From Azolla caroliniana (lineage: Eukaryota > Plantae > Polypodiophyta), in the NCBI GenBank assembly GCA_043228905.1, contig JBHGNT010000016.1, positions 10,602,001 through 10,666,000 of the forward strand: a stretch of DNA of 64,000 nt, read 5' to 3'. The notes under the pieces are model-generated. The model ran no database searches and was not told the DNA's origin. It saw only the letters and a list, made by a program, of their open reading frames with translations. Within the stretch, counting starts at the first letter, position 1. Each line of letters starts with the position of its first letter. The translations under genes and the position numbers were made by a program. Shown piece after piece: positions 1-64,000 of this stretch.

Positions 1-190
1 TAGGACTTGTATAAAAGCGTTCATTGAACACATATATGTACAGAGTGGTGAATAGAGATTTATGGTTTTTTTAATATAGTTCTTGTGTTTTCTCTCTCTC
101 ACTCTCTCACTCTCTCCCACGTATACTGCGTAAGCTCAAGCTCTCCATTAAACCTGAGTTTTCTTCCTTCTATTCGGTCTTTATACTTGC
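1..190 (+). mobile_element. Partial Ty1/copia LTR (family A), runs off the window start and lacks its last ~20 bp
   Basis: Matches 5097-5286 of the LTR at 4855-5306 with about 2 mismatches. Stops at ...ATACTTGC and is joined directly to minus-strand RT sequence. Confidence 0.93.
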
Positions 191-2853
191 AGAGGAGTTG
201 AGACGGACTTACAGTCGGCCATCCCAAATTTGAAGAGCATACTTAGCACGTAATGACGTTGGCTGATCAATATGCCTTCGGGGGTATGGATCACTTCGAT
301 CCTGAGGAAGTAATGAAGGTCCCCCAGATCCTTCATGTCGAACGATGCCGCAAGCTGGAGCTTCATGCGGTCAATTTCACCGAGGTCGGCGCCGGTGATG
401 ACCAAGTCATCAACATATAGCAAAATACTAACCGGTCCGAGTCAACCTTTCCGGATGAACAGGGAAGAGTCTGATTTTGACGTGACGAAGCCCAGCCGAC
501 GCAGTTGTTGCGTGATCTTCGCGTTCCAGGCACGCGGAGCTTGCTTCAGTCCGTAAAGGGACATCTTCAGTCGGCATATTGCCGAGGAGTTCGTTCTAGA
601 GGGAAATCCAGGGGGTTGTACCATGTACACCTATTCCTCAAGGTCACCTTGTAGGAACGCATTCTTTACATCCATCTGATGTAGGTGCCACCCCTTGGCC
701 GCGGCTACTGTGAGCAAAACACGGATGGTCATCATTTTCGCGACCGGCGCAAACGTCTCATCGTAGTCGATGCCTTGTTTCTGCGCGTAGCCCTTTGCCA
801 CTAGCCGAGCCTTGTACCGGTTGACCGAGCCCTCGGTGTTGTACTTGACCTTGTACACCCACCTACACCTGATTGGGATTACCCCTGTTGGTGCGTCAAC
901 CAGGTCCCAGGTCTCATTCTCTGCCAATGCGTGCATCTCTTCCTCCATCGCGGCACGCCAATTCGCGTCTTTAGCCGCTTCTGCGTAGCTCTCCGGCTCA
1001 CGCACTTCTGCTACACGGGTCATGTACGCATAATGATGCGCCATGTACTCGTTGTATCCGAACCGCAAACACTTGATCTTTCATCCCGTTTCCGTTTCCA
1101 CGAACCCTTTGAGGTCCCAGAAGCAGTCGAAGACTTCGCTCTTCCTCTCAATGAGGTAGATCCACGTGTGCCGTGTGTGGTCGTCAATGAGGGAGACGAA
1201 ATATCGGCTCCCGCCAAGACTAACGTTTTGTGCCGGCCCCCACACATCGGAGTGTATAAGGTCGAGCTTATTCCGGCTCCGGTTTCGCTCGTTGGGGAAA
1301 GGAAGTCGGTGTTGCTTCCCGAGCTGGCAGGCTTCACAAATTTGTGCCTTTCGGCCACTAAATTTGGGCAATCCGAATACTACCTGTTTCGATTGCAGAT
1401 CTTGAAGCCGCTGGTAGTTGACGTGGCCTATCCGCTTATGCCACAAGTCGATGTCCGACTCGGTTTTTCTTCCCTTCGCGAACATTGCGGTGCCGCCGTC
1501 AGTGGAGTCGAGGATGAACATCCTCCCATCTCTGCGCCCTTGCGCAATCACACGGCCTTCTTCCTCAATGAAGCACCCGAGGTGTGTAAACCGAACCTCC
1601 ATCCCTTGGTCGACGATCTGTCCGACCGAGACCAAGTTCTTCGTGATTGTCGGAACGTGCAACACGTTCATATGTTTCCCTTTCTGCCCGACATGGCTAA
1701 GGGGAACTTCTCCGACATTCGCGATCGGATGCGGAGTGTCGTCTCCTGTTGCGACTACTCCAAGTTGTATCGGTTTTCCAAGGTACGAGAACCACTCCTT
1801 ATGGCTCTTCATGTGGTTTGACGCGCCGGAGTCTACGTACCACACCTCGTCCGACCTTGGGGTGGTTTGTTTCATTGAGTTTGCTTCGTGTCTCGTCACG
1901 AATGCAGACCCTTCTCCGGCTCTCCCGGAGTCTTCGGTGTAGTGCGATCGCTGCCGATTTCCCTTGTCGGTATGTCCGGAGCCGTTTCCGGAACCGGTTC
2001 TCTCCGAATCGGCGCGCTTCTTCCAGCACTCACTTTCCCTGTGGCCTTTCTTGCCACAGTACCAGCACTCTGCAATGGCCTTCCCTTGCCGGTTCTCATC
2101 GCTTCGACTCCCTCTGTTTCCGAAGGGTCCGGAGTTGCTGTCGGCATCACTTCGGTGCCTTCTTCCTTGATCTCGTCGGCCACCTCCATTGCGCGCCGAC
2201 TTGCCTCGTCCTCCACGTCCACGGGGCCTATCTCCCTCCGTGTACAACATTCTGTTGTCGGTGTGCGTGCTTGTAGACGCATCCGCGTGGTTCTCCTCTA
2301 CCAGGAGCATTGACTGTAAGTCGAAAAAGGACGGCGTATTCTCCCGGGTACACACAACCGTTCGGAACACTCCGAACTTCAACGCCAAACCTCCGAGACA
2401 GATCTGGACCATCTCGCTCTCCTCGATGTTCACCTCTATGGAGGCGAGGGAGTCGCATATATCCTTGATCTTCGAGGTATAGTCCGCCACCGACAAGTCG
2501 CGTTGTCGTAGGTTGCTCAACTCCTGTCGGAGCTGAAGCTTCCTGGCTGTGGTGCTCGCGGCGAAAATCTTCTTCAGATTTTCCCACGCACCCTTCGGCG
2601 TCTTTGCATCCCGAACATAGCTCAATAGTTGTTCGCCCACACACGATGCGAAGCAGTATAATACCCTGCTCGCCGATTGCTCCGACGACGGGAAGTCTCT
2701 GTGTGTCAATTCGGGTGCCGCCTCATTAGCTCCTTCGACATAACTCCAGTAGCCATGCCCGAGCAGGTACTGGTGCATCTTGTAGGACCAAGACGCGTAG
2801 TTGGTTCTGTCGAGCTTCTCTGTTGGAAGCGAGCTCGCCATGCCTCTATCCAT
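191..2853 (-). pseudogene. Copia family A gag-pol, 5' half (Gag, CCHC knuckle, protease, GAG-pre-integrase, partial integrase, RT), disrupted
   Basis: ORFs 1081..2853 (CWYCGKKGHRESEC, WYVDSGASNHM, LWHKRIGH, CEAC, IHSDVWGP), 631..1068 ([19 protein letters not shown]), 442..630 and 181..423 (LYVDD). In-frame stops, and a ~0.9-kb integrase deletion at ~1069 relative to the copy at 19657-24907. Confidence 0.95.
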
Positions 2854-2913
2854 CGTTCTTCTCGTTCTTCTTCGTCAAGCTGTGTCGGCTGCAGAGAGGT
2901 TCTCAACCCTCGC

Positions 2914-2925
2914 GCTCTGATACCA
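2914..2925 (-). promoter_or_regulatory. Primer binding site, tRNA-iMet
   Basis: Reverse complement is TGGTATCAGAGC, immediately inside the LTR end (CA). Confidence 0.95.
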
Positions 2926-3322
2926 TGTAGAAAGTAGCGTGCGGAAGCAAGTATGAAGACCGAACAGAAGGCTGAACGCTCAGGTTTAATGGAGAGCTTG
3001 AGCTTACGCAGTATATGCGGGAGAGACAGAGAGAGTGAGAGAGAGAAAGACACCAGAGCTATATTCAACACTCTATTCACCACTCTATACATATGTGTGT
3101 TCAATGAACACTTTTATACAAGTCCTAGAAGGACTGACCGAAGTACTGACAGTACTTCAATGCTCATCAAGAGCTCCTACACTAACTCCCAAATAAATTC
3201 CTCACGGAATATCTTTCCTAACGGCCTCCTGGTTTACGCACCGGCCTAACCGATCGGTCCCAACCGATCCGGTCCTTGGCTTCTTTAGCCGATCCGGCCG
3301 ATGTTGAGCTTGTCTCTCAACA
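2926..3322 (-). mobile_element. 5' LTR of copia family A (397 bp)
   Basis: Minus strand TGTTGAGAGAC...CTACA. Homologous to the LTRs at 4855-5306 and 19657-20048. Adjacent PBS. Confidence 0.95.
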
Positions 3323-4776
3323 GAAAGGTATGCGACCCGACGAGGTTCCAACAAATTATCGGAAGCCTCATATACTTGACCATCACCCGACCCGACCTCA
3401 GTTATCCGGTCGGAGTGATCAGTTAGTTCATGGCGCGACCTACCGAGGAGCACCTTCAGTGTGAGCAACGCATACTTCGGTATATCAACGACACTAAGGA
3501 CCGGGGACTGCTATATCGGACCGGTGCAGCCGCGCAGTTAGTCGGCTACACCGATGCTGATTGGGTTGGCAACGCCGCCGATCGCCAATCCACATCCAGA
3601 TACGCGTTCTCCATCGGCAGTGCCGCGATCGCGTGGAGCAGTAAGAAGCAGCCGACAGTTGCACTGTCGAGCACCGAAGCTGAGTATCGAGGAGTGGCCG
3701 TCGCGACATGTGAAGCCATATGGTTGAAGCGGCTACTTAGGGACCTGTAAGAGGAGCACCTTCAGTGTGAGCAACGCATACTTCGGTATATCAACGACAC
3801 TAAGGACCGGGGACTGCTATATCGGACCGGTGCAGCCGCGCAGTTAGTCGGCTACACCGATGCTGATTGGGTTGGCAACGCCGCCGATCGCCAATCCACA
3901 TCCAGATACGCGTTCTCCATCGGCAGTGCCGCGATCGCGTGGAGCAGTAAGAAGCAGCCGACAGTTGCACTGTCGAGCACCGAAGCTGAGTATCGAGGAG
4001 TGGCCGTCGCGACATGTGAAGCCATATGGTTGAAGCGGCTACTTAGGGACCTGTAAGAGGAGGTGTCAGATCCGACGACGATCTACTACGACAACCTCAG
4101 CAGCATCCAGCTCGCGAAAAACCCTGTTTTCCACGCACGGCCCAAGCACATTGTGGTGCACTACCATTTCGTCCGTAAGCGTGTCCTTTCCGGTGAAGTC
4201 GAACTTCAATACGTTCCAACGGATCGGCAGACTGCCGACATCTTCACCAAGCCTCTTGGTCTGGACAAGTTACGACAATTCTCAGGTGTGCTAGGATTGC
4301 GTCACCTTGACGTGCCAAACTTGAGGGGGAGAACAGTCCCGAATGACCAAGCAAGGCAGCAAAGGAGTGGAGACCGCGACACCGAGTCGGTTGACTCGGT
4401 TGTCGAGTTCGACTTCGGATCGGCTGAAGAAGCCGAGGGCGGACCCGCGGAAAAGTCCGGAAGCGGACAAAAGGAGAGCAGCCGAAGGAGAGAGTCGAAG
4501 CCAACCACGCATGGCGAAGATGACGCCATCGAGCAAAAGACCGAAGACAAGTTGGAGACAGCCAACTCGGACGAGAGCGAAAACCGATCGGAGGTAGCCG
4601 AGTCGGTTCGGATGTTTGATTCAGATACGCTGAATCAACCGAGGCCCAAGCGGAAGAAAAGGCAGCAGGAGAAGCGTCAACACCGCAACAGCAGAAGAGC
4701 TGATAAGGGCCACATGAGCAGACAAGCCGACCGGAAGTGTCGAAGCGCGCGGAGTCGAACAGGTCGTGGAGCGTGA
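3323..4776 (+). pseudogene. Copia family A pol, 3' half (RT end, RNase H, charged C-terminal extension)
   Basis: IGSLIYLTITRPDL, VGYTDADW, SSTEAEY, HARPKHI, ADIFTKPL in ORFs 3430..3750 and 4063..4776. Opposite orientation to the 5' half. Confidence 0.93.
3445..4056 (+). repeat. Exact 306-bp tandem duplication inside RNase H
   Basis: 3445-3750 equals 3751-4056. GAGGAG occurs at 3445, 3751 and 4057. Confidence 0.97.
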
Positions 4777-4854
4777 GCGAGGCGTGAAGCCAGGAGGAAC
4801 CGGAGCTGTGAGCCCGAAGATCCCGAAGAGCCTCAAATTGAGCTTGAGGGGGAG

Positions 4855-5306
4855 TGTTGAGAGACAAGCTCAACATCGGCCGGATCGGCTGAAGAAGCCG
4901 AGGACCGGATCGGTTGGGACCGATCGGTTAGGCCGAATGCGTAAACCAGTACACAGACCGGTGCGTAGGTAGGGCCGGATCGGTGCGTAAACCGGGAGGC
5001 TGTTAGGAAAGATATTCCGTGAGGAATATATTTGGGAGGTAGTGTAGGAGCTCTTAATGAGCATTGAAATACTGTCAGTACTTCGGTCAGTCCTTCTAGG
5101 ACCTGTATAAAAGCGTTCATTGAACACATATATGTACAGAGTGGTGAATAGAGATTTATGGTTTTTTTAATATAGTTCTTGTGTTTTCTCTCTCTCACTC
5201 TCTCACTCTCTCCCACGTATACTGCGTAAGCTCAAGCTCTCCATTAAACCTGAGTTTTCTTCCTTCTGTTCGGTCTTTATACTTGCTTCCGCACGTTACT
5301 TTTACA
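4855..5306 (+). mobile_element. 3' LTR of copia family A (452 bp), preceded by PPT GAGGGGGAG (4846-4854)
   Basis: TGTTGAGAGAC...TTTTACA, with a TATAAAA at ~5106. Confidence 0.95.
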
Positions 5307-5483
5307 CAAATAATGTGTAAACTCTGTATATAGGATGTGCTCAGAGAGCACTTTTATACAAGTCCATACAAACTGACAGAAGTACTGACATGTACTTCAA
5401 TGCTCATAACTAAGCCCCTACACTAATTCCCAAATATATTCCCTCGCAGAATATCTGTTCAACAACCTCCTGGTTTCCGCACA
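5307..5483 (-). mobile_element. Fragment of an older, related copia LTR
   Basis: Diverged match to the family A LTR core (CACTTTTATACAAGTCC...GAAGTACTGACA...TACTTCAATGCTCA...CCTCCTGGTTT). Confidence 0.8.
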
Positions 5484-5764
5484 TTACACATTATACATTA
5501 CACCTTACCCTCCCGTACACCTATACGGGTAACACCTGGCATGCCGGTCGAACAATGCATTGCACGTCGATCCCACAAAGCCCATGCCAAAAACTTGTTG
5601 ATCGGAAACTCCATCGGTCTTCTCTCGATGGTCAGAAACCCTTGACATGATTACTACTCTACATCGATAACTTCGATCGGAGCTGGCTTGACACGAACCT
5701 TCTCATTTGGTCAGCATATCGCATGATTGGATCACACACCAATCGGCTTGTCCATTGTGGTAAA

Positions 5765-6230
5765 GTCGTTGAGGGTTTAAAAAGATTGTGGGTGTGTGTA
5801 TACATATATATATATTTCTACATTAGTGTGAGTGGTGTCGTTGAGGGTTAAAAAAGATTGTGGGTGTATGTGTATACATATATATATTTCTACATTAGTG
5901 TGAGTGGTGGTGACTTCTTTTGTACCATTGAGTTTTTGAAATTCTATTTCGTACCCCTCAATTTGTTTTGAAATTCTAGTCAGTACCCTTAAGTTTGGGG
6001 AATTAGTGGTGTCGTTGAGGGTTAAAAAAGATTGTGGGTGTATGTGTATACATATATATATTTCTACATTAGTGTGAGTGGTGGTGACTTCTTTTGTACC
6101 ATTGAGTTTTTGAAATTCTATTTCGTACCCCTCAATTTGTTTTGAAATTCTAGTAAGTACCCCCTTAAGTTTGGGGAATTCTATCAGCTGCCCTTGAGTT
6201 CTTGAAATTTGATTCTGTGTACCCCTCTCT
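5765..6230. repeat. Complex tandem repeat (a ~72-bp unit, then two ~174-bp units, with ~30-bp GAAATTCTA...GTACCCCT subrepeats)
   Basis: GTCGTTGAGGGTT(T/A)AAAAAGATTGTGGGTG starts at ~5765, 5837 and 6011. Confidence 0.85.
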
Positions 6231-7476
6231 GTTTTAGGTTTCCTTTTTGTTTTTCTTTCTTTTCTCTTGCTTACTTTTTCATCTACTTGACTCTTTCATC
6301 TTCTTCTGTCGTTTTTTCTCTTCTTCTTCTTCCTTTCTTTCTGTTCAGTCTTTACTTCTCTCTGTGTCATCGTTGTCATCATCTTTTTCTTCATCTCTTT
6401 CTCACAGGGGAGAAAAGCGGCCTTCCTTCTCCTTCTATCTTGCTTGTCTGTCTGTCGTGTCTGTCTGACGGGAGCCGAATCGTCGCTTGGCCATTTCTAG
6501 ACCGTCTCGTGGCAATCATTCGGCCGCGTCTCGGCCGCGACTTGGCCTGTGTTCAGTTTCTTGGCCATGTCTTGGTCGTCATTTGGTCGCCGCTCAGCAA
6601 GATCTCGGGCATTTCTTGGCCACATCTCAGTCGATTGTCCCTCAGTCGGTGCTTGACCCACTGTTCAAGCTTCTCTCGGCCACGTTTCAGCCGACTGTTG
6701 TTTCTTGGCTGACTCTCGGCCGTCTTAACAGTCGTCCCGCGGCTGATGCTCGGCCGACTGTCCGTTAGCCAACACTCTGCCGTGTTTGGACCATCTCGTG
6801 CCGGTCACCGGCCGTGTCTCGGCCTTCGCTCGGCCACGCTCTCGGCTCGGGAGCCTTGTGTTCTTGTCTCTCTCTCTCTCCGCGGCCGTCTATGCCCGTC
6901 TGATGTTGTTTGATATAGAGATAATGAACTAGAATGCCCTTTAGTTTGAGTCTCCTCTCCACCTCTCACAACGCAAGAACTTCTAGGCCTATGCCCTTAG
7001 CAATATGCATAAAGATTCCTCGAAATCCCCTCATTAGGGATTGGAAAATGACAGAAAATGCATGTCCAGAGCTTCCTAAGCTTTGGGTTAGAGTCTTTGT
7101 AAGAATCTTTTTAAGTTGTAGTTGGAGATGATCTTCATAAGACTTGATGTTGTAGCGAGGCCTAAGAGCATCAAAATGGAAACTTATACTCATAGGCTGA
7201 AACTGTCTCATCACCATATTCCTTGCATCATATCCATTTCTATTACCTCTAAAAATATTCACACTTTTCTAAAAGAATTACAAACGCGTAAAGCATAATG
7301 GCAATAATGACCATTCGAGATCTAAAAAGTTTGTGATTAGCAGGCAGAAGAGGAGGAGAAAGGATCAATGATTGGAGCTATCCACTCATCGTGATCTAAT
7401 CTTCAAGAAGCTTCTTCATCAAGGAATGAGAGTTCTTTGCAAAAGTATCGAGAAGCATAAGATCTCCATGGCTATG

Positions 7477-10400
7477 TCTATAGATAGATAGATAGATAGA
7501 TTATATTATTGTTTTCGGAGGTCAAATATAACCTATGAGACCAAAAATATTATATTTCACGTGATATGTGTGAAAGTGAGTAGTGACTCTCGATGTTCAA
7601 GAACTTCACCAATTAATGTTGCAATTGAGAGTGCACATTGTGATTGTAAGAGGAATTCATGCAAAGATTGGGCTCGATCGAAAAGATGTGGAAAACATGG
7701 TCGAATATGATCAAAGGCAGAGCATTGTATCAAAGTGATACTTAGACTCGCGAACTTGTTTAGGGCAAAGTGTGCATAGCCGACCACTCTCATCACTTGT
7801 ACCCCAACGCCCTATTTCACATCGCAATGCATGTGAGCTAAGTCGCATGGAAGCAATGGTTCTAATGGCAGATAACGGTATAGGCTCTAACATATATGGA
7901 TGTGTATGATTTCCTCGTTCCACAAAGAATATGGTTTGTAGTTAGGTGCAACATGTGTAGTATAATGTGTGAAGCGTGAGACTCCACATTTGTCCCATGT
8001 CATGATACATTGGCGTTGCAAAAAGGCCTCATTTACAGAGGAATCTAATGATGCATCATGAAACAAGTGTCTCGCATCCCATCTACCAAACCATTTTTCT
8101 ATATCTTGCATTTAGCCGGAACACAAAATTTTGCTTTTATGTATCTTTTAGATCTTTTTGCTTGCTTCCCACGCAATTCTAGGAAGTCGATATGAGGGGC
8201 TTTTTTGAACCTTAAGCATGTATTCAACAACCCTTTCCATGGTCATGATCTCAATGGGAAGCGATCCCATCTCAAGGAGGAGGAGGGTGTAGGGCGTTTG
8301 TTTCTTAACTTGTAGAAACTTGGTAAGAAAATGCTTTTGGACATTTTCAAACTCTTTATACATAGATGTAGGGATACTACCGCCCCATACTTCCACCCCA
8401 TAGAGAAGAATCGGTGTCACCAAAGTGTTGAAAAGATATTTCTTGAGGACCCAACACTTAATATCTCCAAGATTGCATGTGTTCTCAAATGCATAGTATG
8501 CTCGCTTGCCCGCCTCTAAGCGGCGTGTAGCACATTCATTCCATCTATGATTTGAAAGAACTTCAAGGCCAAGATATTTGAAGCTCTCCACACATTCAAG
8601 TGGCTCATTGTTGTACATAATGCATGGTTTATCTCTTTTTTGGCTCTTCACAAGCATAATCTTTGTTTTAGAGCTATTGACACTTAATTTAGTATGCATG
8701 CAAATTTTTTCCAATGCCTTCATAAACTTTTGTGCATCTCCTAAAGTGTTTGCAAAAAGCACTACATTATCTGCATATAGCAAAAGCATAATTACAACAT
8801 TCCCAATGGCAACTTCTTCAACACATTCTTCCTTTTCAAACTTGGTAACCATTTCTTCCAATTCATCAATGCATAGACCAAATAGTGTTGGTGAGAGTGG
8901 ACATCCTTGCTTAACACCAATAGAGCTTTTGAAAAAATCTAAAAGTTTATCTCTCATGCGCACACAACATATAACCTTCTCATAAATTCAGGAAATTGCA
9001 AGCATATATTCACTTGGCACCTCAAGTTCTTCCATTCGCCTCCAAAGATGCTCACGAGGTACCATATCAAAAGCTTTCTTGAAGTCTACAAAGCAACAAT
9101 ATAAACCTTTACCTCTAAGGCGACTTTCCTCCGTTAATACTCGAAGGGTGATAAGGTGATCAATGGTGCTATGGTGTTTTTGAAAGCCAACTTGTCCATA
9201 AACTCTCTTACCACTTTTTTCAGCCCATACACTTATCATTGATTCCATTATACATTCAAATAGTTTTGCCATTAATGAGCCAACCATGATGGTTCGATAG
9301 TTGTTTACATTATTTATATCTCTACCTTTATGTAAAGGTTTGATCCAATTTGTAGTCCAATCGTACGACATACCATGTTGCAATGCATCATTAAACATAT
9401 CGCTTATCTATATATGTGTTTCCTTTCCCATCCATTTGAGCATTTTAGCCTTTATACATTGAAGATCGCTTGCCTTTCGAGAGGCCAATTTCTTAAGTCC
9501 TATGCATATATCTTTAATTGTAAAGAAGGGAGGCATATGTGAAAGAGAACCATAACACATCATCTTTCCGGCAAGAGATAACTCATATAAATTCTTACAA
9601 TGCATAGACAAGTTGTGAAGAGTTAAGTCACCATAACTCTCAACACGTTGTCGCGTTGTTACGCGCGTGCGTGGAGAAAGGCGGGACCACGGGGGTCTTG
9701 GACTAGGGAGTGACGGAGCGTAGGAAGTTGTGCTTCACCATTTTCGGGGGATCCTAGAAGAACACCGGATGCGACCGAAGGGAGAGAGAGAGAGAGAGGG
9801 AGCGCGCGCTTAACACCGACTCACGCACACACACACACATGCCGACCCGACTCACGCCCTTATGTATAGGAAACGCAGGAAAGGGGAAGCACCCGACACC
9901 AACAGAGACGCGAATATACACAGACAGACGCAAACGTATATATATATATATATATATAAGAAGAATACATTCCCGGCTTCGAGCCGGACCAAGATAGCTT
10001 ACAATAGTCGTCTGCTGTCAAGCCGCCGTTGGGGAGCTCTCGGGCCCGTCGCGCCGAGCGGGGTCTTGCACAGGAGATGAGCTGCAGCAAACCCTAAGCG
10101 AACACGAATGGGGGAGAAGAAGAAGAAACTAACTCTAAACCTAACGGTATACCCTCTAATGCAAAATGGGCAACCCTTTCACAAAGGGTGTTCCCTTCCT
10201 TTTATAGAACAAGGACAGGGATGCGTTACAATGTGGGATAAACCCCGACTTACATGGGACCGTCTGTCCCGACTTGACTACTTTTCGGCGCCATAAAGGC
10301 GCCCTCGTTATTCACACTAAATGTACATGGGTGCGTACACACGCTGCACCCCACCGATGTAGCCAATGTTTCCCGGTTTCCGCCTCTGGCCAAAATTCTT

Positions 10401-12860
10401 CACGACAATGTTTTCCCTTTAGATTTCCCCAAAATTTAGCACATGCATGTGCTTTCTCTTGCGTTTGGATAAATTGTTGAGTAACTTCCCATATTCTTCT
10501 CTTTCTTTGAATAAGCCTTTTATACTCATGCAAATGCTTTTGGTAATTCTCTTTATCCTTAACTACATCCAAAACCATAAGGCACTTTCGAGCTTCACGA
10601 CATTCTTTATCAAACCATTTTTTCCTAAGTTTCTTGGTGCACTTCCAAGATGTGCGGTTGGTCGAAAAACATTTGTTTGTACATGAGAGAATGACTTTCT
10701 TGAAAGCTTCCCATTTGCATTCTAGTGTGGCACCATGTTGTATCTTTGTCATTTGTAACATATCCTCAACCATCTTGGAATACATGGGTGCTCGCTTAAG
10801 GTTCATGCTCAAGTGCGGTTGTTTATTATCTTCAATAGCCTTCTCACAACCAAACCTATGCATACATTTGAGATCAATACATAAAGGCCTATGATTGGAT
10901 TCCGGTGTCCATTCACCAAGTGAGAATTTATGTATACGATCCAAAATACCTTCGGAAAGTAGCACATAGTTAATCACACTATTTCCGTTGTGTTTTCTAC
11001 ATGTAAAACCATTAGTGTTGGGCCATAAGAAAATACCATTTGCAATAAGCAATCCGGTACTATTGCACATTTTTAGGAGTAACTTCCCAAATTGGTCCGG
11101 ATCTTTTTGATCGCTAGAAGAGCGGTTATACATTTGCATATCCTCTTGCATCCTTGAGATATGTGGCATGAAAGACTCTTGTGAATCAAGTTGGAAACTT
11201 CTTGTACGAGCATTCATGTCACCAAAGACAATAACTTCCCCTTTGGATTTGAAATAAGCAATATCATCTTCTAGATTGGCAAACGGTTGATCTTTATCCA
11301 AACAAGCATAAAAGTTAGAATCTTGATGAGGAATGTAACATCCAACTACAAAAGTGGGCAAATCATTAGGTGTTTCTATTTTGAGCCATATGTAGCATTT
11401 ATTTTCATCATTTTTTATGATTGACACATATTTCTCTATTTCCTTCTTAATCAAACATGCCACCCCTCCTTGTCCTCTTCTTTGTCTTGGATTTTTCTTC
11501 CATATCAAAGAGTGTACATTATAGTTTCCTAAACCTTGAATCCTTTGAGTATCATGCTCCCATGTTTCAACAAGAAGTGTGATATCCGAGTCATCGGTGA
11601 ACTCCTCTATGCCAAATCCCGCATTCCATGGGTATCCATTGCAATTCCAAAAGCATAGTCGTAAAAGGCGTGGGTTAGTCTCATAGATCACGTGTCCCTA
11701 TTTGCCTACATTTCCATCTTTAGGCACATCCTTAACCTTGTTTTTCAATCTTTCTTCATATGCTTTACGACGAGCATTTTGTTGTGAGATAGTACGATCT
11801 TCACTCACAAAGCATTGTGTACCTTTGAGGTATACCCAACTATTTTCGAGTATGATCCACCACTTTGTATCATCTGTCATTGTGCATACAATAGGCCTTT
11901 CTCCGGAGCGAGTAACACCATGTTTCCCAACTCGGTGTGCCCCATATACATTCACATCTGACATCCCATAATGCATGCTAAAAAATTCACCAATGGCCTT
12001 TCCAAGGGATGCAGGTGTTTCCATACTCTCTTCTTTAATCCCACGGACGACAATATTCTTTGATCATCGTTCACGTTCTTTCAATTCTTGGACATCTATG
12101 CTTTCTATATTCTTCTCTTGATGAATCACATGCATATTAGATGAGTTTGATAGCACATCCCCACCACATACATCGGCCCATGACTTCGTTGTACATACAT
12201 TTTTCATCTCAGTTACATCCCGCCTCATCGTGTCCAATTTTTCTTCTTTTAATGCTTCCTTTAACTCAATCTTGTTAAGGCGCTCATTTGTTTCAAAAGA
12301 AGCTCTTTTACATTCTTGAATCTCTTCTTGAAGTTTTGCAACCACTTGTTTATGCCTTTCATTCTCAATGACAACACTTTGGAGCTTAGTATTCTCTTTC
12401 ATTAACGTCCTAATCTCTTCACCTTGCTTATTTATGGTTTCTTGAAGAGAAATCAAGTGACTCATAAGCATTTTGTCCATTGCATTAGAATCGAGATTTG
12501 TTGGTGATCTCGGCTCATTATCAATCATACCCCCGAACTTTGCGGCGGTTTTACGAGTATTTGCCATTGTAGGGACAAACCCTACGGGAAAAGAGAGACA
12601 AAGAGGGAAGGAGAGAGAATGTACCTTTCACTCAATTTAGGGCTTCAAAATCTACCTTCCGTTTGAGGAACCGTGGGGCAAAGATGGCTGCGGATGAAAA
12701 TGCTCATAACTTCTCGCCACGGTAACGGAATTTAGTAAATGAACATTCTTTAGAAAGCTCTCTCAAAGAGCTTTCCAACGAGCTATAGAACGTAGAAAAC
12801 GATGGCCGGAGTGAACTTACAGAGAGAGGGAGAGAGAGAGAGAGAGAGAGAAGCATCGAG
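7477..12860 (-). mobile_element. Near full-length LINE, RTE-X-like (ORF1 plus APE-RT ORF2), degraded and interrupted by a solo LTR at 9649-10407
   Basis: ORF1 pieces at 11698-12567 (coiled coil, then RVG..RPIV..FVSED). APE domain 10408-11691 (WNCNG, ETW, GDMNART, SNHRPL). RT (NNYRTI, FVDFKKAFD, GVKQGCPLSPTLF, LLYADN). C-terminal SSHALRCEIGRW..CTLC..HF motif. (TCTA)n tail at ~7480-7500. The 5' limit is approximate. Confidence 0.9.
9649..10407 (-). mobile_element. Solo LTR, 759 bp, 4-bp TSD ACGT/ATGT
   Basis: Ends TGTCGCG...CACGACA. Removing it plus one 4-bp copy restores the LINE ORF2 frame (NLKGKRVESYGDL). TATAAAA lies on the minus strand at ~10200. Confidence 0.9.
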
Positions 12861-14136
12861 AGTGACTACAACACAGGGGAACGTGGATGGACAAATGCCA
12901 TAGCCATAGCTTCTTGCATACTTCTGCTGCCTATGATGCATCGACTTCTTTTCAAAGGGGGTCCCACTGGGCGTGCCATGTGTTTAGAGGTGGGAGGGGG
13001 ATTGGCTCCACCCCCCCACCTCTAAACAGTGCCTGTGCGCTACTGCCCCCGAACCCCACCCACTCACATCGTGTTGTCGACCCAGAGCGGGACCCCGACT
13101 CACCCGATGATATTGACCAACACCCACCCATCAAGGATCCAGCCATTGTGGTGGCTCCTATGGTTCGAGCAACTGTCATTCTGTGAGTGGTTTGCCCTCC
13201 ATTCTCCAAATATGTGAGCAAACTCCTCTTTTTTTCCGCTCCCGTGACTTTGGCCATGGCATGAATTTCAAGCAGCTCAAGAACGATTACCCACCTATAG
13301 TTCAATTGGTTTGTATTTCCACGACCCCTACAACCTCTACGACAGAAACTGAGATGATTCGTGTCATACGGCGATTACTACATACATACCTAGACATCCC
13401 TAACCCAACCATCCAAGACAATATTCATTTTTTGGAACTGTTGCTAATTCTCCTCGATTCCCCTCCTTACGAGACCCCCGCGTTCAAGTAGTGCCACCTT
13501 CCCTTGAGGGGTCTCATGTTTGATTTGAATAAAGGCCCAACACGTCGTCAACTGGTCAGTTGCTGCACCCGCGTCAACATACTCCCCGCCATCTACAAAT
13601 GGTACTTTGAAATGATGATTGACACACATTTTTTACCAGCTTACATTAATTTTGGTAGGAGCCCCCTCTTCCTTCACCAGCTACAACACTTCCACATGAC
13701 TCGTCGGCCCCAATAAGGACTTCTTCACGACGATTAATCAAATGCAAGAGATTTGTTTACCTCCCCTCAACATCCAACATCTTCGCCACCATCTTCGCCA
13801 CCAACCACCCCCCGACGCCCCAAGCTCACCTCCCACAGTGCACCCGGGGGTGTGCACTCATTAGGTTGTCGGGGATGTTAAGAGTTTGGATTGCACCACG
13901 ATCAATCATGAAGAAGAGTGCATCAACAAAGACATAGTACGGCTAAAGGAACTATGAAGAAGAAATGGCAAGAGGAAAAGGAGCTAATGGGTAGCCAACT
14001 GTAAAAGAGGCAAACCCTAAATGTAAATACTATATAAACCACAATGTGGTGGTTTTGTAAGGGTATACGTCGGTCCGAGCTCGCAAACGACATCGAGGAG
14101 GGTTTAACTCCGTCGATACATAGATCCTACACAATG

Positions 14137-15776
14137 CCGTATGGTTTGAGGCAACGGAGTCTATGAACCATACGTCCTCCGAACTAGAGGCACTATTCGA
14201 AGTAGAGGCTAACATAGAATTTGCTCTATGTCTCATCACGAACATTCCACCATGGTCATCATAATTGAAATTTGTGGCGTAGTTGGTTAGTTGTCAGCTA
14301 GTGGAAGCCGACTCGCGCTTTTTCTTTCGACACTCTTCTTCGTGGTGGCCGATTTTGCCGCAATATTCACATTCGATCGAGTTTTGTTGGCTCGGATCGG
14401 AATGGAAGCTCCCCCTTCTTTTGAAGGTTCCTCGATGGCTTCCATCTTGTTGCCAAATTGGGAGTTGTTTTCATAACTCAGACCTCGTCCGCCTCGTCCT
14501 TGGCCGAATCGGCCTCTTGCTCGGCCATGTCCTCTTCCTCCGTTCGAATGTGTGTAGAGCATATGGCCTTCCGAGGCGTTGCTCCTTGTTATAACATGGT
14601 TTTCTTCAACCAACAACATGGATTGAAGATCAAAGAATGAGGGAGGATTCTCCTGTGCTAGTACGACGGTCCTCATCGCATCAAACTGTGGTGCAAAACC
14701 GCTGAGGCATATTTGCACCATCTCATCATCCTCCACATTCACGCTTATTGAGTCGAGCGAGTCACAAAGCTCCTTGATCTTCAAGGTGTAGCTTGTGATG
14801 GACATATCCCTTTGTTGATGTTGTTCATCTCTTGGCGGACTTGAAGCTTTTGTGACGTCATGTTGGCGGCGAATATTATCTTGAGATTCTCCCATGCTTC
14901 CTTCGGCGTCTCAGCTTCTCGAATGTAGCTGAGCATGTGGTCATGAACACATGTCACCAGGCAATACATCACTCGGCTTGCCGCTTGCTCCCAGGTTGAG
15001 TAGTCGGTGTATTTTGGGTCGGGTTGATTTTCTTGTGCTCCTTTGATGTAGCTGCAATATCCTTGATCAACAAGGTATTGGTGCATCTTGTACTCCCAAG
15101 ATGCAAAGTTGTTTCTATCTAACTTCTTGCTAGGGAGAGTGCTCCCCATTTGAGTATTCATTGTCGATGAAGATCTCCTTCTTCTTTTCCTTATCTCTCG
15201 AAAACGAACTACGTAGTCGCACTACGATAGCGATGAGCTGGTTCTTCTTGAACCTCAGCATAGAACACAACACACACGGATGGGTTGGAATGAGCTACCA
15301 ATCCGCTCTGATACCATGTAAAGAATCATATATGATTCTTGTGCAACGGAAGAGATGTGTGTTATGTGTATGTTTGAGAGGAAAGAGAGGAGAGAAGAGA
15401 AAGCACAAGATAGATTAGATTGAATGGAAGATAGAATACTCAAGAAGGTGTATATTCACAAGGAGAATATGAGATACAAAAATGTAGCATTACAAGGAGT
15501 CACAATTGACTCTTTAAGAAGTAGGAGGGTGCTTTATATAAGGTCACCCTCTCTCTTCATTAACTCACTGCAATGTCCACTCTCTCTCTAGAACCTTGAG
15601 TGTGAAGACTCATTAGTCATGGGGAATATGGAACTCATTAGTCATGTGTCATAGAATATGATTCTATGACACATAGTTAGTGTGTAGAGAGTGGTCTGGC
15701 TCTTGACTTTTGAGTGCTCATAGATTCTCAAAGGGTGTGTTCACACACAATGTTAGGTTGAGCTTGATTGTCAACA
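14137..15776 (-). mobile_element. Truncated copia: 5' LTR 15317-15776, PBS-iMet 15305-15316, gag to protease start
   Basis: LTR starts TGTTGACAATCAAGCTCAACC. TGGTATCAGAGC follows the LTR. ORFs 14781..15161, 14287..14895 and WFIDSVASNH. Confidence 0.9.
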
Positions 15777-15779
15777 CAA

Positions 15780-16160
15780 GCAAAAGAACACACCAGGTAG
15801 AGGGAACACAACGAGTACAGTTCGTTGAAAGACATTGATGCAAAGATAACACAGTGAACAGAGAACACCTGGAGGTAGAGGGAACACGGCTAGCAAAGTA
15901 GAGGTCGATGCAAACAGGACACAATGAGCAGAGAACACCTGAGAGACAGAGAACGTGGCTAGTAGAGTGAAGGTCGATGCAAAGAGGACATGGTGAGTAG
16001 AGAATACCTGGAGGATGTAGATGGGTCACAATGAGGAGAGTTTGCAGAGAACGTGGGTAAACAACAAGCGTATTGTTGTTACAGAGAGGACCCGAGGAGC
16101 AGGGAACGCTTGGAGTTTGTAGAGTGAGCAGAGAACGTGGAGAAACCTGTGCAAAAGGTG
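15780..16160. repeat. Degenerate ~60-bp tandem repeat
   Basis: Recurrent GAGCAGAGAACACCTG(G)AG and GAGGTCGATGCAAA motifs. Confidence 0.6.
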
Positions 16161-16162
16161 GA

Positions 16163-16175
16163 AGAGAGAGAGGGA

Positions 16176-16218
<43 letters not shown>

Positions 16219-17421
16219 ATGTCTTCTAAGACCAAAATTGGCCCATGAGACAAATGGTTTACAACAAAAAATGGGATATTTACCCATTCATCAAAAGTAA
16301 AAAATAAAAATAAAATTAGAGTTTTAAGCTAAATAGTTCTAATAAAATAAAATAACAAACATGTTCTACAATGAAAATGATGTTACACTAGGCCTAATTT
16401 CATTTCCATCCAAGTCTCTCGAAGAGAAGCGGGAGGTCAAAGGGTTTCGATGTGGATGTGTCCCGTGGCCCCAATGTAAAAGGTACCCCAACCATAGCTT
16501 CTAGTCGACATAGCTCACGTTCCCTTATCTTCTTAATCCTTTCTACTCCGTGTCGACTTGTTTTGAAGCCCAACATCCAAGGGCGTTTGGTTGTTCTTTG
16601 CGTTTCGGCTTCCTCAAGAGAGAGGCCGAGAGGCGTAAGTGTATCCACATTCATCGTCTCCCCTTGTTCCTGAAAAATTACACTACTTACAAGTTGATGA
16701 ATAGTAAAAGGGTTATGGTTAACACTTTGTAATTTATTCTCCCTATGTTGTTTTAGCTCTAAGATATACCTACTTATTCTCTTTATATTCTGGGTATCTA
16801 ATAGTTTGGAGAGGGTGGGAGAGGGTCCTAATATGTCTTGGTATTCCACTCGTATCTCGGCATAAGTTGGGCACTTACATGTGAAGTGATACTCATCCTC
16901 TATCTCTATGTGGCACAACCTACATAGCCTTTCCTCCCTAGGGACTCTATTAGCCCGACCATTCTCAATCTCAAGTTGGTGAGATGATATCCTAAGTTGT
17001 CCAATGGCAACCCGTAGTGCATTTGATAAGAATGTATCTAGATATCTTGTTCGTGTAATAAAACCTAACTGAGAGAAGTGCAAGAAGTGTTCCTTATAGT
17101 ACAACATTTTAGATGGTAGTGGCTTTCGCGGGGTGATCCATTTATATCGAGTCTAAATTTGCCATATATCTTGGCATATCACGTTATTATGGTCTTCATG
17201 AGATATTAGAGTTTGGTCAGTCCCATGGTTGTACTTAAGGGGGAGGGGTAGGCTATTAATGTCTACGCCGTTTGCAAGTAACCAACTCACCACAATGCTA
17301 TAACAAAAGCTAGTGTCTCCAGACGCAAGTAGGGATCGAGACGCCTCAAAGGCTCGACGGGATATCCTATCTTGTGGTTGGCTATGTATCCGATGAATAA
17401 AAACTACCACTTGAAACAGTG
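16163..17421 (-). mobile_element. LINE 2 (RTE-X-like), 3' part with (TC)n tail
   Basis: ORF 16400..17107 has LRISSHQLEIENGR..RLCRLC..EDEYHF..C. Joins in frame with 28579 onward once the copia at 17422-28573 is removed (PMLVEALFQVVVF). Confidence 0.9.
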
Positions 17422-17768
17422 TGTTGAGCAACCAAGCTCAACCGGATCCGGATCGGCTGAAGAAGCCTAAGCTGGATCGACATCCGGAAGGATGAGCCAG
17501 ATCGGTATCTGGATGGTATCTGGAAACAACCGGCCAGATCGGGGAGATGAATCGGAGAGCCGGATTCGAGCGGGAACCGAAAGCTTAGTAGTAGCCTAGA
17601 CTACTAGGTAATCATTGTCTCGTAGTTAGTGTTAGTCGCACGTAGGAATATTGAAGTACCTGTCAGTACTTCTGTCAGTCCTTTATGGACTTGTATAAAT
17701 AGTGTTGTTTAGCACGTTGTATGTACATAGAGTTTTCAGAGTGATATTTCGAAGTGAGTTTATGTTTT

Positions 17769-17813
<45 letters not shown>

Positions 17814-19656
17814 CTCTCCCACGCATATTCTCTATGTATTAAGCTTCTCCATTAAACCTTCATCTTATTCTCTATTGCTATCCGGCTGAGTCGGTTCTGT
17901 CTAACACTTCCGCACGTTTATATTCACATGGTATCAAAGCGCGAGGGTTGAGAACCTCTGCAGCTGACACTTACTTTTGTAGACGAACCCTAGAACCCGG
18001 TAACAATAGATATAGAGAAGATATGGACAGAGGAATGGCGAGTTCACTTCCAACAGAGAAGCTTGACCGAAGCAACTACGCGTTCTGGTCATACAAGACG
18101 CACCAGTACCTATTGGGGCATGGATATTGGAGCTTCGTGGAATGAACGAACAAGGTAGCACCGGAGCCGGCACACAATGACTTCCCGATATGGGAGCAAG
18201 GAGGGAGCTGAGTATTGTACCGCCTCGCGTCCTGTGTGCACGATCAGATGCTCAACTACATCAAGGATGCAAAGATGTCGAAGGAGGCCTGGGGAAATCT
18301 GAGGAAGATTTTCGCCGTGAGTACCACAACCCATAAGTTGCAACTCCGGCAAAGAGACATGGTTACGGACTACACCACCAAGATAAAGAAGATTTGTGTC
18401 GCATTCGGGTCCATCAATGTGACGGTGGACCAAGACGAGATGGTACAAATCCCACCTCGGTGGTCTAGCGCAAAGGTACCTCGGCCAATCCGGACAACAA
18501 TCTACACCCGAGAGAAACCACCGTCTTTCTTTGACTTGCAATCGATGTTGATGGTTGAAGAAAACCATGCGAGGGGTCAAGGACCACTCAATCGGACGAC
18601 CGGATGCTATACACGGAGACAGATCGGCTCCATGGACGTGGTGGACGAGGTGGGTCGGCACGCAATGGAGGCGGCCGACAAAAGCAGGACCGGATGTAGA
18701 GAGGTGGTGCCGACAACAATTCCAGACCCTCCACAAGCAGGGGGAGTCAAAGCGGCGCCGGGAACCGGCAAAGAAATGCTAAGACGAAATGCTGGTATTG
18801 TGGCAAAAAGGGCCACAGGGAAAGCGAGTGCTGGAAGAAGCACGCTGATTCGGACAAATCCAGATCCGGCAAAACCAGTCGGGAGAACCGGCAAAGCTCG
18901 CACTACGCGGAAGGATTGGAAGGATCCAAAACCGGGAAAACCGGTAAAGGGCCAGCCTTCATAATGAAGCACAAGGCTAACTCGATGAAGTAGACTACTT
19001 CCAAATAGGAGGAAGTATGGTACATTGATTCCGGAGCGTCCAGCCACATGACGAGCCATGAAGTGTGGTTCTCCTTTTTGGAGAAGCCGGAACAACCGGG
19101 GATTGTCGAAACGGGAGATGACACCCCTCACCCAATTGTGGATGTCAGAGAAGTCCCTTTAAGCCATGTCGGACAAAAGGGAAAGTTGATGAACGTACTA
19201 CATGTTCTGACTATCACAAAGAACCTGGTGTCGGTTGGACAAATTGTCGACCAGGGGATGCAGGTGTGGTTTATGCACCTTGGGTGCTTCATCGAGGAAG
19301 AAGGCCGGATAATCGACGCAGAGAAGGGAGGATATTCATCCTCAACACTAATGACGTTGGCACCACCATGTTTGCCCAAGGGAAGAAGATTGAATCAGAC
19401 ATTGATCTCTAGCACAAGTGGATCGGCAACGTCAATTACTGGAGGCTTCAAGACCTACAATCGAAACAAGTTGTGTTCGGATTGCGGAAATTCAGTGGCC
19501 GGAAGGCCGAAATTTTTGAAGCTTGCCAACTCGGGAACCATCACCGGCTTCCATTCCCCACTGAATGAAACCGGAGCCGTAACAAGCTCGACCTAATCCA
19601 TTCAGATGTATGGGGACTGACACAAAACGTTAGTCTTGGTGGGAGTCGATACTTCG

Positions 19657-22600
19657 TGTAAAAAGTAGCCTGCGGAAGCAGATATGAAGACGGAACAGAC
19701 GGAAGGAAACTCAGGTTCAATGGAGAGCTTGAGCTTACACGGTATACGCGGGAGAGATAGAGAGAGTGAGAGAAGACACAAAAAATATGTTCAACAATAA
19801 TACTCAGTCTGTACATAAGACGTGCTCAGAGAACACTTTTATACAAGTCCTAGAAGGACTAACCGAAGTACTGACAGTACTTCAATGCTCATCAAGAGCT
19901 CCTACACTAACTCCCAAATATATTCCTCACGGAATATCTTTCCTAACGACCTCCCGGTTTACGCACTCGGCCTAACCGATCGGTCCCAACCGATCCGGTC
20001 CTCGGCTTCTTCAGCCGATCCGGTCGATGTTGAGCTTGTCTCTCAACACTCCCCCTCAAGCTCAACTTGAGGCTCTTCGGGATTTTCACAGCACCGGTTC
20101 CTCCTGGCTTCTCGCCTCGCTCGCGCTCCTCGACCTGTTCGACTCCGCGCGCTTCGACCCTTCTGGTCCGCTTGTCTGCTCATGCGGCCCTTATCAGCTC
20201 TTCTGCTGTTGCAGTGTTGACGCTTCTCCTGCTGCCTTTTCTTCCGCTTGGGCCTCGGTTGATTCAGCATATCTGAATCAAACATCCGAACCGACTCGGC
20301 TTCCTCCGATCGGTTTTCGCTCTCGTCTGAGTTGGCTGTCTCCAACTCATCTTCGGTCTTCTCGCCCTTGATGGCGTCATCTCCCCCATGCGTGGTTGGC
20401 TTCGACTCTCTCCTTCGGTTGCTCCCCTTCTGTCCGCTTTCGGACTTTTCCGTGGGTCCGCCCTCGGCTTCTTCAACCAATCCAAAGTCGAACTCGACAA
20501 CTGAGTCAACCGACTCGGTGGTGTCACGGTCTCCGCTCCTTTCCTGCAGCCTTGCTTGGTCATTCGAGACTGTTCTCCCCCTCAAGTTTGGCACGTCGAG
20601 GTGACGCAACCCGAGCGCACCTGAGAATTGCCGCAACTTGTCCAGACCAAGAGACTTGGTGAAGATGTCGGCAGTCTGCCGATCCGTCGGAACGTACTGA
20701 AGTTCGACTTCACCAGAAAGGACACGCTCACAGACGAAATGGTAGTGCACCTCAATGTGCTTGGTCCGTGCGTGGAAAACGGGGTTCTTCACGAGCTGGA
20801 TGTTGCTGAGGTTGTCGCAGTAGATCGTCGTCGAATCTGACACCTCCACCTACAGGTCCTTAAGTAGTCGCTTCAACCATATGGCTTCGCATGTCGCGAC
20901 AGCTGCTCCTCGGTACTCAGCTTCGGTGCTCGACAGTGCAACTGTCGGCTGCTTCTTACTGCTCCACGCGATCGCGGCACTCCCGAGGGAGAACACGTAT
21001 CCAGATGTGGATCGGCGATCGGCGGCATTGCCAGCCCAATCAGCATCAGTGTAGCCAACTAATTGCGCGGCTGCACCGGTCCGATATAGCAGTCCTCGGT
21101 CCTTAGTGCCACTTATGTACCGCAGTATGCGTTGCGCACACTGAAGGTGCTGCTCGGTGGGTCGCGCCATGAACTGACTGATCACCCCGACCGGATAACT
21201 GAGGTCGGGTCAGGTGATGGTCAAGTATATGAGGCTTCCGACAATTTGTCAGAACCTCGTCGGGTTGCATATCTTTCCCGTATCGGGACGAAGCTTGACG
21301 GTTCATTCCAGAGGAGTCAAGAAGAACTTACAATCGGCCATCCCGAATTTGAAGAGCATACTCAGCATGTAATGGCGTTGGCTGATCAATATGCCTTCGG
21401 GGGTACGGATCACTTCGATCCCGAGGAAGTAATGAAGGTCCCCCAGATCCTTCATGTCGAACGATGCCGCAAGCTGGAGCTTCACGCGGTCGATACTAAC
21501 CGGTCCGAGTCGACCTTTCCGGATGAACAGGGAGGAGTCTGATTTTGACGCGACGAAGCCCATCCGACGCAGTTGTTGCGTGATCTTCGCGTTCCAGGCA
21601 CGCAGGGCTTGCTTTAGTCCGTAAAGGGACTTCTTCAGTCGGCATACTGCCGAGGAGTTCGTTCCAGAGTGAAATCTGGGGGGTTGTACCATGTACACCC
21701 GTTCCTCAAGGTCACCTTGCAGGAACGCATTCTTTACATCCATCTGATGTAAGTGCCACCCCTTGGCCGCGGCTACTGCGAGCCAAACACGGACGATCGT
21801 CATTTTCGCGACTGGCGCAAACGTCTCATCGTAGTCGATGCCGTGTTTATGCATGTAGCCCTTTGCCATTAGCCGAGCCTTGTACCGGTTAACGGAGCCA
21901 TCAATGTTGTACTTGACCTTGTACATCCACCTACACCCGATCGGTTTTACCCCTGTTGGTGCGTCAACCAGGTCGCAGGTCTCGTTCTCAGCCAATGCGT
22001 GCATCTCTTCCTCCATCGCGGCACGCCAATTTGCGTCTTTAGCCGCTTCTGCGTAGCTCTCCGGCTCACGCACTTCCGCTACACGGGTCATGTACGCATA
22101 ATGATGCGCCATGTACTCGTTGTATCCGAACCGCAAGACAGGGTTCTTCTGGCGGGTAGATCGGCGTAATCTCACATTAGCCGATGTCGAGGCCTTCTCG
22201 GTCGACGCGAACTTTACCTTTAAAGACCTGTCACCGGTTCCCTCGGAGTCGGACTTGCGTCGGTTTGACTCGTTCTTATCCGTGCCGGAATCCGACACCT
22301 TCTTCTTCCCTTTCTCTTTGTGCATAAGCCGTCTCCTCGGCTTCCTGCGCGGGGAATGCACGGCTGAGTCTCCACTACTCGCCGACTCTTCATCGGACTG
22401 GTCGTACCGACTCAATCGTCAAATCGGACCACTTAACCAGAGTGAAATCGGACTCTCTTCGCGGGTCTCAATTTCGGGTTCATCCGGAGGCATCTCGGCC
22501 TCGCTGACCTCATCATCAGAGCTCGGATTGGAGTCGGGGTTCCGAGTCGGGGGCTGGTACCAGGACGCAGACTCGTCAAACACAACGTCGCGGCTAACAG

Positions 22601-24907
22601 GCGCTTGTTTGGTGCGAGGGTTACAACACTTATAACCCTTCTGCTCGTCCGAGTAACTGACCAAGATGCATTTCTCGGCCTTTGCGTCCAACTTCCTCCT
22701 TTTCTCCTTCGGTACATGCACATACGCAATTCTACCGAACACTCTCAAGTGTCGTAAGTTCGGCTTCGTTCCGAAATATAGCTCATGCGCCGACACTTTG
22801 TCTCCGATCCGGTTCTGGATGTATACCGCGGTACTTACCGCCTCGGCCCAGTAGAACTTGGGCAAGCTCTTTTCCTCCAGCATTGCCCGTGCCGCTTCCA
22901 CAATTGACCGATTCTTCCTCTCGGCCACGTTGTTCTGCTCCGGCGTGTATCTACAACTGAATTCGCGCCAAATTCCCATTTGTTGTAGATAACCGTTGAA
23001 TTGACCGGAAAAGTACTCTTTCCCCCCATCCGACCGTAGGCACTTGATCTTTCATCCCGTTTCCGTTTCCACGAACCCTTTTAGGTCCCGGAAACAGTCG
23101 AAGACTTCGCTCTTCCTCTCAATGAGGTAGATCCACGTGTGCCGCGTGTGGTCGTCAATGAAGGAGACGAAATATCGGCTCCCACCAAGACTAACGTTTT
23201 GTGCCGGCCCCCATACATCAGAGTGTATAAGGTCGAGCTTGTTCCCTCTCCGGTTTCGCTCGTTGGGGAAGGGAAGCCGATGTTGCTTCCCGAGCTGGCA
23301 GGCTTCACAAATTTGTGCCTTTCGACCACTAAATTTGGGCAATCCGAACACTACCTGTTTCGATTGCAGATCTTGAAGCCGTTGGTGGTTGACGTGGCCT
23401 ATCCGCTTGTGCCACAAGTCGATGTCCGACTCGGTTTTTTGTCCCTTCGCGAACATTGCGGTGCCGCCGTCAGTGGAGTCAAGGATGAACATCCTCCCGT
23501 CTCTGCACCCTTGCGTAATCACACGGCCTTCTTCCTCAATGAAGCACCCGAGGTGTGTAAACCGAACCTCCATCCCTTGGTCGACGATTTGTCCGACCGA
23601 GACCAAGTTTTTCGTGATTGTCGGGACGTGCAACACGTTCATGAGTTTCCCTTTCTGCCCGACATGGCTAAGGGGAACTTCTCCGACATTCGCGATCGGA
23701 TGCGGAGTGTCGTCTCCTGTTGCGACTACTCCAGGTTGTATCGGTTTTTCATGGTACGAGAGCCACACCTTATGGCTTGTCATGTGGTTTGACACGCCGG
23801 AGTCTACGTACCACACCTTGTCCGATCTCGGGGTGGTCTGCTTCATTGAGTTTACTTCATGTCTCGTCACGAAGACAGACCCTTCTCCGGCTCTCCCGGA
23901 GTCTTCGGCGTAGTACAATCGCTGCCGATTTCCCTTGTCGGTATGTCTGGGGCCATTTCTGGAACCGGTTCTCTCCGAATTGGCGCGCTTCTTCCAGCAC
24001 TCACTTTCCTTGTGGCCTTTCTTGCCACAGTACCAGCACTCCGTGATGGCCTTCCCTTGCCGGTACTCATCGCTTCGACTCCCCCTGTTTTCAGAGGGTC
24101 CGGAGTTGCTGTCGGCATCACTTCGGTGCCTTCTTCCTTGATCTCGTCAGCCGCCTCCATTGCGCGTCGACTCGCCTCGTCCTCCACGTGCACGGGGCCT
24201 ATCTCCCTCCATGTACAACATTCTGCTGTCGGTGTGCGTGCTTGTAGACGCACCCGCGTGGTTCTCCTCTACCAGGAGCATTGACTGTAAGTCGAAAAAG
24301 GACGGTCTATTCTCCCGGGTATACACAGTCGTTTGGAACACTCCGAACTTCGACGCCAAACCTCCGAGATAGATCTGGACCATCTCGCTCTCCTCGATGT
24401 TCACCTCTATGGAGGCGAGGGAGTCGCAGATATCCTTGATCTTCGAGGTATAGTCCGCCACCGACAAGTCGCGTTGTCGTAGGTTGCTCAACTCCTGTCG
24501 GAGCTAAAGCTTCCTGGCTGTGGTGCTCGCGGCGAAAATCTTCTTCAGATTTTCCCACGCACCCTTCAACGTCTTTGCATCCCGAGCTTGAGCTTACACG
24601 GTATACGCGGGATAGACAGAGAGAGTAAGAGAAGACACAAAAAATATGTTCAACAATAATACTCAGTCTGTACATAAGACGTGCTCAGTGAACACTTTTA
24701 TACAAGTCCTAGAAGGACTGACCGAAGTACTGATAGTACTTCAATGCTCATCAAGGGCTCCTACACTAACTCCCAAATATATTCCTCATGGAATATCTTT
24801 CCTAACGACCTCCCGGTTTACGCACTCGGCCTAACCGATCGGTCCCAACCAATCCGGTCCTCGGCTTCTTCAGCCGATCCAGCCGATGTTGAGCTTGTCT
24901 CTCAACA
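19657..24907 (-). mobile_element. Copia family A copy nested in element B (3' LTR 19657-20048, truncated 5' LTR ~24584-24907), TSD CTTCG
   Basis: CTTCG at 19652-19656 and 24908-24912. PPT at 20049-20057. ORFs 24147..24491, 23052..23918, 22419..22979, 21303..22415, 20850..21185, 20043..20849. The PBS and gag start are deleted. Confidence 0.96.
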
Positions 24908-26036
24908 CTTCGTCTCCTTCAATGACGACTACAGCCGGCATACGTGGATCTACCTCATTGAACAGAAGAGCAAGTCTTTGAATGTTTCCGGAACTTACAA
25001 AGCTTAGTTGAATGGCAAAATGGAGAGGAAGGTCAAGTGCTTGCGGTCAGATGGCAGAAAAGAATACTTTTCCGGCCAATTCAATAGTTATCTGCAGCAG
25101 AACGGAATTCGGAGAGAGTTCAACTGTAGATACACGCTGGAGCAAAACAGTGTGGCTGAAAGGAAGAACCGATCGATTGTCGATGCGGCAAGGTCAATGT
25201 TGGAAGAGAAGAGAATGCCCCATTTCTATTGGGTTGAGGCGGTCCGAACGGCCATCTACATCCAAAACCGGATCAGAGACAAGGTGTCAGCACATGAGCT
25301 GTATTTCGGGCGAAAACCGAATTTGAGACACCGTCGGATATTCGGTAACATAGCATATGTGCATGTATCAGATGAGAAGCGGAGGAAGTTGGATCTGAAG
25401 TTAGAGAAGTGCATCCTAGTCGGCTACTCGCATGAGAAGAAGGGGTATAAGTGTTAGAACCCCCAGACTAAGTAGGTCCCAGTAAGCCAAGATGTCAAGG
25501 TTGATGAGACGGCATCATGGTACTCCCTACCGGCTCCAACTTCCGACGAAGACCCGATTCCGGAAGATGAGGCTAGTGAGCCCGAGGAGGTTCAAGCAGA
25601 AGATGAAGAACTTGTCACTCTAGAAGAGAGTCTGATCTCATTCCGGCTAAGTGGACCTAATAAGTGCCTGAGTTGGGATGACCAATCGAATGAGGAATCA
25701 GAGTAGTTGAGACTCTGTCATGCTCTCCCCGCGCAAGGAACCGAGGAGACAGTTCATGCGCAAAGAGAAGGGGAAGAAGAAGATGCCATAATACAAAACC
25801 GGAAATGTTGACTCGGATCGGAGTGAATCCAACTTCGGAAAGAAAGAAGGTGGATCTTCAGAAAGGAAGCCCGAATCGGCCAAGAAGGGCCTCAAACTGG
25901 GTAACGACAAGTTACGCCGGTCATCTCGCCAGAAGAACCCCGTTATGTGGTACAGGTACAATGAGTACATGGCGCATCACTATGCGTACATGACCAAAGT
26001 GGCGGAAGTGCGTGAGCTGGAGAGCTACGCAGACGC

Positions 26037-26114
26037 TGTCGCGAAGATTCGCGCGTGCGTGTGCTACTCTTCGTCTCACTCGGTTTCACACCGTAGCCGA
26101 AAATCGTCACGACA
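26037..26114. mobile_element. 78-bp miniature LTR-like insertion, 4-bp TSD ACGC
   Basis: TGTCGCG...CACGACA flanked by ACGC on both sides. Interrupts the ESYADAAKDA codons of element B. Confidence 0.9.
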
Positions 26115-28573
26115 ACGCGGCAAAGGATGCAAATTGGCGTGCCGCTATGGAGGAAGGAATGTGGGCACTCAATGCCAATGACACATGGGACCTCGTTGAC
26201 CCTCCTCGACACCGTAAACCGATCGGTTGCAAATGGGTGTACAACGTAAAGTACAATGCCGATGGTTCAATTAACCAGTAAAGGGCACGGTTAGTGGCGA
26301 AAGGATACGCACAGACCCACAGAATCGACTACAACGAGACCTTCGCTCCGGTAGCGAAGATGACGACGGTTCGTGTGGTACTGGCGGTTGCTTGCTACAA
26401 GGGGTTAACATCTTCACCAGATGGACGTGAAGAATGCGTTTCTTCAAGGTGACCTTGAAGAACGGGTCTATATGATCCAACCTCCCGATTTTCAGTCGGA
26501 GATGAACAAGTGGGTTGTGCGGCTTAAGAAGTCGCTTTATGGTCTGAAACAAGCCCCCTGAGCTTGGAATGCAAAGATCACACACCGGTTGCATAAGATG
26601 GGGTTTGTGACCTCTAAATTTGACTCCTCATTGTTCATCCGGCAAGGTCCGGACGGTCCGGTTTGCATCCTACTTTATGTTGATGATTTAGTCATCACCA
26701 GACCCGGACTCAATGAAATCGGCCGAGTAAAGTCCTAGTTGTCGGACGCATTTGAAATGAAGGACCTGGGGGACCTTCATTATTTTCTTGGGATCGAGGT
26801 GATCCGAACCTCCGACGGCATATTGCTCTCACAACGACACTATGTGTTGAATATGTTGTACAAGTTCGGCATGACGGAATGCCGACTTGTCTCTACACCC
26901 CTAGACCAGAACTAGAAGCTTTGTCCCAACTCCGGACCAGCATGCGATGAGAAACGACCTCGTATACCTGACAATCACTCGATCCGACCTTAGTTACCCG
27001 GTCGGAGTGATCAGCCTGTTCATGCATAAGCCGACCGTCGAGCACCTTCAGTGCGCACACCGGATACTCCGGTATATTAGCGGCACGAAGGATCGGGGAC
27101 TGTTATACCAACACGGTATAGCTAGAAAGTTAGTCGGATATACCGATGCCGACTGGGTTGGTGATGCATTGGATCACCGATCCACCTCTGGTGACATGTT
27201 TTCTCTAGATAGCGTGGTTGTTGTGTGGAGCAGCAAAAATCAGCCAACAACGGCTCTGTCGAGCATTGAGGCTGAGTACCGGGGCGCTACCAATGCCACC
27301 TGTGAAGCCATCTAGCTTCGAGGACTACTGTGGGACCTCCGGATCGAGGTACCAACCCCGATCCTGATCTACTGTGACAACATGAGCAACATTCAGCTTA
27401 CCAAGAACCTTGTGTTCCATGCTCGGACAAAGCACATAGAAGTCCATTATCACTTCGTGCGTGATCGGGTTTTGAGCGGTGAAGTTGAACTTTGGTATGT
27501 TCAGACGAATCGGCAAGTTGCCGACATCTTCACCAAACCACTCGGATCGGACAAGTTGCAACATTTCACCGAAATGCTTGGTGTTCACCATCTTGACGTG
27601 CCGCACTTGAGCCGGAGAGGAAGAAATAACCAACAAAGGGGGAGACAAGAGGAACAAGGAAGCCGAGTCGACGAAGGAAGTTGGCACATCCGAACAAGTC
27701 AGAATGAGCGGCAGCGGCGGTAGAGTCAAGAAGGACAAAGCCGACCGGAATGAGAAGGCCAAGACCCGGACATGGTCTGATGTGGTGAAGGGCATGAAAC
27801 CGGAAGACGAGTTGGAGAACACCGACTCGGACAAGAGCGGGAACGAATCGGAGACAACCGATTCGCTTCAACAGTTCGATTCAAAGGAGCCGGATCAACT
27901 AAAGGCCAAGCGGACATGGACGCAGCGGAAGTCGACGCCAACATGGAGGAACCGACAGGTCGACAAGCGCCGGAGTCGCAACAGCAAGGGAGCTGAAATG
28001 AGCCTATTGAGCAGACAAGCCGACCAAGGAGGTCGAGGTGCGCAGAACTAGAAGGGTCGCGGAAAACGGGACTGGACCGGACGAGGAGTGCGAGCAAGGC
28101 GGAGCGACACCAAAAGGAGCTGAGTAGAAGAGTCGGCTGCCACGGACTCTAACACCACGATCCGACCTCAAGTTGAGCTTGAGGGGGAGTGTTGAGCAAG
28201 CAAGCTCAACCAGATCCGGATCGGTTGAAGAAGCCTCAGCCGGATCGGGGAGACGGATTCGAGCGAGAACCGGAAGCCTAGTAGTAGCCTAGACTACTAG
28301 GTAATCATTGTCTCGTAGTTAGTGTCAGTCGCACGTAGGAATATTGAAGTACCTGTCAGTACTTTATGGACTTGTATAAATAGTGTTGTTTAGCACGTTG
28401 TATGTACATAGAGTTTTCAGCGTGATATTTCGAAGTGAGTTTATGTTCTGCTCTCTCTCTCTCCCACGCGTATTCTCTGTGTATTAAGCTTCTCCATTAA
28501 ACCTTCATCTTATTCTCTGTTGCTATCTGGCTGAGCCAAGTCTGTCTAACGCTTCTGTACGTTTACATTCACA

Positions 28574-30610
28574 CAATGCTTCTACTAACATCGGGGGCAG
28601 ACTGAACTCTACTCTAATAATGTCATGTGTTATTTGTCGATTTGCTTCGGAGTTGACGTGATAACATCGTCACCAAAGGTCTCTCTAATTGCGTCCACAT
28701 GAAAGATGGTAGACCTGGAGCCCATACTACTGATGCATACATGAGGGAAGGGGTTGGTAATGAGTCGAAGAGCCATCCCTTAGTCCGTGGCTCTTGAAAG
28801 TATGTCTGGTGACATTGTCTCTCTAAGAGTGAGAGGGATGCATACCCTCTCATTAGCCTATCTTTGGCTGCCTGGGTCATCGGCAATTTACCTGAGCGAG
28901 CACTAAAAGTGACTCCCAAGTATACATATGATCCAACTACCTCAACTAGTTTATGAGAGAGGATTAGGTGACATTTACTCCTAACTCGGAATGATGTATG
29001 AAAGATAAGGACTTTAGTTTTTGCTAGATTCACTACCACTCCTCGTTGTGTACAAAAGTCATCTAGGGCATTAAGATGCTTTTGTAGGTCGTGTTCTGAC
29101 TCCGAGAGCAAGACAATGTCGTCTGTGTAGAGTAAGAGACTAACTTGCGTATCCCCAATAGCTACTCCCTTGCCTCCCTTACGAGCAATAAAATCAGTGA
29201 TCTCATCAATGTAGATCCCAAAAAGAGTCGGTGATAGGGGGCAACCTTGTTTTACACCAATGGTGCTAGTGAAACAATCGGATAGGCCACCTGGGCATCT
29301 TACGTACCCAGAGACTTGCTCATATAGAGCATAAATGGCCCAGATCATGTCATTTGGTATCACCAAGCTCTTAAGTCTATCAAACAACTTCTCCCTAGGA
29401 ACTATGTCAAAGGCTTTGCGGAAGTCCACAAAGCAACAATATAGTTTCTTCTTACGAGCCTTCGTCTGGTCAGTTCAGCACCTAAGTGTGAAGATATGGT
29501 CAATAGTAGAGAAGGCTCGTCTAAAGCCAGCCTGCTCAGGTCCTCGAAGACTTAATGTTTCCATATAATCGCTAAGCTCCGCTTCCATTACCGCACCATA
29601 TAATTTAGCGAGTGTATGGCCTATCATAATGGTTCTATATGTATTTGGGTCCATTGAGTCCCCTTCTTTATGTATAGGGGCCACTGTGTTCATGGTCCAT
29701 TGTGGTGGAAAACCCTCAGCGAGGGCGCGGTTAAAGATTAGAGTGAGAAAGGGGGCTAGGCACTCTCGAGCATATATGATGTGCTCGGCTTGCAATCCTG
29801 TGTGGTCCATGGATTTCCTATGTTGTAATTTTTTTATGGCCTTCGTGACCCTAGAGGTCGTGAAAAGTGTCCCCATGTTAGGTCGGGGTGTGGAAGGCAT
29901 TGGGAGGGGTGGTTGGTTTGGGACATGGTAGAGTCTCTCGATATATGTGTGCCAAATATTGGGATCCTTGATGGGTGCTTGTGGTCGCGGTTCCCGTAGT
30001 CTCTTCCATGTAAGGGCACAATCCCTACTCATGAGCATATGGTAGAGTTCCAAATATTGGGATACGTCCCAAGCTCGTCTTTTACGACGTGTCATCTTGC
30101 GCATCTCTTTTCGAGCCTGTACTGAGGAAATAGTACCACTAAGTCGTGACACTTTAAGTTGTCTATACAACTCTTTACAATCCTCGTCATACCACTTGTT
30201 TTGTGGCATAGACCCTATTCTACTATGATTGGAGTGTTTCGTGGATAGGAAGCTACTAATTGTTGCCGAGTGAAGGGTGTGTGCGAGTTCTGTAGTGAGG
30301 TTCTCTAAAGGCAAGGAAGAATTAAAAGAGGAGAGATGGGCTTGAACATATCTAGAGTAGGTGTTAGGGAGCTCAAGCGTGAAATGTATTATGTTGTGAT
30401 GGTTTGGTTGACTAGAGTTGATGGCGTGGGAGGTGTCGCATTTTAGCTCAAAGTATAGGAAGCTATGGTCTACACCAATGGGGCATGGGGCCACCCGTAA
30501 TTCAAGGCGTCCTATTAGGTAATCAACTGTGCTTTCCCCTCCTCCATGTGGGAAACATGTGAGCACTTCCGAGCCCGACCACTTGGCTAAGACATTATAT
30601 ATGATCATCT
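28574..30610 (-). mobile_element. LINE 2 (RTE-X-like), 5'-truncated APE end and RT
   Basis: ORFs 29475..30608 (STVDY, DHS, TYRTIM, QAGFR) and 28623..29429 (DFRKAFD, GVKQGCPLSPTLF, LLYTDDIV). Confidence 0.92.
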
Positions 30611-30682
30611 GGAGAGAGAGAGAGAGAGAGGGAGGGAGAGCAGGTACGAACGTAGGGAATCAACGAGTAGAAGGGGGAAGGA

Positions 30683-30772
<90 letters not shown>

Positions 30773-30860
30773 AGGTATGAACCTAGGGAATCATCGAGTA
30801 GAAGGGGGAAGGAGAGTGTGTGTGTGTGTGTGTGTGTGTGTGGGAGAGAGACTGACTGAC
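30611..30860. repeat. (GA)n/(GT)n microsatellites in a two-copy tandem unit
   Basis: AGGTA(C/T)GAAC.TAGGGAATCA.CGAGTAGAAGGGGGAAGG followed by (GT)n, twice. Confidence 0.85.
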
Positions 30861-32708
30861 TATCTTCATGATTGATTGACTACTTGAGATCTTGTACAGT
30901 TAAGATCCCCGTACAACATTACCTAGGATTGTGGACCGACAACCTCAAATTTCCTGATGGTCCGACTACAAGAGGGACACTTGGACACAGACATAATAGT
31001 GGGAGGATGTGCAATGTTTTTTCATATTTGAAATCCATTTTCATTGAATGTGACTTTCAATTTTAACACAAGTCATGATCAACTTTTTAAACAACAATAT
31101 TGAATTATTTTTACATTTTTAAGTTTTTCCTCCTCATCGAATTAGTACAAAAATTTTGGCCAAAAGTTGGTACATTGTAGCGCGTTTTAACCCTTAGGCA
31201 TCCACTATTTTGGAAGACAAGACGTTGTCGGTTTTCTGCTACGTTTTGTGCTAGTTTGGAGCGATAGGTGTAAGTCCTCTGCTCGCGTAGGAAGACCATG
31301 TGCTCCCGACCAGAGGCTCACTAGTCGTATGCGCTCATTCGAATGCTCGTCGCTGAATCTTTGATCTGTTTGCGGGTTCATTCAGCCCTCGATCGTTTCC
31401 TCTCTAGACAGTATCCTCTCTTAGTGCTACATCTTCAGTTTATTGGCATTCTGATTCTTTTGACTTTACCTTTTTAGCTCGTCTAATCGGGTCAATCTTC
31501 GACTTTCCTTCTACTATTTTTTCGGTTCTCTTCTGTTCGGTTGCTTGTCGTAGTCCAATCATTATCCTTAGTGCTATGGAGCATTGATCTGGGAGTGGCT
31601 TCATCAGGCAATCGGCGATGTTCACCTCAGTGTCGATCTTCCGAACTTCGAGCTTCTTCTCTATTACGAGCTCTCGGATATGATGAAACCGTAGCTCAAT
31701 GTGTTTCGTCTTGGCATGATAGACTAGATTTTGGATGAGGTGTATTGTGCTCTTAGAGTCGTAGTCGATGGTCGGCGTTCGATGGTCGATTCGCCTTGTC
31801 GACGAGAAGTCGGTTGATAGTTGGTGCATCTCAATGGCTTCCTTCACGGACTCCAATGCTGCTATGTACTCAGCCTTTGTGGTAGACAGGGTCGTGCAAT
31901 CTTGAAGCTTAGACCTCCATGATATGGTGCGGCCACCATAGGTGAAGAGATAGTCTAATGTCGACATCCAATTATCCGTATTTTTGGCATAGTCTTCAAC
32001 TTTGGTCGCATTTGCTGATCCGAAAGTCAGTTGTACAACTTCGGTTTCTCTTAGATACCTAAATATGTGCTTGACAACCTCCCAATGCTTTGGTTCTAGG
32101 TTTGACATATACCTGCTAATGAACCCTACGACATATGCAAGGTCAAGTTAGGTCGCGACCATAGCATTCATGATACTTCCTACGGCTGATGCATAGGGTA
32201 TCTTTCCATTGAGCTTTCTCTCCTCATCAATTGAAGGAGAGTCTTTGTCCAATAGTCAGAATGACGTTGGAATCGGTGTTGGTGTTGGCTTTACATTCTC
32301 CATATTGAAGCGCCTCCGCGCCTTTTGGATGTAGTCAAATTGGGAGAACTGGAGGGTCTTTGCTATCCGATTTCGCTTTATCCGCATGCCTAGTATGTGT
32401 CGGGCTTGTTTGAGTTCCTTCATCGGGAATTTATCGTGAAGGCTTTGCTTTAACTTTCCGATTTCTTCTCGATCGTTGCCGGCGATGAGCATGTCATCGA
32501 CATATAGTATCAGATAGATCTAGGATTCGTTAGCCAATTGCTAAATATACATACATGGGCCGGAGTCGAACCGGCGGTAGCCAAGCTACAAAATGTAGGT
32601 ATCGAACTTCTAATACCACATTCTTGGCACTTGTTTTAAGCCATAAATGCTTTTCTTTAGTCGACATACGAGGTGTCCTTCCTCCCCCATTATTGTGAAG
32701 CGTGTCGG

Positions 32709-34231
32709 TGTCGTGTGAATCTTCACACACTATGTAAAAAAATAATGAAATAATTATTATAGATTAGATTAGTAGCTTACTATAGAAAGATGGATATACT
32801 CAAGAGCTTCAAAATGTATTTTACTATATACAAAATGGAGAAATACATATCAAGTTATGTTAAAATAAAGTTTGAGCAGATAGGGAAATTAGAACTATCC
32901 CACATAGATAGGAAAGTTAAGGCCCTGGCTATATAAGCACCTTGAGCTCCCTCATTTTTCATTTGTGCTAAGAGTACTTTGGCCACTTTGTCTTGATGGA
33001 TGATGGTGGCCAAATTCCCTAAAACCAGAAATCGGCAGGTAAGCAAATCCGGAAAACGGTTTCGGTAAGCAAATCCGGAAATTGGCCGGTATGCAAACCG
33101 GAAATAGACTGGTAAGCAAAATTGGAACTGGAACCGGCAAGCAAACTGGAATCGGAAACCGGCCGGTATGCAAATCGGAAACTGGCCAGTAAGCAAAACC
33201 GGAACCGGAACCGGTATGCAAACCGGAAACCGGTCGGTAAGCAAAACTGGAATTGAAACCGGCCGGCAAGCAAAACCGGAACTGGTATGCAAACCAGAAA
33301 CCGGCCGGTAAGCAAAACCGAAACCGAAACCGGCAAGCAAACCGAAACCGGAACCAGTATGCAAACCGGAAACCGGCCGGTAAGCAAAACTGGAAACCGG
33401 TCGGTAAGCAAAACCGGAACCGGAATCGGTAAGCAAAATCGGAACCGGAACCGGCGAGCAAACCGGAACCGGAACCGGCCGGCAAACAAAATGGAACCGG
33501 CTACCGGACGAGGTTGGACGCGGAGGGACGAAAGATTGGATCATGCAACAAACTAAAGTAAAGTGAAGAGAACTAAAGTAAAGGCCATGTGGACGCAAGC
33601 AACTAAAGTTGGAGTGCATGCAAAAAGTAAAGGTCATGTGGACGGTCACATGCAACTAAAAGAAAAAGCCATGCAACTAAAAATAGATGCAACTAAAAGA
33701 AAAAGTTAGGCAACTAAAAGTAGAGGCCATGCAACAAAAAGTGGAAAGGCTATGATCAAGGGAGAACTCAATATATATTCCATTTTTTTTCTTACACTCA
33801 TGCTCTCTCCATATTATATTTCTTTTTCTTTTCCTTCTCAACTCCCTTATCTTAGGGAAGCCATATCTCTCAAGTAAACCCTAATTTCCTTACGGAAGCC
33901 ATATCTTACTCATAACCCTAAATTTCCATACGGAAGCTATTCAATTCATAAAACCATAATCTCTTATCAAAGCCAAAAACGCTAATTTTCTATAGAATTC
34001 ATATCTTAATTTCCTCTAATCTATTACTCTAGCCATCTCCATTAGCACACTTTTTGTAATCCCAATCTTGGGATTAATTGTAATCTTTCTTTCTACTTGT
34101 TAATGAAATTTGTTAATCTTTCTCATTTCGGTTAATTCTTAGTACATAAATACACGAATTTGATATCCTCTAGTCAAAGGCCCCTAGGTCTTGCCTCAAC
34201 GTTCACGTATCCTCGTCGTATTTCCGCGACA
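32709..34231 (+). mobile_element. Solo LTR, 1523 bp, 4-bp TSD TCGG/CCGG
   Basis: TGTCGTGTG...CGCGACA. Start resembles the LTR at 35657 (TGTCGT..TG.AT..CACACACTA). Removal restores the RT frame (YMSQPARFTIMGEEGHLVCRL). Confidence 0.9.
33030..33505. repeat. CCGG-rich minisatellite within the solo LTR
   Basis: Modules GCAAA(A)CCGGAAACCGGCCGGTA(A/T) and (GGAACC)n are iterated. Confidence 0.92.
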
Positions 34232-35656
34232 CCGGTTGAGACATATAGATGTCTTCTTCCAAATCTCCATGTAGGAATGTCGTCTTGACGTCAAGCTGCT
34301 CAAGCTCTAGGTCTTTAGACGCCATGACCCGAAGTAGGAGTCAAAGGGTGGTCATCTTGACTATTGGTGAGAATATTTCATCATAGTCAACCCTGTGTTC
34401 TTGTTTGAATCCCTTGATGACAAGTCAAGCTTTTTATTTGGGCTTCTCAAAATCAGATACATATTTGTATCTGAAGATCCATTTGCAGGGCAACAACTTC
34501 CTTCCACTTGGTAATTCAACCAACTCCCCTGTTTGATTCTGATGAATTGAACCCATCTCGAATTTCATGGCTTGTAGCCATGTGCTAGCTTCTGGCATGG
34601 CTATAGCTTCTTCGTAGGAGCTTGGTTCGCCTACATTCGTGTAGTTGACATAGTCGAGGCCTAGTTGATAGAACTTTGTTGGCCTTCGACTCGTCAGGAC
34701 CTCCTCGGTGCTGAGTTGATTGGTTCGAATCCATAGATCGGCTCTGTTGGCTTATCGGTATTACTTGAACCTTCTTAAGGATTTCTTTTGGATGACTCGA
34801 CCCTACAATAGGATTTCTGTGATGTTGAATCATCCTCCCCTTCTTCAGGATGGATTGACAGACTGGCTAGTGCCTTGGTCAGTTTTGTTCAACATTTCAG
34901 TACTTTGGCATGTTTGGGTGATAATCAGTCGCGCGGTGAGATGTGACAACCGCCTCTTTGAGCGACGTTCGGAACGACAGCTACAGATGCCGAGGACAAG
35001 ATTAGAGCCCACCTACGCCTCAGTGGTAGCAAGACCTTTTCCGAGGGAGTCATATAATGCACCTCCAGCGAATACTCCGACTCCGATGGAGATTGACACT
35101 ACATGTCGTCGAGGGCCATTATCCGAAGAAGAAAAGCAGCGACGCCGTACAAATCGACTATGTCTTTATTGCGGTGGACCAGGACATATTGCAATAAATT
35201 GCCCCCATAGGCCAAGAAGACAGGTAAACCAAATAGTCACTAGTTCTAATTGTACTAAATCTGAGCCTATTTCAGTAGGGATATCTGATAGTCCTAATAG
35301 TACTAATAGTACTGATATCCCAGATCTAGCAAACAAATTTGATGTCCTTAGTCAGTTAGAAGAAGAGTTAAACGACTAAGTCCAGCCAAAATAGGAGCCG
35401 TTTGGTTGGACAACCCTACATCTGTGCAGCCCATTAGTGGTTCCATTCCCTCTAAGCAAGTTAGTGATGTGTTCGTAGCCCAAGTAATAGTTAGTACTAA
35501 AAGTACCCCTCCAGTACATGTCCTAGCACTCCTAGATTCCGGAGCTAACTCTTGCTTTATGGATAAGAAATTTGCTCAAGCTCATAAGATATCCCTAAGA
35601 AAACTCCAGTGTCTAGCCTCTGTAGTAGTCATTGATGGACGTCCCATTGCTTCCGG

Positions 35657-38600
35657 TGTCGTAGTGTATTCCACACACTACGTGAAAACCATAAAATAAT
35701 ATATCCGATTTTAGATACATATAAATAAATAAATAATATATCAAAACATTTATCACGTGCATAGGGCAGGATTCAAACCCTACACCTCCACGTAGATAAA
35801 CCCCAACTTTACCATTGTAATAACTTATCTTTAGTGTTATACATATAGATTTAATACGTATAAGACCTTTATTTACACATACCTTTATTAAAAGGTAAAA
35901 ATCATGTATTCTTTAGAGTGTGAATATTTTATTTACACGTGACATTAAAAGTGACTCATGCACATCTAGCGTGCATGAGCCCTATATTTAGGAAATGACA
36001 AAGCATCACATGCACATTTAGTGTGCATGGACACTTTTGGAAAAAAGCATGAAGCCATGCTTAGCCTCTTCCATCTTTATATAAGGAGGGGAGAAATATG
36101 TATAAGGTTGTTGATTAATATACAAGGATTGATCAATCTAATATATTCGTGGGATTCACGAATTTTGCCATCTAAATTACTCTTATAATCTAAATATTGT
36201 TTTAAATACACTAAACTCGTGGGATTCACGAGATTGCTATCTTACTTCTCTTTCTACTATTCATAACTAGCCTTAAGTTGTATTCCTCTTCCTCCTAGTC
36301 CAAAACCTCGGCGGTTCCCACCCGACTCACGCAACGATCCGGAGCCGAAAGGCACGACACAGTTGGTGAACCCGACGTGAAGACCGGGTGGCAAGGAGAT
36401 GGAAAATCAACCGGAGGCTAGCAACATGATGATGATGTTCGAGCGCATGCTACAAGAACAACGCGCGATGTCGGAGATAGCGGCATCAGTGGAGCGGCTC
36501 GTGCAATGAAACGGGCAATTCAACGGGAAAGACGTGTCGCGGTATCTTCAGGACTACAAGGCGGAGATGCTACGGTGCGGAATATCGGAAGGACTGCAAG
36601 TGACGTCCTTCAACCGGGTGGCAACCGACGGGCTTCAAGCAAGCATCCATGGGCTACAACAACAAAATCCGACATGGGAGGCGTTTGAAGAAGAGCTAAA
36701 GAGGACGTTCGCCATCGAGGATTCCTCCAAGGCGACGCGAAGGGGATTCGAAGATTGGGTGGAGACGTCGGACAAGGGATTGAAGGTCGTTGATGTGTTT
36801 TCGGCATTCGAAAGCCGGTTCGGGAGGTTGTTCGCGAGAGATCAAGCTATCCTCGTACCAGACAAGGTGATCATGTTCTTGCGAGCCGTGGACGTCCGGG
36901 ACCGGAAAGATCTCGGAGTGCTCTTGGAGGACACGACCACGGAGAGTAGCCTCACCGAAACATGGGAAAGCGTGCGGGATATCGTCGCGCGATACACGAA
37001 GAGGGGGCAATGGCTTGCCAATGAGGAAAAGAGGGTTTCGGAACCGATTCCGAAACCGAGAACCGGATTGGAAGACCATCAACCAAGGGCTTGGGAGACT
37101 ACAACCGAGAAGGGGATTGATGCATCTACAGTGGAGCAACTATTGAAGGAGATGGAGAATCTAAAGATCGCGATGGTGAAGAAGTCGGATGACCGCCCCA
37201 CAAGCTCCAAGTATACGGACCGACGGTGCATATGGTGCGATGGCGCCGAACACGATCGGAGGGATTGCGACGAGCATAAGGAGGCGCTACGACGGGATCT
37301 CATCTACTATGAGGGAAACCAGATTCATTCGATGGACTCTCGGAAGCCACTCCGACCGAACTTCCGGAAAGGCGGCATGAAGAAGGTGCTCGAGGAGGAA
37401 ATGGCAGCAAGAAGCAACTATGCGACAACCGCGGGAATATGTGTCGGGGAGTCATCGAGAGCAAAGACGTCTTTTTGGCCGGAAGTTCTAGAAAACACCG
37501 AGAAAACCGACTCCAACTAGATCCGAAGCACCGCGGAAGGCGTCCGGGAAGCTACGGGATGGGAGTGCCCTGTCAACAAGAATAGCATATACGCCCTATG
37601 TCAATTGCATAAGGTGTATGTGGACGAGAAACGACGACGCACGAAGGATGCGGCCGGGCCATCGAAGATACCGGAAAGCTGGAACTCTGGAGGTAAGGGA
37701 AAAGAAAAGGCGACTCCAGCATTCAAGCTCGCCTCGGACATAGAACAACAAACCGACTTGAAAAGAGTGTTCGAGGAAAGAATCTTGGATAGCCGGGTAG
37801 ATTTCTCGCTTCGGGAGCTACTCGGATTAGCAAAGAAGGAGTTCCACGATCTTCTCGTGGATCTCGTGAAGCGAAAAAGACAAAGTACGGAGGAAAATGC
37901 TCCAAGGGTGAATGCGAACACCGTTTTAATGAACGACACCGAAGTGGAGAACGAAATTCCGAACTCCCACTATACAAGGCCACATTGGGCACGCGCGACT
38001 ACGGAGACTCCGGTCCGAATCGGCAACATCAAAGAACCCGTGCTAGCATTGATTGATCACGGATCGGAGGTCAACTTGATGTCCAAGGAGTTCTACCGGA
38101 AGGGGAAGTTTCCTATTAACACCAACCATGGATGGAAGATTCAGGCGGCCACCAAAGCAACGGAAGATCTATTTGCGGCTTGTCCGGATGTGACGGTGAA
38201 GATCGGGGATGTCGAGATCGACCAAAATTTCTTCGTGCAAGATGAGGTTTCACATTCCGTCATCCTCGGCCAACCCTTTATCACGGCATCACGGATGGAG
38301 ACGAAGGTGCTCGATAGCGGTGCGGCTTTTGCACGAATTCGGAGCCAAAACGGTGGGAAATCCGTCCAATTCCTAACGGTGCCGGCAAATCACGAAAGGA
38401 ACAAGAGGGAACTCTTGTCCCAAGTGAGAATGGATTTTTAAAGCGGACTGTTGCGGAGTGGGGAAGTGATAGTCCGAGAAGCCCTGATACCCCACACAGG
38501 AAGAAAACTCTTGGAGTAAAACATGTACAAATCGGTCCGGATGGGGCATCTACGTACACGACTGTAACTGGAGGATTGAAGAAAGGATACCGATGAGTGG

Positions 38601-41600
38601 AGGATAAGTTGCGGTCGGCATCAATAATGAAAGAAGATGAAGAAATTGTGGGGATAGTCGAAGAAGTGTTCTATGGGAGCACGCTACAACGACGTGAAGA
38701 GCTTGCGGAAGATAAAAACCAAGGGAACCGGGTAGTCCCGGTGGAATCGGTCGAGATGTACGAGATCATTGCGAAAATGGAGCCGGATACGCTCTGCAGA
38801 GAAGAAGCAATGGTAAGTACGAAATACAAGACCATGGAGAAGAAGGTGAAACCGGCCGCGGGACCACTACCCACCGATAGCGAACAAAAGAGGAAAGAAG
38901 TCTCGGGAGATCCGACACTTCGGAAGTCCGTGGATATCGGACATGCCTTCACGGATGAGACCCGGAAGAAACTTTGGATCGGTGGAGGTGGGTTCCTATT
39001 ACAAAAAGAAGAAGAACGGTTTCGCGAGATGTTGGAGCAACATGGCAAAGCGTTTGCATTTACATCAAGGGAGATAGGGTACGTCGATCCGAGAATAGTG
39101 GAGCCGATGGTGATCTTCACGATTGACCATGTACCGTGGAACCTGAAGCCGATTCCGATGCCACGAGCGCATATTCCGAAAGTCATTGACTTGCTCAAGG
39201 AGAAGGTGGCGATGGGGATTCTAGAGCCATCAACTACTCCGTACTCAAATCGATGGTTTACGGTTCCGAAGAAGAATGGAGTCCGATTTATCCAAGACTT
39301 GCAACCGGAGAATAAGGTCACGATCCGGAACTCGGGAGTCGGTCCAATAGTGGACGAATTTGCGGAAGCTTTTGCCGGTCGTGCGATATACTCCATCAGA
39401 GACCTATACTCGGGGTATGACCAATTCCAACTAGCCGTGGAGAGCCGAGACATCACAACCATGTGAACACCAATAGGGTTAGTCCGAATGTGCACACTAC
39501 CACAAGGAGCGACAAACTCAGTTGCTCATATGATGAACGCGATGAACAAGGTGCTTCGAGACTGCATTCCGGAGATAACGATGCCGTTCCTCGATGACAT
39601 TCCGATGAAAGGATGCGTGGTAGAAGAAAAAGATGAGACTATGGATGATCAGGGATGCCGAAAGTTCGTGGTCGACCATATTCATGATTGCGAGAAAGTG
39701 TTGCGAAAGCTAGAAGATGTGCACCTAACACTTTCTGGGGAGAAATCGGCATTCGGGCAAGAAGAAATATTGGTGGTCGGACATCTATGTGGGCCCTACA
39801 GCCGAAGACCGTCACCAACAAAGATCGATGCGATTCAAGCTATGGAGGAAATAGGCGAGTCAACATCCGAAGTCCGAAGGTTTCTCGGTGCATGTGCATT
39901 CTATCACATATGGATTCCGCACTATGCACATATAGCGGACCCGCTCTACCACTTGTTGCGGAAAGGTAAGAAATTTGAATGGAAACCGGAACACACCAAC
40001 GCCATGAAGAAATTGAAGAAGACACTTCGGAGGGCGGAAGCACTTAAGAAGCTGAGCTACGACCGACCGATCATAGTAACGGTTGATACAAGTCCAACCG
40101 GTATCGGGTGGGTCGTCAATCAAGCCGACTCGGATGGTTCACGGTATCCGATCCGATTCGGAGCAAAGGTTCTCAATGAAAGGCAACGTGGATATGCACA
40201 AGTCAAAAGAGAACTGTGGGGAGTCGTGTCGGCGATAAAATCGGATCGGGATTATTTGATCGGAGCCGAAGTGGTGATCGAGACGGATTGTCTTCCAATA
40301 CTCGGGATGATGCGGTGTTGTACGATACCGGATGTAGCTATGCTAAGGTGGGTTGCATATGTCAAGTCGCTTAATCCGGAGGTTCAACACATCTCGGGGA
40401 AGGACAACGCGGTAGCGGATATGTTATCAAGGGCTCGGTTCGGAGACGACATAACCGAATCGGATAATGAAGAAGTTTCCGAAGACTACTTCGCGTCGGA
40501 GCACATATGCCGAGTGAACGTAATCCGAGAATTACGGGAAGAAGAATACGAGGGAGAAAGTTTGATGATCGGAAAGATGTTACAAGAGGCCGAGGACTCA
40601 ACAAACGATAAAGGAAGAAGAGGCAAGTCCAAAAGTTCTTCTTGGAAAACGGATTAATATGGAGGGCGCCGAAAAGACCGCATGGTATACCACTTCGAGT
40701 AGTCGGGACAAAAGAGCAACGAAACCGGATAATATCCGAGTTTCACGAATCTGATTGGGCTGGACACCGAGGAACATGGGCAACATTTGTGAAGATCAAG
40801 CAAAAATATTGGTGGAAGAAAATGTACAAAGATGTCGCGGAGTTCACGGAAAGCTGCGAGAAATGTCAAGTCTACTCCGGGGTTCGACATCGAGATGAGT
40901 TACATCCGACATTCTAACCGACAATCAACTTCAAGTGGATGGTCGACATAGTGGCCATGCCGACCGGGATCGGACAAAAGAAATACTTGGTATTAGCTCG
41001 GGAAGATCTCACGAATCAAGTAGAAGGTCGAGCGCTTCAGAGGAAAACGTGTTCCGCCGTATGCCAATTTCTTTTGGAGGAAGTATTTTGCAGGTACGGG
41101 TGCGTAGGACAAGTGATTGCGGACCGGGGAGAACTCGACTCGGACAAAGCTAGGGGATTCTTCGCCAAACACAGAGTTCGGTTATCGCTGACAACGGCAT
41201 ACAATCCGGAGGCCAACGGGAAAATCGAACGAGGACATAATCCGATCGTGAAAGCACTTGCGAAGGCATGCGATGGAAAGGTGAAGAACTGGCCGCAGAT
41301 GCTTCCGTATGCACTATGGGCGGATCGGACGACGCATAGCTCCGTAACCGGTTACATGCCGGCAGAACTCATGACCGGACAAGCACCGGTAATGCCGACG
41401 GAAACCACGATCGCAACATGGACAATGCTACCGTGGAAGGAAGAGATGAGCCGGGAAGAACTACTAGCGGTCCGGATACGACAACTAGAGGGAAGACCGG
41501 CAGACATAGCGAAAGCAATACGCCGACAACAAGAAGCACGATTCCGGAACAAAAGCCGGTTCGACACAAAGCACCGACTACGACCGAGGAGGATTGAAGA

Positions 41601-42707
41601 AGGAGATTGGGTGATCGTCTATGACAATAGTTTGGACCATCAACATACAACGATGCGAAAATTCGCGAAAAGGTGGTTCGGGCCATACGAGGTTCGGAAA
41701 GTCTTCGATAACGGAACGTACCGACTGTCCGAGTTGGATGGAACAATACTACGAGTGCCTATAGCCAGGAAGCGGGTGAAGATTTTCAAGAAGTGGACCG
41801 ACGACAAACCCTATGTGATCCAAGCCAAGGCCGACAACGAGGAGCAATCGGACGAAGACCACGGTGATGCGGGAAGCGAAGAAAGTGAATTACAACTCAT
41901 AGTCGACATAAGGGGAGAATCGGAGGAAGCTTTGGGTGAAGACGGATATGAGGAATCGAGAACTTCGGCACATACCGGAGGATGTGCGGGTTCGGAGGGG
42001 GCGAGTGTTGTAGTGTATTCCACACACTACGTGAAACCATAAAATAATATATCCGATTTTAGATACATATAAATAAATAAATAATATATCAAAACATTTA
42101 TCACATGCATAGGGCAAGATTCAAACCCTACACCTCCACATAGATAAACCCCAACTTTACCATTGTAATAACTTATCTTTAGTGTTATACATATAGATTT
42201 AATACGTATAAGACCTTTATTTACACATACCTTTATTAAAAGGTAAAAATCATGTATTCTTTAGAGTGTGAATATTTTATTTACACGTGACATTAAAAGT
42301 GACTCATGCACATCTAGCGTGCATGAGCCCTATATTTAGGAAATGACAAAGCATCACATGCACATTTAGTGTGCATGGACACTTTTGGAAAAAAGCATGA
42401 AGCCATGCTTAGCCTCTTCCATCTTTTTATAAGGAGGGGAGAAATATGTATAAGGTTGTTGATTAATATACAAGGATTGATCAATCTAATATATTCGTGG
42501 GATTCACGAATTTTGCCATCTAAATTACTCTTATAATCTAAATATTGTTTTAAATACACTAAACTCGTGGGATTCACGAGATTGCTATCTTACTTCTCTT
42601 TCTACTATTTATAACTAGCCTTAAGTTGTATTCCTCTTCCTCCTAGTCCAAAACCTCGGCGGTTCCCACCCGACTCACGCAACGATCCGGAGCCGAAAGG
42701 CACGACA
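35657..42707 (+). mobile_element. Young, structurally complete non-chromovirus Ty3/gypsy (Phygy/Selgy-like, provisional); LTRs 35657-36359 and 42006-42707; TSD CCGG
   Basis: LTRs of ~702 bp differ by about 6 substitutions and 1 indel by eye. Gag-PR (LIDHGSEVNL) at 36400-38441. RT (DLYSGYDQ, LPQG, FLDD), RNase H (VDTSP, ETDC), INT (H..H..C..C, IADRG, GPY) to 42042. PPT GGAGGGGGCGAG. Several stops and frameshifts. Confidence 0.95.
36364..36381 (+). promoter_or_regulatory. Primer binding site, tRNA-Trp
   Basis: TGGTGAACCCGACGTGAA is complementary to the plant cytosolic tRNA-Trp 3' end (...UUCACGUCGGGUUCACCA). It starts 4 nt after the LTR. Confidence 0.88.
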
Positions 42708-45700
42708 CCGGAAATATCATAGAAGAGTCAGAGCCCATTAATATTGTCCTAGATAACTTAGCATGTCTAGTATCATTTAATATTATTAGTATCCTAGAAC
42801 ATCCTATAGTTTTAGGATTACCGTGGTTCAAGTTACAGAACCCAGACATAGATTGGAGAACAAGAGAAATCCGGTGTCGACAAACCCAAGGGTCAACTCA
42901 GAAGATGGCAACCATTTCGCCACGTCAGTTGCGTAAAGAAGGGCTCAAGGAGGAAATGTTCCTCTTTGCAATATCAGTAAACCCCTCCAGCACCACTAAA
43001 GAAGAATCCACCATTCAACTTCCCGAGAAGTATCGTCATTACGCCGATGTGTTCGATAAAGTACAAGCCAACACACTTCCTCATCATCGACCATACGATT
43101 GCCCCATCGATTTACAACCGGGAAAAGAGCCGCCATGGGGACCGATCTACAATTTGTCACCAACCGAGTTGGAAGTCATTCGGGCCTATATAGAGGAGAA
43201 TTTGGAAAATGGTTTCATTCGGCATTCAAAATCTCCAGCCGGCGCGGCGCACCCATTTTTTTCGTCAAAAAAAAAGATGGATCGCTTCGTCTCGTTGTAG
43301 ATTACCGTGGCTTGAATAAGGTTACAATCAGGAATAGATATGCTCTTCCCCTTATCTCAAGTCTTTTAGAACGGATCAATGGTGCCAGGTTCTTCACGAA
43401 GATCGACTTAATGGGAGCATATAACCTCGTACGGATCCGACCAGGAGACGAATGGAAGACCGCGTTTCGCACCAGATATGGGCACTTCGAGTATACGGTC
43501 ATGCCGTTCGGCCTCACTAATGCGCCGGCAGTCTTCCAGCACATGGCTAATGATATATTCCGAGATCTATTGGATGATTGTTTGATCATCTATTTGGATG
43601 ATCTACTGGTTTATTCAAAGACCCAAGAAGAACATGAATCTCATGTACTATTAGTACTAAAACAACTTCGAGAACATGGTCTGTATGCAAAGCTGGAAAA
43701 ATGTAGTTTCGGGTGCAACCAAGTGGAATTTCTCGACTACATCATTTCGTCAGAAGGCATCTCCATGGACCCAGCTAAGATCAAAACGGTGGTAGAATGG
43801 CAGATTCCGCGTTCGGTGCAGGATGTGCAATGCTTCTTAGGCTTTGCCAATTTTACCGGAAGTTCATACAAGATTACTCAAAGATCGTTCTACCTCTCTC
43901 ACAACTTACCAGGAAGGGACAACCGTTCATCTGGTCTGAAGAAACGGACATGGCTTTCGAGAGTCTTAAAAAGGCATTTACATCGGCTCCAATTCTAGCT
44001 CATGTTGATCCGGAAAAACCATTCATTATCGAAGCTGACGCATCGGATTTTGCATTGGGGAGCATTCTATCACAACAGGGGAATGATGAGAAGCTACATC
44101 CTGTGGCTTTTCACTCACACAAGTTTGATGCTGCCGAAATCAACTACGAAATTCATGATAAGGAGCTATTGGCAATAGTGGATTCTTTTATGCAATGGAG
44201 GCATTTTTTGGAGGGATCCTCTCATCCAGTCACCGTATTTAGTGACCACAAGAATCTTGCCTACTTTCAAGATGCTCGTGTGTTGAATCGACGTCAAGCT
44301 CGGTGGGCCCACTTCCTCACGCGTTTCGACTTCAAAATTACATATCGTCCGGGGAGGCACCAAGGGAAGGCAGATGCATTATCACGGCGTTCGTATCTAG
44401 CACCCCATCCCGACGACCCAGCTTTTGATAACCAAAAACAAGTCATCTTGGGACCGGCACGACTACAAGCAACACAGATATTTGACATGCCTATGGATTC
44501 CCGCGTTATCGATACCATACGTGAAGACTTGAAGACAGATGCGTTCGCCCAAGCTATACTAGCACAAATTGATCCCTCTCAAGCGTCGTGTTCACAGTCG
44601 CAACCACCAGGTACGGACTATCGGCAATTCAAATACCATGATGGATTACTCTTCTTTAAAGAACTTTTGTATGTTCCTAATGGTTCTTGCCGCCTTCGAG
44701 TAGTACAAAACTGTCATGACACATATACAACTGGGCATTTTGGAAGTACTAAAACATTACATTTAGTACAACGAACATTCTGGTGGCCCTGTATGCGACA
44801 ATTTGTCGAGGATTTTGTTCGGACTTGTGATACATGTTGCAGAGCGAAAATGCCAAGGCATCATCCATATGGTTTATTAGAACCATTACCAATTCCAAGC
44901 AAGCCGTGGCAATCCATTGCTCTAGACTTCATCACAGATCTTCCAGTCTCTAAGGGGTTCAATGCGATTCTAACGGTGGTCGATCAATATACGAAGATGG
45001 CTCATTTCTTGCCATGTACTAAGGAGATCTCCAGTGAAGACACTGCCGAAATTGTCATGCGTGAAGTATGTCGGCATCATGGACTTCCCGATAGTATCAT
45101 CAGCGACCGTGGACCCCAGTTCGTGTCAAAATTCTGGAAGCACCTTTTTAACATGCTCAAGGTCACTTGTAACCTCTCCTCCGACTACCACCCACAAACC
45201 GACGGCCAAGCTGAACGAACAAATCAAACGTTGGAGCAGTATCTGCGATGCTTTCTCAGCTATCATCAAGATGACTGAGCAAATATTCTCCACTTCGCCG
45301 AATTTGCCTATAACAACTCTATCCACGCATCCACTAAAGTTACGCCATTTTATGCTTATACGGGATGTCACCCCCGGTGGAGTGTACTTGAAACCCCAGA
45401 GGTGTCCACAAATCCGTGCGCGGAGGATCGTTTGGAGCAGTTACGCAAGATACAAGCGGATTTATCTACTCATCTCCAACAAGCTCAACAAACACACAAG
45501 GTCTACGCGGATTGTCATCTACTTCCATCAAGTTTTAATATTGGAGATCAGGTGTGGCTGCTACGACGACACATCAAGACTACTCGTCCATGTGAGAAGT
45601 TAGATTATCGGCGATTAGGTCCTTTCCATATTATTGGACAGATTAATGATGTCGCTTTTCGTCTCGATCTACCTCCTCAACTTCAGATACATCTGGTGTT

Positions 45701-46310
45701 TCATAGTTCTCTCCTCGAACCCTACCACGAGAGCACCATCCCAGGACGTCTTATCCAACCTCCACCCCCGATCGAGCTTGAAGATGGGCCGGAGTACAAG
45801 GTTGCCGCCATCCTTGATTCCAAGATTGTTCGCAACAAGCTCTACTTAGTCGATTGGCTTGGCTATAGCCCCAACGAACGTACTTGGGAACCGATCGAGA
45901 ATGTGACCAATGCTCGTGCTCTTCTTGAAGACTTCCATCGTCAATATCCACACAAACCAGGTCCTCAATCCAAGACGACTCGTGACACTCGTCGTTTTAA
46001 AGGGGGGATAGTGTCATGATATGGCAAGACTCGAACCCATGACCTTAGGTTATATGGGTCGAGCTCTTGACCATTAGATCATCTATTGTAATACGTAGAA
46101 TATTATTTTCATTTACATTTTATTATAGGAAATTAGTGTATATTCCAGATTTCTCTGGAACATTCTAGAAGCTTCAGGATTACTCCTGAAAACAATATAA
46201 AAGAGGGCACTAGGCATTATGTTGAACCAAATTGGTTCAACGCCAGTCTTAAGCCTTTTAGCCACCATTGTATATTCTCTTCATATAATACATATCTTTC
46301 TTATCATCAC

Positions 46311-46371
<61 letters not shown>

Positions 46372-46475
46372 GTCTCGCTCACTTCTTCCTTCTCTCGAAG
46401 AAGTTCCACACCTCTCATAGTACTAATCCTTTGTTTAGTACTAATTCCTTCTCTGTCTCAGTACTGTTCATGACA

Positions 46476-46864
46476 CCACTCAGGCTTTTCCTTGATGAAG
46501 CAGAAAATCAAAGAACCAAACGCCCTTGGATGCCAAGTTTCAAAGCAACTCAACGAGATGTAGAAGCAATAAAGAAAATAAGGGAACGTGAACTACACCG
46601 CCTAGAAGCCATGGCTAGGGCACTCTATGCATTGGGACCATGGGTCACACCCACACCAAAAACTTTTGACCTCCCACTTCTTTTTGAGAGACTTGGGTGG
46701 AAATGAGATTAGGCTTAGTGCAAAGTTTTGTACACTACTAGAACTCTGTTAGCTTAAGCTATTTTATTTTATTTTAGTTTTGATGATTGGATAAACACTC
46801 ATTTTTGTTGTAAACCAATTGTCTCATGGGCCAAATTTGGCCTTAGAAGAAGTTAATATTTCTT

Positions 46865-46895
<31 letters not shown>
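46476..46895 (+). mobile_element. 3' end of a LINE of the same family as LINE 2, with (TC)n tail
   Basis: Encodes ...FDLPLLFERLGWK*, as in 16400..17107. The 3' UTR is homologous to 16215-16400. Confidence 0.9.
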
Positions 46896-46899
46896 TCCT

Positions 46900-49785
46900 C
46901 TCACACACATACACACACATATCACTTAATCTTCTGCTTATCAACTAATCACATAATTAGGTACTAATTAATCCTTACTTAATTACTTACCAAATTTTTA
47001 ACATGGTATCAGAGCGTGTGGTTAAGAAAATACACTAAGCCCACCCAACTCCGTGATTGTGTGTTCGAGACCGACGACGACAAAATCCAGCTATCGGCTG
47101 CCGTAGTGCCGCTACGTAGCACGTGTACGTGATCAAAGGAAGAAAAGCAAAAGAAGAGAAAACACTACAATCAACATGAACACACAAATGGGTAGCTCGC
47201 TCCCTAGTGAAAAGCTAGACCGGAGCAATTATTCATCCTGGGAGTACAAAATGACCCAATACCTCGTCGGCCAAGGGTATTTGAGCTAAATCAACGACGT
47301 TCAAGAAAATCGACCCGACCCAAAGAGCGCCGACTACTCAACATGGGAGCAAGTGGCGAGTCGAGTCATGTATTGCTTGGCAACATGTGTCCACGGCCAC
47401 ATGCTTAGCCACATTCAAGACGTCAAGACGCCCAAAGAGGCGTGGGAGAACTTAAAGAAAATGTTCGCCGCCAACACGACCGCCAGAAAGCTTCTGAAAC
47501 TCTGACAAGAGTTGAACAACATTCGGTAAAGAGACATGTCTGTGTCGGACTACACCGACAAGATCAAGAGCATTTGCAACTCTCTTGGCTCCATCAAAAT
47601 AAACGTCGACGAAGACAAGATGGTTCAAGTATGCTTGGACGATCTCGCACAACGATTCGACTCATTGAGGACGGCAATCTTGGCGAGGGAAAATCCTCCT
47701 TCGTTCTTCGACCTTCAATCAATGCTAATGGTTGAAGAGAACCACATCCAAACTAAAACCAAGACATCGGAAGGACAAATGTTCTTCTCGAATTCGGATG
47801 GTGGCCGAGGACAAGGTCACGATGGTAGAAGAGGCCAATTCGGCCCATCAGACGAAGGGAACTCAAAGCTTGACGGAAGCCATCGAGGAACTTTCGGAAG
47901 AAGGGGGAGCTTCCATGCCGAACAAGGTTGGCAAATGAGGCCCGCAACTTGCAACTATTGCGGAAAAATACACCACCGTGAGGAGTGCCGAAAAAGAAGA
48001 AGTGAGTCGACTTCGACAAGTCGACAACTCATGAATTATGCAACCAACTCCGAATACGACGACTACGACAGACTATTCGTAATGAGGCATAGAGCGAACT
48101 CTATGTCGGGCTCTGACTCCGCAAGCACCTCCAATTCAAAAGACGTGTGGTTCGTCGATTCCGCGCCTCACATCACATCCCACAAAGATGTTGGGAAACA
48201 GGTCCCTCTGGATGTGGTGTACCCGGCTAGCGCCGGATGAGGAGTACTCGGCTACGGAAGACCCGGTGAGAACTGGATGTGGTGTACCCGGCAAGCGCCG
48301 GATGAGGAGTACCCGGCTATGGAAGATCCGGTGCGAACCGGATGAGGAGTACCCAGCTACGGAGAGCCGGATGGTGCAGACCCGGTGAGAACCGGATGAG
48401 GAGTACCCGGAAAGCGCCGGATGATGCAGGCCCGGTGAGGAGTGCTCACCGGATGAAGAGACATATTCGTAAATATGTTTTTGAGAGTCCATCGTGGCTA
48501 TATTTGTAAATAGCCGAAAAGTCATATTAGTATAAATATGACTTAGGGCAAACTTTTGTGAGTAAGAGAGAGCGAGTAAGTTGTTGTCATTCTTGTTGGC
48601 GCTAGATTAGAGTGCAACAGTGTATAGAGAGAGAGAGAGAGAGAGGAAGAGGTCGTTCCCTCTGTTGTAACCTCCGCCTGTGGCGAAGATCGTGAGCACG
48701 AGGTCGTTGCCTCCATGAGCTCACTGTTGTAATTATTGTTACATAGTGATAGTTAGCAGTTAGTGGACTACCGTGGTTTTTCCCTGTGTTTGGGGTTTTC
48801 CACGTAAACATCCTGTGTACTCTTCTCTCCATTGTGTTGTGCATTCATTCCCCGTTTTCTGTGTTTGATTCTAAGCTTGGTTGTGGCCAAGCATTGTTCA
48901 TCGGGAGCATGTAGTTCTTGTCAAAAGAGTGGTTCAATGACTTGCGTACACCGGACCAACCCAGCTTCATAGAGACGGGAGAAGACACCACACATCTCAT
49001 TCGGCACATCAGCAATGTCCCATTCGGGAAAGAAGGCCAACAAAATTGCATCAAGAATGTCTTGCACGTGCCCACAATAACGAAGAATTTGGTCTCGGTC
49101 AGCCAAATCATGGAGCAAGCCATGCAAGTTCACTTCAACAACGAAGGTTGTTTTATCGAGAAAGATGGCTAACTCATAGCCAAGGGACGGAAAGACGCTT
49201 GCATGTTCATCCTCGATTCGAACGAGGTGAAATCGGCAATGTACGCTAAAGGTCTCAAAACCGAGACAAGCATCGAGTTGTGGCACAAAAGAATCGGCCA
49301 CATAAACCTCCAACGGCTTCGAGAAATGCAATCAAAGGGAGTCGTCATCAGACTTCCTACATTCGAGTCGAAAGGATGCGAAGCATGCCAACTCGGCAAA
49401 CAACATCGACTCCCATTCCCAAAGGAGAGCTACGCAAGCAAAGGCCTCCTTGACATCATACACTCGGATGTATGGGGACCGGCTCAAACGCCGACGATCA
49501 GTGGATGCCGATACTACGTCACCTTCATCAACAACTACTCGCGCTACACGTGGATCTTCCCGATGAAGAAGAAAAGTAAGGGGTTCTCCCACTTCCAAAA
49601 GCTCAAGGAGCAAGTCGAAAAAGAAACCAGTCAGCACATTCGATGCCTACCTCCAAAGTGAAGGCATTTGGAGAGAATTCTCATGCAGACACACACCCCA
49701 ATAAAATGGAGTGGCTGAAAGGAAGAATCAGCAAATACGCGGGTAGCACGCGCCATGATGCATGAGAAGCACATGCCGAACTTTG
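46900..49785 (+). mobile_element. Truncated copia (LTR 3' end to 47003, PBS-iMet 47004-47015, gag-PR-INT), same subfamily as 14137-15776
   Basis: TAACA TGGTATCAGAGC, then MNTQMGSSLPSEKLDR, WFVDS, LWHKRIGH, IHSDVWGP. Confidence 0.9.
48189..48923 (+). mobile_element. Solo LTR, 735 bp, 5-bp TSD AAAGA, with an internal CCGGATGAGGAGTACCCGG tandem array (48200-48460)
   Basis: TGTTGG...TTGTCA. Removal restores HITSHKEWFNDL. Confidence 0.92.
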
Positions 49786-50944
49786 TACCATCTCGTAATG
49801 GAGAGAATGCAGACTTCGAGTCTGTTTCTCATAGCGACAATGCTCACAGAAGTCCGTTTTTTACTAGAGTTTCGGGATGTAGCCGATTGTCATTAGCCAG
49901 TCTAGTCCAGCTTGAGACATATGGTTGAGATAGTCATGCCATAAGTTCGATTTTGAGAAATCGGTTATGTTCACGGCCCCTTCTGGACTGATCACCATTA
50001 GTGGATACAAGTTGTTATGCTTGCATCTGCTCCCGATTTTCATGTTTCTTTGGTTGCTCATCCATGACAACTCGTTGAGAGTTGTTTCGTACCCGGCTTC
50101 GGCTAACATGCCGATAGAGACCAAATTCCTTTTGATCTCGGGTACATGGCAGACTCGGTGCAGGGTGATAGTATTCTCATTCGGCAATTGGATGGGGACC
50201 TCTCCAATCCCAGCGATTGCGCACTCCACCTCGTTGCCTATCGGACTGCACTGCTGGCTCTGGCCGAATAGTTCAAAAACCATTCAATGTTGGGGATCAC
50301 ATGAAATGTGGCACCAGAATCCAACAGCCACATTCACGTGTCTTGCACGATATATAGGACCTCACCGGTCGATGATTCCTCCAAGGAGAGGATTTCTCCC
50401 TACCGGGATTCAGCTACATTGATTTCGTTGTTGTTTGGAGGATGGTTCGAATCGGATTGTCCTTGTGTCCGATCAAATCTCTGACTGTTCTCCTTTCTCT
50501 TTATAGACCAGTAGTTGGAAACTTTGTGACCAGTCTTTTTGCAGCGAGTACAGAAATCACTTGATCGACTATTCCTCAATTTTGACTGATGCCACTCTTC
50601 CCTTCTCCTCGGTCGACAGGAGTTTCAACCAGCTCTTTCGGTTTGTTCTCTCGATCGGTCGGTTCATCCAATTGACTCAATCGAGGAGTGGGCTTCTATT
50701 GACTCGTCGATGGTGAATCCCATCAATTTTCGCCATATGTCCTCTGTGAGGACTTGGCCGATCGTTTCAAATCATGAACGATTTCCTCCGAGCAGCTTCT
50801 GTTAAGATTGAGCTCGTTACTTTGGAGTACTTCACAACAGCAATCGATGCATTGCACACAATTGTGACGATAGTTTCCCATGAAGGGGGGAGACTACTCA
50901 TGCGCTACATTGCTTTTAATTAGTCTTCAATCGTCATCCCCTAA
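49786..50944 (-). pseudogene. Tork/Tnt1-like copia gag-PR-GAG-pre-integrase remnant, probably the 5' part of 31440-34915
   Basis: SSLPPSWETIVT, WLLDSGATFHV, HVPEIKRNLVSIG, NLWH..L.HMS, FCEHC. Confidence 0.8.
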
Positions 50945-52003
50945 TGTTACGGGCATGACCATATAATATCCCGTGGTGAGAATTTACCGTAGTATTCTAT
51001 ACACGTGGATAAGTGTGAGGGTTAAATGAGAGTGTAAAGAAGGGGAGGATTACTTTTTATCCTCGGGATTGAGACAACCCGTTAGGCCAAGTGTGAACTT
51101 GCCTAGGGGCCTTGGGTATTGCTATGAATATGAGGCCTAGCTACCCTCATTTCATCACATCTTCACTACGTCGAGACTCTGTTTCGTGGTGGGTCAACTC
51201 TTGTAGCGAGCGCGCCAGCACCAAGTACGACCCGACGCCACGGCGGTGGTATGGGACGCCAATCGAGGCTCAAATCCGTCTCGATCCCTTCACTCAGGGG
51301 TGGTCGGGTGGATCGGCACTCTTCTTTCTCTCTCTCCTTTCTATCTATCTACCTTTTATCCTTATGATATGCTTACTTTAGATCATAAATCTAACAGTTG
51401 GTATCAGAGCTTATGTTTCTAATGTTTCCTTTGTTTGTTTTTGTCTTCTTGATGGATGGTGATCAATCAACGTGCGGTCGACCTTGATCCAGATAGTGAT
51501 CAACAAAGGAACTTCGATAACTCTTTCTTGTTTTTTTTTATTTTTTCTTCTCCCATCTAATCATGTATATAGTCAATATGAAGGTTTCTTTCATTGATTC
51601 AATGATGTTGTAGTGGTAATTAATTGGTTGTATAAAACATTTACATATGTGTATGAGGTATTGGGTCAATACCTCATTTGACATATATTTAATATGTGAT
51701 TAGTGTCGTATGCATATGAGGTTAATACCTCAATTACATATTACGTTCACATACATATGTTACGTTTGCGTATGAGGTCAATACCTCGATTTCTATGTAA
51801 ATGATATGCGTTTGGTGTCGTATGCGTAAGAGGTCAATACCTCAATTGTGTATTACGATTAACCCTTAATTTTGGATGTTTCGTGTGCATAGAGGCTATA
51901 TGCCTCGATTATGTGTCTCAATTTCATCATATGTTGGCTATTTGATGTTACAATTTTTTTAATATATGCATATATGTGGTCACGTGTATACGTATTTGAT
52001 CGT

Positions 52004-52659
52004 TGTGAATGTAAACGTGTGGAAGCGTTAGATAGAACCGGCTCATCTGGATAACAACAGAGAATAAGATGAAGGTTTAATATACATAGAATACGTGTGG
52101 GGGAGAGAGAGAGAGAGAGAGCCCAGATGGATGTAGCTCAGTTGGTAAGGTTGCCCAATGGAGACCAGGTGGTCATGGGTTCAACCCCTACATTCCACAG
52201 TGGCATCTAGTGAAATAGAGATATATATGAAGTATATAATAGAGAGGTGAGGAAATTGGGTTTTAAACCCACGACACAGTGCTTGTAGTGTTATCAACTT
52301 ACCACTAGGGTAAGGTAATTACGATAAAAAGAGAGAGAGAGAGAGAGAGCAAAACATAAACTCATTTCGAAATATCACTCTAAAAACTCTGTACATACAA
52401 CGTGCTAAACAACACTATTTATACAAGTCCATAAAGGACTAATAGAAGTACTGACAGGTACTTCAATATTCCTACGTGCAACTGACACTAACTACGAGAC
52501 AATGATTACGTAGTAGTCTAGGCTACTACTAGGCATCCGGCTCCCGCTCGAATCCGGTTCTCTGATCCGTCTCCCCAATCCGGCCGGTTGTTTCCGTATA
52601 CCGATCCGGCTCATCCTTCTTCAGCCGATTCGGATCCAGTTGAGCTTGCTTGCTCAACA
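52004..52659 (-). mobile_element. Solo LTR of copia family B, TSD ATCGT
   Basis: Reverse complement of the 17422-17928-type LTR. ATCGT at 51999-52003 and 52660-52664. Confidence 0.93.
52123..52330 (+). mobile_element. tRNA-derived SINE inserted in the (GA)n tract of the solo LTR
   Basis: Box A TAGCTCAGTTGG (52134-52145), box B GGTTCAACCCC (52178-52188), A5 tail. Identical 20-bp (GA)9GC flanks at 52103-52122 and 52331-52350. Absent from the other family B LTRs. Confidence 0.82.
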
Positions 52660-55600
52660 ATCGTATATATGTGATTAATAAACATGTGTATATTTCATAT
52701 TATGTGATCTTTATATCGAATGTTGTCCTTTTCGGGGAAAGGATCTTGGTGGCCGTCCTCACGTTTTTGTGAGAATAGCATAGTCACCATTCTTTTTTCA
52801 ACAATTTTTTTGTTGACATCCCCGTTGGTCACTTCGATTTCGTTACGTAACGAAATGCTCATAGCCACAATGATGTTGAGAACGTAGGGCTTGACCCACT
52901 TCATGTGAGGTCGCTCCTATGACACACATATCTAACATCCCTCCCTCATTACATGGATACGATGCCACCATGAGATCATTCTTACGAAAGGCATTTGTAA
53001 TGACATAACCATGTGATGGGCCACGTGGGCCTACTACGAAAAAAGGGCTCATTTGGCTTGACCATTGGGTTGCACTTTGGCGTATGCCATCGTAATTATG
53101 AGACTTGAGGTTAGGTAACGTACCAACATAGTTTGTGGTAAATGAGAGGGAAATAAGGACTCTTGACATATATGTTTCTTTTAAAAAAACATATATGAGC
53201 AAATGCCTCACATATCTCTTATACGCATAAAACATTCAACATTCAACACAAGCAACCTATTTGGTTAGCTCAAGGGTTTAATGCATTTGTTCTTGAGGTC
53301 TCGAGTTCAAATATGACCAAGACCATACAACATTATTGATACATATGACTAAAATACATGTTTAGACTTGAGGTCTAAGTGCACTTCAGGGTCCTCGTAA
53401 TAGGACTTACAGAGCCGAAACCACATACGTGGGCACAGAAACATAGTTTATTGTTAACATTTTTTTCATGTATAAACAAACTATTCATGGCGCAAACATA
53501 CATGGTTGAGCCTCGGGGAACCGCCATGAAAAAGTTGATATAGAGATCAGGGAAAGACATTCATTTGTCACCCCCATGGTTTTTAAAACACCTTTATGTT
53601 ACCATAGTAACCTGCTCTTGAACTTTATCTCATACATCTAGAGGGGTATTGACGTGAGATCATGATATCGATTAATGTTGGCCCATGATATGTTTACATC
53701 ACGACATGATGTTATGACTATTTGTCTGACTTTATCCTATTTCTTTGCCAGAAATAATCATTCAATGGCTCAGAATAACGACCCGATGTCATCCACTCAA
53801 GCGGAAGGAACTCAAGGAAATCTTCCTAGAGCAATCTCCATTTAGTCGTATTTCTTACAAATACAAAATTTCCTTAGTTCAACCGTTCATCAAATGTTCG
53901 AACTTCAGCAACCTCAAAGTGTTCTCGAGGCACATGTCATTAGTTTACAACATGGCACTAATAGACCCGATGAGCGTCAGGATGAACCATCATTTGTCGT
54001 AAAGCCATTTACAGGAGTGAAAAAGGAAAAAACCGAAGAAGTAATCTGCACGTGGCTGGGCCGATGGGAGTCTCATTTTGAGCTCTATCCCACGCCAGAT
54101 AGTACGAAGATTGCATATGTCGGCCGAGAACTAGGGGGTGAGGCCGCCGCCTGGTGGCGTGGGCTCCAAACTTTGGGGAAATTGCCCGATACCTGGACAG
54201 ATTTTGTCACAGTTTTTAAGGGCCAATTTCTGCAACCTCCCTCTCAAATCGAGGCAGCACAAGCTTTAATGAACCTCTCTAGTAGGAAGTTTTCTTCGCT
54301 AGAAGACTATGTCCACCGTGCTAGAACCCAAATCCAAAAATCGGGTCTACAAGGGGACAATTGGTTAATTAGACTCCACCAGTGGTAGTACCTATATAGC
54401 AATCCTTGGTGATGAAGTTGATATGGTACTGATTATTACAAATCAACAAGCAAGTAGGAAGCTTCTAAATTCCTTGCATGCATATATAAGAGTTAAGACC
54501 CACTTTTCTACATGTAAGAAGACCTTTTACCCTTAAAATTCCTATTTTCTTGCAATTATTTTATCCCTTCAACGCCCTCTCTCTATGTTGCACAAAATCA
54601 CAAAACCTTCTTCTTCAAATGGGTAAACTACACTTATGTGTACCTACTAGAGCCACTATCTACACCTTTACATTATCAACATTATTATTTTTTATATGAC
54701 ATTGTGGGAGTGCAAGAATTGGTGAAACAATGATACGATTCATCAACTTTTTTTTATGTTTTGCATAAACGATGTTTACAAGCCTTGAATAACAATATAT
54801 GACATTGCTTCGCATTTGGGTCACTTTTCTGAAAATTTAAAACCTTGACCTGTCCCAGCACAAATCTCTCCCTTAGAACAATTCGCACTTCTCAATTACT
54901 AACATTTATTATTGAAAATGTTGAATAATGAGTCACTTGGGAAGAACACTACATGAAAAACGCTTCTAAACGCTTCTATTGGTCCTGTAGGCTATATATT
55001 TGACATATTGAGCCAGATAATAGAACCCAACATAAATAGCAAACTCCATTCAGTAGGAGGGTTAGTTCCAATATTGCCCTTTATGAGTTATTTTCTTTTT
55101 CTTTATTTGCCTTCCAATGCATTTTTTTGATAGCTTGGCATTCCGTGGCCTCAAAATGGCCACACGCATTGTTACAATGCTAGTGGATAGGACCAAAAAC
55201 ATTCGATGATGGTTGACGTATTAAGAGGAGTAGAACTAGAAACGAGGGAATTCGGTTTCATATTAGACGACGATTTACTTGATTATTTGATGGAGGATGG
55301 ACAAGTTCCGGCAGGCAAGCCGGGCGCAATATTACAAAAGACAATAATAATAAAAATAATGTGTGTGCACCATTTGAGGCCTGGACAACTACATACATAC
55401 ATACATGATACAAGTCTCTGTCTCTGCACCGCGCGCGTGTCTGTCTGTCTGTCTGTCTTTGTCAGCTAGTCCTACTTTACTTACTGTATGTACAACCCAA
55501 GAAGTACAGACAGAATGAAAGACTCAGGAAATCAGAGATGGAGCGAGAGAGAAGTGTCTGGCTATAGGGCCAAAGTTTGGTTGGGATAATTCTCACAAGG

Positions 55601-55691
55601 ACGCAAAGAGAGAGAGGGAGAGAGAGATAGAGAGAGAGAGAGAGAGCTTGAGCTTGAGGTTCGATGAATCAATCAATCAATCAATGAATTA

Positions 55692-58487
55692 TCAATCGAT
55701 ACGCCTACCTCCTCCTCCGCCCTTGAGGAACCTGGGGAGTTGGAGGAGGGAGTTCACGCGCACCACGCCCTCCAGTGCCGACCACTCCTCCTCCTCCTCT
55801 GCAGTAGATGATAGCACATCTGCGACACTAAGCACAGAATGCGATCTCTCAGCGAGGCTCTTGCGATGGGCATGATGTGGTAGAGGTAGAGCAGCCGGTC
55901 CAGGTCCAGGTCCATGTCCATGGGGTAAGTGAGGAGGTGTATCATTGTTCACCTCAGCCGCAGAGGCAGAGAGGCTAGCATTATCATGATGAGGAGCATG
56001 CTCGTCCTCTACTACCAGATTTGGCGGTGGAGAAGGGACTGCTGATTCATCATAGATTTCCCGTCCTGACTTGCTTGCTCTCCCCTTGGTCATACTTGTG
56101 GTTTTGGATGAAGAAGACGGTGGAAGTGGCAGTGGCTGCAGATACATGCAAACCACGGCACAGTCGTCTACTTTGGAGTTGGGGTATTTGAGGCGCCATG
56201 CCCGCACTGCTGTCTCCACCAGTGCTCTTGCTGCTGTCGTCCGTGTGGGTGCACTTGCCACAATGTCCACCACCTCTTTGTTGCTCAGCACATCCCAGAT
56301 CTGTATGTACATATGTTACGCATGCAAAAAACATTTAGACATAAGACATGTTTGTTTGTTATAAGCTCTTTGATTGATTGGTGTAGATAGATATAGTCAG
56401 TAGTTCTAGATTTGAGAGGGCTTTGGGTGGTTGGTTCACACCTCATAAATTGTGTGTGTGTGTGTGTGTGTTGCTGAGAGAGATTACCCGTCCAGTTTTT
56501 AGATCACATGAGGTATGTGGGAAAATACAATACAATACATATATATAACCCCCCCTACCCCCCAAATTGGGAAAAAATAAGAGTATGCAGCATCATTCAA
56601 TGAATTCCACCAATGTGCACCACCAGAATATTACTGCTCATGTTCCACCAATGGCAACCAATAGTTTCTTTCTTTGCGCTTCATTCGCCCAACGGGTGTG
56701 ATGGTCATATTTATTCTAAGACCAGATAACAACGCATTAGCAAGCCATGATCTACTAGTACGCACACCCTGGTCATTCTGGTTTTGTACAAAATACCATG
56801 TGTGCATAATTCACAGCACATGAACACACACATAGATATGCAGAGAGCAATGAATCAGACATGTTAATGGAATATCTTAAAAACATTCATTAGGTGAACT
56901 TACCCCATCAGTTGCAAGAACAATAAATTCATCCTTTGGATCGAGCTTCCGATGTGTGACCTCTGGCACTGCAATCAGACCAAAGTCTTTGAGGCAAAAG
57001 TCCCCAAAAGCCCTGGCCATGGCCAAGCCAGGGGCATCATCATAAGGCAGCCACACACGGGCTACTTCTGGCTCATCTTCAAGAGCAAACACGCGACCCT
57101 TGCACTTGAGAATCCGCTCCGCTTCTCCTGAAATGAGATGAACCACAATCATCCATGTGTGGACATGACATGAACCATAAATAAATATTATTCATTCAAA
57201 CACCAACATAAATATATATATTCATTCTCATACTGGGGAGGTTGGGTTTGAGGTCGACTGTGAGCTGGACAGCTTCTATTTTGTTATCCTTTGTCCTCGT
57301 TGCTAGAACCGCACGCGAATCGCCCACGTTGGCAATCACTAGGTTATCACCCTGAACACAGGAGAATTGTAATTCATATAACATGTCAATGATATATATA
57401 TATATATATATATTCGTAATTCCACTAACTCAGCAACATGATGTGCAGCAACATTCTCCCAATGTTGGATTCATGTACCTCAGAACGAGGCCACAATTAA
57501 CTATCAACTCAGCCATAATATGATCTCAATATTGTTGGTTTATTTGAAGGTGGGATTGCAAGAACCTTCCATACAGCTGTTTCTTTCACGAGATTAGAAT
57601 CCCCTTTTGTTTTTTCAAGGAGGCACATGTTTACACTTCTAGAATATGCACACTTGCGATTTTCTCTTTATAAAAAATGCGCTATAAGAAGTCAAACTAA
57701 AAAGGATGAAGGACTCTTTTAAACCTACATGCATGAGTGATGTAGATGTTGCGCTGAGTATAATGTCATTTTGAGCATTTCAAATTTTCTAAGTAATCAT
57801 TCATGCAAATGAGCTCTACATCTTTATAGATGACATGCACTTTACCCATAGGCTCTCTTGGCTATGAAACACTTCACTTTTTCCCAATCATGCCCCAACA
57901 AAGTAGCCTACTAGAGTATGATGGTCTTAACATGGAATGATCCATTGTTGTCAAATAACTTTTAGCTTTTCATCTGATCAATGTATTAAAAACTGCAAGT
58001 GTTGCTTTACGCTTAGACGTGTGGCAAGGGATAGTTCATAATCTACATCTTCATTTAACTTCATCACTTGCCACACACACATGTTTTAATTTCAATTCTT
58101 CCATTTTGTGTAGTTCAACTACTTCCACTATCACAAATGATGCAATGTAAGTACTTTGTGCGGAAACCTTGTAGGCAATAAGAATGTCTCTATACAAGTT
58201 TAATACCCCCCCTTCCTTACCAAAGTGTCAAGCACAAAAATGATTGTGTTTGGACCACGACAACTAATTTTGTTGATTCATTCGAGTTAATCATACATTT
58301 TTAAGCATGTTTATTCTAAAAGATATCACATCTTTGATTTTCAGTGTATTTCATTTCCAAGCTCAATAAAGAAAGAATCAACCAAAGGTACGTCTAAAGA
58401 AATGTAATTACTTATTCATTAATGCCATTTGAGCTAGTAGTCAATGTTGTATGCATCACTAGGTAAGCGCTGAAGTAGCATCAAGGC

Positions 58488-58520
<33 letters not shown>

Positions 58521-59529
58521 CAATGCCAAGGTGTGTATTCCACGAAGTCCCATCCAAGAGTAGGGAAATTAAGTAAGCATGTGAATGTCCAATAAAGCTA
58601 GTATAATAAATCCCTCGGAAACTCTACAAGTTTGAAGTAGGGTACCTCGGAGTGCGTGGGTGGGTGCTAGCTTCCCGAAAAGAAAAAGGAGGCACCTCAA
58701 AGAGGCATTGCAGATCCTCGCATTTTGTGCTCTGAAGAGGTTTGACACTGATATTTGTTTCTCATAATGTATCGTAACTTAATTAGTTATACGGTATCCT
58801 TGCATTTTGTGCTCTTACAAGGCTTCACAGTGAGATTAGTTTCTTATACATAATGTATGCTAGCATATTTTTACAACAAATATTGGTTATAAGTAAATTA
58901 CAAATAAGTAAACCCTAAACCCTAAGTAAAGTGAGATTGTGTAGTAATCATATTATATTAGAAGCGGAGGTGTTACGTTAATTTGTGCAATTCCAAACTG
59001 CTTGCCCAACTAAACTTTTAAAGAGCACACACGTGTAAAGTTTGGGACACATGAATTGTGTGTTACATTTTTGTGGAGACAGGTCAGTTTGTTTTGATGT
59101 TTTCTGGAATTCTAGTTTTACAATCACAATCAGCAAACGTTCAAATGGTAGCTAAAGTTAGTAAAAGTGTGTGTTTGTTTGATTAGGAAATCGTGCCTCG
59201 TTGTAGTTGGGGAAATGTTGTTTCCTAGATTTTATTTAGCAACGCAAGCAAATGTATATGTACAGAACACTATGTACTACAGTCTACAACTTTTCTTGCT
59301 TCCTCCTATGAAATGGAGTACATATTTATGTGTGTAGTAACTCTACTCTCTATTATTTAACCTATAAAAGATAGGCTAGGCTAACCTCCTCCACCTTAAA
59401 AGTGTTTTCTCTTTTCTTGGATTGAAATTTGACACATGGTGGATGTTTTGGGTTGGTTAGATTTTTGTGAGAAGACAACCAACCCCTCGGGCCCTCCCTT
59501 CCTCCCTCATCATCGCATACGCTACTAGC

Positions 59530-59560
<31 letters not shown>

Positions 59561-61132
59561 ATATTACATAAGATACGAATGAATGCTCTCCTCCGAAAAT
59601 CTCTGTAATATGTATGTATTACTATTAACGTTACGTAAATGTAATCTACTACATAACAATAATGTTCTGCTATTGATGATTCCCGTATCTAAATATTGAT
59701 TGCTGCCCTGCCCTGCCTCCACTGTTCTATTCACAAGACACGTTACGTTTGTCCCACCATGCTTTTTCCTCCTACTGCTTTATTATCATATCATCATGTC
59801 TATGTAACAACGAACAACACGAACACGGTCACGGGCACGGGCCGACCCAACCCGGCACCCACACTCAGATCCTGGTCTTTGCGAGCCTCTTCTTAATTAA
59901 CCCTCTATCAATTCTCCAAACGATTCCTTCCTTTTGATCTACATACATACTTGGCTTGCTTGTTTGCACAAGGAGCTTCTACCCCCACTTTTTTTACCAT
60001 GTAGATAGATGATATATGTCTTTTCCCCTCCCAACTTTCCGACGCACTTTATGTTTGGTTGCAGAAAAGATAAGGCCAACGAATTAACAAGGATGTTTAA
60101 AGCGTAGTCAGATGCAGGAAAAGACGCTTAGCTTAGTATCCAAGATTAAGAGTTAACGAGGCCAAGGAGATTAGCATGGATTATGGCATTGGTTCAAGTT
60201 AAGCGACTGATCGGTGCAATTTAAGGTAGAGACGAGGCGAAATAAAAATACCTGTTTCAGGACAGTGACAGCTGTGCTTCCACTGCAGAAGCAGTCGATG
60301 GTGGCATGTTTCCTGAGGTCTCGATCCATGGAATCAAAAGCTTCAAGGAAAGAGTCCCTCCAAATCACAAACATTTCACACTCCTCATCCGTCCCTATGG
60401 ATGCATGCGCAGATGAATTCTGATCCATCTTATCTTCTCCCCCTGAGCCTCCTCTTTCTTCTTCTTCTTCTTCTTCTTCTTCTTCTTCTTCTTCTTCTTC
60501 TTCTTCGTCATCAATAAGTTCCATAATCGGTGTCTGCTGTTGATCTGTCCACCTCAAGTTACCTTTCTCTGATTTAGGCTCTGAATCAATTTCATCCACA
60601 GATGCGTCGTGCAGAGCCGGATCTCCTCGCACATGCGCTTTCCAGATGGAGACAAGCTTGGAAGGGAGAGAATCACGAACTCTTCTGGCCACAAGATGGC
60701 CGTAGGGGCCATGACCATCGAAAACACCACAGAAAACTGTGTCTTTTCTTGTAGCGAAATCCTGACAAAAAAATTCAGGGAAATGAAAGAAACTCGGTGA
60801 TTAATAACCAACCATGATACCTGCACTAAGAGGAAATTTTAATAGGAACCTCTCCCCACATAATAATAGGTAAAGCGCATATCATGTGATACCTCCCAGA
60901 CGACCATGGCATCCTGATTTGTTCCCTTTCGACCTTGCTGCGTGAAGATGCAGGCATCATTGCTTAGTGCACCGTTGCTACAGATCCTTCCTGGAATGCG
61001 AGACAATATCTCATTCGTCTTCATTTCCGCTGCCAAGGCTTCCATGAGAAGCTTCTTCTGCTCTTTCTTCCTCATCTTTATGCTCGCCAATTCATCATCG
61101 TGCAGCATCGATGACGAACAGCAGCCCCCCAT
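55692..61132 (-). CDS. Protein phosphatase 2C (PPM), plant clade E-like. Exons 61132-60893, 60761-60252, 57351-57234, 57127-56904, 56300-55692; 1701 nt, 566 aa
   Basis: QQGRKGTNQDAM, FCGVFDGHGPYG, CSGSTAV, IANVGDSRAVL, QLTVDLKP, GLAMARAFGDFCLK, VLATDGIWDVL, SKVDDCAVV, C-terminal EEWSALEGVVRVNSLLQLPRF. All four introns are GT..AG with compatible phases. N-terminal MGGCC. Confidence 0.95.
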
Positions 61133-61543
61133 GACAGCTCAAAAATTGATGCTGATTATTCCCAGAAGAAGAGAAAATATGGAAGGAGACGGAATCTTTG
61201 ACCTTCTCGAGGTACCTACTTCGGTCTGCAGAAGCAGCTGTACTTGATTATGGAAATTATGCAATAAGATTCATGGGATCTCAGAGATTTTCCGGCAAAA
61301 AAAAATTATCCCCCAGATCTTGAGGGTGTCAAGCAAAGGTGCACTGAATAATTTAGCTCCAACGAGTAGTTAAACTGAGCCGGATATTCCATACCATGGA
61401 TTATTGTTCAGGCGCAGCATTGAAAAGATGAGGAGGAGGAGGAGGATGACTAGATTGAAAGTAACAAGCCATGGCTTCCACAGAAAGTCATTAGCAGGAA
61501 AATACAATGGATATCTGGAGTCGGTCCAAATGAACATAAAACG

Positions 61544-61545
<2 letters not shown>

Positions 61546-61638
<93 letters not shown>

Positions 61639-61657
61639 GATGGGTCAACTGTGTATT

Positions 61658-61689
<32 letters not shown>

Positions 61690-61690
61690 A
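61546..61690. repeat. (TG)n(AG)n and (GAA)n microsatellites upstream of the PP2C start
   Basis: Directly visible simple repeats. Confidence 0.9.
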
Positions 61691-64000
61691 TGCAGGATGA
61701 ATGAATTATAATATAGTGATGGAGGCCCCGAAGATTGCCATGGCCGGTGCGTGCTTTTGGTTTTTTATATGCAATACAATCCCTTTCCTGTCACTTTTTC
61801 CTTCTTTGCTGTTGTGAGTTGTGGGGGGGGGCAGGAGTAGTAGAGGGAGGGAGGGAGGATTGCTTGTGCAGCAAAAGAGCATGGGCTGTTCCTTCATACA
61901 CCTACCTACCTCTCTGTCTGTGTAGGCATCTTCTCGCATCTAATCTGGAAAACAAGACACAAACACGACGCAGAAGAAGAGAGAAAAGAATCAAAGTAGC
62001 AGAAAAAGGTAAAAAGGGAGGCGGAGGAGAAAGAGGCAAAAGAGAACTGAACCAACAAACTGGTTCGTAAAAGGACGTGGGTAGCCAGCCAGCCCTTTGT
62101 CACCAAAGTATATCTATACCGTATGTATGTATGTATGTATGTATGTATGTACGTATAATAAAAGTAAGTAGCATTTCTTTCTTTGTGCGCGCGCACACAC
62201 ACAGAGGGAGGGAGGGCCAGAGGAGGAGAGGGGAATGAAGACAATGAATTGAATTAGAGTTGAATGAATGAGTGAGTTGCTTTATTTACTCCATTCATTC
62301 GTATGTATATCCAATCCAACCACAAAAGATGATGAGATGAACAACCAACCTTTCTCTCTATGTCATCAATTCACCTATACATATATCATTATATGATACC
62401 TTTCTTATTTACACACATGAGTCATGCATGCATGCACCTTACAGGCCATGCATGGCCCATGCCACCGCACGCGCACTCAACTTAGCACGTAAAAACAACT
62501 ACGACATTCTCTGTCTCCATGTGCATGTATGTATGTATGTATGTATGTATGTCGATCGCATAAAGGGAATGAACGCTTGCCAATCTTCTTTGATATTTCA
62601 TTCTCCCAACACCATCATCCCCAAAACAAAAGACAAAGCGAAGGATATGCAATGTCTATAATTTTTCACTTCCCCTCCAATTATTTGGCGGATGCATTGA
62701 TGTACCCACTCTTTCTCTCTATCTCGACTTGAATCAAGCTCCGGCTACATTTTCCTAGTGCAATTTATCCATGGACTTTTCTCTTCATTAATCTCCAACA
62801 ACTAGGCACAACACTCTTGTTTATTTAAACCCCTAAGTTTAATATATACCAACAACACTTCAAGTGGATCTTCTTTTTTACCATGAGAATGTCACACTGA
62901 ATCATCCAATGTTTGTTTGCATGCTAGGTGCCAAACCTTGGGTTTTGAGGCTTGTAATATGGTATCTCTTTCACATAATGCCAAACCTAAGTAATATACT
63001 ACTAGCTTTCTATGTCCCATTCATTTGCTCTCAACGCCCATGTGGTGAATGCTTAGGTCGATGGAAGGTTTAAATTTTCTCAAGATTGGTAATTGACTAG
63101 ACTTGATATTTTCTTTCTTTTGCAAGGGGTGCATGTGTCTCCATGGCAAATGTTGCATTGTATGTATGGTCTGAGCATACTATGTTGTCAAAGTCTTTCA
63201 ATATACGTGCATCATATCCATTGTACACAAAAACCTCATAGTCAAATGAGTGTTTGGAAATTATAGGATGGTGTTGGGGTCCTCAAGGAGTAGGTGAGAC
63301 ATGGTTCAATCCTACTCCTCGACCTTTAGTCCATTGATTAGATTATTTCCACATAGTTATGTCTACATTGTATAAGAATGCATTGCCGTGTGTGTTACTT
63401 ATTGGACGATACTTTATCAATATACACATGTGCAACTTCAACATTTCAGCATCTAAATAGCTTTGACGCTATAATATATATACTTTGACGATCGGTGTGC
63501 CTATCTATGCAGGATAGGCGTCCTTTGCACATCTAGACACAACCATGCCTAGAGACATTGCAACAACCCCTAGAAATTGATTAGAGATATTGTATGTTGG
63601 TGTTTGTATTATTACTAGTTAATGACTTTCAAACATCATGCCACAATGCTCATATCCCTATTTATTTTTCTTTCTTAACTAAGTGCATTTCACCACAAAA
63701 CATGGAATGCTTATGCATGTGAACTCAAACCACTCCAATAAAATATTGAAGTCATTTTATTTGAGCACATTTATTTGCTTGTAATAATATTATCAAACCA
63801 TTCTTGATTTTAATGACATAATAGAGCCAAATAGGGTTTGACATGCCATCAAAAGTGGTTCACCATGTTTATAATTAAGAAGCAATAAATGGCCACTACA
63901 AAAAATGTCGAATCTCAATAGCCGAAAAATTTGTTTTACCTACATAAAAGACATATAGAATTCTTTGTAAGCGTGTAAAACTCAACTTATTATTGAGAAA

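What the first reader, a model, noticed from the sequence alone, without database searches (positions are those of the whole stretch)
9645..42711. Four independent insertions with TGTCG...CGACA ends all have 4-bp TSDs centred on CG: candidate CpG-targeting gypsy lineage
Seen: the TSDs are ACGT/ATGT (9649-10407), ACGC/ACGC (26037-26114), TCGG/CCGG (32709-34231) and CCGG/CCGG (35657-42707). In each case, removing the insert and one 4-bp copy restores the host reading frame, so the TSD length is secure. The hosts are four different elements: a LINE, two copias and a chromovirus. Established: most plant LTR elements make 5-bp TSDs with weak sequence preference, as do the four other LTR insertions with paired TSDs here. 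Inference: this Trp-primed lineage integrates symmetrically at NCGN, which would steer it into CG-rich or methylated TE bodies without a chromodomain. Even if CG made up 10% of dinucleotides, 4 of 4 would be about 1e-4. Caveat: n=4, and some 5-bp TSDs here also contain CG.
Basis: partly seen in the sequence, partly recalled or inferred. Interest (0 to 1): 0.82.

Follow-up and report, generated by a model that had tools for sequence, protein, structure and literature searches.

The report
CG-targeting Phygy-type retrotransposon insertions
Four related jumping-gene insertions here sit in 4-base target duplications centred on CG, as do most insertion ends of the same families in other data; they likely belong to the moss Phygy lineage, whose CG preference is already published, so the feature is real but known.

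Summary
All four inserts have TGTCG...CGACA ends and 4-bp TSDs centred on CG or a decayed CG.

They are one lineage. One is a full non-chromodomain Ty3/gypsy element (35657-42707), two are solo LTRs (9649-10407, minus strand; 32709-34231), and one is a 78-bp LTR remnant. Their LTR tips recur in metagenome contigs next to the same primer-binding site.

The CG preference holds outside the window. Of 85 distinct genomic flanks, 59 have CG at bases 2-3 and 23 have the decay forms TG/CA; background CG is about 4%. Loose-end consensus in three sequencing studies agrees.

It is not new. Neumann et al. 2019 list Phygy as '4 bp (100%) (NCGN)', tRNA-Trp PBS, no extra domain. Physcomitrium homologues exist, but no REXdb-labelled sequence could be compared.

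Likely mechanism (inferred): an integrase with a 4-bp stagger kinks the target at a central CpG. Steering into CG-rich DNA is not supported (local CG 1.5-6.3%). Methyl-CpG sensing is untested.

The parts
9649..10407 (-). Insert A: 759-bp solo LTR in a LINE; TSD ACGT (9645-9648) / ATGT (10408-10411)
   Evidence: U5 tip aligns with D's U5 (shuffle p=0.001); locus L117 is 89.5% identical over 362 nt and is followed by the PBS and a gag 41% identical to D's over 54 aa
26037..26114 (-). Insert B: 78-bp remnant made of the two tips of a ~670-700-bp LTR, in a copia; TSD ACGC/ACGC (26033-26036, 26115-26118)
   Evidence: U5 tip 33/33 identical to the PBS-linked LTR end of L014; both tips found at the two ends of the LTRs in L033, L063 and L072
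32709..34231 (+). Insert C: 1523-bp solo LTR with an internal ~24-bp-unit minisatellite (about 33020-33500), in a copia RT; TSD TCGG (32705-32708) / CCGG (34232-34235)
   Evidence: U3 tip like D's (p=0.003) and U5 tip like A's (p=0.007), but C-D U5 not significant (p=0.23); similar tips precede the PBS in L047 and L108; no blastn hit of C's body in the fetched loci
35657..36359 (+). Insert D 5' LTR, 703 bp; left TSD CCGG at 35653-35656
36364..36380 (+). Primer-binding site after a 4-nt spacer; read as tRNA-Trp from recall, not by a tool
   Evidence: the same site follows 26 of 112 distinct LTR ends in outside loci
36399..38441 (+). gag, DUF4100 and aspartic-protease region of D, with in-frame stops (36507-36509, 37518-37520)
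   Evidence: nine Physcomitrium patens UniRef proteins at 41-62% identity
38597..42042 (+). RT-RNaseH-integrase of D, interrupted by stops and frame changes; no Pfam hit for a chromodomain or an extra RNase H; integrase core and CTD at 40918-41820
41994..42005 (+). Polypurine tract
   Evidence: the same tract precedes D-type LTR starts in outside loci
42006..42707 (+). Insert D 3' LTR, 702 bp, 7 differences from the 5' LTR (5 are C>T or G>A); right TSD CCGG at 42708-42711
8148..11697 (-). Host of A: LINE ORF2 (endonuclease, RT)
24909..27618 (+). Host of B: Ty1/copia coding region
32271..34634 (-). Host of C: Ty1/copia RT
34720..46019 (+). Host of D: chromovirus (zf-CCHC, RT, RH, INT, SH3, Chromo), interrupted in its protease region

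Best explanation
The four inserts are one full element, two solo LTRs and one deleted LTR of related non-chromodomain Ty3/gypsy families that insert at N-CG-N and duplicate 4 bp; they likely belong to the Phygy lineage, and the integrase likely selects the site itself by kinking the target at the central CpG. Shown here: boundaries, TSD length, kinship of the four, and CG at flank bases 2-3 on both sides of the LTR. Inferred: solo LTRs arise by LTR-LTR recombination and B by a later internal deletion; TG/CA centres are CG sites deaminated after insertion; the two integrase active sites cut 4 bp apart around an unstacked pyrimidine-purine step, as in foamy virus, with this lineage narrowing the general YR preference to CG, most often ACGT. 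The residues that read CG are not identified.
For: 59 of 85 distinct downstream flanks have CG at bases 2-3; 15 have TG, 8 CA, 3 other. Background is 87/2087 = 4.2%, binomial p about 2e-61 on 59/84. The pattern holds in D-type ends (32/40 CG, 8 TG/CA) and in A/B/C-type ends (27/44 CG, 14 TG/CA, 3 other). Upstream flanks: 7 of 11 CG, the others TG, TG, CA, TA. The loose-end plurality consensus behind D's LTR end begins ACGT in 3 of 3 runs from three studies (60, 54, 36 contigs) and C+CG in 3 of 3 (17, 20, 17). In 37 D-type ends the TSD centre is decayed in 6/37 (16%) and five conserved LTR CpGs in 30/185 (16%), consistent with near-100% CG at insertion. Phygy: 186 elements, 4 bp (100%) NCGN, tRNA-Trp 81%, no extra domain (PMC6317226 Additional file 5). 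Retroviruses with 4-bp TSDs select a central YR step, which PFV unstacks (PMC4422553). The integrase model's best solved matches are PFV intasomes.
Against: No REXdb-labelled Phygy sequence could be compared. The nine P. patens proteins are unlabelled and fall outside the 13-row clade (99/96) that holds D in an unrooted protease tree. D is 7051 bp, below the Phygy range of 7656-9968. Of 8 contigs with both flanks genomic, only 1 pair is identical, 4 differ at one base and 3 do not match, probably chimeric contigs. The identical pair is ATGG/ATGG, which may be a true insertion at TG. Ends with a decayed TSD do not carry more LTR decay than ends with an intact one (mean 2.0 vs 1.97, n=6 vs 31). 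C's link to the lineage is the weakest.
Confidence: 0.85

Rival explanations
1. The integrase, or a host partner, recognises methylated CpG, so the CG centre is a chromodomain-free route into silenced repeats.
For: All four window inserts are inside other retroelements. TSD centres decay to TG/CA, so the sites were methylated at some time. In P. patens, Phygy-in-Tcn1 was the commonest type among 26 near-identical nested pairs (PMC6911290). Phygy is among the lineages enriched at Apopellia centromeres (PMC12885004).
Against: The window is almost all retroelement, so nesting is expected. Methylation after insertion explains the decay equally well. No methyl-binding or chromo domain was found by Pfam, and the fold search returned integrases only. 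The sites are not CG-rich.
Confidence: 0.15
2. D belongs to a sister lineage of Phygy within a wider DUF4100-bearing gypsy group; NCGN targeting is an older trait of that group.
For: D and a B-type family group apart from the P. patens, Riccia and Adiantum sequences. Homologues reach Chara. The one-residue-shorter integrase core spacing occurs in 57 of 64 scorable distant representatives (81 of 145 not scorable).
Against: The tree is unrooted and uses only the protease region. Every structural Phygy feature except length is met. This is mostly a matter of where the name is drawn.
Confidence: 0.2
3. A, B and C are non-autonomous DNA transposons of the Ginger1 type (TG...CA termini, 4-bp TSD) or MITEs, unrelated to D.
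For: Ginger1 has LTR-like termini and 4-bp TSDs (PMC6839031). A, B and C share no long nucleotide match with D. C's body has no hit in the fetched loci.
Against: A-, B- and C-type tips are followed by the same PBS and by gag sequences similar to D's (L117, L123, L063, L071, L047). A- and B-type starts are preceded by a polypurine tract. The inverted repeats are only about 7 bp.
Confidence: 0.03
4. Chance: four CG-centred 4-mers picked out of a CG-containing window.
For: n=4 in the window; TGTCG occurs 80 times on the plus strand.
Against: 59 of 85 outside flanks against about 4% background; three independent runs agree.
Confidence: 0.005

Closest known systems
Phygy (REXdb non-chromovirus Ty3/gypsy; Neumann et al. 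2019, PMC6317226)
   Same: 4-bp TSD with NCGN motif; PBS read as tRNA-Trp; no chromodomain, aRH or extra ORF; polyprotein fills the interior; nesting in a chromovirus as reported in PMC6911290; multi-copy P. patens homologues at 41-62%.
   Different: 7051 bp against 7656-9968. The host is apparently not P. patens (inferred from the low identity). At least three LTR types occur side by side. The ACGT bias and the CpG-decay account were not seen in the passages I read.
TatI (REXdb)
   Same: 4-bp TSD, tRNA-Trp PBS in 75%.
   Different: TatI always carries an archaeal-type RNase H and is about 9 kb; D shows no such Pfam domain; no NCGN motif is listed for TatI.
Selgy (REXdb)
   Same: Short non-chromovirus element with a 4-bp TSD.
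   Different: tRNA-Ala PBS, about 5 kb, no NCGN motif listed.
Prototype foamy virus and other retroviral integrases with 4-bp TSDs (PMC4422553)
   Same: 4-bp stagger; central pyrimidine-purine step; T disfavoured at the first and A at the last TSD base (here 3 and 2 of 59 CG flanks); same fold.
   Different: Retroviral preference is weak; here it is close to absolute for CG. The integrase core is one residue shorter after the second catalytic Asp.
Drosophila errantiviruses (gypsy, ZAM and Idefix groups; PMC5408687)
   Same: Ty3/gypsy elements with sequence-specific palindromic targets (TATA, CGCG or ATAT).
   Different: Different lineage and host; CGCG has a central GC step rather than CG.

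Membership tests
Phygy | Ty3/gypsy domain order GAG-PROT-RT-RH-INT | tested here: met
   Pfam DUF4100, Asp_protease_2 (below cut-off), RVT_1, RT_RNaseH, rve in that order
Phygy | No chromodomain, aRH or extra ORF; coding region fills the interior | tested here: met
   No such Pfam hit in D's five ORFs of 289 aa or more; acidic tail runs to the PPT
Phygy | 4-bp TSD | tested here: met
   Empty-site contigs; paralogue registers
Phygy | NCGN target motif | tested here: met
   59/85 CG plus 23/85 TG or CA; 7/11 upstream; 6/6 loose-end consensus groups
Phygy | PBS complementary to tRNA-Trp | tested here: inconclusive
   A conserved 17-nt PBS is shown; its match to tRNA-Trp is recalled, and the window holds no tRNA gene to compare
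Phygy | Length 7656-9968 bp (descriptive range in P. patens) | tested here: not met
   D is 7051 bp; Neumann et al. call size relatively insignificant for classification
Phygy | RT/RH/INT clade membership in the REXdb phylogeny (the formal criterion) | not testable with these tools
   The REXdb fasta and element table were too large to read. Proxy only: unlabelled P. patens protease-region homologues
TatI | aRH domain | tested here: not met
Selgy | tRNA-Ala PBS and about 5 kb length | tested here: not met
   7051 bp; PBS read as Trp from recall
Chromovirus (Tcn1 and others) | Chromodomain at the integrase C-terminus | tested here: not met
   Absent in D, present in its host at 45279-46016
Ginger1 DNA transposon (for A, B, C) | Long terminal inverted repeats, no PBS/PPT context | tested here: not met
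   About 7-bp inverted repeats; the same tips adjoin PBS, PPT and gag in other loci
Ylt1 clade (fungal) | RT/INT clade membership and TSD motif | not tested
   No Ylt1 sequence was fetched; the passages of PMC5014426 shown gave no Ylt1 TSD

The most novel reading that the evidence does not exclude
The Phygy-type integrase is a near-absolute CpG-reading enzyme that prefers methylated CpG, giving non-seed plants a chromodomain-free way to aim insertions at silenced repeats.
Probability: 0.1. Interest if true: 0.7.

Novelty: new member of a known kind. Interest (0 to 1): 0.2.

Why it matters
The headline is published, so the finding mainly confirms it. Three small additions remain. The NCGN rule holds in several coexisting LTR families outside the set where it was described. 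The exceptions are nearly all CpG-decay forms, so the true preference may be close to absolute, which is unusually strict for a plant LTR element. I found no paper testing how Phygy reads CG or whether methylation matters (searches; NCGN with retrotransposon returned only the 2019 paper as relevant). These families are therefore convenient material for that open mechanistic question.

Tried and rejected
No own genome is held, so a genome-wide paired-TSD logo was not possible. The PBS pattern found 0 hits in viral contigs. The U5 pattern found 2 hits in GTDB archaeal MAGs, treated as chance and left out of all counts. The U5 pattern was designed from A, C and D, so its zero shuffle expectation in the window is no test. 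The first lay of contigs on the whole LTR did not list flank loose ends; a 65-nt stretch did. Rows dropped before the flank count: 129 matches in 123 loci were reduced to 112 distinct ends by their downstream 30 nt; 26 were PBS-linked and 1 too short; L032 was moved from PBS to flank on inspection, giving 85. An earlier cruder split gave 59/87. TSD pairs from metagenome contigs were judged unreliable because 3 of 8 do not match. Integrase loop idea: MAFFT and the profile alignments to PFV and Ty3 put the one-residue gap directly after D-R-G, and 202 of 203 motif matches in close homologues have the short spacing. Against it, phmmer put the gap about 15 residues later, distant relatives with the same spacing keep Pro or Gly there, and Ala188 contacts bases 3 positions outside the TSD; it is kept only as a lead. 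The ESM Atlas gave generic gypsy clusters. Cluster look-ups of 8 and 10 proteins named no Phygy. The scan's earlier findings returned nothing. The RLG2 and CpG-target paper searches gave nothing relevant.
Full report
1. Observation. All four inserts have the stated TGTCG...CGACA ends and 4-bp flanks ACGT/ATGT, ACGC/ACGC, TCGG/CCGG and CCGG/CCGG. Pfam identifies the hosts as a LINE, copias and a chromovirus. The frame test fixes TSD length only modulo 3 and is unclear for C. Length 4 is shown for D by empty host sites in two runs (15 and 12 contigs), for B by an 82-nt offset against a paralogue, and for C by register against a paralogous RT. Three control LTR insertions in the window have 5-bp TSDs.

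2. Anatomy. D (35657-42707) has 703/702-bp LTRs with 7 differences, a PBS after a 4-nt spacer, a PPT, and gag-DUF4100-protease-RT-RH-integrase broken by several stops, with no chromodomain or extra RNase H hit. A, B and C share no long match with D, but their tips are related once A and B are read on the minus strand. Shuffle p-values are D-A U5 0.001, C-A U5 0.007, C-D U3 0.003 and A-B 0.002; C-D U5 is 0.23. There were 28 comparisons, so only D-A clears a strict correction.

3. Kinship from outside loci. An A-type LTR (89.5% over 362 nt) and an LTR end 33/33 identical to B's tip are each followed by the same PBS as D. Gag behind A-, B- and C-type ends matches D's gag at 27-45%, and one protease region matches at 59%. 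B consists of the two tips of a roughly 670-700-bp LTR. C is the least well tied: similar tips exist, but no locus matches its body.

4. Target motif. 129 matches gave 112 distinct ends: 26 PBS-linked, 1 too short and 85 genomic flanks. Bases 2-3 are CG in 59, TG in 15, CA in 8 and other in 3. Background CG further along the flanks is 87/2087. ACGT is the commonest 4-mer (29 of 84). Among the 59 CG flanks the first base is A in 40 and T in 3, and the last base is T in 35 and A in 2. On the upstream side, 11 distinct genomic flanks give CG 7, TG 2, CA 1 and TA 1. Independently, contigs from three studies give a loose-end plurality consensus starting ACGT (60, 54, 36 contigs; agreement 0.38-0.43, so the flanks are heterogeneous) or C+CG (17, 20, 17); this gives no frequency. 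In 37 D-type ends, the TSD centre (6/37) and five conserved LTR CpGs (30/185) are decayed to the same 16%. This fits a near-absolute CG preference followed by deamination. Against that, decayed and intact ends carry equal LTR decay, one solo-LTR contig has identical ATGG/ATGG, and 3 of 8 contig pairs do not match.

5. Mechanism. Inferred: the integrase cuts with a 4-bp stagger and unstacks the central dinucleotide, as PFV does at YR steps (PMC4422553, passages), and this lineage restricts that step to CG. The AlphaFold model (mean pLDDT 76.4) matches PFV, Ty3 and other integrases and shows no extra reader domain. The core is one residue shorter after the second catalytic Asp in 202 of 203 close motif matches. 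Profile alignments leave PFV Ala188 unmatched (numbering inferred from a 3-residue offset). The gap's position is not unique and Ala188 acts outside the TSD, so this is a lead only. Steering to CG-rich DNA is not supported: local CG is 1.5-6.3% and flank observed/expected is 0.80 against 0.89 for the window. Methyl-CpG sensing is untested.

6. Known systems. Neumann et al. [quoted passage not shown] Its element table and domain fasta could not be read. Jedlicka et al. 2019 (PMC6911290, passages) report GC-centred 4-bp TSDs and Phygy-in-Tcn1 nests. Phygy is also annotated in a liverwort (PMC12885004, passages). Named homologues of D are from Riccia, Adiantum and Ceratopteris, Physcomitrium (9 of the 120 listed, 41-62%) and Chara. 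In an unrooted 43-row protease tree, D and a B-type family share a 99/96 clade apart from P. patens. Errantivirus targets (PMC5408687), Ginger1 (PMC6839031) and Ylt1 (PMC5014426) were seen as passages only. The tRNA-Trp reading of the PBS is recalled. The host organism was not identified; a non-seed plant, probably a moss, is inferred from the homologues.

7. Verdict. The feature is real and strongly supported. It works like Phygy, and it is probably a member (about 0.8; the formal tree test was not possible). The target motif has been in print since 2019. What remains open is how CG is read and whether methylation matters; searches found no such test in the held library, which lacks most subscription journals.

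Noticed in passing
window 19657-24907, 17422-28573, 52004-52659: Nested copia elements and a solo LTR with 5-bp TSDs (CTTCG, CAGTG/CAATG, ATCGT); the window is a stack of nested retroelements.
   Followed up: partly
window 33020-33500: A degenerate ~24-bp minisatellite inside solo LTR C doubles its length relative to D's LTR.
   Followed up: no
window 36360-36363: A 4-nt spacer lies between LTR end and PBS; related families show 2 to 6 nt, longer than the usual 1-3 nt (recalled).
   Followed up: no
window 38430-38600: The protease ORF ends at a T5A3 run and pol continues in another frame; many intact homologues are separate RT-RH-INT proteins of about 1100-1190 aa, suggesting a natural two-ORF layout.
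   Followed up: no
L033 39-733 and 2399-3087: Two B-type LTRs 2.36 kb apart, each between a PPT and a PBS: a tandem small element or an assembly collapse.
   Followed up: no
L055 1420-3951: A short D-type element of about 2.5 kb between LTR ends, with partial gag: a possible non-autonomous deletion derivative.
   Followed up: no
L040 199-262, L053: LTR ends inserted into the RT-RH-INT region of the same lineage, at ACGG and ACGT.
   Followed up: partly
window 41120-41200 (integrase D-R-G-E-L motif): One residue shorter than PFV, Ty3 and the window's chromovirus between the second catalytic Asp and the Y-x-P motif; shared across a wide clade.
   Followed up: partly
window 3445-3756 / 3751-4062: A perfect 312-bp tandem duplication inside a copia: a recent event or an assembly artefact.
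   Followed up: no
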